Source: an uncultured delta proteobacterium (GTDB taxonomy: Bacteria > Myxococcota_A > UBA9160 > SMWR01). From it: a DNA stretch of 64,000 bases. The position numbers and the translations under genes are program-made. The stretch spans positions 1 to 64,000 of the forward strand of contig CAWHTE010000007.1 in assembly GCA_963832165.1 (NCBI GenBank), given 5' to 3'. Of the stretch, positions 1-64,000 are shown one piece after another (the first letter of the stretch is position 1; the number at the start of each line of letters is the position of its first letter). The notes beneath the pieces were generated by a model. It saw nothing but the letters and a program-made list of their open reading frames with translations, had not been told where the DNA came from and did not search any database.

Positions 1-3000
1 GACGACTTCGAGGTGGAGGCCGTGTTTCCCCATCTCGGACGGCGTAGGCTGGTCTTGAACGCTCGCCCCGTGTCGCCCCAAGACGGCACGCCCGCCGACC
101 TCGTCTTGCTCGGGGATCCGGGATCTGAGCGAGCCGCAGTCAGGAGCACCCGAGGAGAGGCACCGATGGAGTCCCCGGCGCCCCAAACCGAGCCCGCCCG
201 ATTCGCTCCGATCGCCCGCCGAGCGTCAGATGGCGGCAGCCGTAAACTCTTGATCCCGAAGAGCCTAACGATCGACGAGATCCAATTCGTCGTCTACGAG
301 CTGGAGGTGCACAAGATCGAGCTGAAGATCCAGAACGAGAAGCTGTGGGAGGCGCAGCGGGCAACAGAGTCGTCCAACGAGCGTTTTCGCCGTCTCTACG
401 ATTCGGCTCCCACCGGTCATCCTGACGCTCGATTCCCACGGAATGATCGTCGAGGCCAACCTAGGCATTTCCCGGATCCTGCAGACTCCGCGCCCCCAGC
501 TCATCGGGAGAAAGCTTTCGGCGTACGTGGTTCTCCACCGCCAGGATCGCTGGCTTCTCGCGCGGTGTGATCTGATCGAGGTCTCGGACGCGCATGGATC
601 TACAGCCCTGGAGACCGTGTCGGCAAGCGGAAGCGCGCTTGATCTCCAGATCGTGGGTACGTCCGCCCGGGCTACGGCCGCCACGCCGAGAGAGATCCAT
701 CTCGCGCTGATCGACGTCAACGGAGCTGCGCAGGACTGAGCGCGCATTGCAGGCTGCCGTGGCGGCTGCGACCCTGGCCGAAGAGCGGGAGCGCCGCAAG
801 CTGGCGTCAGATCTGCACGACGATGCCGGCAACTGCTCTCGCTGGCGTCGCTGAGGCCGCACGCGTTAGGCGAACCGGAGAGGTGGAGCGGGGCGCCCGG
901 ACGGTCGAGCTGGAGGATCTGCTCGTGGAGATCCGCCGCCGGATCTCCTCGCTGAGCTTCCAGCGAGCCCGCCGCTGCTTCACGATGTAGGGCTGATCGC
1001 GGCCGTTCAGTGGCTCGCAGAGGATCTGGAGACCAGCCACGGGCTCTCGGTGAAGATCATCGAGGAGCAAGACTTGGAGCTCGATGAGAACGCGCGCGTC
1101 ACGTTCTACCTGGGGCGATTCGCGGGTTTTTTTCAAACGTGGCGAAGCACGCGGGCGTCAAGGAGGCCCCGCATCCGGGTTTCACGGGAGGGGAGCCAGG
1201 GCGCGGATTGCCGTGGAAGACAGCGGTGTCGGCATGCCCCCGCAGAGCCAAGCGCTACGGCTTTGGACTGCTGGCGACGCGCGAACGGGTGGAGCAACTG
1301 GGCGGGTCGCTCGAAACCCGCACGATCCGGGCAGCGGAACCACGGTCGTGGTCATCCTTCCGACCCGTCCCTCTCTACCGGATGTTCAAGGAGGTGCGCG
1401 ATGACGATCTGTATTCTGCTCGTGGACTATTATGGAATGTTGACGGCGAGAGGGATTGCGTCTGGATCCTCCAGGGCGGAAGCTAACGTCGAGATCGTTG
1501 GCGAAGCCTCGAGCGGCCCGCGAGGCGGTGGTGCTCTCTCGCGCACGCTCGAACCCGACGTGGCTGCCGATGGGACGTGGGCATGAAGGATCTGAAACGG
1601 AATCGATGCCACCCGACAGATGCAACACGAGTTCCCCGAAGGTCCTTCAGCCGATTGCGTCTCCAGCCATTCGGACAGCCGCTACGTGAGCGCCATTCTC
1701 CAGGCGGGCGCGTGCGGCTACGTGCTCAAGGCGAATGCCTCGCGGACCTGCGAAGGCGCTGCATGCTGCCCGGCAGGGCAAGAGCTATCTCTGCCCCGAG
1801 GTCACAAAGGGGGCCGCGGATGCTTCCCTCCAAGGACCCCGAAGGCCGGTGGACCCGTCCGTGCTCTCCGAGCGCGAGAGGGAGGTTCTGCAGCTCCTGG
1901 CCGAGGGCCCACGTCCCCAGATCGGAAAACGCCCGTCTCGCCACCCGCACGGTCGCCGCCTACCGGCGCAGCATCATGCGCAAGCTCGAGATCCACAGCG
2001 TCGCGGATCTGACGAAGTGGGCGATTCGCGAAGGCCTACCGAGCTCGAAGCCTGAATTCCCCCGCGACGCCCACGAATCCGCGGTTCCAGAGCGCGCCCT
2101 CTCCAGATCCGGGGATGGTCGACGAGGGGAGGTCGTGCGGGTCCCTCCTGGGTGGGGGGATCCAGGATGAACGCGCTCGGCGTCGCGGTGTCGGAGCAGC
2201 GGCTCGGGATCGTTGAGCGCGCGTGTGCCCATGCCTCAGGCGTCGAGTCGCTCCAAGGACGAGTTTCTGGCGATGCTCGGTCACGAGCTGCGGAACCCCC
2301 TGTCGGCGATCCGCAAACGCGATCGTGACCCCTTAGCTCCATCCCAGACGGTGCGAACGAGCGCTCAAGCTTGCGTGGCGCCAAACTGGGAGCAGCTAGA
2401 GCGGCTGGTCGATGACCTCCTCGACATTTCGCTCGTCGAGCCTGGTCGCTGTTCCGCGGAAGAGACGATGTATTCCTCTGATCGAGATCTCCAGTGTGCC
2501 GTGGAGACCATGTGTTTCTTCGTCGAAGATCGAGGTCATACGCTGTCCGTGTCTGCGCTGGCGCACCCCGTTCGCGTCGATGGCGATCCTGCGCGCCTCG
2601 AACAGATTGTCGTGAATCTGGTCAGGAACGCTATGGAGTCGGAGCGTGGCGGACGCATCGACCTGTTTGTTGAGTGCCCCAGCGCCCAGGCGGTGCTGCG
2701 CGTGCGCGACACCGGAATGGGGATCGACCAGCGTGTTGGCCGCCGTGATCTTCCACCGGTTCTTCCAAGGGGAGCGCACGCTCGAGGACACGCAGAGCGG
2801 GCGCTGCATCGGGCTCTCGGTGGTGCGCCGCCGGGTGTCGCGGCACGGCGGCCGGATCTGGGCGCGCAGCGACGGGCCTGGGAAGGGGAGCGGAAGTTCG
2901 TCGTGCGGACTCCCCGCTGTCCTCCCGCGCGAATCTGAATCCGCGGCTCCTTCTCGCCCGATCCTCGCGCAGACGCGAGATTCCCAGTGTCTTCGCGTGC

Positions 3001-3041
3001 TCGTCGTCGAGGACTATCCTGATGCGGCCGAGAGCCTGTGA
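1..3041 (+). pseudogene. Heavily frameshifted mirror copy of cheB/cheR 3' end, PAS kinase, NarL regulator and hybrid kinase
   Basis: ORF fragments (ELEVHKIELKIQNE, EIHSVADLTKWAIREGL, KDEFLAMLGHELRNPL, VLVVEDYPDAAESL) match the minus-strand genes at 3568-6587 but are broken by many indels. Confidence 0.85.
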
Positions 3042-3567
3042 CGATTAAGACCCACGTGGCTGTAGAGCATGGTTTGGAGGTGACCGATTACTGTGCAGTT
3101 TTGCGACAGTGGATACTGCGCATGTTGCTATTGCCGCCCTCCCCTGCTTGATGCTTGATGTTATGGATTCAGCATAGGGCGGGAGCAGTTGCGGGCGAAT
3201 AGGCAGGCGTCATGGCGCAATCGTGACAAACGCACAAATTTCGGAGAATGCTTGGACCCCTCTATCCCCGGCCCTCTCTCACAAGGGGGCGAAAGGGGGT
3301 TCTCGGATAGTCCCCTTTCGCCCCGTTGTGTGTGAAAAAGGGGATAGAGGGGTAGAAGCATTCTCCGAAATTTGTGCGTTTGTCACGATTGCGCCATGAC
3401 GCCTGCCTATTCGCCCGCAACTGCTCCCGCCCTATGCTGAATCCATAACATCAAGCATCAAGCAGGGGAGGGCAGCAATGGCGACATCCGCAGTATCCAC
3501 TGTCGCAAAACCGCACAGTAATCGGTCACCTCTAAACCATGCTCTACAGCGGCGTGGGTCTTAATCG
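3042..3567. repeat. Lower-GC non-coding palindromic core (~260-bp arms) at the fold-back apex
   Basis: Arms are reverse-complementary, differing mostly by substitutions. Visibly more AT-rich than the flanks; no credible ORF. Confidence 0.85.
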
Positions 3568-4437
3568 TCACAGGCTCTCCGCCGCGTCAGGATTGTCCTC
3601 GACGACGAGCACGCGAAGACACTGGGAATCTCGCGTCTGCGCGAGGATCGGGCGAGAAGGAGCCGCGGGTTCGGATTCGCGCATCGGGACGGCGGGAAGA
3701 TGCACGACGAACTCCGCTCCCTTCCCAGGCCCGTCGCTGCGCGCCTCGATCCGGCCGCCGTGCAACGACACCAGGCGGCGCACCACCGAGAGCCCGATGC
3801 CGAACCCATCCTGCGTGTCCTCGAGCGTGCGCTCCCCTTGGAAGAACAGGTCGAAGATGCGCGGCAGCATGTCCGCTGAGATCCCCATTCCGGTGTCGCG
3901 TACGCGCAGCACCGCCTCGGCGCTGTCGCGCTCGACGAACAGATCGATGCGTCCGCCACACTCCGTGTACTTGGCCGCGTTCCTGACCAGATTCACGACG
4001 ATCTGTTCGAGGCGCACAGGATCGCCATCGACGCGAACGGGGTCGGCCGGCGCCGACACGGACAGCGTATGACCTCGATCTTCGACGAAGAAACGCATGG
4101 TCTCCACGGCGCGCTCGATGATCTCGATCAGAGGAATACATCGTCTCTTCAGCCGGACGCGACCCGGCTCGACCAGCGAAATGTCGAGGATGTCATCGAC
4201 CAGCCGATCGAGCTGCTCCGTCTGGCGCCACGCAAGCTCGAGCGCTCGTTCGCACCGTCTGGGATCGAGCTGGGCGCTGACGATCGCGTTCCGGATCGCC
4301 GACAGGGGGTTCCGCAGCTCGTGACCGAGCATCGCCAGGAACTCGTCCTTGGAGCGACTCGACGCCTGCGCATCGGCACACGCGCGCTCAGCGATCCCGA
4401 GCCGCTGCTCCCACACCGCGACGCCGAGCGCGTTCAT
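3568..4437 (-). CDS. Hybrid sensor histidine kinase (HisKA-HATPase) with truncated receiver domain
   Basis: H-box LGHELRNPL, N-box NLVRNAAKY, DTGMGI, GFGIGL, GKGAEF. Stops at VLVVEDNPDAAESL, the first strand and helix of a REC domain. ATG 4437 preferred over the ORF-track start at 4488. Confidence 0.88.
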   Translation of the reverse strand: MNALGVAVWEQRLGIAERACADAQASSRSKDEFLAMLGHELRNPLSAIRNAIVSAQLDPRRCERALELAWRQTEQLDRLVDDILDISLVEPGRVRLKRRCIPLIEIIERAVETMRFFVEDRGHTLSVSAPADPVRVDGDPVRLEQIVVNLVRNAAKYTECGGRIDLFVERDSAEAVLRVRDTGMGISADMLPRIFDLFFQGERTLEDTQDGFGIGLSVVRRLVSLHGGRIEARSDGPGKGAEFVVHLPAVPMRESEPAAPSRPILAQTRDSQCLRVLVVEDNPDAAESL

Positions 4438-4486
4438 CCTGGATCCCCCCACCCCGGAGGATCTCGCACGACCTCCGCCGTCGACC

Positions 4487-4504
4487 ATCCCCGGATCTGG
4501 GGAG
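4487..4504. promoter_or_regulatory. 18-bp palindromic motif copy ATCCCCGGATCTGGGGAG
   Basis: Matches consensus ATCCCC-GGATCC-GGGGAT; intergenic, upstream of the hybrid kinase. Confidence 0.65.
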
Positions 4505-4548
4505 AGCGCGCTCTGGAACCGAGGGTTTCGTGGCCGTCCCGGACGAAT

Positions 4549-5197
4549 TCAGCCTTCGAGCTCGGTCAGGCCTTCGCGAACCGCCCACTTCGTCAGATCC
4601 GCCACGCTGTGGATCTCGAGTTTGCGCATGATGCTGCGCCGGTGCGTTTCGACCGTGCTGGTGGCGATGAACAGGCGTTTGCCGATCTGCGGAGACGAGT
4701 GGCCCTCGGCCAGGAGCTGCAGAACTTCCCTCTCGCGATCGGAGAGCACGGACGGGTCCACTCGGCTCCGGGGTCCTTGGAGGGAGGCGTCCACCACCCC
4801 CTTCGTGACCTCCGCGCAGAGATAGCTCTTCCCCTGCCGGGCAGCTTGCAGCGCCTTTCGAAGGTCCGCGGAGGCATTCGCCTTGAGCACGTAGCCGCAC
4901 GCGCCCGCCTCGAGTATGGCGTTCACGTAGCGGCTGTCCGAATGGCTGGAGAGCGCAATCACCTGGACCTTGGGGAACTCGTGTCGGATCTGTCGAGTGG
5001 CATCGATTCCGTTCAGATCCTTCATGCCCACGTCCATGACCACCACGTCGGGTTCGAGCGTGCGCGAGAGCACCACCGCCTCGCGGCCGCTCGAGGCTTC
5101 GCCGACGATCTCGACGCTAGCTTCGCGCCTCGAGGATCGAGCGCAATCCCTCTCGCATCAACACATGATCGTCCACGAGCAGAATACGGGTCGTCAT
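4549..5197 (-). CDS. NarL/FixJ-family response regulator (frameshift near 5125)
   Basis: MTTRILLVDDHVLMREGLRSIL from ATG 5197 (ATGA overlap with the kinase stop), then PDVVVMDV, GYVLK and LuxR HTH LSDREREVLQLLAEG...TVETHRRSIMRKL in another frame. Confidence 0.9.
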
Positions 5198-6423
5198 CGC
5201 GCACCTCCTTGAACATCCGGTAGAGAGGGACGGGTCGGAAGGATGACCGCGACCGTGGTTCCGCTGCCCGGAGTCGTGCGGGTTTCGAGCGACCCGCCCA
5301 GTTGCTCCACCCGTTCGCGCATTGCCAGCAGTCCAAAGCCGTAGCGCTTGGCTCTCGGGGGCATGCCGACACCGCTGTCTTCCACGGCAATCCGCGCCAT
5401 CGCTCCCTCCCGTGAGACCCGGATACGGGCCTCCTTGACGCCCGCATGCTTCACCACGTTGAGGAGAAGCTCGCGAATCGCCCGGTAGAACGTGACGCGC
5501 GCGTTCTCATCGAGCTCCAAGTCGTGCTCCTCGACGATCATCACCGAGAGCCCATGGCTGGTCTCCAGATCCTCTGCGAGCCACTGGACGGCCGCGATCA
5601 GCCCTACATCGTGAAGCAGCGGCGGGCTCAGCTGGAAGCTCAGCGAGGAGATCCGGCGGCGGATCTCCACGAGCAGATCCTCCAGCTCGACCATCCGGGC
5701 GCCCCGCTCCACCTCTCCGGCTTCGCCTAACGCGTGCAGCCTCAGCGACGCCAGCGAGAGCAGTTGGCCGGCATCGTCGTGCAGATCTGCCGCCAGCTTG
5801 CGGCGCTCCCGCTCTTCGGCCAGGGTCGCAGCCGCCACGGCAGCCTGCAATGCGCGCTCGGTCCTGCGCAGCTCCGTCACGTCGATCAGCGCGAGACGGA
5901 TCTCTCTCGGCGTGGCGGCGGTAGCCGGGGCGAACGTGCCCACGATCTGGAGATCGAGCGCGCTTCCGTCGGCCGACACGGTCTCCAGCGTGAGGTCCAT
6001 GCGCGTCCGACCCTCGATCAGATCACGCCGCGCGAGACGCCAGCGATCCTGGCAGTGAGGAGCCACGTACGCCGAAAGCTTTCTCCCGATCAGCTGCGGG
6101 CGCGGAGTCTGCAGGATCAGGGAGATGGCTAGGTTGGCCTCGACGATCATTCCGCTGGAATCGAGCGTCAGGTAGCCGGTGGGAGCCGAATCGTAGAGAC
6201 GGCGAAAACGCTCGTTGGACGACTCTGTTGCCCGCTGCGCCTCCCACAGCTGCTCGTTCTGGATCTTCAGCTCGATCTTGTGCACCTCCAGCTCGTAGAG
6301 GACGGCCTGGATCTCGTCGAGCGTTAGGCTCTTCAGATCGAGGGGCGCCGACTCCGCCATCTGACGCTCGGCGAGCACTCGGAGTGAGTCGGGCGGGCTC
6401 TGCCTGCGGCGCCGGGGACTCAT
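5194..6423 (-). CDS. PAS-domain sensor histidine kinase (HisKA_3, NarX/UhpB type)
   Basis: ERERRKLAADLHDDAGQLL, ELLLNVVKHA, DSGVG, GFGLLAMRERV; N-terminal PAS; no transmembrane helix. Confidence 0.92.
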   Translation of the reverse strand: MSPRRRRQSPPDSLRVLAERQMAESAPLDLKSLTLDEIQAVLYELEVHKIELKIQNEQLWEAQRATESSNERFRRLYDSAPTGYLTLDSSGMIVEANLAISLILQTPRPQLIGRKLSAYVAPHCQDRWRLARRDLIEGRTRMDLTLETVSADGSALDLQIVGTFAPATAATPREIRLALIDVTELRRTERALQAAVAAATLAEERERRKLAADLHDDAGQLLSLASLRLHALGEAGEVERGARMVELEDLLVEIRRRISSLSFQLSPPLLHDVGLIAAVQWLAEDLETSHGLSVMIVEEHDLELDENARVTFYRAIRELLLNVVKHAGVKEARIRVSREGAMARIAVEDSGVGMPPRAKRYGFGLLAMRERVEQLGGSLETRTTPGSGTTVAVILPTRPSLPDVQGGAR

Positions 6424-9400
6424 CGGTGCCTCTCCTCGGGTGCTCCTGACTGCGGCTCGCTCAGATCCTGGATCCCGAGCAAGACGAGGTCGGCGGGCGT
6501 GCCGTCTTGGGGCGACACGGGGCGGGCATTCAAGACCAGCCTACGCCGTCCGAGATGGGGAAACTCGCCCTCCACCTCGAAGTCGTCGAAGCCCGTCGCC
6601 CTCTTGCATGGCTTTCTCCAGGCGCTCGCGCAGTGTGGCGATGATCCACTGATGGCTTCCGAGATCCCCGATCAGTCGACCGTCAGTCTGCGCCGGCTCG
6701 ACCCGAAACGCCCGATAGTAGGCGCGATTCGCGCGAACGACGCGGAGCTCGCGGTCCAGCACCAGGAAGGGCTCGCGCACCGCATCCACGATGCTCTCCG
6801 CCAGCAGGCGGGCCGCCTGGAGACGTTCGCTGTGCTTCGCATCCGTGATGTCGACGAACGTGATGACCACGCCCGCGACGGTGTTTCGAGCGGTGCGATA
6901 GGGCCGGATTCGCACCAGGTACCAGTTGCCGTCGCGAGCGGACGCCTGCTTCTCGGAAGCGTGAAGGGTCTCGCTCACGCTCGCCGCATCCGACAGAAGA
7001 TCGGGATAGTCGACGAGGGTGACCAGGTCGGCGAGCGGACGTCCAATGTCGGTGTCGATCAGGTGCGCGACATTGCGTGCCTGCGGCGTAAAGCGCTTCA
7101 CCCGCAGCTCTTCGTCCAGGAAGATGGTGGCGACCTCGATGTTGTTCATGAGATTGAGCAGGTCGTCGGTTGCCCGCTCGAACGTTTCGATCTTCTCCGT
7201 GAGCTCCGCATTCACGGTATGGAGCTCCTCGTTGAGCGACTGCGTTTCCTCCTTGGCGGTCTGGAGCTCCTCGTTCGTGCTCTGGAGCTCCTCGTTGGCC
7301 GACTGCGCTTCTTCGTTCGCGGAAGCCAGCTCTTCGTTCGCCGCCTGGAGCTCGTCGATGTTGCCCTGCAGGTCGGATCGCGCGTTCTGAAGCTCTTCTT
7401 CCAGCTTCGCCCCACGCCCTGCCCGGTGCCGCTTGGCGATCGGCTCGCTCTTGCGCGCGCGTTTGCGCGGGCTGCGTTCCGCCGGCTCGAACGAGACCAG
7501 GAACAGCCGCGCCGCGACACGCGGCTCGTCGAGCCGCGCCACTTTCAGGTGCAGCGCGAGCCGCTCTCCTCCTCCGACGTCGACGCTGGCGCTTCGCTCT
7601 GCGACCCGCCCGTCCGCCTCGCTCGCCTCGCGAAGCGCCGAGGCGAGCGGTACACGGAGACCTGCGCGCGCCATGTCGACGATGTTCACGTTGACTCGCC
7701 CCGCCGGCAGCTCGAGATAGGCGCCAACGCGGCCATGGATCTGCTGGACCAGGCCACGCTCGTCGACGAGCACGGCCGGCGGACCGAAACGCTCGGCCAG
7801 CGCGCTGCTCAGCGGGCCCGCCAGATCGGGTTTTGCCCCGGCTGGGCGGACGCCCGCCGCGGCGGCGCGGTTCGCGCCGTGCGTCGCCGGCCAGCGAAGC
7901 GTCGGCTGCGGCGCCGTTGCGTCATTTCGCCGGAAGATCTTGAAGTGCCCGTCGAGCGGCGAGAAGAACTCCTCGGAGCCGGCAACGTTCTCGGCTGAAC
8001 CGAGCAGAAGGATTCCGCGAGGATTCAGGCAGTAGTGGAAGGAGCGGAGCAGGCGCCGCTGCGCATTCGGCTCCAGGTAGATGAGCAGATTCCGGCAGGA
8101 CACCAGATCCACGCGCGTGAACGGCGGGTCGTGCAGCGCGTCTTGAACCGCGAAAACCACGAGATCTCGCAGCTCCTTCTTGACGCGAAGAGACTCGTCC
8201 TCTCTCGAGAAGAACCGGGTGAGGCGCCGTTCGCTCACGTCGGCCGCGATGCCCTCGGGATAGCGCCCCGCGCGCGCGACCTGGATCGCTTCGGGGTTGA
8301 GGTCCGTGGCGAATACCTGCACCTCCAGGTCTTTTTTCGACTGTCTCAGGGTCTCGAGCAAGAAGATGATGAGCGAATAGGCCTCTTCACCCGTCGCACA
8401 ACCTGGGACCCAGATCCGCAGCAGGGAACCGTCTTCGCGATGGGTGAGAAGATCGGAAAGCGCGGGCTCGAGCGCCCGGAAGGCTTCCGGGTCGCGGAAG
8501 AAGCTGCTGACTCCGATCAGCCAGTCACGCCAGAGAGCATCGATCTCGTCATCGCTCTGTTCGAGTAGACGCGCGTACGCCTCCATGCCGTCGATGCCGT
8601 GGAGATGCATTCTCCGCTCGATGCGCCGACCCAGCGTCGCGTGCTTGTACTCGGAGAAATCGCGCCCTCCGCGATGACGCATGACCGCGAGGACCCGATC
8701 GAGCTCGTTGCCCGCGATCTCGGGCGCGGCGTCCGCGCGCGCTCGTGAGTCGAGCAGTTTCCGATGGGCAAGCAGACGTGCTGGCATCTCCGCCGGCGAC
8801 AGGACGAAGTCCGCCGCGCGCGCCTCGATCGCACTGACCGGCATTCCGTCGAACTCGGCGGTCTCGGGATCCTGCACGAGCGAGAGACCGGATGCGGCGC
8901 GGATCGCCGCAAGACCGAGCGTGCCATCCGTTCCGGTGCCGGAGAGCAAGATGCCGGCGGCGAAGCTCCCCCTTTCGCGGGCGAGCGCGCGGAAGAAGAG
9001 ATCGATCGGCAGATGCGGAACTCCGCGCAGCCCGACCGGCTCGATGCGCAACATCTCCCCGCGGATCTCCACGTGGTGCCCGCGAGGTTCGACATACACG
9101 TGATTCGGTTCGACGCGCGTCTCCTCGCTGATCTCGCGCACCGGCATCTCGGTGCACTTCGCGAGAATCTCGGGGAGCATGCTGTGACCGGTGGGAGCCT
9201 GGTGGCTCACGACGACGAATGCGATGCCGCAGTCGACGGGGAGCGCCGCGAGGAACTCGCGCAGCGGCGAGAGCGAACCGGCTGAACCCCCGACTCCGAC
9301 GATCAGCGGCCCCGTGTCCGGCGCGTGCGCAGCAGCGGACTCGGTGGGAACGGAGCCCGGGCCGAGCTGCTTCGGCGCGCTCTCACTCGCCTTCTGGGGA

Positions 9401-9462
9401 GCAGGTTTCCGCTTCCTGCCGGAAGTCCGTGGGGCGCGAGTCGTGCCTCTCTTGGCGGCCAT
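6420..9462 (-). CDS. CheB methylesterase-CheR methyltransferase-coiled coil-PAS fusion (frameshift near 6594)
   Basis: CheB GGSAG / VSH / SGTGTDG; CheR IWVPGCATGEEAYS and SCRNLLIY; ELQSTNEELQT coil. Removing one G restores DGFDDFEVE...EERHR* ending at 6420, the frame also seen in the mirror copy. Confidence 0.92.
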
Positions 9463-9631
9463 GGTGACACTCTAGCTGTGGGCCTGAACACGCGGGTCGG
9501 GCCGCAGCTTTCTGCGCGATCAGGAGATCTGCCGCTACGAGCAGGCGGTCGAGCTTCTCCCGTTCCGCGAGTGGCGGCAGTCGCCGCGCGGCAGTCAACC
9601 GCGAGCATCCCTCGCATAGAAGATCGGGAGT

Positions 9632-9649
9632 ATCCCCAGATCCGGGTAG
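9632..9649. promoter_or_regulatory. 18-bp palindromic motif copy ATCCCCAGATCCGGGTAG
   Basis: Upstream of cheB/cheR; GATGCT lies 22 nt downstream on the minus strand. Confidence 0.65.
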
Positions 9650-9675
9650 ATCGCGCGCCGAAGGTGTGGACTCGA

Positions 9676-10113
9676 CTAACTTTCTGGCACTTCCGACCAA
9701 TCCGCGACGTGGATCAGATCATCGAGTGCCCAGGGCTTCGGCAGGAAGCGGCTCACTCCCCGCGCGGCGAACTCCGAGCTCCGATCTCCCGCGCTCGTCC
9801 CCACCACTGGCAGAGCGGGCCGTTGCCAGTGCAGGCGTCGCACCAGACCGCCCACGTCGCCGTCGGGCATCTCGAAGTCGAGAATCGCCAGGTCGAGAGC
9901 GGGCTCGAACGCGAGCAGTACGGCGGCCTGGTCGTGAGTACCCGTGCCGATACATACCGCACCGGCGCCGCGCAGCAGGCGCGCCACGGCAAGCCGCATC
10001 GAGAGCTCGGCGTCCACGTAGAGGATGCGCCTGGCGTGGATTCGCTTGTCGTGGCGAGAGCGATGCCGCGCGCTCACCTCGCCCAAGAAATTGAGACCTG
10101 CCCAGCCGCTCAT
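9676..10113 (-). CDS. Single-domain response regulator receiver
   Basis: RILYVD...DLAILDFEMPDGD...VVGTSA...FLPKPW. Confidence 0.8.
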   Translation of the reverse strand: MSGWAGLNFLGEVSARHRSRHDKRIHARRILYVDAELSMRLAVARLLRGAGAVCIGTGTHDQAAVLLAFEPALDLAILDFEMPDGDVGGLVRRLHWQRPALPVVGTSAGDRSSEFAARGVSRFLPKPWALDDLIHVADWSEVPES

Positions 10114-10269
10114 AACCGCTCCTCATCCTGACGCGTCGCAGAGGCGGCCGGTATCGCCGCGCGCGGGTAAATGGCGCGCCAGAAGGGGGGATTCGGACGG
10201 GTCGCCCGCTCGGCCGCGAAACCATGAGCAATGGGTGCGTGCATGGAATCCGCGCTTCCGCCGCCGGGT

Positions 10270-10287
10270 ATCCACGGATCCATGGAT
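10270..10287. promoter_or_regulatory. 18-bp palindromic motif copy ATCCACGGATCCATGGAT
   Basis: Upstream of the BON gene; TACCAT 22 nt downstream (10310). Confidence 0.7.
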
Positions 10288-10378
10288 GTCCGTGCGTCTC
10301 CTGCGTGAATACCATGATCGTTCGAATCGAGTGCGCAGGCCCCACGCGCTGCGCTCGTTCAACGAATCAGGGAGACAT

Positions 10379-11479
10379 ATGTCAGTCATTTTTTTGCTCG
10401 TGCTGGGTTCGGTCGCAGCCATCCTCGTGCGCAATATGATGAATCACTCACTCGTGCTCGCATCCGTTCTAGTTATTGCCAGCTCGAGCTGGGCGATCCC
10501 CGCGAGCGCAGCAGATACGCCCGACGCCTGGATCACCACCAAGGTCAAGATGGCGCTCCTCGTGGCCGAGGACGTGAGCGCCACCGCGGTTCGCGTGGAT
10601 ACGACAGATGGCAAGGTCACGCTGCACGGAACCGTCTCGAGCGCCGACGAGAAGGCTCGCGCCGAGCGCGCGGCGCGAGACGTGAAGGGCGTGCACGAGC
10701 TGCGAAGTCTGCTGCAGGTCGTCGCGAAGACCCGCCAGGAAACGGCCGCCGTGGCCGACGAGGCGCTCTCCGCAGAGGTCGGGAAGCGGCTCGACGCGGA
10801 TCCCGCTCTGCGCGACAGCAAGATCAAGGTGAAGTCGGTGAACCGCGGCGTCGTACTGCTGAGCGGAAAAGCCGGGAACCTCAGCGCACACCTCGACGCA
10901 CTCGAGGTGGCCCGCGCCACGCCCGGCGTGAAGCGCGTCGCCAGCGAGATCGAGAGCCCGGATGCCCTGGCCGACGACGAGATCTGGCGCGAGGCGAAGA
11001 GCGATTCCAAAACGCCCGCAGCGTCGGCGACGAAGGATGCCTGGATCACCACCGACGCGAAGGTCCGGCTGATCGCGAACTCCGAGACTCCCGCGCGCGA
11101 CATCAACGTCGACACGCTGGGAGGCGTCGTGACCCTGTTCGGCACCGTGTCCACGGAGGCTGCGCGGCGCGCGGCCGAGGCGGAGATCAAGAAGATCGAC
11201 GGCGTGAAGAGCGTCGAGAACGATCTCCAGGTCGTACCGCAGGTGTCGGCCGCTGCGGTCGAGCACAAAGACGACCGGGTGAAGGACGCGATCGAGAAGC
11301 GCCTTTCGGCGCGTGGGGAGCTCTCCGACTCGAACATCGACGTGGAGGTGGCGGACGGCGTCGCGCGTCTGACCGGGACGGTCCGCGGTCAGCCCGACCG
11401 GTTGACCGCGCTCACCCTCGCGCGAACCACGGACGGCGTGCGCTCGGTGGTCGGCGATCTCACGGTGAAGGCCCAGTAG
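10379..11479 (+). CDS. Periplasmic four-BON-domain protein (OsmY-like)
   Basis: DAWITTKVK...VDTTDGKVTLHGTV-type unit repeated four times; signal peptide; GGAG RBS. Confidence 0.9.
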   Translation: MSVIFLLVLGSVAAILVRNMMNHSLVLASVLVIASSSWAIPASAADTPDAWITTKVKMALLVAEDVSATAVRVDTTDGKVTLHGTVSSADEKARAERAARDVKGVHELRSLLQVVAKTRQETAAVADEALSAEVGKRLDADPALRDSKIKVKSVNRGVVLLSGKAGNLSAHLDALEVARATPGVKRVASEIESPDALADDEIWREAKSDSKTPAASATKDAWITTDAKVRLIANSETPARDINVDTLGGVVTLFGTVSTEAARRAAEAEIKKIDGVKSVENDLQVVPQVSAAAVEHKDDRVKDAIEKRLSARGELSDSNIDVEVADGVARLTGTVRGQPDRLTALTLARTTDGVRSVVGDLTVKAQ

Positions 11480-11518
11480 GCCGCCACACTCGTGCGGCGG
11501 CAATCAGCAAAGGAGTCC

Positions 11519-11749
11519 ATGATGACAGCTCGCATAACGAGGGCGCTTCTGGCTCTGATGCTCGCAGTCCTGATCTTTGCGGGTTGCGGCACCCTGATCG
11601 GTGCAGGAGTGGGCGCGGGCGTTGGCGCGGCCGTCGGTCACGGAACGGGCTACGGGGCCGGCAAGGGCGCCATGATCGGAACGGGTGTCGGCGCGGCGGC
11701 AGGCGCCATCTATGACATCACCCAGCACGAATCGAACGATGACGACTAG
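11519..11749 (+). CDS. Glycine-zipper lipoprotein
   Basis: AAGGAG RBS; lipobox FAGC; GAGVGAGVGAAVG. Confidence 0.8.
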   Translation: MMTARITRALLALMLAVLIFAGCGTLIGAGVGAGVGAAVGHGTGYGAGKGAMIGTGVGAAAGAIYDITQHESNDDD

Positions 11750-11759
11750 AGGAGGAGTC

Positions 11760-12020
11760 ATGAGGAGGAGTCTCGGTCTCGCAGCGATCGCGCTGACCGT
11801 CGCGCTCGGGCAAGGCATCCTCGCGGCGCCGCGCGCGGCAACGGCAGCGGAGCAGGCTTCCGAGGTCATCGCGGGAGAGGTGACGAAGATCGATCTCGAC
11901 CGGAGTCGCGTGACGGTACGCAGCAGCGACGGCAAGCCCCACGAGTTCGAGGCGTCCGCCGAGACGCTGAAGAGCTTGAAGGTGGGTGACAAAATCGAAG
12001 CGAAGCGCCGACCGGAGTAG
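11760..12020 (+). CDS. Small exported protein, probable OB-fold
   Basis: GGAGG RBS; signal peptide; GEVTKID...LKVGDKI. Confidence 0.75.
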   Translation: MRRSLGLAAIALTVALGQGILAAPRAATAAEQASEVIAGEVTKIDLDRSRVTVRSSDGKPHEFEASAETLKSLKVGDKIEAKRRPE

Positions 12021-12063
12021 GACTCACGGTCGGCACGAAACGAAACATCAGGAGGAATCCAAC

Positions 12064-12231
12064 ATGGCGAGTGGCAAGGCTGATGAAGTGAAGGGTCGGG
12101 TGAAGGAAGCTGCCGGAGTTTTGACCAACGACAAGGGGCTGAAGCGGCAGGGGAAGACCGACCAGGCAGTCGGAAAGATCAAGCAGAAGGCGGAGAAGCT
12201 GGTCGACAAGGCCAAACGCGCTCTCCGCTGA
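12064..12231 (+). CDS. CsbD-family general stress protein
   Basis: DEVKGRVKEAAGVLTNDKGLKRQGKTDQAVGKIK; AGGAGG RBS. Confidence 0.9.
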   Translation: MASGKADEVKGRVKEAAGVLTNDKGLKRQGKTDQAVGKIKQKAEKLVDKAKRALR

Positions 12232-12262
12232 GTCGCGTTCTGGATTGAACTCGGAGGGCATA

Positions 12263-12415
12263 ATGTTCGAAACTATCGCGGTCATCCTGGTCGTCTTGTG
12301 GCTACTGGGTCTGGTTTCCTCCTATACGATGGGTGGGTTCATTCACATCCTGCTGGTCCTTGCGATCGTGGTGGTCCTGCTCCGTGTGGTCCAGGGTCGA
12401 AGGGCTTTGGGATGA
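12263..12415 (+). CDS. 50-aa lmo0937-family membrane protein (absent from the ORF track)
   Basis: MFETIAVILVVLWLLGLVSSYTMGGFIHILLVLAIVVVLLRVVQGRRALG*; GGAGG RBS. Confidence 0.85.
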   Translation: MFETIAVILVVLWLLGLVSSYTMGGFIHILLVLAIVVVLLRVVQGRRALG

Positions 12416-12529
12416 GTCGGGCTTCCTTGCAGGAGGCGACCCGATGAGCGGAATCAAGATGGTGCGTTCCTGCTGATGCTGCCCAAGCCGAGCTAGCTCC
12501 GAACCGCCGTTCCGTCGCTAGTGGTGACG

Positions 12530-14083
12530 ATGGGGAATCGGGATATTCGCGAGATCCTCGCCTACCACGAGGCGACGAAACACAGCGCGCACAGCGTCCG
12601 GACGAGCCACTACGCGCTCGACTGGGAGAACCAGCCGCTTCCGTTCAAGATCTATCCGGAGCTCGAACGGATCCCTCTCCCGCGAGACTTTCCCGAGTCT
12701 GCCATTCCTGCGTTGGCCGCGATTACGAGCGGTTCGTCCGCAGGGAACGGGTCCGGCGATGCGCGCAGCCCGGACCTCCCGGCACTCGCGCGCGTGCTCC
12801 AGCTCTCGGCCGGGATCACCAAGCGCAAGCGTCACTCTGGTGGAGAGATCTATCTCCGTGCCTACGCCAATACCGGCGCGCTCCACCACGTCGATCTGTA
12901 CCTCGTGACGGGCGACCTCGGGGCGCTCCCGGCGGGCGCCTATCACTTCAGCCCGCACGACTTCGCGTTGAGGCGGCTGCGAGAAGGGGACTGGCGCGGC
13001 GTGCTGATCGAGGCATCGGGCGGTGATCCCGCGGTCGCGCGGGCGCCGGTCGTGCTGGTGAGCGCCTCGACCTACTGGCGCAACAGCTGGAAGTATCAGG
13101 CGCGGGCCTGGCGGCACTGCTTCTGGGACGCGGGCACTCTCCACGCCAACCTGCTCGCCGTCGCCGGGACCGAGGTGCTCGCACCGCGAATCGTGCTCGG
13201 CTGGGCGGATGGGCCAGTGGAGCGCCTGCTAGGTCTCGACCCGCGACGCGAGGGCGCGCTCACCTGCGTGCCGCTCGGGCATGCGCCGCGACCGGCACCA
13301 TCGGTTTCCGTCCCGACGGAACTCGAGCTCACAACCCGATCCCTCTCGCGAAAGGAGATCGACTTCCCGGAGATCCGGTGCGCGCACGCCGCCTCGTCGC
13401 TTGCCGACGGCGACGAGGCGCGGACCTGGAAGGGGAGTCTCTCCGAACGCAAGGAGCCCGCGCCGACGGGAGCGCTCACGCGACTGCGCCTCGACTCTTC
13501 GCAGGCCGACGAGTCGCTCGATCGGGTGATCTGGCGGCGGGGATCGACCCGAGCCTTCGACCGCACGCGATCGATCTCGTTCGAGGCCCTCTCGCGAGCG
13601 CTCGAGTGTGCGGCCGCAGACATACCCGCGGATTTTCTGGAGCCGCCGGAACGGGCGCTCCTGGATCTCTATCTGATCGTGAACGCGGTCGAAGGCCTCG
13701 CTCCCGGTAGCTACACGTACCGGCGCGACGAGCAATCGCTCGAGCTGCTGCGCGAGGGGAGCTTTCGGAACGAAGCTGGACATCTCGCGCTCGACCAGCC
13801 GCTGGCCGCCGACGCGGCCGTCAACGTCTACAGTCTGGTGGACCTGCCGCGCGTCCTCGATCGGTTCGGCAATCGCGGCTATCGCGCCGCCCAGCTCGAG
13901 GGGGGAATCACGGGCGGCCGTCTGTATCTCGCGGCCTACGCGCAGGGGTTCGGCGCCTCGGGGCTCACCTTCTACGACGACGAGGTGACGGAGTTCTTCG
14001 CGCCGCACGCCGCTGGCAAGAGCGTGATGTTCCTCGTCGCGCTCGGCTACGCGGACCGCAGGGCGTTGGGTCTCTTGCGCTGA
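12530..14083 (+). CDS. SagB/ThcOx-family dehydrogenase (tandem nitroreductase folds)
   Basis: YHEATKHS, WRNSWKYQARAWRHCFWDAG, RRGSTRAF, GASGLTFYDDEV. Confidence 0.88.
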   Translation: MGNRDIREILAYHEATKHSAHSVRTSHYALDWENQPLPFKIYPELERIPLPRDFPESAIPALAAITSGSSAGNGSGDARSPDLPALARVLQLSAGITKRKRHSGGEIYLRAYANTGALHHVDLYLVTGDLGALPAGAYHFSPHDFALRRLREGDWRGVLIEASGGDPAVARAPVVLVSASTYWRNSWKYQARAWRHCFWDAGTLHANLLAVAGTEVLAPRIVLGWADGPVERLLGLDPRREGALTCVPLGHAPRPAPSVSVPTELELTTRSLSRKEIDFPEIRCAHAASSLADGDEARTWKGSLSERKEPAPTGALTRLRLDSSQADESLDRVIWRRGSTRAFDRTRSISFEALSRALECAAADIPADFLEPPERALLDLYLIVNAVEGLAPGSYTYRRDEQSLELLREGSFRNEAGHLALDQPLAADAAVNVYSLVDLPRVLDRFGNRGYRAAQLEGGITGGRLYLAAYAQGFGASGLTFYDDEVTEFFAPHAAGKSVMFLVALGYADRRALGLLR

Positions 14084-14619
14084 GGCGGGCCCGCTCCCGC
14101 AGTTTCCATGGTGTCGTCGCCTGTGATCGTGCCAAGCAGCATCCCTGCGAACAACGACGACCAACCGGTCGGGAAGGCTCGTTTCGGGACTGGGGACTCC
14201 GCGTTATTCGGATACGCGTAGAGTGGAGCGGTCCTTCGCGGGAGCCTTACGCGTCAGCACGGGTGGTCGACGACGAAAACGTGAATGCCCATCGGGTAAA
14301 AGGAGATGACCCAGAAGCCACAGAACCGCGAGGTTGATTGCGATCGCTTCGAGCATGCTTCGTCCTTTGGATGGACCTCATCCACCTGCCGTCACTCTTA
14401 TCGGGTTCGATTTTCCCAATCCTTCGAACCTACCGCGATGCGGGATCCGTTCATATCGTCGACACCACGGAGAACGCGGACCAAAGGCGAGGATTCGCGC
14501 TCCTCGGCGCATCCTGGCCGGGGCGCGCGTCCCCTTGAGTGCGGTCAAACGGTGCGTATATAGAGCCCGGGCCCGGAGACCGCCGGGCTTCGAGGAGGGA
14601 TTCCCCAGGTGCGTACCCT

Positions 14620-14838
14620 GTGACCGCGCGCGAGCTGGTCCAGATCCTCCAGCGCCAGGACCCCGACGCTGCGGTCGTGTTCCAAGAGAGCGCAACCCCG
14701 CGTGCGGAGATCACTCCGATCGCGCGGGTGCGCGCGCTGACCGGAGAGCGCTCGAGCGCGCCGCCCTCGATCGTGGTGCTCTCGGGGGAGAAAGTCGGGG
14801 TCCGCGCGCCGACCCTCAGCCCACCTCGGGCTCGGTAG
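14620..14838 (+). CDS. Small hypothetical protein
   Basis: MTARELVQILQRQDPDAAVVF reads as natural protein; start uncertain. Confidence 0.4.
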   Translation: MTARELVQILQRQDPDAAVVFQESATPRAEITPIARVRALTGERSSAPPSIVVLSGEKVGVRAPTLSPPRAR

Positions 14839-15388
14839 GCTCGACCAGGCGCTCGAACTCCGCCTGGGTCAACACACCCGTGCGACGCAGACGCTCCAGG
14901 CGCTCGCGGGTCGCGCGGTGTTCGTCCGGAGCGACCGCTTCGTCGCGCATCGAGCGGCGGAGCTTGCGGACGACCTCTCGGCCGCGCTCCACCGCCTCGC
15001 GGTAGCGCGCGCGCAGCGCCTCGCCGTCGAGTGCGTCGAGCGTCCCGCTGCGCGCGAAGTGCTCGCGATACACCTCGCCGAGCGCATACGTTGAAGCCCC
15101 GGACAGCGCGGCCTGGGTGGCGCTGCCGAGCAGCCAACCAACTCCCGGAAGCGACTTCACGGCGCTGGCTCCCACACGTGCCAGCGAAGCCCCGGCCACC
15201 GCCAGCACCGCGGCACGGCCGCGCGCGGCGTTGTAGTCGACCCCGTAGCTGAGCGCCAGGCGCCGCACCAACTCAACCTGGATCACGGCGACGGCGGCGA
15301 TGTCGACTAGCGGCACCGGGGTGGCGGCCGCCGCCATCGCCGCGCCGACGTGCTTGAGAATCAGCTCGGTAGTGTGGTGGATCGGCAT
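14816..15388 (-). CDS. DUF697/YcjF-like membrane protein with SHOCT-like tail
   Basis: PVPLVDIAAVAVIQVELVRRLA, KSLPGVG, ASTYALG; GVLTQAEFE tail; GGAGG RBS. Confidence 0.8.
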   Translation of the reverse strand: MPIHHTTELILKHVGAAMAAAATPVPLVDIAAVAVIQVELVRRLALSYGVDYNAARGRAAVLAVAGASLARVGASAVKSLPGVGWLLGSATQAALSGASTYALGEVYREHFARSGTLDALDGEALRARYREAVERGREVVRKLRRSMRDEAVAPDEHRATRERLERLRRTGVLTQAEFERLVEPTEPEVG

Positions 15389-15507
15389 GAATTCCTCCCG
15401 GCGCGTTCCGAGCACGTACGCACGCCGGTCGCTGTGGTCGGCAGCCTGAAGAACTTCCCGCCGCGCGGCAAGTCATCGCCGCGAAATCAGTTCCTTCGGT
15501 TCGCAAT

Positions 15508-15525
15508 TCCCCCGGATCTCGGGAT
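15508..15525. promoter_or_regulatory. 18-bp palindromic motif copy TCCCCCGGATCTCGGGAT
   Basis: Upstream of the 15589 operon; TAGCGT 22 nt downstream (15548). Confidence 0.7.
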
Positions 15526-15588
15526 ACCAACCGTCTCCTGCTCCAAGTAGCGTGCATCTGCCCCAGCGCTGTACCCGAGGGAAGAGCG

Positions 15589-15960
15589 ATGTCGAGCCTC
15601 TCGAGCTCCCAAGTGTATGACGGTGATCCCGTCGAAGACGGCGAGGATCCGAGCTTCGGAAACGCGCTCGAGCGGGTATACGGTGCCGGGCAAGAACTGA
15701 TCGTTCGCCGCATCGACCTGCTCGTCGAGGAGCTCGCCGCGCAGGGCCGGAATCTCCTCGCTGCTGCCGTCGGCACGATTTTCGGAGCGATGGCACTGCT
15801 GGTGGGCTGGATCTTCGTCGTAGCGGGCGTGGTCGACGCGATCGATGACTACGTTCCGCGTTTCGCGGCCGAGATCGTCGTCGGCATCCTCCATGTCGGA
15901 GTCGGCGCCGCGATCGCCATTGCGCGGCGGCAGCAGACCGCGGAGAAGGCCTCTACATGA
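15589..15960 (+). CDS. Two-TM YqjE/holin-X-like membrane protein
   Basis: Helical N-terminus then two hydrophobic helices; first gene of an ATGA-coupled operon. Confidence 0.7.
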   Translation: MSSLSSSQVYDGDPVEDGEDPSFGNALERVYGAGQELIVRRIDLLVEELAAQGRNLLAAAVGTIFGAMALLVGWIFVVAGVVDAIDDYVPRFAAEIVVGILHVGVGAAIAIARRQQTAEKAST

Positions 15961-16160
15961 GCTCTTCCGCCGATCCGCGACTGGACACGCTCCGTGAGCG
16001 CGTCGACGAGCAGGCGGTGGAGCTCCACGACGCAGTGCAGGAGTTCGAGGATGTGGCCCGCCGGGCGATCGATGTGCGGCACTGGATCCGATCCAGGCCC
16101 TTGCTCTGGGCCGCTGGGGCATTCCTCGTGGGTGCATGGCTCGGAGGACGAAAGGCATGA
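15957..16160 (+). CDS. Small tail-anchored protein (YqjK/DUF3618-like)
   Basis: Coiled N-terminus then WIRSRPLLWAAGAFLVGAWLG; ATGA overlap. Confidence 0.7.
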   Translation: MSSSADPRLDTLRERVDEQAVELHDAVQEFEDVARRAIDVRHWIRSRPLLWAAGAFLVGAWLGGRKA

Positions 16161-16375
16161 TCGACGCGCAAAGCAACGAAGTGAGAGGCAACGGAGCGGA
16201 CGAGATCAGCGCGGTCTCCGCTGCGGAACTCGAGGGCCTCTTGCCGCAGAGTGTGCACGCGCTGGTCGAGCAGGAGGCTCGCGTGCGCGACTTCATCCGA
16301 TCGCATCCGCTGCCGGTCGTTCTCGGCGCCCTCGCGCTGGGTTTTGCTGTCGCGAGATGGATGCGGGAGGACTGA
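16157..16375 (+). CDS. ElaB/YqjD-like tail-anchored protein
   Basis: VRDFIRSHPLPVVLGALALGFAVAR; ATGA overlap. Confidence 0.75.
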   Translation: MIDAQSNEVRGNGADEISAVSAAELEGLLPQSVHALVEQEARVRDFIRSHPLPVVLGALALGFAVARWMRED

Positions 16376-16409
16376 GCGCATGTCCGCGGCGTCAGCGACT
16401 TGGGATTGA

Positions 16410-16724
16410 ATGGCCTCCCACGAGCCTCACGAAGAGGAGGCCGTGCCGAGAACGCTCCGCTCGGACCTCGACAGGCTCCTCTCGCGGGTCGCGTCGGCGA
16501 AGGACGGCGCGCTGCGTCTGCTGGAAGAAGCCGTTGGGGCGGAGCCCTTCGTCGCGACCGCTGCCGCGGCCGGACTCGGGTTCGTGTTGGGCGGAGGCTT
16601 GCCTCGCGGGACGATCGCGCTGCTGTTCGGGACCGGTACCCGCGCCGCTGCGGCCTGGCTCGGCGAAGAGATCCGGCTGCGAGCTGCAGCAAACGATGAC
16701 TCTGCAACGGAGGACGACCGATGA
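16410..16724 (+). CDS. Small membrane-anchored hypothetical protein
   Basis: EPFVATAAAAGLGFVLGGGL; overlaps the next start. Confidence 0.65.
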   Translation: MASHEPHEEEAVPRTLRSDLDRLLSRVASAKDGALRLLEEAVGAEPFVATAAAAGLGFVLGGGLPRGTIALLFGTGTRAAAAWLGEEIRLRAAANDDSATEDDR

Positions 16725-17065
16725 ACGACGCGAACGAGAAAACTCAAATGAACAGGAGACACACGATCATGACCATCGCCAATCTTGCGAGCCACGCGCT
16801 TGTGAGCCACGCGCCGAAAGCCTATGAGCTGCTGCACCGCATCGGCCTCGAGCGCCGTCGATCGCGAGCGATTCGCGTCGCGTCGTGCGCGGGATGGATC
16901 GGAGTCGGTATGGCCGTAGGTAGCGGACTCACAGTGCTCTTGACGCCCCGAAGCGGTCCGGAGATGCGCGAACGTCTCGGCGAACGCGCCAAGCGTGCGC
17001 GAGACTACGTGGTGACCAACGGCATCGAGCCGACCGGTAGAGCGTCGGCCGCGCAAGCTCCTTAG
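16721..17065 (+). CDS. YtxH-like protein
   Basis: GVGMAVGSGLTVLLTPRSGPEMRERL. Confidence 0.75.
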   Translation: MNDANEKTQMNRRHTIMTIANLASHALVSHAPKAYELLHRIGLERRRSRAIRVASCAGWIGVGMAVGSGLTVLLTPRSGPEMRERLGERAKRARDYVVTNGIEPTGRASAAQAP

Positions 17066-17128
17066 TCGTCGGAAACTCGCCCACTCGATCTGGTGCTGTG
17101 GAGGAAATCAGCGGCTTCGGTGCGCGAT

Positions 17129-17146
17129 TCCCATGGATACCGGGAT
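17129..17146. promoter_or_regulatory. 18-bp palindromic motif copy TCCCATGGATACCGGGAT
   Basis: TAGGGT 22 nt downstream (17169); flanks resemble those of the 15508 site (gaaatcag...ttcggt). Confidence 0.7.
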
Positions 17147-17265
17147 ACCGGCGGTCTCGCCTTCGGCATAGGGTTCAATGACGAGGCCTGATGGCCAGAA
17201 ACAAGAAGTGTGTGACGTATTTCGTTTCACCCTCTGTCGTTTCACCCTGTTAGGAGGGAAGCACC

Positions 17266-17802
17266 ATGATGAATCATTCACCGCTGCTGGCAGCTATCGC
17301 GCTGTTCGCGCTCGCTTGCACGGGTCCGACGGGCCCGCGTGGCAATACGGGCCCGCCGGGTCCCACCGGCATGACCGGCGCCCAGGGGGTCACCGGCCTG
17401 ACGGGCACACAGGGCCAGCCCGGCATGACCTCGCCGGGTCCGGCTGCCTCGGAGACAGGCTGGATCACGCTCCGGGACATCATGTTCAATTTCGACACGG
17501 CGGACATTCGGCCGTCCGAGATGAACAAGATCTCCGACGTCGCTGGTTACCTCAAGCAGAATCCGTCCGTCCGCGTCGGGATCGATGGCTCCACGGATCT
17601 GTCGCGCGGCGTCAACCAGTACAACGTGGACCTGAGCGCGCGGCGTATCGCCAATGTGCGGGACGCGCTGATCCGAACCGGAATTTCCGGTGACCGAATC
17701 GAGACGGGCCGCTTCGGCGCGAAACGGGGCGAGTGCGATGACTCGACCGAGACGTGCTCGAAGCGCGACGGGCGCGTCGAGGTAATGGCTCGCAGCCACT
17801 AG
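17266..17802 (+). CDS. OmpA-family lipoprotein with collagen-like Gly-X-Y repeat
   Basis: Lipobox ALAC; GPTGPRGNTGPPGPT...; FNFDTADI, YNVDLSARR, DGRVEV. Confidence 0.88.
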   Translation: MMNHSPLLAAIALFALACTGPTGPRGNTGPPGPTGMTGAQGVTGLTGTQGQPGMTSPGPAASETGWITLRDIMFNFDTADIRPSEMNKISDVAGYLKQNPSVRVGIDGSTDLSRGVNQYNVDLSARRIANVRDALIRTGISGDRIETGRFGAKRGECDDSTETCSKRDGRVEVMARSH

Positions 17803-17913
17803 AGGTACGGCGCTACCGGCACAGCTCCGGCGAGCTGGAGAGGACACCGGTCCGTTGCGGGCCGAGTGTCCTCCGGCTTGGCTGCAGGGAATTCCACGGT
17901 CTAGCCACTCGGT

Positions 17914-17931
17914 ATACCCGGATCCGGGGAT
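17914..17931. promoter_or_regulatory. 18-bp palindromic motif copy ATACCCGGATCCGGGGAT
   Basis: Upstream of the ECF sigma gene; TAGCGT 23 nt downstream (17955). Confidence 0.75.
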
Positions 17932-18091
17932 ACTGCCCGTCTCCCCAACCGGACTAGCGTTCCTGTCGTCGATGCGAAAAGGAACGCCCCCATGCTGCGT
18001 CCGATGTGGCGACGCTTGATCGATCCAGTTGAAGTCAACGCAGCCTGGCGACCGGTCCCCTCCTGCTCGTGCTAGCGACCGTGCGCAGCCG

Positions 18092-18652
18092 ATGAAGCTA
18101 GCGGACTCCTCGCGGTGGGCGCAGGACGATGCGCTCGTGATTCGACTGCGGGCGGGTGACGAGGAGGCCTACGCCGAGCTGTACCGCCGCGTGCATCCCC
18201 GTGTGTTCAGATTCGCGCTCCGTCGGCTCGGCGACCCGACCGAGGCCGAGGACGTCGCCCAGGACGTCTTCCTCCAGGTGTACCGTTCGATCGACCGGTA
18301 CGAGGGCCGCTCCAGCCTGCTGACCTGGATCTTCGGCATCGCTCGCCACACGACCCTCAGCCGCTACTCGCGCCGACCCCCCAAGATGGCGCCGCTCGAC
18401 GAAGCCGGCGCCCTTGCCGCGCCGGTTGCGTCGATCGAGGACAGCATCGACGCCTCACGAATCTGGGAGCGCTGCACCCGATTCCTGCAGCGCAACATGT
18501 CCGCGACCACGCGCGACATATTCCATCTGCGCTACTCGCGCGGCCGTTCCGTCGCGGCCATCGCGCGTGAGACGGGCAAGAGCGAAGGCGCTGTCAAGCT
18601 CAGGCTGATGCGCACGCGTCGGATCCTCGGCACGTTGGCACTGGGCGCGTGA
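18092..18652 (+). CDS. ECF sigma-70 factor
   Basis: EAEDVAQDVF, LLTWIFGIARH, region 4 IARETGKSEGAVKLRLMR; start could be 18029. Confidence 0.88.
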   Translation: MKLADSSRWAQDDALVIRLRAGDEEAYAELYRRVHPRVFRFALRRLGDPTEAEDVAQDVFLQVYRSIDRYEGRSSLLTWIFGIARHTTLSRYSRRPPKMAPLDEAGALAAPVASIEDSIDASRIWERCTRFLQRNMSATTRDIFHLRYSRGRSVAAIARETGKSEGAVKLRLMRTRRILGTLALGA

Positions 18653-18679
18653 GGCTCCTCCGCACACTCGGCGCGCGAA

Positions 18680-18697
18680 TCCCCAGGATCCGGGGAT
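18680..18697. promoter_or_regulatory. 18-bp palindromic motif copy TCCCCAGGATCCGGGGAT
   Basis: Upstream of the dps remnant; TAGCGT 22 nt downstream (18720). Confidence 0.75.
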
Positions 18698-18734
18698 CCC
18701 GCACGCTCGCGCCTCGGGGTAGCGTGGCGGATGA

Positions 18735-18920
18735 ATGAACTCCACGAAGAACGCGCGCGCCGCGAACGACGAGTGCGGGCAGATCGGTGATCAGACCAGT
18801 GCCGCCGACGCCTTCACTGAGATATCGCGCGGCCTCGACAAGCATCTCTGGTTCGTGGAGGCCTACCTCACTGGATCGCACGAGCACAGACTTGCAATTA
18901 CGCCGGAGAACCATGAGTGA
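18735..18920 (+). pseudogene. dps: C-terminal remnant of a Dps ferritin-like protein
   Basis: GDQTSAADAFTEISRGLDKHLWFVEAYL matches the last Dps helix; the N-terminal helices are absent. Confidence 0.7.
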
Positions 18921-19050
18921 CCGGTCACCCAAGTCGAAGCAGCGCGACCATACTCAGAAAAAAAGCGCCAAGGACAAGGCCGCTGCTGACGCGAGATCCA
19001 AGCAGGACAAGCAAGGCCTGTTCAAGAACACCAAGACGACCACGAAATAG
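18913..19050 (+). CDS. 45-aa basic hydrophilic small protein
   Basis: GGAG RBS; MSDRSPKSKQRDHTQKKSAKDKAAADARSKQDKQGLFKNTKTTTK*. Confidence 0.6.
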   Translation: MSDRSPKSKQRDHTQKKSAKDKAAADARSKQDKQGLFKNTKTTTK

Positions 19051-19061
19051 CTCGCGCCTCG

Positions 19062-19316
19062 TCAGATCGGATCGATCCACTCCTCGGGCCAGAGCCCGGG
19101 CGCGCCTTCCAGCGCGTACAATGAACGGTCGCCCACGGGACTGCGCCGATAGCCCGTGACGCTCGCGTCCTGGCCGGCGCAGAGCATCTGCCCCGGCTCG
19201 GGCCGGAGTCCCGTCAGCCGGTGGAGCGCCGCAAGCAGAGCCGGTTCGCCGGCGATGCGAACGCGCGAGCCGATATGGATTGGCTTGATCGCCGTTTGTG
19301 TCGACGGGGAACTCAT
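19062..19316 (-). CDS. Hypothetical protein
   Basis: ATGA-coupled to the upstream receiver gene; IHIGSRVRIAG...WPEEWIDPI. Confidence 0.55.
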   Translation of the reverse strand: MSSPSTQTAIKPIHIGSRVRIAGEPALLAALHRLTGLRPEPGQMLCAGQDASVTGYRRSPVGDRSLYALEGAPGLWPEEWIDPI

Positions 19317-19834
19317 GGTTGGGACCTGCAGACTTTGTTCGGACGAGAGGCGAGGACGCCCGTCAGTCGGCGACAGAGGTCCTCGGGGGTGAAGGGTTCC
19401 TCGATCACCGGGTAGCCGCGCTCGAGGACGATCCGTGCTTCCTCCGGGCTCGCAGAGTGCCGGCACATCACCAGCACTCCGATTTCCGGGCGCGCGCAGC
19501 GCAAGCGACGCGCCAGTTCGAAGCCATTCATGCGCTTCATGTCAGCACAAGCCACCAGTGCATCGATTTCGTGACGCGACGTCCGGGACAGATCCTCTCC
19601 ACGGGGGCCACTGGCCGCGTAGAGCACGTCGTACTTCTGGCCGCGGAGCGCTCGGACCAGCGGAATGCGGTGTTGGTGGTTGTCGTCGACCAGCAGCACG
19701 GTGAGAGGGCGCCGCGCAGTCTCCGCCGGCGGTTCCGCCAGCGGACGGACCGACTGCCAGAGCGCTTGCGGGGTGCTCGGCCGGAGCCCCGGCTCGCCGA
19801 TCGTCGAAGTGTCCGCGTCGATGGCGCGCATCAT
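19313..19834 (-). CDS. Atypical receiver-domain protein
   Basis: VLLVDDN...MNGFELARRL; the phospho-Asp and Lys-Pro positions are degenerate (ALVACAD, IEEPF). Confidence 0.75.
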   Translation of the reverse strand: MMRAIDADTSTIGEPGLRPSTPQALWQSVRPLAEPPAETARRPLTVLLVDDNHQHRIPLVRALRGQKYDVLYAASGPRGEDLSRTSRHEIDALVACADMKRMNGFELARRLRCARPEIGVLVMCRHSASPEEARIVLERGYPVIEEPFTPEDLCRRLTGVLASRPNKVCRSQP

Positions 19835-19901
19835 CCTCCTTGCTGGACCGCCGGTTCGGGCAGGTCGCGCTCGTAGCGCCTCTGCTCAGTATACATATAT
19901 T

Positions 19902-19946
19902 GATAAATCTATCAAGCGAATACGCAATCTGCTTGACACATGATGC
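19902..19946. promoter_or_regulatory. Tandem 16-bp GCTTGA-N4-TCAAGC-like sites, second overlapping a TTGACA -35
   Basis: GATAAATCTATCAAGC (19902) and GCTTGACACATGATGC (19931), 29 bp apart; TTGACA-17-CACGCT faces ptsP. Confidence 0.6.
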
Positions 19947-20065
19947 ATCCTCCGACACGCTTCATGGCTATGTCCGGCAACGAGGCACTCGAGCAGCTCG
20001 CCAATCTCGAGCATCGGTACGGCTTCGTCACTCGGCCCGTCGAAGGTTCCGGGTAGCTCGACTCG

Positions 20066-22318
20066 ATGCGCGCTGATTTCGAAGCGATTCTGCGCGAGGC
20101 CAACACCGCGTCCGATCTGGACGAAGTCATGGCCATCATCGCCCGCCGGGTCAAGGGCGCCCTCCCCGTCGATGCCTGCGTGGTCTGTCTGATCGACGCG
20201 ACGAGCAATCAGCTCGTCCGGGTTTCGTCGAGCGGCGCCGACGTGGCGCTTCCAATACCCGCTCCTCTGGCCGGCCTGCTGAGCCTGATCATCGAACGCC
20301 GAGGGCTGGTCGTTCTCCAGAACCGGACGGCCCGCTCAACCAACCACTCTGCTCCTCCTGAACACGACACCGCCGGATACGACGCCTTCCTCGGCATGCC
20401 GCTGATCCATGATCACCGAATCGTGGGAGTGCTGGCGGCTTGGAAGGCGACAGGCGAATTCGGTCGCGACGAGGTGCCCTTCTTCGTCACGATCGCGCCA
20501 CCACTGGCGGCGATCATCCACGAGCACGCGGCCGCCGGCGAAGTTGCGAGCCTGCTGAGCGGCGGCATCCAGGAGACAGTCCACGTCCAGGGTGTAATGG
20601 CGGCCGGCGGGCTCGCGGTCGGAACAGCGGCGTTGCTCGACCCGCTGGCCACCTTGGAGTCGGTGCCGGATCGGGGCGTTGACGACATCGTTTCGGAGGA
20701 GAAGGCCTTTCGAGCCGCGGTCGCAGCTGCTCAGGCGGAAGTGCGGACCAGCAGCGAACGGCTGGCCGGCGCCATCCCGAGCGAGGTACGCGAGATCTTC
20801 GACGTCTACGTGATGTTGCTCGGAAGTGACAAACTGGTACGAGAGACGGTCGAACGAATCCGCGGGGGGAATTGGGCGCCGGGTGCGCTCCGTGACACCA
20901 TCGCGGATCAGGCCCGACCATTCGACCGCGCTGACGACCCTTACCTGCGCGCGCGCGGCGAAGATGTTCGCCAGATCGGCCAGCGGATCCTCGTCCACCT
21001 CCACTCGCAGATCGAACTGGAAAGATCGTATCCGGAGCGATGCATCCTGGTGGGAGACACGATCAGCATCACGGAGATAGCTGCGGTGCCCGTGAGCCAA
21101 CTCGCCGGCATCGTCTGTCGGCACGGCTCGGCCCTTTCCCACATGGCCGTATTGGCACGCGCCCTGGAAATTCCGGCGGTCGTGAGCCTCTCGTCTCTAC
21201 CCGCGAGCCTGCTGGAGGGCCGCACGATCGTCGTCGACGGTGACCAAGGTCGGGTCTACATCCAACCTCCGCGCGCTGCCCTCGATGCGTTCGAGCGGAG
21301 CATTGCAGAGCGCCAGGCAGCCTCCCAACGGCTCGGGGCACTACGGGACCTGCCGGCTGAAACATTGGACGGGGTCCGGCTGCCGCTGTACGCCAATATC
21401 GGACTGGTCTCCGACCTCGAGGCGGCTCTGGCCAGCGGAGCCGAAGGCGTCGGCCTCTACCGCACGGAATACCAGTTCCTGCTGCGTGACGCGTTCCCGG
21501 TCGAGAGCGAGCAGTACGAGGTATATCGAGAGCTGTTGCAAGCGTTCGCACCGCGACCGGTCACTGTGCGCACCCTCGATGTGGGTGGCGACAAGATCCT
21601 TCCGTATTTCCCGGTGAAGGAGGACAACCCATTTCTCGGTTGTCGCGGAATTCGATTCTCGCTCGAGCATCCCGAGATCTTCATGATCCAGCTGCGCGCG
21701 ATGCTGCGGGCAAATGCGGGTGTCGAGAACCTGCAGGTGCTCTTCCCGATGGTCACGAGGATCGATGAACTCGACCAGGCGCTCGAGTTGTTGGCGCGAG
21801 CGCATCGCGAGCTGCTGGACGAAGGCGAGGCGACGGCGATGCCGAGGACCGGCGTGATGATCGAGGTTCCCTCCGCCGTCTTCTCGGCCCGATCCTTCGC
21901 GGAGCGCGTGGATCTTCTCTCTATCGGTACGAACGACCTCTCCCAGTACATTCTGGCTGTCGATCGAAGCAATGAGCGAGTGAGTACTCCGTACGACAGT
22001 CTGCATCCCGCCGTTCTCGATGCGGTCGTCGAGGTGGTCCAAAAGGCTCACGAACGGTCCACTCCAGTGAGTGTATGCGGTGAGCTCGCCGGTGATCCTG
22101 CCGGCGCGCTGGTGTTGCTCGGCGCCGGAGTCGACGAGCTGAGCATGAGCCCTGCGGGCTTATCGAGGGTGAAACTCGTGATTCGCAGCTTCACCATGGA
22201 TCAGGCGCGGGCGCTGCTCGAAGCGGCACTGGATGAAGATGACGGACGTGGTGTTCACGAGCTGCTGAATGCGGCGCTCGATCGGGCAGGAGTCTTGGCT
22301 CTGGGTTCTCCCCTCTGA
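20066..22318 (+). CDS. ptsP: GAF-containing phosphoenolpyruvate-protein phosphotransferase (EI-Ntr)
   Basis: N-terminal GAF; SHMAVLARAL, GVGLYRTE, RTLDVGGDK, EDNPFLGCRGIR, SIGTNDL, VCGE. Confidence 0.93.
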   Translation: MRADFEAILREANTASDLDEVMAIIARRVKGALPVDACVVCLIDATSNQLVRVSSSGADVALPIPAPLAGLLSLIIERRGLVVLQNRTARSTNHSAPPEHDTAGYDAFLGMPLIHDHRIVGVLAAWKATGEFGRDEVPFFVTIAPPLAAIIHEHAAAGEVASLLSGGIQETVHVQGVMAAGGLAVGTAALLDPLATLESVPDRGVDDIVSEEKAFRAAVAAAQAEVRTSSERLAGAIPSEVREIFDVYVMLLGSDKLVRETVERIRGGNWAPGALRDTIADQARPFDRADDPYLRARGEDVRQIGQRILVHLHSQIELERSYPERCILVGDTISITEIAAVPVSQLAGIVCRHGSALSHMAVLARALEIPAVVSLSSLPASLLEGRTIVVDGDQGRVYIQPPRAALDAFERSIAERQAASQRLGALRDLPAETLDGVRLPLYANIGLVSDLEAALASGAEGVGLYRTEYQFLLRDAFPVESEQYEVYRELLQAFAPRPVTVRTLDVGGDKILPYFPVKEDNPFLGCRGIRFSLEHPEIFMIQLRAMLRANAGVENLQVLFPMVTRIDELDQALELLARAHRELLDEGEATAMPRTGVMIEVPSAVFSARSFAERVDLLSIGTNDLSQYILAVDRSNERVSTPYDSLHPAVLDAVVEVVQKAHERSTPVSVCGELAGDPAGALVLLGAGVDELSMSPAGLSRVKLVIRSFTMDQARALLEAALDEDDGRGVHELLNAALDRAGVLALGSPL

Positions 22319-22473
22319 GGACGAGCAAGATCGGCACCGGGAGAAAGGCGATCGGCGCCGCCGCGTGAGCGCCGAGGTGCGCCTGCTCAGCCAGTGAGGC
22401 CGGAAAACGAGCGGAGCTCAGCCAGGACGATCGTGAGAACACACAGCGGTTAGGCACGCGGAGGAGTGGTCGG

Positions 22474-23070
22474 ATGCAGAACGCTCAAGAGGTCTTTCTG
22501 ATCCGCCACGGGGAGACGGAGTGGAGTCTCTCGGGCCAGCACACGGGTGTCACGGATGTTTCGCTCACGGAGCGCGGACGCCGGGAGGCAGAGCGGCTCG
22601 CGCCCGTGCTGGCGAGGAGGACATTCGACCTCGTCCTGTCGAGCCCGCTGCAGCGCGCCCGCCAGACGTGCGGGCTCGCAGGACTGGGCGATCGCGCACA
22701 GGTCGAGCCCGATCTCATGGAGTGGAACTACGGGGAGTACGAGGGCCTCACGTCCGACGAGATCGAGCGCCGTGTCCCTGGCTGGCTGATCTTCGACAAC
22801 GGCTGTCCCGGTGGCGAGAGTCCGCGTGAAGTGGCTACCCGCGTCGACCGGCTGATCGAGAAGGTGCGCCGCGTGCGGGGTTCCGTCGCTCTCTTCGCCC
22901 ACGGCCATGTCTTCCGGGTGTTCGCGGCGCGCTGGATCGGGCTGCCGCCGAGCCACGGAAGCCACCTGTTGCTCGACACATCCACGCTGAACATCCTCGC
23001 CTACTACCGGGGTATTCCCGCGCTCAAGCGCTGGAACGCCCCGATCGGCGATGAGAGCTCGGGCGCGTGA
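22474..23070 (+). CDS. Histidine phosphatase family protein
   Basis: LIRHGETEWS, SSPLQRARQT, FAHGH. Confidence 0.92.
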   Translation: MQNAQEVFLIRHGETEWSLSGQHTGVTDVSLTERGRREAERLAPVLARRTFDLVLSSPLQRARQTCGLAGLGDRAQVEPDLMEWNYGEYEGLTSDEIERRVPGWLIFDNGCPGGESPREVATRVDRLIEKVRRVRGSVALFAHGHVFRVFAARWIGLPPSHGSHLLLDTSTLNILAYYRGIPALKRWNAPIGDESSGA

Positions 23071-23125
23071 CGAAGGACTCCGAATCCTCCTTGACATCGG
23101 GAGGTTTCCGGTCCTTTATATCTAG

Positions 23126-24019
23126 ATGTTTACCGACACCGGACCGACGGAGTCGAGACGCCGCTTCGAGAGTGCCGTCGCGGTGATCACGGGCGGCTCG
23201 AAGGGCATCGGGCTGGCGATCGCGAGCCGACTCGCCCGCGAGGGCGCCTGCGTCGCGATCAACGCGCGCCCCGGGCCGGAGCTCGAGCGGTCGCTGCGGC
23301 AGCTCGAGAAGCAGGGGGCCGACGCCTTGGCCGTGCCGGGCGACATCACGCAGCCCGGCGTCGTCGAAGGAATCGTCGAGGCCGCGCGCGCCCGCTTCGG
23401 CCGCGTGACTCACGTCGTCCAGAACGCTGCAGTGAGCCCGCACTTCGGGCCGCTGCTCTCGATCTCGCACCGCGACCTCGAGCACACGCTGGTCGGAAAC
23501 GCCTGGCCGGCGCTTGCACTGGTCAAGGCCGCGCTTGCGGCCGGCATGCACGAGGCACGCGGCGCAGCGGTCATCATCTCCTCGATCGGCGCGCGCCTCA
23601 CGAACCCCACGATCGCCGCATACGACGCCGCGAAGGCCGCACTGAATTCGCTCATGCGCGCGCTCGCGCGAGAGCTCGGCACCCGCGGCGTGCGCATAAA
23701 CCTCGTCTCGCCCGGCCTGATCGCGACGCCCAGCGCGCAGGTGGTTCTCACCGAGGGCCGCGACGCGCAGGAGGCTGCGATCCTGCCCTTGCAGCGAGTC
23801 GGCCGTCCCGATGACATCGCGGGGGCCGTCGCGTTCCTGCTCTCCGACGACGCGTCGTACATAACGGGGAGCGACCTGGTCGTCGACGGAGGCCGTCTGC
23901 TCGTGGGCGGAGAGACCGTGGACCTGATCGGAGTCCACGATCCAGAGCGGATCCAGGAGCATCTCGACGCAATCGGACGCGCGTTCGCGGCCCAGCAGGC
24001 GCAGAAGAAGGAGGGCTGA
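23126..24019 (+). CDS. SDR-family oxidoreductase
   Basis: TGGSKGIG, YDAAK, VSPG. Confidence 0.92.
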   Translation: MFTDTGPTESRRRFESAVAVITGGSKGIGLAIASRLAREGACVAINARPGPELERSLRQLEKQGADALAVPGDITQPGVVEGIVEAARARFGRVTHVVQNAAVSPHFGPLLSISHRDLEHTLVGNAWPALALVKAALAAGMHEARGAAVIISSIGARLTNPTIAAYDAAKAALNSLMRALARELGTRGVRINLVSPGLIATPSAQVVLTEGRDAQEAAILPLQRVGRPDDIAGAVAFLLSDDASYITGSDLVVDGGRLLVGGETVDLIGVHDPERIQEHLDAIGRAFAAQQAQKKEG

Positions 24020-24029
24020 CCTTGACGAG

Positions 24030-25106
24030 TTGGCAGAGGGGGGAGGAAGCAAGTATCGGGTCATCCAGTGGGCAACCGGGGCGACGGGCAGCCACGCGCT
24101 GCGCGCGATCGCCGCTCATCCGGAACTCGAGCTCGTGGGCGCGCTCGTCTACAGCGGCGAGAAGGCGGGGCGCGACGCCGGCGAGCTAGTCGGCATCGGC
24201 CCGATCGGCGTCACCGCGACGATTGACCCAGAAGAGATCCTGGCCCTCGACGCCGACTGCGTCGTGCACATGAGCCAGATGGCCCTCGACCCGCGCCCCC
24301 ATCTCGACGACATCTGCCGGATCCTCGAGTCGGGCAAGAACGTCGTGACGACCGTCCTCACCGACTTGATCTATCCGAGCGTGATGGGCCCCGAGGTGGT
24401 GCAGCGCCTCGAGGCGGCCTGCAAGGCCGGCGGCGTGAGCTTCCACGGAACCGGGATCCAGCCGGGCTGGGCCTCCGAGGTCCTGCCGCTCGTGCTCTCG
24501 GGCCTGTGGAAGCGAGTCGAGCGCGTGACCGTCCGCGAGATCCTCGACTACGCCACGTATCCGAGCCGCGTGACGCTCTTCGATCTGATGGGCTTCGGGC
24601 ATCCGCCCGACAAGCCGAGCCTGATCCGGCTCGGGATCCTCGCCGGGAAGATCTTCGACGCGCCGCTGCGGATGGTCGCCGACGGGCTAGGCGTCGAGCT
24701 CGAGGCAATACGAGGCTTCTTCGAGCCCGTGCTCGCGCCTGACACGTACGACATCACGTGCGGCACGATCGAGAAGGGCACGGTGGCGGCGATGCGCTTC
24801 GGCTTGCACGGCATCATCGACGGGCAGCCGGCGCTCGTGATCGAGCATGTGACGCGTACGCGGGGCGACCTCGCGCCGGAGTGGCCGCACGGCCGCGGCT
24901 GGTCGGTCGACGTCGAGGGCGAGCCGTCGATGCGCTGCACGGTGCAGATCGCGACGGACGGCGGCGACGAGAACGACCAGGGTTGCCTGGGCACCGCCAT
25001 GCACGCCGTGAACGCGATCCCTCTCGTCTGCGAAGCCGCGCCCGGCATCCGCACCTTCCTGGACCTGCCGATGGTGCTGGGGCGGCGCAGCATCCGGCCC
25101 CGATGA
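24030..25106 (+). CDS. Dihydrodipicolinate reductase-like / amine dehydrogenase-family oxidoreductase
   Basis: RVIQWATGATG, GTGIQPGW, VNAIPLVCEAAPGIRTFLDLP. Confidence 0.85.
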   Translation: MAEGGGSKYRVIQWATGATGSHALRAIAAHPELELVGALVYSGEKAGRDAGELVGIGPIGVTATIDPEEILALDADCVVHMSQMALDPRPHLDDICRILESGKNVVTTVLTDLIYPSVMGPEVVQRLEAACKAGGVSFHGTGIQPGWASEVLPLVLSGLWKRVERVTVREILDYATYPSRVTLFDLMGFGHPPDKPSLIRLGILAGKIFDAPLRMVADGLGVELEAIRGFFEPVLAPDTYDITCGTIEKGTVAAMRFGLHGIIDGQPALVIEHVTRTRGDLAPEWPHGRGWSVDVEGEPSMRCTVQIATDGGDENDQGCLGTAMHAVNAIPLVCEAAPGIRTFLDLPMVLGRRSIRPR

Positions 25107-25113
25107 GGGAACC

Positions 25114-25617
25114 GTGCCCAGCTACGACGATCGCGAACGGGAGGCGCTCGAGACCTATCGGGCGTACGTGAACCAGCGCACGCGAGCGCAGCGCGGTGAG
25201 GTGCCGTGGTCCTCGATCGGCGACTTCTTCACCGAAGACTGCGTCTTCATCGATCCGGCCTGGGGCCGCATCGAGGGCCGCGCCAAGATGGCCGACTTCT
25301 TCGACTGGTCGATAATCGGACTCGAAGGCTGGGAATTCCCCGAGATGTGGACGATGGCCGACGGGGACCGCATCGTGTCGTTCTGGTGGAACCGGCTGCC
25401 CGGCGCCGATGCCGATGGACTCCCATATCAGGCCCCGGCGTTGTCGATCCTCCATTACGCGGGCAACGGGAAGTTCGACTACGAGCTCGACCTGATGAAC
25501 GTCGCGGAAGTCGGCCAGGTAATGGCGCGCTCCGGCTGGACGCCCGGCAAGGGCTTCCGGATCCCCGACGCGAAGCCCGATCGCGACCCGACGCCGCCGC
25601 GGCTCGCCACGCCCTGA
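25114..25617 (+). CDS. SnoaL/NTF2-like protein
   Basis: FFTEDCVFIDPAWGRIEGR, LHYAGNGKF. Confidence 0.85.
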   Translation: MPSYDDREREALETYRAYVNQRTRAQRGEVPWSSIGDFFTEDCVFIDPAWGRIEGRAKMADFFDWSIIGLEGWEFPEMWTMADGDRIVSFWWNRLPGADADGLPYQAPALSILHYAGNGKFDYELDLMNVAEVGQVMARSGWTPGKGFRIPDAKPDRDPTPPRLATP

Positions 25618-25717
25618 CGCCCTCCGTGGCCTAGAAGAACGGTGCCCGGGGCGGGGCCCTATTCACCCGAAGCGCGGCCTGGGTCAGGGGGCACACTCCA
25701 CGACATCGTCGGTCGGT

Positions 25718-25735
25718 ATCCCCGGATCAGGGGAT
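25718..25735. promoter_or_regulatory. 18-bp palindromic motif copy ATCCCCGGATCAGGGGAT
   Basis: 17/18 match to consensus; 42 nt upstream of the desaturase ATG. Confidence 0.72.
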
Positions 25736-25777
25736 TTCAGTCGTCGCCCATCTGGGACTGAATCGATCGATATCCGG

Positions 25778-26743
25778 ATGAATCAGTTGGAAGAAGCGCA
25801 CAGGATCTCGCGCACGTTGCTGAAGGAATTGTACCGCCAGGCCTGGTGGCACAACCTGAAGATTCTCCTCGTCTACGCTCTGCTGATTGGAGCGGGCTAC
25901 CTAGCATGGACGACGCCGTCGGCGTGGATTCGCTGGCTCGCTTACGGATGTATGGGTTACCTCTGGATGAGTGTCGTCACGTTCATGCACGATTGCGTCC
26001 ATGGCGTGCTCTTCAAGGCGAGTTGGAAGAACTGGGCGTTCGGCATCTTCTCGACGATTCCGATCATCATCACGTTCGTTTCCTTCAGAGAAGATCATCT
26101 GGAGCATCATCGTTACAACCGGAGCACGAGAGATCCCGACGCATTCACGATGGGGAAGCGGGGGGCACTCGATTTCCTGCTGTTCTATGCGTACATCGTG
26201 ATGGGCGGCGTGCTCACGATCATCCAGTTTTCGGTGATCTATCCCCTGCAGAAGTTCGACCGAAGGGAGTCGCTGATCCACGGCTCCGAGCTCCTGCTTC
26301 GAGTCGTCGTAATTACCGGCCTCTGCGTCTGGACCTCGACTCTCGGGGAGCTCGGCCGATTCCTCGAAATCTGGCTGGTTCCCATCTACATCTTTTCGCT
26401 TCTGAATAGCGTCCGCTTCATCGCCGAACACTACGACACGCCCTGGGAGCGGGGACAACTGCTCGGCACGCGTACGATCATCAGCAATCAGCTGAACAGC
26501 TACTTCTGGAATAACATCAATTATCACATCGGCCATCACGTCTACCCAGCCGTGCCGTGGTACAACCTCCAGAAGCTTCATGCCGCGCTGCTCCCCGAGA
26601 TTGCGCGCACCAACGCTGTGGTGGACCCGGGTTACTTCCGCGTCTTCTTCAAGGCGTTGCTTCGGGGGCCCGAAACGATCGAACGGAACGCCTTGCATGT
26701 CGCTCAGCGAGGACAGACGGGCCACTTGGCGTTCGAGAACTGA
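25778..26743 (+). CDS. Membrane fatty acid desaturase family protein
   Basis: His boxes HDCVH, HLEHH, HIGHH; transmembrane helices. Confidence 0.9.
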   Translation: MNQLEEAHRISRTLLKELYRQAWWHNLKILLVYALLIGAGYLAWTTPSAWIRWLAYGCMGYLWMSVVTFMHDCVHGVLFKASWKNWAFGIFSTIPIIITFVSFREDHLEHHRYNRSTRDPDAFTMGKRGALDFLLFYAYIVMGGVLTIIQFSVIYPLQKFDRRESLIHGSELLLRVVVITGLCVWTSTLGELGRFLEIWLVPIYIFSLLNSVRFIAEHYDTPWERGQLLGTRTIISNQLNSYFWNNINYHIGHHVYPAVPWYNLQKLHAALLPEIARTNAVVDPGYFRVFFKALLRGPETIERNALHVAQRGQTGHLAFEN

Positions 26744-26757
26744 CGAGGGATCGCTCG

Positions 26758-27174
26758 TCAGGCCCGCGGCGGCATCCCCTCGAACGCGGGAACGCCATCC
26801 GCGATGAGATGGAAGGGATGACCCTCCGCCGTGAAGATTGCCATCTGGGCGCGACCGTAGATCGAGGGATCATCGAGCGTGCCGATCTTCAGCACCACCG
26901 GCGGCAGGCCGGGCCGCCGTGTGGTCATGTGCGTACCGCATTCGGCGCAGAACTCACGCGTCACGGCGTCGGCTTTGTCGGGCCGTCTGTAGGTCTTCGG
27001 CGCGCCTTTCGTATAGCGGAACTCTTCTGCGGGCATCAGCATGAACAAGTTGGGCGCCCCACCCGAGACATGTTGACAGGCGCGGCAGTGGCACTGCGCT
27101 CTGAGGACAGGCTCGCCCTCCGCTACATACCGCACCGCGCCGCAATAGCACCCGCCTTCGAGGCGCATCCGCAT
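26758..27174 (-). CDS. GFA-family Zn protein
   Basis: GGCYCG, CHCRACQ, FCAECGT. Confidence 0.9.
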   Translation of the reverse strand: MRMRLEGGCYCGAVRYVAEGEPVLRAQCHCRACQHVSGGAPNLFMLMPAEEFRYTKGAPKTYRRPDKADAVTREFCAECGTHMTTRRPGLPPVVLKIGTLDDPSIYGRAQMAIFTAEGHPFHLIADGVPAFEGMPPRA

Positions 27175-28214
27175 CTCCCCCTCCGTCCGTCGGCCGTGGC
27201 TCGCACGGACCTACACTTCTCCGACGATAGCGCCCGACCCCAGGGCTCGATCACGATCTTGCCGACGACCTTGCGATCGAGCATGTCGCGCAGGGCCTGC
27301 GGAGCCTCTTCGAGCGAATAGCGCCGGGAGACGTGCGGATGCAGGCGGCCCGCGGCCAGCTCGGCGAGCAGGTCGCGCTCGATCTCCTGCCGCAGCTCCG
27401 GCTCCTTGCCCGTCATCGCGCCCAGGAAGACGCCGACGATCTGGCAGCCTTTGAGCAGTGCGAGATTGAGCGGGATCTTCGGGATGCCGGCGGTGAAGCC
27501 GATCACCAGGAAGCGTCCTTTCCACGCGACCGAGCGCAGCGCCGCCTCGGCGAACTCGCCGCCGACGCAGTCGTAGACGACGTCGACGCCGTTTCCGTCG
27601 GTGAGCTCCTTGGCGCGCTGCTTCAGGTCTTCGTGCTCGTAGTCGATGATCGCGTCGGCACCACGCTCCAGGCAGAGCGCGAGCTTCTCGGCGCTTCCGG
27701 CCGCGGCGATCACGCGCGCGCCGAACAGCTTCCCGAGCTCGATCGCCGCCATCCCGAGCGCGCCGGACGCACCGAGGATGAGCAGCGTCTCGCCGCGCCC
27801 GAGCTCGCCGCGATGCTTGAGCCCGTACCATCCGGTCCCGTAGGCGTAGAGCAGACCCGTCGCCTCGGCGAAGCCCACCGCGTCGTCGAGCCGGCGCGCG
27901 GCGTCGACGCGTACCTTGGCGCGCTCGGCGAACCCGCCGATCAGGCCGAGTGCGCCCGTGACGCGATCGCCGACGGAGAAGCCTGCGACGCCCTCGCCCA
28001 CTGCGCTGACCACGCCCGCGACGTCGCCGCCAGGAACGAACGGCGGCTTCGGCTTGAACTGGTACTTGTCCTCGATCATCAGCGCGTCGGGGAAGGTGAT
28101 CGCCGCGGCGCGCACGTCGATCACGATCTCGTGCGGTCCGGGCGTCGGATCGTCGACCTCGACGATCTCGAGCGACTCGGGCGGACCGAACTTCCGACAC
28201 AGGACGGCTTTCAT
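27123..28214 (-). CDS. NADPH:quinone oxidoreductase (MDR family)
   Basis: MKAVLCRKFGPPE, PFVPG, LGASGALG, GKIVIEP. Homology ends near 27240; the tail may be read-through from a TGA-to-TGG error. Confidence 0.88.
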   Translation of the reverse strand: MKAVLCRKFGPPESLEIVEVDDPTPGPHEIVIDVRAAAITFPDALMIEDKYQFKPKPPFVPGGDVAGVVSAVGEGVAGFSVGDRVTGALGLIGGFAERAKVRVDAARRLDDAVGFAEATGLLYAYGTGWYGLKHRGELGRGETLLILGASGALGMAAIELGKLFGARVIAAAGSAEKLALCLERGADAIIDYEHEDLKQRAKELTDGNGVDVVYDCVGGEFAEAALRSVAWKGRFLVIGFTAGIPKIPLNLALLKGCQIVGVFLGAMTGKEPELRQEIERDLLAELAAGRLHPHVSRRYSLEEAPQALRDMLDRKVVGKIVIEPWGRALSSEKCRSVRATADGRRGRCGCASKAGAIAARCGM

Positions 28215-28368
28215 CGTCGCGGCTCCTCGATCTGGCGGACGAGCCCGGCTCGCACCGCGCTGCTGCGCCGCGATGATCGTGGACATCGGCTCACCGCGCT
28301 CGGCTTCCGGTCGCGCGCGCGTCCGACGCTCGCTGACGCCGCGGCCGAACGCGGCATACTGCCGGACT

Positions 28369-28860
28369 ATGCCGAAGCCCCAGCCCAGCGATCCCTTCGA
28401 GACGCCCGAACGCAGCACGATCCGGCCGACCACGCATCAGCACGTGGCGGCCATGGAGGCGTCGAACGACCCCGCCGTATGGACGGGAGCCGGGATGAAG
28501 CACCTGCTGGTGCGCAGCATCGGCCGGCGAAGCGGCGCGGTACGCAAGGCCGCGCTGCCCTACTGGGAGGACGACGAGGGCCATCCGATCGTCGTGGCTT
28601 CCTACGCGGGCGCGCCCGAGCACCCGGGCTGGTACCTGAATCTCGAAGATCGGCGCGCCAACCCCGAGGTGATGGTGCGCATCCGCGACGACGCGTTCTG
28701 GGCTGAGGCGCAGATCCTCGACGGGGCGGAGTACGCCGAAGTGTGGGAGATGCTGACGCGCGATCGGCCCTACTACCGCGACTACCAGGCCCTCACCGAG
28801 CGGCGAATCCCCCTCGTCCGCTTCATGCGCAAGCGCGCGGCCGAGCCCGATGGGAGCTGA
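28369..28860 (+). CDS. Deazaflavin (F420)-dependent nitroreductase family protein
   Basis: GRRSGAVR, VVASYAGAPEHPGWYLNL, YQALTERRIPLV. Confidence 0.85.
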   Translation: MPKPQPSDPFETPERSTIRPTTHQHVAAMEASNDPAVWTGAGMKHLLVRSIGRRSGAVRKAALPYWEDDEGHPIVVASYAGAPEHPGWYLNLEDRRANPEVMVRIRDDAFWAEAQILDGAEYAEVWEMLTRDRPYYRDYQALTERRIPLVRFMRKRAAEPDGS

Positions 28861-28903
28861 GTCGACGGTGTGAGACACTGCGACCCAAACCGGAGGTAGT
28901 GGC

Positions 28904-29335
28904 ATGAGCAGCCCGATGAAGTCCAGTCAGTGCATGTGTGGGAACGTCCAGGTCGAGATCACGGGTGAGCCCGCGGTGATGGCGTACTGCCACTGCAGCT
29001 CCTGCCGCGGCTGGCTCGGCGCGCCGATCCACGCGGCCGCGCTCTGGCCCACCGACAAGGTGCGCGTGGTGCGCGGCGAGGATCGGCTCGGAGAGTTCAA
29101 GAAGACCGAGGCGAGCCATCGCCAATTCTGCCGCGACTGCGGCACGCCCGTACTCGTACGCCATCCCGTGATGGGCATGACCGACGTGCCGGCCGGCGGA
29201 GTGCGCGGGCTCGACTACAAGCCGGGCGTCCACGTGCACTATCAGGAGAAGGTGCTCTCGGTGAAGGACGGTCTGCCGAAGTTCAAGGACTTCCCGAAGG
29301 AGTTCGGCGGGAGCGGAGACACGCTGTCCGAATGA
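28904..29335 (+). CDS. GFA-family Zn protein
   Basis: CMCG, CHCSSCR, FCRDCG; GGAGG RBS. Confidence 0.9.
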   Translation: MSSPMKSSQCMCGNVQVEITGEPAVMAYCHCSSCRGWLGAPIHAAALWPTDKVRVVRGEDRLGEFKKTEASHRQFCRDCGTPVLVRHPVMGMTDVPAGGVRGLDYKPGVHVHYQEKVLSVKDGLPKFKDFPKEFGGSGDTLSE

Positions 29336-29561
29336 CATCGCGGAGGTCATCGAGGGAGCGAGGAGGGCCATCCCGAGGGGAACTGGTGGCCTGACCGTTC
29401 CTCTCTATACTTCACGCGTGAAGACAGCTCTCCGGAGCCGATCGTCGACTCGGAATGAGCAGTCAAAGGCACGAGATGGTTCAGATTCGGATTGTCCGAC
29501 TCGCAGCCGTGCCACGGCCGCTCCGCACTCCAGATAGAGCGGCGCGGCAAAGGAACGATCG

Positions 29562-29895
29562 TTGAGTAAGAAACTGTACGTAGGAAACCTTCCCTTTAGC
29601 GCCACCGAGAGCGAGCTCCGCTCTCTCTTTCAACCGCACGGTGCGGTCGAGTCGGTGAACGTGATCATGGACCGCGAGACCGGGCGAGCCCGGGGCTTCG
29701 CGTTCGTCGAGATGCAGGACGCGGGCGATGCAGCCAACGCGATTCGCGCTCTCGACGGAGCCGACATGGGCGGCCGCAGCCTGCGCGTGAACGAGGCGCA
29801 GGACAAGCGCGGCGGCGGTGGTGGCTGGCGGCGGCGGCGGTCGACGCGATGGCGGCGGCGGCGGCGGCGGCGGCCGGGGCCGCGATCGCTACTAG
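29562..29895 (+). CDS. RRM RNA-binding protein with Gly-rich tail (frameshift near 29826)
   Basis: RNP2 LYVGNL and RNP1 RGFAFVEM; removing one base gives GGGG...RGRDRY* ending at 29895. Confidence 0.92.
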
Positions 29896-29914
29896 CCGGT
29901 AGCAAGGTGAGCCG

Positions 29915-29944
29915 GCGAGACGGAGGGGTTGCCCTCCGTCTCGC
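29915..29944 (+). terminator. 13-bp stem-loop after the RRM gene
   Basis: GCGAGACGGAGGG-gttg-CCCTCCGTCTCGC; no strong U-tract. Confidence 0.55.
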
Positions 29945-29990
29945 TCTCGCTCCCACAGTCTGCTAGGCGAGCTACCGGATCATCTCCCCG

Positions 29991-30722
29991 ATGATCGAAT
30001 CCATTTTGCTCAGCGCGGCCCCGGTTGCGACCTTCGCCGGAGAGAGCCCGCTGACCAACGCCAGCGGTTTCTTCTTCGAGCGCGACGACCGGCTGTTCCT
30101 CGTCACGAGTCGGCACGTCATGATCGATGCGCCGAGCAAGCACTTCCCGGACCGGATCGAGATCGAGCTGCATGACGATCCGGAGAACATCGCCAGCACG
30201 ACGGGATTCTCGATTCCGCTGTATCAGGCGGGCAAGAGCGTCTGGCGACAGGGCATGGATTCGGCCGGCGGGATCGACGTGGCGGCGATCGAGATCGATC
30301 GGTCCGCATTGCCCGAAACCGCGGTGTTCCGGAGTTTCACGCCGCTGCACCTGATCGCATCGCATGACACCGTGGAGATCGGCACCGCGGTCCTGATCCT
30401 GGGCTTTCCTCTGGGATTCTACGACCGGTTGCATCGCATCCCGGTCGTCCGGCAGGCCGTCGTCGCATCGTCCCTCGGGCTGCGGTTCCAGGGCGAGGGC
30501 TACTTCCTGACCGACGCGCGCACGCACTCGGGTAGCAGCGGAGCGCCGGTGATCATGCGCATGTCGCAGCCGGAGCCGGCCCACCGCGATCTTCCCTGGA
30601 TGCTGCTCGGAGTGCACTCGGCGCGGCTCGATGTGGGCCCGCGCGAAGTGAAGGAAGACGAGGCGCTGGGACTCAATTGCGCCTGGTTCGCCGACATCCT
30701 GCTGACGCTGACGGAAGGCTGA
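29991..30722 (+). CDS. Trypsin-like serine protease, no signal peptide
   Basis: SGFF, VTSRH, DVAAI, HSGSSGAPV, LLGVH. Confidence 0.88.
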   Translation: MIESILLSAAPVATFAGESPLTNASGFFFERDDRLFLVTSRHVMIDAPSKHFPDRIEIELHDDPENIASTTGFSIPLYQAGKSVWRQGMDSAGGIDVAAIEIDRSALPETAVFRSFTPLHLIASHDTVEIGTAVLILGFPLGFYDRLHRIPVVRQAVVASSLGLRFQGEGYFLTDARTHSGSSGAPVIMRMSQPEPAHRDLPWMLLGVHSARLDVGPREVKEDEALGLNCAWFADILLTLTEG

Positions 30723-30726
30723 TCGT

Positions 30727-31122
30727 CTAGGAAGCGCGGGAGCGGAGGAACGCCAGGTACTTGAGCAGCTCCTCCTCCTCCTCGGCGGTCAGGTCGTCGA
30801 TCGCGAAGGCCTTCAGTCTCTTGCGGTGCCCGGGGCCATTCTGGGAGGGCAGCAGATATCCGGCCTTCTCCATCAAGGCCTCGTACGGCACCACATACAC
30901 CTCGGCCAGGCGGTGCAGCACGTTAGGCGACGGCTTGCGAATCTTCCCGTTCTCGAGCTGGCTCAGGTAGGCGTTCGAGACGGCCTTCCCCGTGGCCTCT
31001 TCGACCTCCCGGAGCGAGAGTCCCTTCGCCGTACGCAAGTCGGCGAGCAGCGCGCCGAGCTCGCCGGGCCGCGCTACGAACTCGGGGCGCTTGGCTCGAG
31101 GTCGTTTGCGGCCGGTTCGCAT
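30727..31122 (-). CDS. XRE-family HTH regulator, paralog 1
   Basis: GLSLREVEEATGKAVSNAYLSQLENGKIRKPS. Confidence 0.9.
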   Translation of the reverse strand: MRTGRKRPRAKRPEFVARPGELGALLADLRTAKGLSLREVEEATGKAVSNAYLSQLENGKIRKPSPNVLHRLAEVYVVPYEALMEKAGYLLPSQNGPGHRKRLKAFAIDDLTAEEEEELLKYLAFLRSRAS

Positions 31123-31144
31123 CGGGCGGAGTATTGGGTGACTC

Positions 31145-31160
31145 GCTTGATCAATCAAGC
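31145..31160. promoter_or_regulatory. Operator-like palindrome GCTTGATCAATCAAGC
   Basis: Perfect 6-4-6 palindrome 22 nt upstream of the XRE paralog 1 ATG. Confidence 0.7.
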
Positions 31161-31237
31161 AGGTCGGGATCGGCTATAGCGGAAATTCCGGCGATCGGTG
31201 AGTCGCTCACGCTTCTCGAAAGCCCGCCGATCTCGGA

Positions 31238-32890
<1,653 letters not shown>

Positions 32891-32894
32891 TTAA

Positions 32895-32930
32895 TTCGAG
32901 CACCGCGAGAATGTCGTCTTCGCGGATGAA
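32895..32930 (-). pseudogene. groS: 3' remnant of groES
   Basis: Reads FIREDDILAVLE, the GroES C-terminus, directly upstream of the groEL RBS; the rest of the gene is absent. Confidence 0.7.
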
Positions 32931-32938
32931 CTTCGTCG

Positions 32939-32976
32939 GTGTGCTAAGACTACATCAATCGCTAAAATGATCAAGC
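32939..32976 (-). promoter_or_regulatory. groE promoter with CIRCE half-site and overlapping XRE-type site
   Basis: TTGATC-16-TAGTCT; TTAGCACAC with no right arm; GCTTGATCATTTTAGC at 32961-32976. Confidence 0.6.
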
Positions 32977-33028
32977 AGCGCGCTAAAAACGCGCCTTCGA
33001 CCGGCTCGACCGCCGCCGCCTGCGACGA

Positions 33029-33523
33029 TCAGCCGTATCGAACCCGCTCGGAAACCCGCTCGGGGGCAGGCTCGGCCGTCGGCCGCCCGCGCGCCCGACG
33101 CAGAGCGATGGCGACCTGATCCTCGAGGATTTCCCGCGTCCACTTGTACATGCCCTCGGCGGACCTCGCCCCGACCGGCTTCGTGCACATCGCTCCGCCT
33201 CGGCCCCAGAGCAGGAAGTACGGCGTCTTCTCCTCCTGGGCGATGCGGATCTCGGCGCTCATGCCCTGCGACGCCTCGGAGTGCTCACCGCAGATGACGA
33301 TCACTTCGTCTGCTTCGCGGATCCGGCGGCGTGTTCGCTCGCTCCACGTCTCGGCCGAGGAAAGGAACTCGGATTCACCCGACACGCAGAAGCCCGATCC
33401 TCGCGCTTGCGCCAGGAGCCGATCGTAGAGCTCCCGGTCGTGATCGATGTCGAAGCTGACGTATACACGGGCCTGGCTCACGCTGGATACTCCGTTTGCC
33501 TGGATCGGCGGTAGCGCTGTCAT
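33029..33523 (-). CDS. TIR-like domain protein (MTH538/DUF1863, ThsB-like)
   Basis: RVYVSFDIDHD, IREADEVIVICGEH, SAEIRIA (catalytic Glu position), PYFLLWGR, YKWT; ATGA-coupled to XRE paralog 2. Confidence 0.82.
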   Translation of the reverse strand: MTALPPIQANGVSSVSQARVYVSFDIDHDRELYDRLLAQARGSGFCVSGESEFLSSAETWSERTRRRIREADEVIVICGEHSEASQGMSAEIRIAQEEKTPYFLLWGRGGAMCTKPVGARSAEGMYKWTREILEDQVAIALRRARGRPTAEPAPERVSERVRYG

Positions 33524-33915
33524 GACGAACTTCGCGAGCGAAGAAAGGCGAGGTACTTGAGCAGCTGCTCCTCCTCGCCGGAGGTCAGGTCGTCGATCGC
33601 GAAGGCCGCCAACCGCTTCTCCCGCCCGCTGCCATTCTCGGAGGGCAGCAGGTATCCGGCCTTCTCCATCAGTACGTCGTACGGCACGCCATAGACTTCG
33701 GAAAGACTGTAGAGCACGTTAGGCGACGGCTTACCGATCTTCCCATTCTCGAGCTGGCTCAGATAGGCATTCGAGACCGCCTTGCCCGCGGCCTCCTCGA
33801 CCTCGCGCAGCGAGAGCCCCTTCGCCTTGCGCAGATCGGCCAGTAGCCCGCCGAGCTCGGAAGGCCGCGCGACGGGCTCGCCGGGTTTGCGAGGCCGTTT
33901 GCTGCCGCTTTGCAT
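33520..33915 (-). CDS. XRE-family HTH regulator, paralog 2
   Basis: Close paralog of 30727-31122 with identical VSNAYLSQLENGK. Confidence 0.9.
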   Translation of the reverse strand: MQSGSKRPRKPGEPVARPSELGGLLADLRKAKGLSLREVEEAAGKAVSNAYLSQLENGKIGKPSPNVLYSLSEVYGVPYDVLMEKAGYLLPSENGSGREKRLAAFAIDDLTSGEEEQLLKYLAFLRSRSSS

Positions 33916-33935
33916 CGGGCGCTGCCTCTCGTTTT

Positions 33936-33980
33936 GCTTGATATATAAAGCAAATCATCTGTCTGCTTGACAACTCGAGC
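33936..33980. promoter_or_regulatory. Tandem operator-like palindromes
   Basis: GCTTGATATATAAAGC (33936) and GCTTGACAACTCGAGC (33965), 29 bp apart; the second contains TTGACA. Confidence 0.7.
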
Positions 33981-34198
33981 ATATTGTGTCAGTTTAGCAC
34001 AGTCTGCCGAACCGCGTGCGGTTCCGCGGATTCACGATTCCACGGGGCACGGGGAGGGAGCCGCTTGGCCGAGCAAAGGGAGTCCTCCCGGTCGAGAAGC
34101 CTCGGCCCGATTCCTCCGCCCTTCCCCGGTCCGATTCCCGGTGAGCTTCCGACTCCGATTCCCTGGATTCCCAGTTCGCGACGGGTGCGAGATTGATC

Positions 34199-34750
34199 AT
34201 GAAACACAACGAGGCCATGGAGCAGACATCGCCCTTGGCGAGCTGCTTCTGGTGTGAGCGACTCCATCCGGGAGAGCACGCGCTCTCCATCTGTCCCGAG
34301 TGCACGGCGCGCTATTCGACGATGCGGTCGCTCGAGATGCGGGGGTCCTATCCGCTCGATGACGAGTCGATCGACAACCTGATCACCCGCACTTCTCCGG
34401 GCAACTACGCACTCGGATACATGGATGGCGACGAATTCAGCGTGTTCTACGTCGGGCGGTCGGATTCGGATCTGAGACGTCGCCTGCACGAATGGGTGGG
34501 CACGCCGAGTCGCGATGAGCGGTATGCCTCCGCGTCGCAGGCGTCGTGGGGAGTGCACCACCGGACACGATTTCCGGTGGACGCCCCGACACTCGCTCGC
34601 GTGGGTAACGCGGCAAGCGCATACACGCGCTTCGCCTACAGCTACGCCGGGTCTGCGAACGAAGCCTATGGGAAAGAGTGGCGGAACTACGACGCGTTCG
34701 GTGGCAGCCGCGGACTCGACAACGAGCGAGAGCCGTTCCTCGCGATCTGA
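34199..34750 (+). CDS. Hypothetical protein with CxxC pair and GIY-YIG-like motif
   Basis: CFWC...CPEC; GNYALG...FYVGRSDSDLRRRLHEW...EAYGKE...LDN. Confidence 0.65.
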   Translation: MKHNEAMEQTSPLASCFWCERLHPGEHALSICPECTARYSTMRSLEMRGSYPLDDESIDNLITRTSPGNYALGYMDGDEFSVFYVGRSDSDLRRRLHEWVGTPSRDERYASASQASWGVHHRTRFPVDAPTLARVGNAASAYTRFAYSYAGSANEAYGKEWRNYDAFGGSRGLDNEREPFLAI

Positions 34751-34771
34751 TGCGAGACGGTGGGAACTAGC

Positions 34772-34957
34772 ATGGGAAAAGAATTGCGTGAAGTGCTCGC
34801 ACGTCTCAGGCAGTGGCTCGGGAAGCGGGCTGCCGAGCGGCGCACGGCCAAGGCGCGCGCCCGCTTCTGGGCCGGCGTGCGCGAGGGAGAGCGCGAGGCG
34901 GAAGCTCATTCCCGTCCTGATGGCAACGCCATGATGAACGGAGAGTTTCAGCCATGA
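34772..34957 (+). CDS. Small basic hypothetical protein
   Basis: ATGA overlap with the next gene; ARARFWAGVREGEREAE. Confidence 0.5.
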   Translation: MGKELREVLARLRQWLGKRAAERRTAKARARFWAGVREGEREAEAHSRPDGNAMMNGEFQP

Positions 34958-35712
34958 GTCTTCTTCGGCGAATCACCTCGCGCGGACTTTTGATCGTCTC
35001 GCTTGCTCTGGTCTCCTGGCCTTGCGTAGCGACGACCCAGGACGAAAACGCGAAGCAGATGCCTCCCAATGCCCATGCGAATCGCTCCGGCGGATGGGAC
35101 TGCGACCGGGGGTACGAGGCCGTCGGTCAGTCCTGTATCGCGATCGCAGTGCCTGCGAATGCCTATCTGAACGCGTTCGGACGCGGATGGGATTGCAACC
35201 GGGGCTATCGGAAAGCCGGCGAAGCCTGCGCGCTGATCGATCTGCCCGAGAACTCCTTTCTTCATTCTCACGAGATCTGGAAGTGCGATCGAGGATATCG
35301 CCGGACCGGTGAGTCGTGCGTCGCCGTTGTGGTCCCTGAACACGGGTATCTCGACGACTCGGGGGACCATTGGTCGTGCGAACGCGGGTTTCGCGCGAGC
35401 GGCGATGCGTGCGAGCGAGTCGAGATCCCGGCCAATGGGTACCTGGGCCGTTCCGGCGACAGCTGGAAGTGCAAGCGCGGATTCCGCGAGGACGGCGAAA
35501 CCTGCGTTGCGATCGAGTTGCCCACGAACGGCTACATCGACTCCTCAGGAAGCGACTTCCGCTGCGAGCGAGGCTTCCAGAAGCAGGGACCCCGCTGCGT
35601 TGCCCTGAACGTGCCAGCGAACGCTCACCTCGACTACGGGGGAAACCGCTGGACTTGCGATCCGAGCTTCCAGCAGCGGGAAGAGGCCTGCGCTGAGATT
35701 GCGGATCGATAG
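34954..35712 (+). CDS. Secreted protein with seven ~31-aa Cys repeats
   Basis: Signal peptide; unit PxN...W-x-C-x-R-G-[FY]-x6-C. Confidence 0.85.
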   Translation: MSLLRRITSRGLLIVSLALVSWPCVATTQDENAKQMPPNAHANRSGGWDCDRGYEAVGQSCIAIAVPANAYLNAFGRGWDCNRGYRKAGEACALIDLPENSFLHSHEIWKCDRGYRRTGESCVAVVVPEHGYLDDSGDHWSCERGFRASGDACERVEIPANGYLGRSGDSWKCKRGFREDGETCVAIELPTNGYIDSSGSDFRCERGFQKQGPRCVALNVPANAHLDYGGNRWTCDPSFQQREEACAEIADR

Positions 35713-35762
35713 GGCCGCGTCGCCCCCTTCGTCGGGCGAATTGCTCGGGTCGAGGAGCGCTC

Positions 35763-36314
35763 ATGTTCGTTCTTGAGATGGCTGCCTGGCTCGTCTTCTC
35801 GTGCATTCTGATGTCGTTCGTCGAGCATCAGGTCCACCGGAAGCTGATGCACAGAAAGAACTTTCTCAGCGAGCGCACGGCGTCCTTCAAACGCATTTTC
35901 GAGGCGCACGCTCTGGTGCATCACAAGCACTACTCCGACATATTCAGCGATGAACCGGTCGCTCGGGGTGAAGACAAAGAGATACGGCTGACGGTGCGCA
36001 AGGCGCCGATCAAGGCGATTCCGTTCGCTGCGCCCATTGCATTGGTCTCGTGGGAGGGGGCCGCGAGCTTCGTGGCCGTAATGACCTTTCATCACTGGAC
36101 CTGGAACAAGATTCATCTGGAGATGCACAAGCCGGAGCAGAGGGCCTTCAGCACCTGGCCGATCTACAGGCTTCTGGCGCGATACCACTGCCTGCACCAC
36201 AAACACGGGAACAAGAACTTCAACGTCGTGTTCCCTCTGGCCGACTACGTTCTCGGAACGAACGTTCGGGCCAACGAAGGCGATCTCGCCTACCTGAAGC
36301 AATGCGGATTGTGA
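35763..36314 (+). CDS. Fatty acid hydroxylase/sterol desaturase-like membrane protein
   Basis: HRKLMH, HALVHH, HLEMH, HCLHH, NFNVV. Confidence 0.8.
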   Translation: MFVLEMAAWLVFSCILMSFVEHQVHRKLMHRKNFLSERTASFKRIFEAHALVHHKHYSDIFSDEPVARGEDKEIRLTVRKAPIKAIPFAAPIALVSWEGAASFVAVMTFHHWTWNKIHLEMHKPEQRAFSTWPIYRLLARYHCLHHKHGNKNFNVVFPLADYVLGTNVRANEGDLAYLKQCGL

Positions 36315-36562
36315 TCGGGGCCTCCCGGCCCGAGTGTTCCGCGAGCGCCTCTCCGTTGGCGGAAGCCTGCGAGACGAGCTAAACAGCGCATCGAGTCGGC
36401 AAGTCCGACCGCGGCAAACAACAGGACCTCTCCTCGGCACTGATACTTCCGGATCGAGGTCGGGCCGCACCTACACCTTCTCTCGCCCCGCTGTTGTGTG
36501 GGCTGGAACCAAGCGGCGGAGTTGCGCCCTCGTGCGCACTCCTGCCGGAGAATCACAGCTAC

Positions 36563-37828
36563 ATGTCAGCACCTTCTCTGAAACCTTCCGTCCCGAGCGG
36601 ATTCGACGCATTCGGGCTCCATTCCGCGCTCGGCCGCGGAATCCGCGAGGCCGGCTTCGAAACGCCGCGCGCCATCCAGGCCGAGACGATCCCCGCCGCG
36701 ATCGCGCGCCGCGACGTGCTCGGCCTTGCGCAGACCGGTACCGGTAAGACCGCGGCGTTCGCCCTGCCCGTGCTCGAGCGCATGCTCGAATCCTCCGGTC
36801 CGGGCGATCCCCGAACCCTGATCCTGGCGCCCACGCGCGAGCTCGCCCAGCAGATCGACGCGGAGATCCGTCTGCTCGCGCGGTTCACTCAGATCCGAAC
36901 CGCGACGATCTTCGGCGGAGTCTCCGTACGCACACAGATCGGTGCGCTGCGTCGAAACCCCGCGATCGTGGTGGGCTGTCCTGGTCGCGTGCTGGATCTC
37001 GTACAGCAGCGCGCGTTGCGCCTCTCGAGCGTCGAGATCCTCGTCCTCGACGAAGCCGACCACATGTTCGACCTGGGCTTCCTGCCCGACCTTCGGCGCA
37101 TCCTGGCCGCACTGCCCTCGCGGCGGCAGAACCTGCTCTTCTCGGCGACGATGCCCGACGCGATCCGCCAGCTCGCCGACGGGATGCTGCGAAACGCGCA
37201 CGTGGTCCAGCTCTCGGGTCGCGCACCCGCGGAGACGATCGACCACGCGCTCTACGCCGTGACGGAGCACGGGAAGCACGACCTGCTCGAGCGCATTCTG
37301 GCCGAGGAGACCTGTGAATCGGCGATCGTCTTCACGCGCACGAAGCACCGCGCGCGGCGCCTCGCGCAGCAGCTCGAGAAGAACGGGCACCGCTCGATCG
37401 CACTCCAGGGAAACATGTCGCAGTCGCAACGCGATCGCGCGATGAGCGGCTTCCGATCGCGCCACTACGACGTTCTCGTCGCCACCGACATCGCGGCGCG
37501 CGGAATCGACGTCAGCAGCGTCTCCCACGTCATCAACTTCGACGTCCCGACTACCCCGCTGGCCTACACGCATCGGATCGGACGCACCGGCCGCTCGGAG
37601 CGCGAAGGCGTCGCGCGCACGTTCGTCACGGGCGAGGATCGCGCGTGGCTGCGGGATACCGAACGGATGATCGGCGCGACGATCCCGCGCCTGCAGGCCC
37701 CGGGCATTCCGAGCGAACGCCTCGATGCGGAGTCGGATCGCCCTGGGCCGGGTCGCCGCTCGGCGATCCAGCGACCGGGCGCGCGGGACGGACGCTACCG
37801 GCCGGCTCGGCCGCGTCGACGCCGCTAA
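36563..37828 (+). CDS. DEAD-box RNA helicase (RhlE-like)
   Basis: AQTGTGKT, PTRELA, DEAD, SAT, ARGID, HRIGRTGR. Confidence 0.95.
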   Translation: MSAPSLKPSVPSGFDAFGLHSALGRGIREAGFETPRAIQAETIPAAIARRDVLGLAQTGTGKTAAFALPVLERMLESSGPGDPRTLILAPTRELAQQIDAEIRLLARFTQIRTATIFGGVSVRTQIGALRRNPAIVVGCPGRVLDLVQQRALRLSSVEILVLDEADHMFDLGFLPDLRRILAALPSRRQNLLFSATMPDAIRQLADGMLRNAHVVQLSGRAPAETIDHALYAVTEHGKHDLLERILAEETCESAIVFTRTKHRARRLAQQLEKNGHRSIALQGNMSQSQRDRAMSGFRSRHYDVLVATDIAARGIDVSSVSHVINFDVPTTPLAYTHRIGRTGRSEREGVARTFVTGEDRAWLRDTERMIGATIPRLQAPGIPSERLDAESDRPGPGRRSAIQRPGARDGRYRPARPRRRR

Positions 37829-37896
37829 CGCGCACGGGTGAAGATCGATCGGTAGCCGCGCGCGATCGCGATGCCCGCCTCGCTAGAGTCGGGCCA

Positions 37897-38967
37897 ATGA
37901 CGCAGCGGCTTCCGATCGATGCGAGCGGGCTCACGCCCGAATGGCTGTCGGCTGCACTCTCCCGGCGACATCCCGGGGTCCGGTTGGCCGCGGTCGAAGT
38001 ACTCGACGCCACGGAACGCACCAACCATCACCTCCGCCTCGGCCTCACCTACGACGTCCAGGCCGGAGCGCCGGACACGCTGTTCTGCAAGCTGCCTCCC
38101 CGCGATCCCGAGCACCGGGCTCGCATCGGCGCCGCCGGCATGGGCAACCGCGAGGTGAACTTCTACGCGGGGGACACGCCGTCGCTGTCGATGCGCGTGC
38201 CGGCGTGTGAGTTCGCGTCTGCGGATGCCGACGGCGCGTTCCTCCTGCTGCTCGAAGACCTCGCCGCGCGCGGCGCCCAGATATCCGACGGATCGTGGGC
38301 CGTGCCGGGCAAGTTCGCGCGAGCCGCCGTCGCGGATCTGGCCGACCTGCACGTCCGCTACGAGGATCCCGCGCGGCTCGCTGCCGTCGCACCCTGGGCC
38401 ACTTCGCTGCGCTCGAAGCCTGCCGATTTCGTGACTCGCACGCTTCGCTACGTGCTCGAACACTGCCGCGACCGGCTGAGCGACGCCTATCTCGCCGTCG
38501 TCGAGCTCTACATCGAGCATCACGAACGGATCGAAGCCGCGTGGGACGCCGGCCCGCAGACTCTGATCCATGGAGACGCCCACATCGGCAACCTCTTCCT
38601 CGACGGCGACCGGGTCGGGTTCCTCGATTGGGGAATGGCCAGGATCGGTACGCCGATGCGCGACCTCAGCTTCTTCCTCACGATGGGACTCGAGTCCGAC
38701 GATCGTCGCCGCGACGAGCGCGACCTCATCCAGCACTACCTCGACGTGCGTCGCACCATCGGGGGCAGCCCCATCCCCTTCGAGGACGCCTGGCTCGCGC
38801 ATCGGATCCATGCGGCGTACGGCGTGATCGCCTCGTTCCTGTCCCTGGTTCCGCCGTACAACACCGAAGCGAGGCGGATGTTCACCACGAATTTCCGCGC
38901 GCGTGCGATGGCCGCGCTCGACGATCTCGACGCCGTCGATGCCCTGCGCGACGCCGTCATCGACTGA
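37897..38967 (+). CDS. APH/EcKinase-like phosphotransferase
   Basis: LLLLEDL, HGDAHIGN, FLDWG. Confidence 0.88.
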   Translation: MTQRLPIDASGLTPEWLSAALSRRHPGVRLAAVEVLDATERTNHHLRLGLTYDVQAGAPDTLFCKLPPRDPEHRARIGAAGMGNREVNFYAGDTPSLSMRVPACEFASADADGAFLLLLEDLAARGAQISDGSWAVPGKFARAAVADLADLHVRYEDPARLAAVAPWATSLRSKPADFVTRTLRYVLEHCRDRLSDAYLAVVELYIEHHERIEAAWDAGPQTLIHGDAHIGNLFLDGDRVGFLDWGMARIGTPMRDLSFFLTMGLESDDRRRDERDLIQHYLDVRRTIGGSPIPFEDAWLAHRIHAAYGVIASFLSLVPPYNTEARRMFTTNFRARAMAALDDLDAVDALRDAVID

Positions 38968-39044
38968 TCGGGCTGACGCAGTCGTCAGCCGATGATCAGC
39001 GCCCCCCGGATGAAGTTCTACATCAGTTGTGTCACGCTGACGCT

Positions 39045-39458
39045 ATGCCCGACTTCAGCCTGTTCGGCGACGAGCACGTTCGGCAGTACGAGGCCACTGC
39101 GGGAAAGACTGGCCACGACTGGAACGGCACCTCGATCCTGGTCCTTCACACCCGAGGCCGGAAATCCGGCGAGATCCGAAAATTTCCGCTGATCTACGGA
39201 CGCGATGGGGAGGACTACGTGATCGTCGCGTCGCGCGGTGGATCTCCCGATCACCCGGGCTGGTACAAGAACCTGGTCGCCCATCCCGATGTCAGCATCC
39301 AGGTGTGGGACGCGGTGCTGCCCGTCACGGCGCGAACCGCGAGTGCCGCGGAGAAGAAGCGCCTGTGGCCCATCATGGCCGCCGAGTGGCCTGACTACGA
39401 CAAGTACCAGGCCAACACGACCCGCGACATCCCGGTGGTCGTGCTCAGCCCGCGCTGA
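39045..39458 (+). CDS. Deazaflavin (F420)-dependent nitroreductase family protein
   Basis: GRKSGEIR, VASRGGSPDHPGWYKNLVAHP, TTRDIPVVVL. Confidence 0.9.
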   Translation: MPDFSLFGDEHVRQYEATAGKTGHDWNGTSILVLHTRGRKSGEIRKFPLIYGRDGEDYVIVASRGGSPDHPGWYKNLVAHPDVSIQVWDAVLPVTARTASAAEKKRLWPIMAAEWPDYDKYQANTTRDIPVVVLSPR

Positions 39459-39485
39459 CGCCGCCAGGTCGAGGAGGGTCCCGCC

Positions 39486-39869
39486 GTGCATCGCTCCTGG
39501 GTCTCGCTCGTCTGCGCGCTCCTCGCGATCGCGCTCGCTTCGTCCGCGCGCGGCGTCACTCCGAAACGCGATCAGTCCGCGGCGCAGCAGGAGAAGGACC
39601 AGTACGAATGCCGCCGGTGGGCCGTGGCGCACACGGGTTTCGACCCCAAGAACCCGCCTAGCGCGCCGCCGCGCAAAACCGGCGTGCAATCCAGTCCCGT
39701 GGCCGGTCTCAAGGGAGACCCGGTGCTGCGCAAGGTGCAGCGGCGCGACGAAGAGATGGCGCGCAAGAAGCAGCAGGAGCAGCACAAAGCCAAGCTCGAA
39801 GCTCAGCGCGTGAAGTACGAGCGCGCGGTCAAGACCTGCCTCGAGGGACGCAACTACTCCGTCAACTGA
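39486..39869 (+). CDS. Small secreted protein with two Cys
   Basis: Signal peptide; QSAAQQEKDQYECRRWA...CLEGRNYSV; GAGGAG RBS. Confidence 0.75.
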   Translation: MHRSWVSLVCALLAIALASSARGVTPKRDQSAAQQEKDQYECRRWAVAHTGFDPKNPPSAPPRKTGVQSSPVAGLKGDPVLRKVQRRDEEMARKKQQEQHKAKLEAQRVKYERAVKTCLEGRNYSVN

Positions 39870-39969
39870 GCTCGATGTCGACGCTGCCGCTGGCACGGCT
39901 TCTGCATCGCTCATCGCCGTATCGCCGCACGCGACGTCCATTCGCGGTGCCGCAACCGAGGCAGGAGCA

Positions 39970-40839
39970 TTGCAGAACCTACTCTCGTCCCTCAAACCCC
40001 GAGGCGCGAAGCGCGCGCTGCAGCGCAAGCTCAGGGACGCGATTTCGGAGCTCGAGGGCAAGGCGCCCCTGCGCGACGCCTCCGTTCACGAGGCGCGCAA
40101 GGATCTGAAGCGCGCCCGGGCGACGCTGCGCCTGCTGCGCGATGCCATCGGCGAGACGGCCTATCGGCGCGCCAATCGGCGGATTCGCGATGCCGCACGC
40201 CCGCTATCGCGAGTTCGCGACGCCAAGGCGCTGATCGATGCGGTCGAGAAGCTGCGCGCCAGCACGAATGAGGCGCGGCCCCGAACAGAGCTGGACATGC
40301 TGGAACAGGAGCTGCAAAGAACGCGGAAGCGCGCGCGCAGCGAGGTACTGAAGCCGGCGCGCGTCGCGCGCGTCCGGCGCTCGGTCGAATCCGTGCTGAC
40401 TGACAGTCGGCGCTGGCCCGCGCCGACGGACGATGCTCTGCGACGCGGCGTCGAGCGACTCTACCGCAAGGGCCGCAAGGCCTTCGCCCGAGCGGAGGCA
40501 GACACACGCGATCTGACGCTGCACGAGTCGCGCAAGGAGACCAAGCACCTGGGCAAGGCTTTGAAGGTCCTCGGCCCCCGCGGCCGCGGCATCGAGAAGC
40601 GGGTGAAGCGTGCGGAGTCGATCGCCGACGCGCTCGGCGATGACCACGACCTCGCCCTGCTGCGCACGAAGGTCGCGGAGCGCCGTCGCTCGGCGTCCGC
40701 TCGCCAGGCGCTGCTCGAGGAGATCGAGCGCCGCCGCGAGAAGCTCCAGCGAAAGGCCGAGAAGCAGAGTCGGCGCCTGTACCGGCGCAAGCCGAAGGCG
40801 TTCGTGGACGCGCTCGACCTCCACGGCCAAGCGCGCTGA
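39970..40839 (+). CDS. CHAD-domain protein
   Basis: VHEARKDLKRARA, RVRD, LHESRK, LGDDHDL. Confidence 0.88.
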   Translation: MQNLLSSLKPRGAKRALQRKLRDAISELEGKAPLRDASVHEARKDLKRARATLRLLRDAIGETAYRRANRRIRDAARPLSRVRDAKALIDAVEKLRASTNEARPRTELDMLEQELQRTRKRARSEVLKPARVARVRRSVESVLTDSRRWPAPTDDALRRGVERLYRKGRKAFARAEADTRDLTLHESRKETKHLGKALKVLGPRGRGIEKRVKRAESIADALGDDHDLALLRTKVAERRRSASARQALLEEIERRREKLQRKAEKQSRRLYRRKPKAFVDALDLHGQAR

Positions 40840-40866
40840 GGTGGCGCCGAATCTCCGCGTCGCGCG

Positions 40867-41427
40867 TCAGCCGCTCCAGCCGCCGTTCTTGCGCAACCTC
40901 GCCACCGCCTCGCGCAGCGTGCTCTCGCCGCCGATCGGGTAACCCACGAGCATCTCGCCGCGGCCTTTGAAGCGGCGGTCGATATCGTCGAGCATGCGTC
41001 CCGCGCTGGACGAGGAGCCGATCTTCGTCCAGAGCGCCGTGACGGCCAGGCGCGCATTCGCGTCCAGCACCGCCACCTCGGGGTGGCGGCTCTGCCATTC
41101 CGGCTCGAGCATCGGAACGACGTGCTTGCCCACGTAGAAATCGATGAACTCGTCGAACATGATCATGCCGTTGCGGTCGTTGCGCCGGAACAGCCCGTCC
41201 ATCGTCACCAGGAAGTGTCCCAGATCGCGGTAGGCGCGACCGAGGTCGCGCTTCCGCTGCGCGAGCGCCTCACCGCCGAGCGGTGCGGTCGTCTCGCGCA
41301 CGGCCGCCTGCGCCACCCACTCGTCGGCGATCCGCTCGTCGCTGGCGCAGCCGAGCGCCAGCGCGGCACAGCCGGCGAGCAGGAATCCCGCGCCCACGCG
41401 GCGCGCGACACGAATCCCGTTGGCCAT
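40867..41427 (-). CDS. Uncharacterised lipoprotein
   Basis: AGGAGG RBS; lipobox LALGC. Confidence 0.78.
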   Translation of the reverse strand: MANGIRVARRVGAGFLLAGCAALALGCASDERIADEWVAQAAVRETTAPLGGEALAQRKRDLGRAYRDLGHFLVTMDGLFRRNDRNGMIMFDEFIDFYVGKHVVPMLEPEWQSRHPEVAVLDANARLAVTALWTKIGSSSSAGRMLDDIDRRFKGRGEMLVGYPIGGESTLREAVARLRKNGGWSG

Positions 41428-41450
41428 CGTCGAACCCTCCTGGCGCGGCC

Positions 41451-43487
41451 TCACGCGCGGCCCTCGTAGAACATCCGGCGCAGCAGCTTGTGCACGGGGT
41501 GGTCGCGGCGCACTCTCAGCTCGTCAGCAAGCGACTCGGTGCCGAGCGTCGCCTTGAACAGTGGCAGCGCCTGCGTACGCGCTTCGATCTGTTTCTCGAT
41601 GCGCACGAGGTTCGTGGTCGCCTGCGCGATGCGCGCGTCGAGCTCCTCGACCTCGCTCGGGTCGACCCCCGAGTGCCCCTCGTCGCTCGCGCCGGGATCG
41701 CGCGCGGCAGGCGGCGCGGATACGGAGCGCCCCAGCGTCGCGCGCTGCTTGTTCAGCGCGTCGAGCTGCTTCTTCGCTTCCTCGCGGCGCGCGCGCAGCT
41801 CGCCGAGGCCGCCACCGAGCTTGTCCGCCGTCTCCTGCTCGGCGAATCCGAGGTAGACGAGCACCTGACTGTCGGAGAGCGCCTGGCGCATCACGGAGAT
41901 CGACTTGTATCCCGGCTCCTTGCCCTGGATCCACGCGTCGATCGCGCGCGACGTCGAGACTCTCTCCGCGACGGGCCGCGCCAGCTCGAGGTAGTCGCTC
42001 TCGCGCCCGACCCGCTCGAGCGAGGCGGACAGCGCGGGCCACAGCTGGCGATCGAACGGGAACAGGCGCAGCGCGGCGACGTAGCGCTGCGCAGACTGCT
42101 CCAGCTCGGCGCGAGACAGCGTCCCGCCCGCAAAACTCTGCAGCGCGTCGCCGTAGCCGCGCGCCGCCTCGTACGCGGCGAAGTACGCCGAGTCGGGCAC
42201 CGTGTCGCGGTTCTCGGCCGTCGCGACCTTCTGGAAGAACGCGAGGTAGCGCGCGTAGAGCCGCGCGGCGTCGTGCGCGTAGCCGTCGGCGAGGTGCGGC
42301 TTCCGGCTCGCGCGCGTGAGGTAGTAATCCGCGGCGTTGAGACTCGTCTCCTGGATCTCCTCCCAGAGCCCGCGCATCGCCGCGAGGTAGACGTCGCGCG
42401 AGCGATAGCCCTGCGCGGCCGGTTCGCGCTCGCTCTCGACGAGCTCTCCGTAGACCTCGATCGCCTCCTCGATGCCGAACGGGATCTCGATCTCCGGATC
42501 CACGCCGAGCCGCTGCTTGGCCGCGTACACCTCGCCGATCTGGCGCAGCACGCGCGTATGGACCGCGGCCTTGCCCTGCAGCGTCACGGCCTGGGCAAGC
42601 GCGGCCTGATAGGCGCCGCCGGACACGCGCAGCGCCTTCAGCGTCTCGGAGTCGAAGCCCTTCTCGGCCAGCAGCGCGCGCGCTGCGTCGTGATACTTGC
42701 TGGCCTCGTACAACGCGAGCGTGAACGAGAGGCTGCCCGAGTCCGACTCGCTGCCGTCGAGCCGCGTGAGGATGCGGCGCACGTAGTCACGCGCGGAGAG
42801 TTCGGGCGGGATCACGTCGGGGTGCGCGCCGACCCGGCCGTCCGCGAGCATGCGCACGATCGCCGCGAGCGGGTCGAGCCCGTCGTGCATGCCCAGCTGC
42901 TGGCTGCGAATCAGGATCAGGCGCGCGATGTTCTCGTAGAGATAGGGCAGCGCCGACACGAAGCCCGAGCGCGGAGCGTCGGACAGCGAAAGCGTCTGCA
43001 GCGTGTCGTACGGGGTTTCGAGCGGCACGATCACGTGCAGCCACAGATCGAGCATCTCGCCGACGAAATCGAAGCGCTGGCCGCGCTCGAGTGCTCGCTG
43101 CGCGAGGATGTAGTGATACCAGTAGCCGTTCTCGTTGCGCTCGAGCCGACCGGACAGCGTCTGGATCGACTCGACGCTCTTGGCGAGCTGGCTGCCGTCG
43201 CCCGTCGAGAGGTAGAGCAGGAGCCGCGCGATCGCCGCGCGGCGCACCACCGTGTCGGCATCGGCGGCTGCCTTCACCGCGGACGAGCCGAGCGACACCG
43301 AGACGTAGTCTTCGAGCTTGATACCCGCTTCCTTGCCGTACTGCGCGAGGCGCGTGCGCAGTGCCTCGGGTTCCGCGGAGCAGTACACGTAGGCGTAGTC
43401 GAGGTAGCCCGACCACTCGGACTCTGCGGCTCCCACCGGGAGCGCAGAGATCAACAGCGATAGCGCGGCCAGGATTCCGGCCTTCAT
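41451..43487 (-). CDS. Large secreted alpha-helical protein with C-terminal coiled coil
   Basis: 678-aa ORF; signal peptide; Tyr/Ala/Leu-rich helices; overlaps the upstream stop. Confidence 0.8.
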   Translation of the reverse strand: MKAGILAALSLLISALPVGAAESEWSGYLDYAYVYCSAEPEALRTRLAQYGKEAGIKLEDYVSVSLGSSAVKAAADADTVVRRAAIARLLLYLSTGDGSQLAKSVESIQTLSGRLERNENGYWYHYILAQRALERGQRFDFVGEMLDLWLHVIVPLETPYDTLQTLSLSDAPRSGFVSALPYLYENIARLILIRSQQLGMHDGLDPLAAIVRMLADGRVGAHPDVIPPELSARDYVRRILTRLDGSESDSGSLSFTLALYEASKYHDAARALLAEKGFDSETLKALRVSGGAYQAALAQAVTLQGKAAVHTRVLRQIGEVYAAKQRLGVDPEIEIPFGIEEAIEVYGELVESEREPAAQGYRSRDVYLAAMRGLWEEIQETSLNAADYYLTRASRKPHLADGYAHDAARLYARYLAFFQKVATAENRDTVPDSAYFAAYEAARGYGDALQSFAGGTLSRAELEQSAQRYVAALRLFPFDRQLWPALSASLERVGRESDYLELARPVAERVSTSRAIDAWIQGKEPGYKSISVMRQALSDSQVLVYLGFAEQETADKLGGGLGELRARREEAKKQLDALNKQRATLGRSVSAPPAARDPGASDEGHSGVDPSEVEELDARIAQATTNLVRIEKQIEARTQALPLFKATLGTESLADELRVRRDHPVHKLLRRMFYEGRA

Positions 43488-44555
43488 CTACGGCTCCTCG
43501 GGGGTAGGCTGGCGAGGCAATCGAGCGCGAGCGTGAGCACCTCACAGCGGTCTCCAGACCGCTGCCCAGGTGCCTGTTCGATGGACATCAGGAACGCGTT
43601 CACATTCTTGGTCTCGACAAAATGGAATCGGCCGACCGGGCTCTCACATAGAGAGGCATTTCGCGCCGCGGCGACGGTCTTTTGCACGAGCGCGCGCTCA
43701 CGCGCGTCGCTCACGCACGGGAGCAGCTCGGAGAGCGCTACACCGCGCAGTCCCGGGCGCCGGGCGGGGACCGGATTCTCGGCCAGCGCGGCCGGGCGCG
43801 CCGAGCGCGCGGGCGCCGGTGGGGTCGCCCTGGGGCGAGGGACCGGCGCGGCGGCCGCTAGCTCGGGCCGCGGAGGCACCACGCGGTCGATCCCCGCAGG
43901 CGGCGGCGCGCGGCCGTGCCGCGCGGGCGGGGAGCGCGGGCTCGCGACTCGCGGCCACCGTCACGGCGTCGGGCAGCTCGGCGCGCGCGGCCGTTCGGTC
44001 GATCTGCGCCACCGGGGCTCGCACGGAGGACCGGCGGTCGAAGGCCGGCCGCGCCACGCGCGCGGGCATCGGCTCGGGCGGAGCGATCGGGTCCGGTCGG
44101 ATCGGCTCGGGGCGCACGTCGGGACGCGCGGGTCGCGGCGCGGGCCTGGGTGCCGGCGGCGCCGGCTTTGCGACCGGGGGCGGGGGAACGGGCTCCGGCT
44201 TCACGATCGGCTTTGGAGGCGGAGGCGGCTTCGGCAGCTCGACGCGCACGGGCTTCGGCGGCTCGACGGGAACCGGCTTCGGCGGCTCCGGTATGACGAC
44301 CGGCGGCGGCTCGGGCTTCAGGATCTGGAGATGGAGGATCCGCTCCTGGACCGGCGGGACCAAGCTCGCGAGCACGAACAGCGTGGTGATGACCGCCGCG
44401 TGCAGCAGCGCTGCGCCGGTGACGGCAGCGAACGTGCGGCGCTGGTCCTCGGGCTCGCTGTAGCCGGGGTAGGCGACCGCCGCCGCGGGTCGCGCCATCA
44501 CGGCCGCGACCGAGGCGCGGCGGCGCTGACGCCGTCCGCGTCTGCTCGTGGTCAT
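43484..44555 (-). CDS. TonB/TolA-like membrane-anchored Pro-rich protein with four-Cys C-terminal domain (frameshift near 43900)
   Basis: TM helix AALLHAAVI; long P/K/E spacer; the C-terminal domain continues in ORF 43484-43882. Confidence 0.7.
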
Positions 44556-45389
44556 CTAGTCGCCTAGCAGCGGCGGCAGCCGCCAGAACCAGACCGACAG
44601 CGACGCCGTGAACTCGTGCGCCTCGGGATCGATCTGGTAGCGGCCGCGATTGATCAGGGCCTGATCGACGAGCTGGGCCTTCACCGAGTCGAGGTCGACG
44701 AAGCGCCAGCCGAGGCTGAGCTTCACATGGTCGTTCAGGTCATACCCGATGCCGGCGAGGGCCTGCCACGCGAACCGCTGCTCCTCGTCGTTTCCGGCCA
44801 GAACGCCCGTGCTCACGGCCAGCTCGGTATTGCCAAGGCCCGCGCCGCCGCCCATATAAAGCGTGAACGGCTCGAGAAACGGAACCCGGCCGTACATCGC
44901 TCGCACCGGGGTATGGATCGGCACGTCGATGCGCAGGTTGCCCATCAGCGTCCACGACTTCACGTCGGAGCGGTAGGAATCGAGTGGGTTGAAGCTCGGC
45001 GTGGTCAGCTCGGCATCGCGACCGCGCAGGTGCTCGACCTCGGCGCGCACGCTCCAGTCGGGAAACTGGAACTCGTCTCCCTCACGGAAGCGCAGCTCGC
45101 GGCCCGGCCAGTAGGGAACGCCGAACCCGGGCATCCGCATCTTCCAGGGCAGCGCGGCGTTGAGCGGAAACTGCACGCCGAGTGCTCCGCCGTAGACCGG
45201 TGAGGAGTCATCGCTCGTCCCCACGTCTCGGCTCGGGACGACGTCGTTCACACCCACCCCGCGACCCTCGTACCACGAGATGCCGAGATCGCCGGCGAGG
45301 TAGAGCTCGGTGCCGCGCGCGGGGGAGACGGCCGCGAGCGCGGCCGCGACCGCGAGCGGGGCGAGCTGGGTGAATCGGACGCTGCGCAT
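44556..45389 (-). CDS. Outer-membrane beta-barrel protein (opacity/OmpA-TM-like)
   Basis: Signal peptide; YMGGGAG, FAWQALAGIGYDL, LGWRFVDL; GGAGGG RBS. Confidence 0.82.
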   Translation of the reverse strand: MRSVRFTQLAPLAVAAALAAVSPARGTELYLAGDLGISWYEGRGVGVNDVVPSRDVGTSDDSSPVYGGALGVQFPLNAALPWKMRMPGFGVPYWPGRELRFREGDEFQFPDWSVRAEVEHLRGRDAELTTPSFNPLDSYRSDVKSWTLMGNLRIDVPIHTPVRAMYGRVPFLEPFTLYMGGGAGLGNTELAVSTGVLAGNDEEQRFAWQALAGIGYDLNDHVKLSLGWRFVDLDSVKAQLVDQALINRGRYQIDPEAHEFTASLSVWFWRLPPLLGD

Positions 45390-45469
45390 TCTCCCTCCGT
45401 TCTTCCGGCGGGTTGCCGGTGGAGTCATCGGCTATTCGCGCCGAAGTACTGACCCCTCGGTGATCGCCG

Positions 45470-46468
45470 TCACTCTTCCGACACGGAGCGTCGCGGAGCG
45501 CGCTCTCTTCCAGCGGGAGTCGTGCGACCTCGCCGGCCGCCGCGCGCGCGACGCGTCCGCGGAGCGCGCGGGGCCGCAGCGAGCCGGCACTCGATCTCGC
45601 CGCCGTGCGCCTGTCGGGTGTGAGGGAGGCCGAGCCCGTCGAGCCACGCGCGGGCTCCCTCGCCCTGGAGCAGCGCGACCGTCGATGCGCTGCCCGCGAT
45701 CAGGCAACACGATGCGAACACGGTGACGCTCGCGAGGCCAGCCACCGGCCAGCCCGTGCGCGGATCGAGGATGTGTCCGTAGCGGACGCCGTCGACCACC
45801 ATGCAGCGCTCGTAGTCGCCGCTCGTGGCGACGCCGCCCGCGTACACGGGCACTGTCAGCGCCGCGCGCTCGGCGTGTCGCGCGTCGCGGATCCCGACGA
45901 TCCACGGCTGTCCGTCCGGGTGGGGGCCGACGATCGCGAGATCGCCGCCGAGATCGACGAGCCCCGCGCGGCATCTCATGCCTCGCAGCAGTGCGGCGAC
46001 GCGGTCCGCCGCATACTCCTTCACGTAGCCGCCCAGATCGAGCTCCATGCCCGCGATCGGCAGCGCGATGCGACTGCCCGACCAGTGCACCTTCTGCCAG
46101 CCGACGCGCGGCAGGAGCTCGGCGATCTGCGCCGGGTCGGGCAAGCGGCCGGAGCGGAGGTCCCAGGCGCGGCGCAGGATGCCGGACGTGACGTCGAACA
46201 GGCCGCGACTCTGCGCGTGGCACGTGGCAGCGTAATCGAGCAGCGCCGCGGTCTCGCCGTCGACCGCGACACCGCTGGCATCGCCCGCGCTCGCGTTGAT
46301 GCGCGAGAGCAGACTGTCGGCGCGGTAGCGCGAGTACTTCTGCTCGAGCCGTTCGATCTCGCCGCGCGCGCTCGCCGTCCAGGCGCGCGCCTCGAGCGGC
46401 GACTCCGCGTAGATCTGGAGCTCGCACGGACACCCCATCGCCTTGAAGCGAAAGCGGTGGAGCGCCAT
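45470..46468 (-). CDS. apbE: FAD:protein FMN transferase
   Basis: AMGC, GLFDVT, DLGGYVKEYAAD, ATSGDYER, GHILDPRTG. Confidence 0.93.
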   Translation of the reverse strand: MALHRFRFKAMGCPCELQIYAESPLEARAWTASARGEIERLEQKYSRYRADSLLSRINASAGDASGVAVDGETAALLDYAATCHAQSRGLFDVTSGILRRAWDLRSGRLPDPAQIAELLPRVGWQKVHWSGSRIALPIAGMELDLGGYVKEYAADRVAALLRGMRCRAGLVDLGGDLAIVGPHPDGQPWIVGIRDARHAERAALTVPVYAGGVATSGDYERCMVVDGVRYGHILDPRTGWPVAGLASVTVFASCCLIAGSASTVALLQGEGARAWLDGLGLPHTRQAHGGEIECRLAAAPRAPRTRRARGGRRGRTTPAGRERAPRRSVSEE

Positions 46469-47737
46469 CTAGAACCGCAGCCGGAGGCCGAGCGTGTAGA
46501 GGTTGTACGAGACGACGCCGGGGTTCTCGACGTCGACCGACTCGAGGGCGATGTCGGAGTCGCTCTCGTAGCGCGAGAACGCCCCGTCGATCGCCCAAGC
46601 GAGGTTCCAGACCTCGAACGGCCACTCGACCCGGACGCCACCGGACCACGCGCCGAACGGCGACAGGCGATAGTCGCTCGACCGGAGGCCGTCGCTGCGC
46701 GGCGCGGCGTAGAACGGCGCGTAGAAGTCCGCCTGGCCCTGCGAGTAGTAGCGGAACGAGGGGACGATCAGCAGGCGGTCGAACAGCGTCTGATGCCAGG
46801 CGAGCTCGAACGTGTGCGAGATCATGTCCCAGTCGTCGGCGTAGAGCTGATAGTCGAAGTGCAGCGAGGCCTCGGCCGACCGGAAGTGATGGCGGAAGCG
46901 TGTTCGCCAGGCCAGCTGGTGGCGCTCGTCGGGGCGCTCATCGGTCTCCGGGACGCCGGCCACGAACGAGAGCTTGTACGGATCGGAGAGGAATCCGTGC
47001 TGGTATTGATAGGTGAGCGACGTCTGCGCGATCGTTGCACCGCCGAGCACCTGGCTCAGGCCGAGCGTCCCGTTGTAGCTCTGCTTGTGCTCCTCGTCGG
47101 GCCGCGTCGGGAATTTGTGGGTGTCGGTCGGCGTGATGCGGTCGAACGATGCGCCGAACGAGCCAGAGAGCGTGGTGTTGCCCTCGTTGAACTGGCGCTC
47201 GCCTCCGAGGCTGCCGTTGAACGCCAGATAGTCGTTTTCGAGCGAGACACCCCCACCGAGGCTCGCTTTGCCGCGATCGAAGTAGTAGTCGCCCGAGAGC
47301 AGCGCGTCGGTGCGCTGCTCGTCGACCGTGGCCTGGGTCATCACCTGCTGCGGCTCTCCGTCGGGGCCGGGCGTGATGTACCACGGGGTCGCGCCGCTCA
47401 TCGCCTCGTGCGACAGGTCGAGTCCGATCCCGATCCGATCGGTCAGGCCGGCATCGACGCGGAACTGGTGGATGTCGATCTCGTAGCGGCTGTTGTCGCC
47501 CGAGACGACCTTCCGGGAGGAAAGCGAGTCCTCCTGGTAGTTCGAATAGTGATAGTCGGTGCGGATGTCGGTCGGCGGCGCATCGGCAGCCGCGGGCAGT
47601 GCGAAGCCGTGCAGGGCGACCGCGCTCGTGCTGAGCGCGCGCAAGAAGGCGTTCGGCCGCCGCGCGAGCCGGCGGCGATGGCGGCGCCGCTCGCGCGCGC
47701 GCTGCTGCGCGGCCCGGCTCGCGCGCTTGCACCTCAC
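46469..47737 (-). CDS. DUF3570-like outer-membrane beta-barrel
   Basis: SGATP, ENDY, GFLSDPYK, RPDER, SSDYRLSPF, terminal Phe; context between DUF4266 and apbE. Confidence 0.8.
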   Translation of the reverse strand: MRCKRASRAAQQRARERRRHRRRLARRPNAFLRALSTSAVALHGFALPAAADAPPTDIRTDYHYSNYQEDSLSSRKVVSGDNSRYEIDIHQFRVDAGLTDRIGIGLDLSHEAMSGATPWYITPGPDGEPQQVMTQATVDEQRTDALLSGDYYFDRGKASLGGGVSLENDYLAFNGSLGGERQFNEGNTTLSGSFGASFDRITPTDTHKFPTRPDEEHKQSYNGTLGLSQVLGGATIAQTSLTYQYQHGFLSDPYKLSFVAGVPETDERPDERHQLAWRTRFRHHFRSAEASLHFDYQLYADDWDMISHTFELAWHQTLFDRLLIVPSFRYYSQGQADFYAPFYAAPRSDGLRSSDYRLSPFGAWSGGVRVEWPFEVWNLAWAIDGAFSRYESDSDIALESVDVENPGVVSYNLYTLGLRLRF

Positions 47738-47768
47738 CGGTCATTCCCTTCGCGGCGGCGCGCGGCGC

Positions 47769-47984
47769 TCAGTTGCAGCCGCATCCGCCACCTCCGGCAC
47801 CGCCGCCAATCAGCGAGCCCTCTTTGCTGAAGTGGATGTGGTCCGCGAGCTCGGCGCCGTGCGGATCGGGCCGCCAGGCCATATCGGGGCGCGAGAGCAC
47901 GTCGCGCTCCCACGGGCGCACCCCTGCGCATCCGAGGCACGCGAGTGTGAGCAGCAGAAGGGGAAGACCGAGCCTGGCGCCCAT
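47769..47984 (-). CDS. DUF4266-family lipoprotein
   Basis: GCAGVRPWER...HIHFSKEG...GGGGCGCN*. Confidence 0.88.
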   Translation of the reverse strand: MGARLGLPLLLLTLACLGCAGVRPWERDVLSRPDMAWRPDPHGAELADHIHFSKEGSLIGGGAGGGGCGCN

Positions 47985-47991
47985 GTCGCGC

Positions 47992-48498
47992 CTATCGGCG
48001 GTCCGCCACGAGTTGCTGAATCATCTTGCGCAACGCATCGACATCGCTGTGCCGGAAGCCGCGCTGTACGTGGTGGACGACACCCGCGCGGTCGATCAGG
48101 AACGAGGTGGGCATCGACTCGACGCCGAAGCGCAACGGCAGCGCACCGGCGGGATCCTGCGCGCTCGGATAGCCGATGGGCCGCTTGGCCAGGAACGCCT
48201 TCGCGAGCTTGGGCTCGCGGTCGACGTTCACGGCGATGACCTGGAAGTCCTTCGCCGCGAACTCCTGGCGCAGCTCGTCGAGAGCGGGGAGCGCCTGCGC
48301 GCACGGCCCGCACCAGGACGCCCAGAAGTCGAGATAGACGACCTTTCCGCGATGCGCGTTCAGCGAGACGGTGCCCCCCGCGACGCCGGGCGCCGAGAAG
48401 TCGGGGACCTTGTCGCCCTGCTCGAGCGCGGTGGCGGATACCGCGAGCACGGCCGACAGGGCCGCAGCTGCAGCGAATGTCCGGATGCGCGCGGTCAT
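47992..48498 (-). CDS. TlpA-family periplasmic thiol:disulfide oxidoreductase
   Basis: Signal peptide; DFWASWCGPC; MPTSFLID. Confidence 0.92.
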   Translation of the reverse strand: MTARIRTFAAAAALSAVLAVSATALEQGDKVPDFSAPGVAGGTVSLNAHRGKVVYLDFWASWCGPCAQALPALDELRQEFAAKDFQVIAVNVDREPKLAKAFLAKRPIGYPSAQDPAGALPLRFGVESMPTSFLIDRAGVVHHVQRGFRHSDVDALRKMIQQLVADRR

Positions 48499-48566
48499 CG
48501 TTCCAGCCTCCGAGCCGTGGTTCGTACACGCATCGCGGTCTGCGACCGCCCGCTTCGTGAGCGGGG

Positions 48567-50378
48567 TCACCGAGTCGCCACGGGCGCGGGCGCGGCGTCG
48601 CGCAGCGCGGTGAGCAACACGTCCGCAGAGAGCAGCTCGGGCAGCAGGCGTGGTCGCGCGGGATCCGCAGCCGTGTACACGGCGTAGGCGGGCACGCCGG
48701 CCTTGCCCAACGCGGCGAGTGCCGCGCCGATCGCCGCGTCGCGTCGCGTCCAGTCGGCGCGGTAGACGTCGTAGCCGCCGCGCGCGAGCTCGGGCTCGAT
48801 CCGGCGATCGGCAAGCGCGCGCTCGTTCACCTTGCAGGTGACGCACCAGTCGGCCGTGAAGTAGACGAAGACGGGATGTCCGGCGGCGAGGCTTTCGCGG
48901 ACCGCGTCCGCCGAGAACGCGCGCGCACGCGCGATCGGAGCAGCCGGCTCCGCGGGTGTGCCGGGCTCGAGATGGAACGTCACGATCCCGGGCGCGGCGA
49001 TCGCGCCGAGCACGAGCGCGATCGCGATGCCCGAGAGTGAGCGCCCGCGGCGCTGCGCGAACCCGAGCGTCCAGCTCGCCGCGGCGATCGCGAGCAGCAG
49101 CACAAGCGCCGGTGCGATCGCGTCCGGGCCGGACACGCGGCCGAGGATCCAGAGCAGCCAGATCACCGTGAGCAGGAGCGCGAAGCCGAGCACCGCGCGC
49201 AGGTCGGCCATCCATGGGCCCGAGCGCGGAATGCGGCGCGCGATCGCGGGTGAGCCCGCGGCGAGCAGGAACGGCGACGCGAGTCCGAGCCCGATCGAGA
49301 GGAAGATCGCGGCGATGATCGGCGCGGGGCTCGCGAACGCAAAGCCGACCGCCGTGCCGAGGAACGGCGCCGAGCACGGCGTGGCGAGCGCGACCGCGAG
49401 CAGCCCGTCGAAGAAGCTGCGCGCGGCGCCGGGCGCACGGCTGCCGAGCGCGCCGATCCGCGACACATCCACCGCGATCTCGAACGCCCCGAACAGATTC
49501 GCCGCGAACGCGACCAGCAGCGCGCAGATCGCCACGACGAACACGGGCTCCTGGAGCTGGAAGCCCCAGCCCACCGAGGTCCCTGCGCCGCGCAGCACCA
49601 CAACGACCGCCGCGAGCGCGAGCATCGAGAGCGCGATCCCGGCCGCATACGCCGCAGCGTGCCGGATCTGCTCGCGGCGCGAGCGCTGCGCGAGCTCCGC
49701 GAGCGCCGCGAGCTTGATCGCGAGCACCGGCAGCACGCAGGGCATCAGGTTCAGCACGAGCCCGCCGAGCCAGCCGAGCGCGATCGCGCCGAGCCACGAG
49801 ACGGTTGCGGGCGCCGGCGCAAGGGGCGATGGGGGATCCGCCTGCTCGCGCGAAGCGCCCGCAAGGCGCGCGCGGTCGGCCGCATTCGGCGCGCTGGCGT
49901 CGAGCGGCGTCGCGAGCTCGAAATGGGCGGGCAGACACAGGTGGGCGCACACGAGTGCGTCGACGCTCACGGCGAGTGCCGGTGCGCCGGGCGGCAGCTC
50001 TGCATCGGTCGCGAGCAGCACGGGACCGTCGTAGCCGAAGCTCTCGATGCCGCTGCTCGCGTCGAAGAATCGGATCGCCGGCGGCCACTCGAGCTCGCCG
50101 AAGCGCGCCCCCGCGAGCTGCCAGTCGATTCGCGGCGGCAGACCGACCTCGCCGGGATCGCGGCCGTACAGGTGCCAGCCCGCGTCGGGCACGAGCTCCA
50201 CGCCGACGCGCCAGCGCGCCTCGCCTCGCGGATCCACGCGCACGCGCGCGAGCAGGCGCGGCTCGCCGCCGTCCAGGGCGCCTTCCGCCTCGCGCGGCTG
50301 CGCGCTCGCGAGCAGCGGAAGCGCGAGCGCGAGCGCGAGCGCGATTGCCAGACGGTGCGGGTGCGCAGGGGGCGACAT
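48567..50378 (-). CDS. dsbD: DsbD-family protein-disulfide reductase
   Basis: GWHLY and CAHLC (alpha); NLMPCVLPVL and ATPCSAPFLG (TM); FTADWCVTCK (thioredoxin). Confidence 0.9.
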   Translation of the reverse strand: MSPPAHPHRLAIALALALALPLLASAQPREAEGALDGGEPRLLARVRVDPRGEARWRVGVELVPDAGWHLYGRDPGEVGLPPRIDWQLAGARFGELEWPPAIRFFDASSGIESFGYDGPVLLATDAELPPGAPALAVSVDALVCAHLCLPAHFELATPLDASAPNAADRARLAGASREQADPPSPLAPAPATVSWLGAIALGWLGGLVLNLMPCVLPVLAIKLAALAELAQRSRREQIRHAAAYAAGIALSMLALAAVVVVLRGAGTSVGWGFQLQEPVFVVAICALLVAFAANLFGAFEIAVDVSRIGALGSRAPGAARSFFDGLLAVALATPCSAPFLGTAVGFAFASPAPIIAAIFLSIGLGLASPFLLAAGSPAIARRIPRSGPWMADLRAVLGFALLLTVIWLLWILGRVSGPDAIAPALVLLLAIAAASWTLGFAQRRGRSLSGIAIALVLGAIAAPGIVTFHLEPGTPAEPAAPIARARAFSADAVRESLAAGHPVFVYFTADWCVTCKVNERALADRRIEPELARGGYDVYRADWTRRDAAIGAALAALGKAGVPAYAVYTAADPARPRLLPELLSADVLLTALRDAAPAPVATR

Positions 50379-50538
50379 GGCCGGACCTGCTCTCATCGGC
50401 TCGCGCAGCACACGGATTGAACCCGTGCACCCGGGGCATTATTTCCCGTTAGTCGTGACGAGCGTCACGATTCGCGCCTGCCGCGGGCCCGAACTGCTCT
50501 TGGTTGGCCGAGGTGAGGGCCTCGCGTCGAGGAGACCG

Positions 50539-51726
50539 ATGAAGGCCCGCACCGTCCTACGGGTCCTGCTGGTGGTGATGCTCGCGGCGCTCGCGGCGCC
50601 CGCGCATGCGGACGCGCGGGATCGCGCGAAGCGCATGTATGACCGCCTGGTCGGCGTGCCGCCCAGCGAGGCGCAGCTCGTCACCATGACCGCGCGGATC
50701 GGCACGGCCCCGACCCACGAGCAGCTGCTCGATGCGGCGATGATCGCGATCGGCTCGCGCGACTTCTACAACGTCTCGCTGGTCAACTTCGTCACGCCGT
50801 GGACCAACGCCGAGCAGACCGTATTCGCGGACCTGAACGATTACACCGCCACGGTAATCGGGATGATCCGCGACGGCGTTCCGTTCGACCAGGTGCTCAC
50901 CGCCGACCTCGTCTACGTCGCGGCGCCCGGCCTCGTGCCGACGCCCTATCAGCAAACGAGCAATCAGCACTACATCGAGATCCAGTCGATGGGTGTCGAC
51001 CTCTCGAACCCGGCGCAGCTCATGGCTGTTCCGCAGTCTTCGTTGCCGGGCTCGCAGATCGGCGCGGACGATGCGGCTGGCGTCGTGACGACGCGCGCAG
51101 CGGGCGAGGCATTCTTCAGCGCGGGCACGAACCGCCGCATGTGGCGCTTCACGGCCATGAACTTCCTGTGCCGCGACATGGAGGCCCTCAAGGACACGAG
51201 CCGCCCCGCGGACCGGATCCGCCAGGACGTGAACCGAAGCCCGGGCGGCGACAGCGAGATCTTCCACACCCAATGCGTCGGCTGTCATTCGGGGATGGAT
51301 GCGGTCTCGGGCGCCTACGCCTACTTCGAGTGGGACGCCGCGCAGGGGCGCACCGTCCACATGCCCGGCCAGGTGCAGGGTAAGTACGCGATCAACACGG
51401 GCGTCTTCCCGGGCGGACACCTCACCACCGACAACAGCTGGATCAATCTCTGGCGCGAGGGCCAGAACGCCGCACTCGGGTGGAACGAGAGCGAGACTGG
51501 TCGGGGATTCGGCGCGAAGGGGCTCGGCGCCGAGGTGGCGCACAGCCGCGCGTTCGCAGATTGCCAGGTGCAGAAGGCCTTCGCGCACGTCTGCTTCCGA
51601 CCGCCGCGCGACGCCGCAGACGCCGCCGCGATCCAGGCCATCGCGACCGAGTTCGAGCGCAACGGCCGCTACGACATGCGCCAGGTGTTCGCCGAGGTCG
51701 CGATCCACTGCACGGAGGGCGAATAG
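50539..51726 (+). CDS. Secreted protein with one CxxCH heme motif
   Basis: GAGGAG RBS; signal peptide AHA; CVGCH; C-terminal DCQVQKAF...CFRPP. Confidence 0.8.
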   Translation: MKARTVLRVLLVVMLAALAAPAHADARDRAKRMYDRLVGVPPSEAQLVTMTARIGTAPTHEQLLDAAMIAIGSRDFYNVSLVNFVTPWTNAEQTVFADLNDYTATVIGMIRDGVPFDQVLTADLVYVAAPGLVPTPYQQTSNQHYIEIQSMGVDLSNPAQLMAVPQSSLPGSQIGADDAAGVVTTRAAGEAFFSAGTNRRMWRFTAMNFLCRDMEALKDTSRPADRIRQDVNRSPGGDSEIFHTQCVGCHSGMDAVSGAYAYFEWDAAQGRTVHMPGQVQGKYAINTGVFPGGHLTTDNSWINLWREGQNAALGWNESETGRGFGAKGLGAEVAHSRAFADCQVQKAFAHVCFRPPRDAADAAAIQAIATEFERNGRYDMRQVFAEVAIHCTEGE

Positions 51727-51728
51727 CC

Positions 51729-53834
51729 ATGCGGCTGCGCGCTCTCGTTCGGGAGTGGGTCGCGCTGCTGTTCGTGGCGGCGTTGTGCGCCGCGTGCGGC
51801 GACTACGGCGGCGGCTCGAGCAACGAGAATGCGTCGACGCCCAGCAACGGGTTCCTCGATCTCTCGGCGTCCGCGGGTGGCATCGCGGCATTCCAGTCCA
51901 CCGTGTACCCGATCGTGCGCCAGTACTGCGCCACCTGTCACGCGGGCAGCGGCCCGGGCTCGCCGCACATCGCGCACTCTGACGTCGCGACGGCCTATCG
52001 GGCGATCACGGGCCAGGGCAAGGTGAACCTCGGCAGCCCCGCGTCGTCGCGGATCGTGGTGAAGGTCTCGGCGCTCGCGCACAACTGCTGGAGCAACTGC
52101 GCCGACGACGGCGCGGCGCTGGCCGTGGCGATCCAGGCCTGGGCCGACGCGGTGAACTACGGCGACGGCGGCGTGACCGTGGATGGAGCGCTCGCGAGCC
52201 GTTCGCAGTCGCTTGCCGACGGCATCATCGACACCGGAGGCGAGCGCTATACGGGCAACCTGGTCGCGCTCTACGAGTTCAAGGAAGGGAGCGGCAGCGT
52301 CGCGCACGATACGAGCGGAAACATGCCGCCGATCGACCTGACACTGCGCGATCAGGTCGACTGGATGACGTCGTGGGGCGTCGACTTCGAGGCGGGAACG
52401 CTGATCGCGACGGCCCAGGCGAGCCGGCGGATCTACGACCGGATCGCGGATCCGGAGGTCGGCACGCAGCAGTACACGGTCGAGGCCTGGATCACGCCCG
52501 ACAACATCGACCAGGGTGCCGATTCCGCGGCGCGCGTGGTGACCTACTCGGGCAACGGCAACAGCTTCATGCTCGCCCAGTCCGAGTACAGATATCAGGC
52601 GCGCACGCGTTCGATCTCGACCGGGGCGCTCGACGGCGGCTTCAACGGTCTGCCGGCGCTGAATACCTCCGACGCGGACCGCGACGCACAGGACCGGCTC
52701 CAGCACGTCGTGGTGGTCTACGACCAGTTCCGCGGGCGCCGGATCTACGTGGACGGCCACTGGACCGGAGACGTCGACCCGATCGCGCCGGGACGCCTCT
52801 GGAACTGGGACCCCATGCAGCGGCTCGCGCTCGGCGCGGAGCCCGGCAACAGCGGGATGTGGAAGGGGCAGATCCGGCTGGTCGCGATCTACGCGCAGGC
52901 GCTCACCGAATCGGAGATCCAGCAGAACTTCGAGGCCGGAGTCGGCGAGCGGCGCCTGCTGCGCTTCGACGTGGCAGAGTGGATGGGCGAGGGCAATGCG
53001 GTCGAGTTCACGGTCACCGACTTCGACCCCTACAGCTATCAGTTCTGCCAGCCGACACTGCGCAGCCCGGAACCGAACGGCTCCCGGATCGCGAACATCC
53101 AGATCGCGGTGAATGGCGAGATCGCGCCGAGCGGGCAGGGCTTCGAGACGATCGACACCACCGCCGCGGCCACCAAGCAGGAGCTGTCGCGCCAGTGCAC
53201 GATCATTCCAAAGGGCGCGAACGGTCCCGACGGCGACCAGTTCACGCTCGTCTTCGATCACCTCGGCGGATACCAGAACGTCGTCGTCGAAGACGACGTG
53301 CCGCTGGCGCCGATCCCGCTCGATCCGACGCCCTTGCCCGTAAACGGCATCCGCGACTTCCTGCGCATCAACGCGTCGTTCGCTTCGCTGACCGGGCAGA
53401 GCCGCAGCATCGCGGCGGGCACCTTCGCCGAGATCGAGCAGCAGCTGCCGTCGGGTCACGACGTGCGCTCGTTCGTGTCGTCTCAGCAGGTCGCGATCTC
53501 GAAGCTCGCGCTCGACTACTGCTCCGCGCTGATCGACGGTCCGGGCCGCGACGCGTTCTTCCCGGGCTTCGATTTCACGGCGCCGCCGACCACGGCGTTC
53601 GCGACCCCCGCGCAGCGCGACCTGATCTTCGATCCGCTGTTCGACCGGATGGTCGGTGACGCGCTGGCCATGCAGCCGTCGCGCGAACAGGTGCTGGCCG
53701 AGCTCGACGCGATGACCGATCGCCTGCTCGTGGCGTGCGCGACGCCGGGCGCTTGCACCGCGCAGCGCACCAACGCAATCGTCAAGGGCGCGTGCGCTGC
53801 CGTACTCAGCAGCGCAGCCGTGACGCTGCACTGA
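51729..53834 (+). CDS. Lipoprotein with cytochrome c motif and LamG-like domain
   Basis: Lipobox CAAC; CATCH; TVEAWI...QHVVVVYD...IYVDG...VAIYAQALTESEI. Confidence 0.82.
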   Translation: MRLRALVREWVALLFVAALCAACGDYGGGSSNENASTPSNGFLDLSASAGGIAAFQSTVYPIVRQYCATCHAGSGPGSPHIAHSDVATAYRAITGQGKVNLGSPASSRIVVKVSALAHNCWSNCADDGAALAVAIQAWADAVNYGDGGVTVDGALASRSQSLADGIIDTGGERYTGNLVALYEFKEGSGSVAHDTSGNMPPIDLTLRDQVDWMTSWGVDFEAGTLIATAQASRRIYDRIADPEVGTQQYTVEAWITPDNIDQGADSAARVVTYSGNGNSFMLAQSEYRYQARTRSISTGALDGGFNGLPALNTSDADRDAQDRLQHVVVVYDQFRGRRIYVDGHWTGDVDPIAPGRLWNWDPMQRLALGAEPGNSGMWKGQIRLVAIYAQALTESEIQQNFEAGVGERRLLRFDVAEWMGEGNAVEFTVTDFDPYSYQFCQPTLRSPEPNGSRIANIQIAVNGEIAPSGQGFETIDTTAAATKQELSRQCTIIPKGANGPDGDQFTLVFDHLGGYQNVVVEDDVPLAPIPLDPTPLPVNGIRDFLRINASFASLTGQSRSIAAGTFAEIEQQLPSGHDVRSFVSSQQVAISKLALDYCSALIDGPGRDAFFPGFDFTAPPTTAFATPAQRDLIFDPLFDRMVGDALAMQPSREQVLAELDAMTDRLLVACATPGACTAQRTNAIVKGACAAVLSSAAVTLH

Positions 53835-53863
53835 ACGCGCGGAGCAGGCAGGAGAACGAAGCG

Positions 53864-55366
53864 ATGTCGAAGCGATACGGCGAAGGGCAGCTGGCCCCGT
53901 TCCGCCACGCGAATCACCCGCGGCCGGTGACGCGGCGCCAGTTCCTCGCCCAGGGCTTCATCACGGGCGCGGCCTGGATCGCCGCACCGAGTCTTCTGGG
54001 TTTGTTCAAGAGCAGCGAGGCGCGCGCGCAGGCGGTGGTGTCGTGCGGCCTCGGAGCGGCAGGCAACAAGATCCCGTTCCTGGTCTTCGACCTCGCCGGC
54101 GGTGCCAGCATCGCGGGCTCGAACGTGCTGGTCGGTACGCAGACGCAGCTCGACCCGCTCTCGCCCGAGGGCTACACGAAGGTCGGCCTGCCCGCGGGCC
54201 GCACGCCGGTCGATCCGCTGTTCGTCGACACCTCGCTCGGACTCGCCTTCCACAGCGAGAGCGCGCTCCTGCGCGGGATCCGGCGGCGCGCCACCCAGAC
54301 CACGCTCGACCGCACGAACGGCGCGGTGTTCTGCGCGCGCTCCGACAACGACACCGACAACAACCCGCACAATCCGGTGTATGGCATCCGCGCCGCGGGC
54401 GCCGAGGGCGGACTGCTCGCGCTCGTGGGCACCGAGGCGAGCGACTCGGGCGGCAACTCGGCGATGCCGATGTCGATGTTCGACCCCACGGTGCGCCCGA
54501 CCAAGGTCGCGTCGCCGGGCGAGGCGCGCGGTCTCGTCGACACGGGTCAGCTCGTGTCGCTGCTGGGGAACTCAGCCGACGCCGCGGCCGTGATGGCGGC
54601 AGCGGAGGCGATCAGCGGCAGCAAGGTGACGAAGCTCCCCGAGACCGACCTCGTGAAGGCGCTGATCAACTGCTCCTACCAGGAGACCACGGAGCTCGTC
54701 GAGCGGTTCGGCGATCCGAACCAGCTCGACCCGACGTTCGACCCGCGGCTCACCGCGATCATCAGCCAGGCGGAGCTCACGCAGAGCGAGTTTCGCAAGA
54801 CCGCGTCGATCATGAAGCTCGTGCTCGGCGGGTTCGCGGGCGCGGGGACGATCGAGCTGGGCGGCTACGACTATCACGACGGCACGCGCGCCACGGGCGA
54901 GCGCAAGGACGAGATCGCGGGTCAGGCGGTCGGCGCAGCGCTCGAGTACGCCGCGGCGGTCGGCCGGCCGCTCGTGATCTATCTCGTGAGCGACGGCTCG
55001 CTGTCGAGCGACGGAGTGGTCGACAACTCGGTCGATGGCGCGGGCAAGCTGGCGTGGCGCGGCGACGACTCGGATACGTCCTCGACCGTGATGCTGGTGT
55101 TCGATCCGGACGGACGTCCCGGCCTCACCGCTCCGGGAAAGAATCAGATCGGGCGCTATCGCGCCTCGGGCTCGGTGGAGACGAACACGTCGCCGATCGC
55201 GGACAACGTCCCGGCGCTGGCCGAGGCCATCGTGCTCAACTATCTCGCCCTGCACGGCGAGATCGGGCGATTCACGACCGTGCTGCCCGGCGCGACCCTC
55301 GGCGGCAGCGCCGCGGTGCTGGACGCGCTCACCGCGTTCGCGCCACTGCGACGCTTCGGCGGGTAG
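53864..55366 (+). CDS. Tat-exported uncharacterised protein (DUF1501-like)
   Basis: TRRQFLAQG twin-arginine signal; DLAGGA, GGYDYHDG; AGGAG RBS. Confidence 0.75.
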   Translation: MSKRYGEGQLAPFRHANHPRPVTRRQFLAQGFITGAAWIAAPSLLGLFKSSEARAQAVVSCGLGAAGNKIPFLVFDLAGGASIAGSNVLVGTQTQLDPLSPEGYTKVGLPAGRTPVDPLFVDTSLGLAFHSESALLRGIRRRATQTTLDRTNGAVFCARSDNDTDNNPHNPVYGIRAAGAEGGLLALVGTEASDSGGNSAMPMSMFDPTVRPTKVASPGEARGLVDTGQLVSLLGNSADAAAVMAAAEAISGSKVTKLPETDLVKALINCSYQETTELVERFGDPNQLDPTFDPRLTAIISQAELTQSEFRKTASIMKLVLGGFAGAGTIELGGYDYHDGTRATGERKDEIAGQAVGAALEYAAAVGRPLVIYLVSDGSLSSDGVVDNSVDGAGKLAWRGDDSDTSSTVMLVFDPDGRPGLTAPGKNQIGRYRASGSVETNTSPIADNVPALAEAIVLNYLALHGEIGRFTTVLPGATLGGSAAVLDALTAFAPLRRFGG

Positions 55367-55507
55367 CCCGAATCGTTCGCGCTGGGTCGCGGCGCGGACG
55401 AGCAGCGCGATGCGGGCGGGTGTGCCAAGCTGGGCGCCCGCGGCGAGGCGGGGCATTCCCTCCGAGGGAGCGGGATCCCCAACAACTTCGCTAGCTTTCG
55501 CTTCTCA

Positions 55508-55584
55508 GCGCCCATAGCTCAGTTGGATAGAGCGTCAGGTTGCGGACCTGAAGGTCGCATGTTCGAGTCATGCTGGGCGCGCCA
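55508..55584 (+). tRNA. tRNA-Arg, anticodon GCG
   Basis: Acceptor GCGCCCA/TGGGCGC; D-loop with A20; anticodon arm TCAGG-TTGCGGA-CCTGA; T-arm GCATG-TTCGAGT-CATGC; encoded CCA. Confidence 0.95.
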
Positions 55585-55647
55585 CCCATCTCCGCTCCAA
55601 CGCGGGCACGCGGGCGGTCGGCTTCGTCGCTGACCGCCCGCGTTCGT

Positions 55648-55926
55648 CTAGGAAGCCGCGGGGGTGCTCGGACCCCGGCGGTTCTTGTGCACGATCGCGC
55701 CCAGGATCAACAGGAACGCCAGCCCGCGTACCACGTAGATCGACGGCTTCGCCTCGGCGGGGTTCTCCGCGAACAGCTGCAGCGCGCGGTTGACCCCTTC
55801 GATTGCGAAGGCCGCCGCGAACGCCATGAACAGCACGTCGCGGGTCTGCTTCCAGAACTTGAGGAAGAACAGGCTCGCGGTCAGCGACGCCGTCACGATC
55901 ACGCCGAGCAGGAAGCCCTCGATCAT
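55648..55926 (-). CDS. DUF5985-like three-TM protein
   Basis: FFLKFWKQTRDVLF, YVVRGLAFLLILGAIVHKNR. Confidence 0.8.
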   Translation of the reverse strand: MIEGFLLGVIVTASLTASLFFLKFWKQTRDVLFMAFAAAFAIEGVNRALQLFAENPAEAKPSIYVVRGLAFLLILGAIVHKNRRGPSTPAAS

Positions 55927-56186
55927 GATTTGTCGCTCTCCCACACCAGACCGAAGAGCAGCAGGACCATCGCGAGCGCGCCGACGCCGAGGCGCCACAG
56001 GTAGAGATCGACGTCGGGCACCACCACGATATCCACGAACACCAGTGCGTTGGCGATCGTGAGCCCCGCGAAACAGATCGCGCTCCACAACAGCAGTCGG
56101 AGCCTGACGCGCGTGTAGGCGCGCAGCAGCAGGAACGTGCACAAGAGCGTGACGATCGTGCCGACGATGTAGACGATCGGCGCCAG
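55923..56186 (-). CDS. DUF5985-like three-TM protein
   Basis: LLLRAY...LLLWSAICFAGL; the apparent start reads CTG (possible error). Confidence 0.78.
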   Translation of the reverse strand: MAPIVYIVGTIVTLLCTFLLLRAYTRVRLRLLLWSAICFAGLTIANALVFVDIVVVPDVDLYLWRLGVGALAMVLLLFGLVWESDKS

Positions 56187-56189
56187 TGT

Positions 56190-56570
56190 TCAGTCCTTCT
56201 TGATCGAGAACGCGCGCGCGAACTCGCGCACGGCGGCCGACGGCTTCGAATGGATCGAGTGCGCGACGAGGATCAGATTCTTGCGATACACCCCCGCCAC
56301 TCGGCTCATCAGACCACTGCGCTCGTCCCACGCCGGGTCATAGGAAAAACCCTCGCCGTTCATGCTGACGAGTCCTCGACTCGCCAGATCGCGAAGGATC
56401 TGGTCCGCGGTGTCCGGCGCCACGTAGATGCGCGCGGCGATCCGGTCGGCGTCCCAGCGATCCGGCGCGCTCTCCCACAACAAGAGCAGCGCTTCCAGAT
56501 GCGGCACCGAATCGATCTGATCTTCGATGAACGCCAGAACATCCGCGGGCAGCACAGAAGAACGATCCAT
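56190..56570 (-). CDS. Small winged-helix-like hypothetical protein
   Basis: FIEDQIDSVPHLEALLLL...LRDLASRGLV...VREFARAFSI. Confidence 0.72.
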   Translation of the reverse strand: MDRSSVLPADVLAFIEDQIDSVPHLEALLLLWESAPDRWDADRIAARIYVAPDTADQILRDLASRGLVSMNGEGFSYDPAWDERSGLMSRVAGVYRKNLILVAHSIHSKPSAAVREFARAFSIKKD

Positions 56571-56913
56571 CGTCCAGCGCCCACTCCCCTCATCTCGCGA
56601 AAACGAACATAACCAAGCCGCGCGTGTGATGCCCATCACATTGCGAATTCGCGAGCTGTGGAAAACTGCGCGCGCCCGAGAGTTGGCGATGGCTGGAATG
56701 CAGTGGCCTTGATGCAGTTGGGTTGGCCACTCCGGGCCCTTCAGAAAGAGCGAACGTACCAGGCCGCCTCTGTCGGGTGTGAGCCTCGACCACGAGCGGG
56801 GGCTCCGTGGTCTTAGACGGAGGCGGCCTTGCTTCGCGCCCTTCGCGCGGCGTGCGGTCGCTGGATCTGGCGGGTTACGGCCATCGCCCCGATCCGCCCT
56901 ACGATCCGCGTTC

Positions 56914-57399
56914 ATGCGTGGTCTGTTGCACCTCGCGCTGCGCTTCGCCTATCGGCTCCAGCTCGCCTGGTGGTTCGTGCGGCGCCCCGTGCTCCACGGC
57001 CCGTACATCGCGGTGTGGCACGGCGAGCGCGTGCTCGTGATCCGGAACTCCTATCGGGAGCGGTTGTCGTTCCCGGCCGGCGGCCGCAGGCGCACCGAGA
57101 CGCTGCTCGATACCGCGCAGCGCGAGCTGCAAGAAGAGGTCGGGATCCGGGCCGAGGCGGATCAGCTCGCCTACTACGGCGAGATCGTGCAGACGATCAG
57201 CGGCGCACAGGACCACGCCCACTTCTTCGAGCTGCGCTGCAGCACGGCGCCCGAAGTGCGCGTCGATGGGCTCGAGGTGGTCTGGGCGGACTTCCTCACG
57301 CCCGACGAGGCACTCGCGCGTGGCGTGGTCGGCGTGGTGCGGCGATATCTGGAACAGCAAGTCGCGCGCAGCGAGCCGAAGGCGAGCGAAGTCCATTAG
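56914..57399 (+). CDS. NUDIX hydrolase
   Basis: PAGG...ETLLDTAQRELQEEVG. Confidence 0.85.
   Translation: MRGLLHLALRFAYRLQLAWWFVRRPVLHGPYIAVWHGERVLVIRNSYRERLSFPAGGRRRTETLLDTAQRELQEEVGIRAEADQLAYYGEIVQTISGAQDHAHFFELRCSTAPEVRVDGLEVVWADFLTPDEALARGVVGVVRRYLEQQVARSEPKASEVH
57366..57391 (+). repeat. 26-bp REP-like repeat, copy 1
   Basis: GCGCAGCGAGCCGAAGGCGAGCGAAG; related copies at 58651 and 61405. Confidence 0.65.
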
Positions 57400-57419
57400 G
57401 CGGGCCGAGCGAAGACCAT

Positions 57420-58626
57420 CAGGCTCTGCGCGCGCCGACGCCACCGCCGCCTCGAACGATGCCCCCTCGCGCATCATCCGCCGGTAGCCCATCAGCTGGC
57501 GCACGCGGTTGACCGCGAGCGCACCGCGGAGCACGCCCTTGCGGCCGAACAGCGCAACGAAGCGCCGCTCGGCAAGCGAGCCGTGCGCGACGAATACCTC
57601 GTCGTCGGGCGCGATCCGGCCCGCGGCCTGGATCTTCAGGTCGTACTGATCGGACCACACGAACGGAATCGGCGCGAACGGCGCGGTACCGGGCCCGTCG
57701 AGCAGACGCGCCGCCGCCGCGTCCGCCTGCTCCACCGCGTTGGTCCAGTGCTCGATCCGCAGCGACTCGCGGTAGCCCTCGTGGTACCAGCGCGCCACGT
57801 CGCCGGCCGCGACTACGCCGGGTGCGCGCGTGGCGCACGTGGCGTCGCATACCACACCGTCGGCGAGCTCGAGCCCGGAGCCCGCGAGCCAGTCGGTCGC
57901 GGGCGTGGCGCCGATGCCCACGACGACGACATCGGCGGAGATCTCGCTGCCGTCGGACAGGCGCACGCGCTCGACGCGCTCGCCGCCGATCACGGCCTCG
58001 ACACCCACGCCGAGCCGCAGGTCGACGCCGTGATCGCGGTGCACGTTCGCACACACGGCGCCGATCTCGGGCGCGAGCACGCGCGCCATCGGCGATGCGA
58101 GCGGCTCCACCATCGTCACCTCGATCCCGCGCCGGCGGCAGGTCGCTGCCACCTCGGCGCCGATGAAGCCAGCGCCCACCACCACCACGCGCGGCCCGCG
58201 CGCGAGGTGCGCGCGCAGCGCGAGCGCGTCATCGATCGTGCGCAGCGTGAAGAGTCCCGCGAGCGCGGGTGCGCCCGGCAGCGGCCGCGCAACCGCACCG
58301 GTCGCGATCACGAGGCCGTCGTACGCGATCACTTCGCCGCCTTCGAGCGTCAGGCGCCGTGCCTCCGCGTCGAGGGACTGCGCGCGCACGCCGAGCCGCA
58401 GGTCGAGCTCGAGCGCGTCGAACGCCTCCGGCTTATTGAGGCGGATCTGATCCAGCTCGCGATCTCCGCGCAACAGCTCCTTCGAGAGCGGGGGGCGGTC
58501 GTAGGGGCGCTCGCGCTCGGCGCCCACGAGCACGAGCCGGCCCGCGTAGCCGCGGCGACGCAGCGCCTCCGCGCAGCGGATCCCGGCGAGCGAGCCGCCG
58601 GCGATGACGATGGTCTCGAGGGACAG
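57420..58626 (-). CDS. FAD-dependent ferredoxin reductase-like oxidoreductase
   Basis: IAGGSLAG, YDRPPLSK, GAGFIGAE, AAGDVA, EHW, WSDQY. Both ends approximate: start reads CTG after GGAG, and no in-frame stop at the expected end. Confidence 0.88.
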
Positions 58627-58650
58627 GGGGGATCTCCGAACGCAAGTTTC

Positions 58651-58676
58651 GCGCAGCAAGCCGAAGGCGAGCGAAG
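58651..58676 (+). repeat. 26-bp REP-like repeat, copy 2
   Basis: GCGCAGCAAGCCGAAGGCGAGCGAAG. Confidence 0.65.
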
Positions 58677-58720
58677 ACCAGCGAGCGCGCACGATAGCGC
58701 TCCTGCCCGGCGCGCTCGGG

Positions 58721-58840
58721 TGCAACAAGACGACTGCAGCCAAGCGCTGCCAGGTGCAGTGCGCGTGCTGCACTTCCGGTGGCTGCCCGGCTGCAACTCG
58801 TTGATTTTCCTAGGGGTGAAGACCGGGCACGCGGCTTGCT
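58721..58840 (+). promoter_or_regulatory. Sigma54 promoter with IHF site and two enhancer-like palindromes
   Basis: GGCAC-N5-TTGC at 58826-58839; IHF consensus AATCAAcgagTTG on minus strand 58794-58806; TGCA-N10-TGCA at 58721 and 58755. Confidence 0.75.
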
Positions 58841-58913
58841 CTCCGGGTTCCCCATGATGCGCTTGGGATTCCCGTTCTCGCCCGCTCATACTGAATGGCA
58901 CTGCGGAGGACCC

Positions 58914-59984
58914 GTGAAGCGCGATTCGTGGGACGACGCGGACGACGGCGATGAATCACGCGACGCACGCCGGCGGCGACGCCGGCGCCGCCGCCACGGA
59001 CGGCCGCTGTCGGACGAGGAGCGCGCGTGGCGCCATGCGAAGCAGCGCGCGCAGGCGCGGATCGGCTTCTACACCCACCTGCTGACCTACGCGGTCGTGT
59101 GCACCTTCCTGCTCGCATCGACGCGCGGCCGAGCGGGCCTCGGCGTGGCGTTCTTCTGGGGCATCGGCATTGCGTTCCACTTCGTGAGCGCCGTGGTCGG
59201 GCCCGACCTGCGCCGGCGCATGATCGAGCGCGAGGTGGAGCGGCAGGTGCAGCGAAAGGTCGCCACGGGCGTCTCGCGCGAGCGCCACGCGCTCTCCGAT
59301 CAGCACGCGCGCTCGCTCGAGGATCTCTCGGCACAGGTCGCGCACGAGATCCGCAACCCGATCACCGCGGCGAAGAGTCTCGTGCAGCAGATGGGCGAGG
59401 ATCCGACGTCGGGCGAGAACGTCGGCTATGCGAAGGTGGCGCTCGAAGAGCTCGACCGCGTCGAGCGCTCGGTCGCGCACCTGCTGCGCTACGCGCGCGA
59501 GGAGGACATGCGCCTCGCCGACGTATCGATCGGCTCGGTGGTCGACTCCGCGCTCGAGACGCTGCGCGAGCGGATCGACGCGCAGCGCGTACGCCTCGTG
59601 CGCGAGAACGGACGCGACGGCGTCGTGCGCGCAGACGCCGAGAAGCTGCGGCGCGTGGTGATCAACCTCGTGAGCAATGCGCTCGACGCGCTCGCGGAAG
59701 CGCTCCGACGGCCATCCGATCCTCGAGGTGCTCGCGGGCGAGAATCTCGCGGGCACCGAGGTCTGGCTGCGCGTGCGCGACAACGGTCCCGGCATCGACG
59801 CGCGCGCGCTCGCGCAGATCTGGAGCCCGTTCTACAGCTCGAAGGAATCCGGCACGGGCCTCGGGCTCGCGATCGCGAAGAAGGTGGTCGAGGCGCACGG
59901 CGGCACGATCGAGGCAAGTTCGCAGCCGGGCGCGGGCGCCGAGTTCACGATTTCGCTCCCGAAGCCGCACGCGGACGACCGCTC

Positions 59985-59988
<4 letters not shown>
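58914..59988 (+). CDS. Two-TM sensor histidine kinase (frameshift near 59700)
   Basis: GGAGG RBS with GTG; two TM helices; [20 protein letters not shown] and GTGLGL in the next frame. Confidence 0.88.
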
Positions 59989-61455
<1,467 letters not shown>

Positions 61456-61490
61456 GCGAGCGCGAAGGCCCGGCAAGACTGGAGGAAACG

Positions 61491-62210
61491 ATGAACCCCA
61501 CGATCGATCGACCCCACGGCGTCCTCGCGCGATTCATGCACCTCGTGCGCGTCGCGTGCAACGGCTGGCTGCGGCGCAGCGAGCGCCGCAATCCGGCTGC
61601 CGTGTACGAGCAGGCGATCGAGGACCGCGCGCGGCAGTACCGCGAGCTCAAGGAGGCGGTCGCCGGGATCCTCTACATGCGCAACAAGCTCGAGGCCGAG
61701 ATCCACGAGCGGCGCATCGAGGTGGCGCGCGTCGAGGAGGATGTGCGCGGTGCGGTCGGCCGCGGACAGGACGACCTCTCGCTCACGCTGATCGAGCACA
61801 AGCAGCGCCTGGCCGAGGACCTCGAGCGCACCGAGCGCGAGCTCGAGACGGTGCGCCGCGAGGCCGACGACGCGAAGAGCAATCTGCTGCGCTTCCGAGA
61901 AGAGCTGCGCAGCCTCGCACGCGAGAAGGGGCGCATGCTCGCGACGCTCGCCAACGCGGTCGCGCGGCGGCGTCTGTCCGAGGCGCTCGAGGGCTTGTCG
62001 GTGGAGGCCGACGTGCGTGCGCTCGACGGAGTGCGCGAGCAGATCGCGCGGATCGCCACCGAAGGTCAGCTCGACCGCGAGCTCGCGGGTGCGGACGACG
62101 GCATGCGCGTACGCCTGCGCGCGATCCGCGAGGACGCGCGTCGCGACGCAGCTCGCCGCGAGCTCGAGGAGCGCAAGCGCCGCCCGGCGCCGCACGCGCT
62201 CCTCTCCTGA
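61491..62210 (+). CDS. PspA/IM30 (ESCRT-III-like) family protein
   Basis: GGAGG RBS; ERRNPAAVYEQAIED, GQDDL, long coiled coil, ELEERK tail. Confidence 0.8.
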   Translation: MNPTIDRPHGVLARFMHLVRVACNGWLRRSERRNPAAVYEQAIEDRARQYRELKEAVAGILYMRNKLEAEIHERRIEVARVEEDVRGAVGRGQDDLSLTLIEHKQRLAEDLERTERELETVRREADDAKSNLLRFREELRSLAREKGRMLATLANAVARRRLSEALEGLSVEADVRALDGVREQIARIATEGQLDRELAGADDGMRVRLRAIREDARRDAARRELEERKRRPAPHALLS

Positions 62211-62320
62211 GCGCGATCGCCATCGCCGCGAGCAGGAGCCGCCACCGGATCACGCGTGGCAGTCTACTGGACGCTACGCGCGCGATCGATCGGGCCGCGG
62301 CCGTCCGCGGTGCTGGCGAG

Positions 62321-63160
62321 CTACTCGCGCGCGCGGCGTCGTAGAAGCGCGAGCGCGACCAGGCCGAGCCCGAGCAGCGCACCGGGTCCGGGCTCGGGCA
62401 CGGTGGCGCTGATGATCGTCGCGCTGACGTTTACGAAGTGGCCGTCGCCGCTCGGGGAACCCGGGTAGTCGTCCGCCGTCACGTTCGTGAGGCTGCCGGC
62501 GATGCCCATCCGGATCGCGGCCTCGTCGTTGTTGCTGGTCGCGCTGCTGCCGGCCCAGGTGAACGCCAGCGTGAACGACTGCGAGAGCGCGCTGCTGACG
62601 ATCGAGTAGGTGGTGCCATCCTGGTTGATGGCCGTGGTGGTCGTCGCGCTGTTCGCGGTCGGGCCGACGGAAGGCAGCCCGAGCGTCGCGTTGGGGCTGC
62701 CGTCGACCGTGGCGGTCATCGCGCCGAGCGTCAGCGTGCTGTTGCCCGTGGTGTCGTCGACCCAGCTGAGCGAGCCGAGCCGCAGCGTATCGATGTCGAT
62801 CTGGTAGGTCGCGCCGGTCGGATTGGAGACCGTGAACGTGATCTGATAGGCCGCGGTCGCCGACTGCGTGATCTGGCTGCCGGGGTTCTCGCGATCGGCC
62901 GCGACCAGCCACGCGTATCGGGTCTGGACCGAGAGGCTCGAGCCGAGCGTATCCGCGACCGGGCCGCCCGAGTTGAGCGTGATGCTCGTCGAACTCGCGA
63001 CCTGCGTCTTCGTGACGTTGTCGTTGAACGAGTTCGCCGAGTTGGTGCCGGTGGTATTGATCGCGAGGCCCGTGATGTCGAGCGCGCTCGCAGAGGACGC
63101 GAGCAACAGCGCCGCAGCCAGACCGAAGCAACCGCGCGAGAGAATCCGAGATGCAACCAT
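62321..63160 (-). CDS. PEP-CTERM sorting-domain surface protein
   Basis: Signal peptide; Ser/Thr-rich body; VPEPGPGALLGLGLVALALLRRR. Confidence 0.9.
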   Translation of the reverse strand: MVASRILSRGCFGLAAALLLASSASALDITGLAINTTGTNSANSFNDNVTKTQVASSTSITLNSGGPVADTLGSSLSVQTRYAWLVAADRENPGSQITQSATAAYQITFTVSNPTGATYQIDIDTLRLGSLSWVDDTTGNSTLTLGAMTATVDGSPNATLGLPSVGPTANSATTTTAINQDGTTYSIVSSALSQSFTLAFTWAGSSATSNNDEAAIRMGIAGSLTNVTADDYPGSPSGDGHFVNVSATIISATVPEPGPGALLGLGLVALALLRRRARE

Positions 63161-63233
63161 TTGAGCGTCCGCCTTAGGAAACCCAACGGCGGATCACCGG
63201 CAGCCCTTGAGAGAATTCTGAGGAAAATCGCCC

Positions 63234-63770
63234 CTATCGGGTCGGGGTCTTCGCGCCCTCCGGCCAGCAGCGGAACGAGGCGAAGAAACGCGCGAGATCG
63301 GGCTGGGAGGCCGGCGCCCGGGCCATCCCTGTCACCAGGTAGAGCCGGGTGTCCACGAGCACCGCGATCACGCGCTCCTCGAGCGCGGCCTTGCCGGGCA
63401 GCCGGTAGCGGAAATCCCGTGCGGGCTCGCCCCCAAACTCGATCGAGTTGCCTTCGATCAGCGTGCCGTCGACGTCGCGCAAGCAGACCCTCGCGCGCCT
63501 GATCGAGGATCATGTCATCGGTGAGCAGGGCCGAGGCCACCGTGGGGATGTCGTGCACCTCCACCGCGAGCAGCGAGTCCCGCACGCGCAGCCAGTACTT
63601 GGTCTGGTACACGTAGCCGACCGGGGTCAGGCGCTTGTCGCGCTCGATCGCGGGCTCGGCCGGCAGCGCGACCAGGAACCGCCCGCCGTCCGGCTCGAAT
63701 ACGGACCACTCCTCGGTCGCGCGCGCGGCCGGGCTCGCGAGCGCGACCAGCGCGAGCAGCGCGAGCTCAG
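63234..63770 (-). CDS. Secreted hypothetical protein (frameshift near 63481; start unclear)
   Basis: WSVFEPDGGRFLVALPAEP... continuing as GGEPARDF...RLYLV...RFFASFR. Confidence 0.6.
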
Positions 63771-64000
63771 GCGTCCGCGTCGACCAGATTCGCGAGAATC
63801 GCGTCGATCGCCTCATCGGCAATCGCCACCATCTCCGCGTCGGTCCGATCCTGGATCGGATGCTCGACATAGACCGCGGCCGGGTCCGCACCTAGCGCGC
63901 GCGCCTGCGCCACCGCGCCGTCGATGAACTCGACCGTCGCGACGAACACGCTCGGCACGCCGCGCGCCTCGAGATCCACCGTGTCGTGCACACTGCACGA
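63767..64000 (-). CDS. UGSC-family (seleno)protein, C-terminal part; 5' end outside the window
   Basis: SCSVHDTVDLEARGVPSV...VEHPIQ. Confidence 0.7.
   Translation of the reverse strand, partial: SCSVHDTVDLEARGVPSVFVATVEFIDGAVAQARALGADPAAVYVEHPIQDRTDAEMVAIADEAIDAILANLVDADA

Follow-up and report, generated by a model that had tools for sequence, protein, structure and literature searches.

A recurrent palindrome with an upstream second site as the probable operator of a neighbouring NarL/FixJ-family regulator in an uncultured bacterium

The window analysed here, a 64-kb stretch of DNA from the genome under study (G000), carries an island in which genes for a CheB-CheR (CheBR) fusion, a kinase and a NarL/FixJ-family response regulator form an operon, and in which copies of a palindrome precede this operon and a set of predicted target genes (Table 1). 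A paralogous island lies on contig C11 and a third operon of this kind on contig C4. The receiver domain of the regulator (PF00072) retains D53, S81 and K103 in 7/7 aligned copies, and its acidic pocket, DDH, lies before the frameshift of the window copy and is intact in the six other copies. The C-terminal GerE/LuxR helix-turn-helix was recognized with PF00196 (E 3.7e-20), and the protein shares the REC-LuxR fold of PDB 1a04 (E 1.7e-33). The original prediction had treated the regulator gene at 4549-5197 as one open frame, which it is not, as the assembly contains a 1-base insertion near 5130; this is probably an assembly error. The adjacent HisKA_3-type kinase was assigned by PF07730, barely above the cut-off, together with an HATPase domain, and its best NCBIfam matches (UhpB, MctS and NarQ) all remained below their cut-offs. 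The kinase gene of the C11 island is also frameshifted, and a kinase-regulator fusion considered there was rejected because it is produced by this frameshift and relatives have separate genes. In the CheBR fusion, which further comprises PAS domains and a coiled coil with EEL(Q/A)S repeats, the catalytic Ser/His/Asp of CheB and the CheR motifs look intact. Four chemoreceptor-domain genes are located elsewhere in the genome, so a receptor may still be the substrate of the fusion.

Table 1. Predicted operators and genes of the island (positions in the window; offsets and hexamers refer to -10-like elements; mismatches are to ATCCCCGGATCCGGGGAT)
Feature	Position	Strand	Remarks
Mirror copy of the 4487 site	2099..2116	+	Inside inverted duplicate 1-3298
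HisKA-HATPase kinase, predicted target	3568..4437	-	Domain search
Predicted operator	4487..4526	-	Palindrome 4487-4504 (2 mismatches), secondary site 4509-4526; faces HisKA kinase; GATCCT 4458-4463 (+24)
NarL/FixJ-family response regulator, REC + LuxR HTH	4549..5197	-	Helix IATSTVETHRR; Pfam, and NCBIfam on intact C11 copy
PAS-HisKA_3-HATPase kinase, predicted cognate	5194..6360	-	Stop overlaps regulator start (ATGA)
CheB-CheR-coiled coil-PAS-PAS fusion, predicted input module	6541..9462	-	C-terminus probably frameshifted near 6597
Predicted operator, autoregulatory	9632..9671	-	Palindrome 9632-9649 (3 mismatches), secondary site 9654-9671; before cheBR-kinase-regulator operon; GATGCT 9604-9609; paralogous counterpart at C11:369094
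Single-domain receiver protein, predicted target	9676..10113	-	Recurs beside motif in relatives
Degenerate predicted operator (weak)	10153..10194	-	Strong secondary, weak primary site; CAGGAT at +23; before single receiver gene; 12.3 bits, bipartite matrix
Predicted operator	10248..10315	+	Palindrome at 10270 (3 mismatches); TACCAT; before 4xBON (OsmY-like) operon
Predicted target operon	10379..14083	+	4xBON OsmY-like, glycine-zipper lipoprotein, small exported protein, CsbD-like, lmo0937-family, SagB-like nitroreductase
Degenerate predicted operator (weak)	14455..14496	-	TAGGTT at +23; conserved at C11:375127; 8.8 bits
Predicted operator	15486..15553	+	Palindrome at 15508 (4 mismatches); TAGCGT at +23; before holin-X ... 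YtxH operon
Predicted target operon	15589..17065	+	PF07332 holin-X (presumably YqjE-like), three small membrane proteins, YtxH-like protein
Predicted operator	17107..17174	+	Palindrome at 17129 (>5 mismatches); TAGGGT; before OmpA-domain lipoprotein
OmpA-domain lipoprotein, predicted target	17266..17802	+	Collagen-like linker
Predicted operator	17892..17960	+	Palindrome at 17914 (1 mismatch); TAGCGT at +24; before ECF sigma factor
ECF sigma factor	18092..18652	+	Predicted target rather than reader
Predicted operator	18658..18725	+	Palindrome at 18680 (3 mismatches); TAGCGT at +23; before Dps-like remnant and 45-aa basic protein
C-terminal remnant (presumably Dps-like) and short basic ORF, predicted target	18735..19050	+	No family match
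Predicted operator	25696..25735	+	Palindrome at 25718 (1 mismatch); no canonical -10 (CTGAAT at +23); before desaturase gene
Fatty-acid desaturase-family gene, predicted target	25778..26743	+	

Some gene assignments had to be revised. The gene at 3568-4437, earlier called a hybrid kinase, contains HisKA and HATPase domains only, and the names dps, YqjE and ElaB reflect resemblances that did not pass family cut-offs. Among the stress-type targets, the BON and lmo0937 families passed their cut-offs, and the CsbD-like and YtxH matches lay below them; the general-stress label of the targets as a whole is one of family resemblance only. At the contig end, window positions 1-3298 repeat 3312-6587 in inverted and gap-rich form (91% identical), and the segment 1-3300 is a probable foldback artefact. 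The match at 2099 is not independent because it mirrors the 4487 site inside this copy. The four DNA sequencing runs compared consist of short contigs of relatives (85-99% identical), with which motif footprinting is impossible; in two contigs of run X1, similarity stops at 4487.

All eight palindrome copies of the original prediction are present, as are its six -10-like hexamers (Table 1). The palindrome itself is real, with GATC at its centre as the most conserved part, but the supposed 18-bp element is longer and directional, a secondary site 22 bp upstream having been missed; the site list was also incomplete, since the two degenerate sites recovered with a bipartite matrix had been overlooked. 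The copy at 17129, despite its mismatches, scores 12.4 bits with a leave-one-out matrix. At ≤3 mismatches to ATCCCCGGATCCGGGGAT, the window contains 7 matches, whereas shuffles average 0.03 and 0/100 of them reached 7. A matrix built from the eight window sites gave 13 matches of at least 20 bits outside the window island, of which 11 lie in the C11 island and 12 are intergenic in a genome that is 85% coding according to our own gene caller. The real genome holds 20 such matches (7 of them training sites), as against 1, 0 and 0 in three Markov simulations. In total, the C11 island has 14 further sites and the C4 operon one.

The palindrome thus recurs in intergenic DNA with a second site upstream, at a fixed distance from a -10-like hexamer, and together with one regulator clade. 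In 40 distinct (de-replicated) promoters, NAnnnT starts at +23 or +24 in 30, compared with a mean of 1.65 and a maximum of 4 at control offsets and 6/40 on the opposite flank; the stricter TAnnnT is found at these offsets in 13/40. The second site is weak and starts 22 bp upstream of the palindrome: ATC[CA] occurs at -22 in 19 of 31 sites from genomes other than G000 and in 0/31 on the opposite flank, and AWTCM followed by the core has 11 island matches when the gap is 18, against 0-1 for six alternative gap lengths. Site orientations for these flank and -10 counts were assigned from neighbouring genes and flanks, and two C11 sites score higher in the opposite orientation. With this 22-bp period, primary and secondary sites stand in tandem and in helical phase, and they would be centred near -43.5 and -65.5, respectively. 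A consensus -35 is absent from these promoters, and the last palindrome base adjoins the -35 position. The class II activator geometry suggested earlier holds insofar as the site abuts the -35 position at a fixed distance from the -10, as expected of an activator site at class II-type sigma-70 promoters, and is refined here to a probable non-canonical, yeaR-like form.

Comparison across relatives connects the motif to the regulator. With a matrix from G000 only and a threshold of at least 18 bits, a site was found at 14 of 94 related-regulator loci, and these were 14 of the 20 loci with the helix AT[AST]T and none of the 74 others; six of the 20 signature-helix loci lack a site of 18 bits. In a sister branch with Arg at the helix position, the corresponding place is taken at five loci by another motif, CGTAGTTC, which lies 23-84 nt downstream of the regulator gene (5/8 Arg loci versus 0/86 others). 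In our own alignment, this Arg/Ser/Thr position corresponds to DosR Lys179, a base contact (PMC4082495). A search with ATTGCGTAGTTC at 1 mismatch was near background and only its exact matches are informative, 5/7 of which lie within about 1.2 kb after a sister regulator gene. Genome G117, found through its CheBR alone, has a regulator of 81% identity and 10 sites of at least 13 bits in 36 kb; in G072, a site precedes a CheBR gene (77% identical) and a regulator truncated where the contig stops, and G188 has 3 sites. No sites were found at L189 and L190, which are CheBR loci without the regulator. A counter-example is a Planctomycetota locus with a Lys helix (L048), which carries a 17.7-bit core site after its regulator gene.

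Pattern searches were less sensitive. A strict pattern, picked after loci had been viewed in 8 of the 9 positive genomes, misses 4/13 genomes with the closest regulators and 5/5 in the next tier and matches 7/165 genomes without a detected regulator, G210 and G100 among them; the exact consensus at ≤2 mismatches misses G005 and G006, both of which have matrix-detected sites. Two loose patterns were uninformative, as HYMCNNRGATCYNNGKAT matched 47/60 genomes and a bipartite version 135/193, and a control with the reversed pattern is not stringent enough in this case, GATC being common. The positives all belong to one order and cluster on a quick tree (4 changes), and kin therefore do not count as independent evidence.

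Based on these observations, we estimate a probability of about 80% that the palindrome is the stronger of two sites in an element that is bound by the neighbouring NarL/FixJ-family regulator and drives the regulator's own operon and general-stress-type genes. This protein is the best-supported candidate reader because the motif tracks its clade and recognition helix, not the ECF sigma factor and not target-gene types. The earlier proposal that the regulator reads the motif is strengthened in this respect, and a site before all three copies of the cheBR-kinase-regulator operon in the genome fits its second part, autoregulation; several relatives (L019, L021, L022 and G036) have no site at this place. 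An unlinked transcription factor inherited with the lineage, for which the NarL-type operon would be merely one target, could explain why all site carriers belong to one order and why G210 and G100 have convincing sites with no close regulator or CheBR detected. These two genomes are only 78-79% complete, however, no strict site occurs in G001 (95% complete), G002, G003 or G004, which belong to the same genus and lack the regulator, and the motif changes with the regulator helix in the sister branch, all of which makes such a factor improbable.

Still less probable is that an alternative sigma factor, the ECF protein of the island or another, uses the element as its promoter. An ECF gene with a site is present in both islands and several G000 sites share a GTCTC element at +8, but the C4 operon has its site without an adjoining ECF gene, the best ECF match outside G000 among 193 genomes (57%, in G001) is at a locus without a site, and ECF identity in motif-bearing genomes is ≤46% among the matches listed. 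Moreover, a dyad 22 nt before TAnnnT does not look like the -35/-10 pairs of ECF promoters. It is comparably unlikely that the copies are a dispersed repeat, an RNA hairpin or a duplicated promoter cassette without a protein reader. Some promoters are indeed paralogous (the 54 sites form 40 clusters), and G036 and G209 carry near-identical multi-copy elements; against this, paralogous promoters show 94% identity in the palindrome and 48-51% in the outer flanks, aligned without gaps, 0/9 arm pairs covary beyond shuffles, and Rfam gives no match in 1-30000, so that the marks of REP/MITE elements or RNA hairpins are missing, and the fixed distance to the -10-like hexamer argues against a passive repeat. 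We assign a similarly small probability to a regulator that binds and represses, or whose regulon serves another purpose such as resting-cell formation. The former would suit a palindrome whose last base abuts the -35 position, and the latter is allowed by targets annotated by family resemblance only; however, a site at -43.5 in a promoter lacking a consensus -35 agrees with known activation by NarL and DevR (excerpts of PMC10853779 and PMC3177182), and csbD is a direct general-stress target, of EcfG, in Sphingopyxis (excerpt of PMC7083833).

The architecture of the predicted system, a two-component regulator with a tandem operator near -43.5, is a familiar one. DevR (DosR) of M. tuberculosis is encoded in an autoregulated operon, as predicted here, and has a stress- or dormancy-type output. 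It is also a NarL-family regulator with an 18-bp palindromic box, and its class I promoters pair a conserved primary site with a degenerate secondary one, the two standing in tandem and on the same phase of the helix (-42.5 and -63.5 at tgs1-Rv3131; excerpt of PMC3177182). Its half-site GGGACT differs from ATCCCCGGA, so that the sites here are not Dev boxes, its site period is 21 bp instead of 22 bp (same excerpt), other helix residues are used, and a CheBR-linked PAS kinase stands here in place of the heme sensors of DevR. E. coli NarL at yeaR binds as a dimer centred at -43.5, immediately before the -35 position as predicted here, and acts as a non-canonical class II activator through alpha-CTD contact without sigma-4 contact (excerpt of PMC10853779). 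The motif can be parsed as 7-2-7 with T(A/C)CC half-sites, as for E. coli NarL, whereas the base-reading Lys188/Val189/Lys192 of NarL are replaced by Glu/Thr/Arg (helix ETHRR), a NarX-type nitrate sensor is absent and the targets are different. The intact C11 regulator scores 143.5 bits with the NCBIfam NarL model (cut-off 250), outside the NarL/NarP nitrate-regulator equivalog. Its second-best NCBIfam match is PRK15369, presumably the SsrB model, also below the cut-off (173.9 versus 242). Salmonella SsrB, also of the NarL family, has a degenerate palindrome of 18 bp as well, but the 4-bp spacer is degenerate too and the distance to the start site is not constant (excerpt of PMC2837388), in contrast to the conserved central GATC and fixed -10 distance found here.

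In the proposed mechanism, the PAS-HisKA_3 kinase would phosphorylate the regulator, a dimer of which may bind the palindrome near -43.5, and a second dimer could bind cooperatively near -65.5 on the same helix face. The bound dimers may then recruit RNA polymerase with the housekeeping sigma factor to promoters that lack a consensus -35, probably through alpha-CTD as for NarL at yeaR. Most speculatively, a stress or growth-arrest signal could reach the kinase through the CheB-CheR-PAS fusion; the fusion would set kinase activity, perhaps by reversibly methylating glutamates in its own EEL(Q/A)S-repeat coiled coil. The target types, namely CsbD-like, OsmY-like BON, lmo0937-family and Dps-like proteins, and further ferritin-like encapsulin cargo, superoxide dismutase and cardiolipin synthase, appear to overlap with those of the RpoS, SigB and EcfG/PhyR general stress regulons. 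Unlike these regulons, the predicted one would use a response-regulator activator on housekeeping-type promoters and no dedicated stress sigma factor. Target genes of the same kind at C1:479-494 kb lie beside NtrC-like activators, 6 genes there being preceded by -24/-12 boxes of the sigma-54 type, and a matrix scan found no bipartite site of at least 8 bits in this region.

A wider scenario, offered tentatively and at less than even odds, is that this Myxococcota-related order has a patchily distributed and portable switch for general stress. A chemotaxis-derived CheB-CheR methylation fusion, operating in the absence of a chemoreceptor array, would tune both a cytoplasmic kinase and a NarL-type activator that stands in for a stress sigma factor; the same gene set would be sigma-54/NtrC-wired elsewhere in the genome, and sister branches would have changed the operator and one helix residue in concert. 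Literature searches, with most subscription papers and supplements outside their coverage, found no published description of the motif, regulon or input module, and no output or regulon for CheB-CheR fusions; such fusions have been counted in Geobacter (excerpt of PMC8396549), and the excerpts of PMC2577667 and PMC3447774 contain nothing on them. Here, by contrast with other CheB-CheR fusions, the fusion is tied by gene order and motif to a defined candidate regulator and operator, which supplies a testable output for CheB-CheR-PAS fusions and, if the scenario is true, gives these widespread proteins a defined transcriptional output for the first time, together with a ready-made reporter. It also suggests how a largely uncultured lineage may control stress-protection genes without a recognized stress sigma factor, and all parts of the system could be rebuilt in E. 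coli. For the recognition code of the LuxR family, the two branches would provide a natural regulator/operator pair, the Ser/Thr helix with ATCCCCGGA and the Arg helix with TTGCGTAGT.

All eight copies of the 18-bp palindrome ATCCCC-GGATCC-GGGGAT that the original prediction had placed in the window were found at the coordinates it gave, with leave-one-out scores of 12.4–24.8 bits. Seven window matches had at most three mismatches to the consensus, against 0.03 expected and a number reached in 0 of 100 shuffles, although one of the seven, at 2099, lies inside the inverted copy 1–3298 and is not independent. The motif is over-represented genome-wide: the eight-site matrix gave 20 matches of at least 20 bits, whereas three order-5 Markov simulations yielded 1, 0, and 0. 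Thirteen of these matches are located beyond the window island, 12 of them intergenic and 11 in C11:342–375 kb, a region carrying a paralogous island (see table) with additional genes for FtsH, encapsulin with ferritin-like cargo, superoxide dismutase, cardiolipin synthase, an AI-2E transporter, and isocitrate dehydrogenase. On C4, one site lies upstream of the third cheBR-kinase-regulator operon. Later matrices of the source genome (G000) were built on 23 sites (8 window, 14 C11, 1 C4). The motif is real and is conserved in four or more of the order's families. In the C11 island, a kinase frameshift mimics a kinase-regulator fusion.

Features outside the operon of the window and in relatives
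Feature	Location	Remarks
Rearranged paralogous island	G000:C11:342000-375500 (L001-L003)	14 operator copies; mostly 81–90% identical to window island over long blocks
Third set of stress-type genes	G000:C1:479500-494000	BON, CsbD-like, YqjE-like operon, encapsulin, cardiolipin synthase; two NtrC-like activators adjoin
Fourth, more distant CheBR fusion	G000:C11:446494-448497	within 1249-codon open frame; no operator nearby
Sister-branch motif ATTGCGTAGTTC	G028:C24:409725 and 410826; G038:C69:6248 and 7366; G072:C118:8283; L030:10665; L153
Operator before NtrC-like activator gene	L098:11003; L024:8078; L027:7242; G030:C18:57939
GAF-domain PEP phosphotransferase (PtsP/enzyme I-Ntr-like)	window 20066-22318	within motif span; without operator
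Small TIR-like protein	window 33029-33523	TIR_2 below cut-off, ThsB_TIR at cut-off; lower-GC stretch; adjoins chaperonin gene 31238-32881

An alignment of 54 oriented sites, taken from G000 and its relatives, shows the palindrome to be part of a directional element comprising gAATCCnCa..TTCgg..gcgaT, the palindrome, a spacer, and a -10-like hexamer. The upstream block approximates a further copy of the palindrome, whose start lies 22 bp before the first and in which the left half matches well and the right half poorly; the spacing between the two sites is sharp. In 25 of 31 non-G000 sites, a G000-trained upstream matrix scored the upstream flank above the opposite one, and ATC[CA] occurred at -22 in 19/31 versus 0/31 on the opposite flank, counts that lean favourably because orientation was assigned by the analyst (two C11 sites score better reversed). 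The six -10-like hexamers were as previously described; after paralogous promoters were merged into 40 clusters, NAnnnT started at +23 or +24 in 30 clusters (strict TAnnnT, 13), compared with a mean of 1.65 and a maximum of 4 at other offsets and 6 on the opposite flank, with the same favourable lean. If the hexamer is taken as -12 to -7, the sites would be centred at -43.5 (or -44.5) and -65.5. Escherichia coli NarL at yeaR occupies -43.5 and activates via alpha-CTD without sigma-4 contact (PMC10853779). DevR requires two boxes in phase, a primary one and a degenerate secondary one, which in tgs1-Rv3131 lie at -42.5 and -63.5 (PMC3177182). The circuit would work like such a DevR/NarL-type regulon but is by sequence a member of neither. 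Neither motif nor circuit was described in the literature searched, largely from open-access journals.

The palindrome could alternatively be an RNA hairpin; the absence of covariation between its arms and of any Rfam match argues against this. As a DNA site, it has two candidate readers among the island proteins scanned, the REC-LuxR regulator, encoded last in its operon after CheBR (a CheB-CheR-coiled coil-PAS fusion) and a PAS-HisKA_3 kinase, and the ECF sigma factor. The latter has no close homologue beyond G000; its best match (57%) is in G001, at a locus without a site. Nor does the type of target gene determine the motif: in the like-kind C1 set, sigma-54-type TGGCAC-N5-TTGC boxes stand ahead of six genes, and C1:479–494 kb contains no bipartite site of at least 8 bits, so that like output is under different control within one genome. 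Together with the Arg-helix sister branch described below, these controls point to the regulator as the probable reader. Two genomes, G210 and G100 (78–79% complete), count against it: both have good sites, yet neither a close regulator nor a CheBR was found in them. The best explanation, to which we assign a probability of roughly 0.8, is a two-site element bound by the neighbouring NarL/FixJ-family regulator and driving its own operon and general-stress-type genes.

Co-distribution with this regulator was observed among relatives. Among 193 genomes from the order, 28 had a match to the regulator profile at E 1e-75 or better. The strict bipartite pattern occurred in 9 of 13 genomes with a regulator at E 1e-110 or better (G000 excluded), 0/5 of the next tier, 1/9 of the last, and 7/165 without a match, a count that is not blind, as the pattern was picked after viewing loci of eight of the nine positive genomes. 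The G000-trained matrix is the fairer test: at 18 bits or more, it was positive at 14 of 94 regulator loci, namely 14/20 with the helix AT[AST]T and 0/74 others (13/19 and 1/75 when sorted by the script's regular expression, the one being the ATAT locus L021), and these positive loci cluster on the tree and hence are not independent. Among three unseen cases, G188 has three sites; G072:C264 has three of at least 13 bits before a 77%-identical CheBR, the regulator being cut by the contig end; and G117, located via CheBR, has an 81%-identical, frameshifted regulator with 10 sites of at least 13 bits, 7 of them at least 18, within 36 kb.

The sister branch has a similar operon and Arg in the recognition helix (ATRTVEQHRRR and close); in an alignment, the residue that varies corresponds to DosR Lys179, which is among three residues that contact bases (PMC4082495). 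The G000 motif is absent there (best scores -1.6 to 12.4 bits). Instead, CGTAGTTC lies 23–84 nt 3' of the regulator gene at 5 of 8 Arg loci and at none of the 86 others (background rate, 0.013 per 450 nt), although the five loci are close kin and amount to about one evolutionary event. By eye, an AGATC-containing block ~22 bp upstream makes the context apparently tandem, and the motif may mark a second undescribed regulon. A Planctomycetota branch of the regulator (L031, L032, L035, L037, L041, L046, L048, and L057; lmo0937-family neighbour in four), with one palindrome-like site in each of two loci, may hold a third motif variant.

In the proposed mechanism, the kinase would pass phosphate to the regulator, two dimers of which could bind the operator cooperatively and recruit housekeeping polymerase. 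The 9632 site may provide positive feedback; a site precedes the operon in all three G000 copies, G005, G006, L018, G072, and G117, and none was seen in L019, L021, L022, and G036. The ECF sigma, together with a receiver protein and a HisKA kinase, would form a second tier of output, joined in some relatives by an NtrC-like activator, the operators there suggesting a cascade from NarL-type regulator to sigma-54. The catalytic motifs of CheBR look intact, and EEL(Q/A)S recurs along its coiled coil; speculatively, the fusion might methylate itself or the kinase. G000 also has four chemoreceptor-domain genes, so another substrate is possible. The targets suggest that the regulon serves general stress or growth arrest.

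Contig C7 begins with an inverted duplicate (window 1–3298) of 3312–6587 (91% identity, 62 gap openings, broken reading frames), probably an artefact of long-read foldback. The sequence at the turning point, near 3300, is non-coding and differs from its surroundings. Near 5130, the window regulator gene has an insertion of one base, which the C11, G005, and G006 copies and one contig of sequencing run X1 lack, and a second indel near 6597 is missing from three contigs each of runs X1 and X5. As both lie near the contig end, assembly error is likely; a real pseudogene is the less likely reading, and intact regulator genes are present on C11 and C4. In G036 and G209, near-identical multi-copy operator-plus-downstream elements occur on different contigs (L119, L129, L130, L133, and L023:3149 and 4277), possibly representing a promoter cassette that is spreading or a mobile unit of small size.
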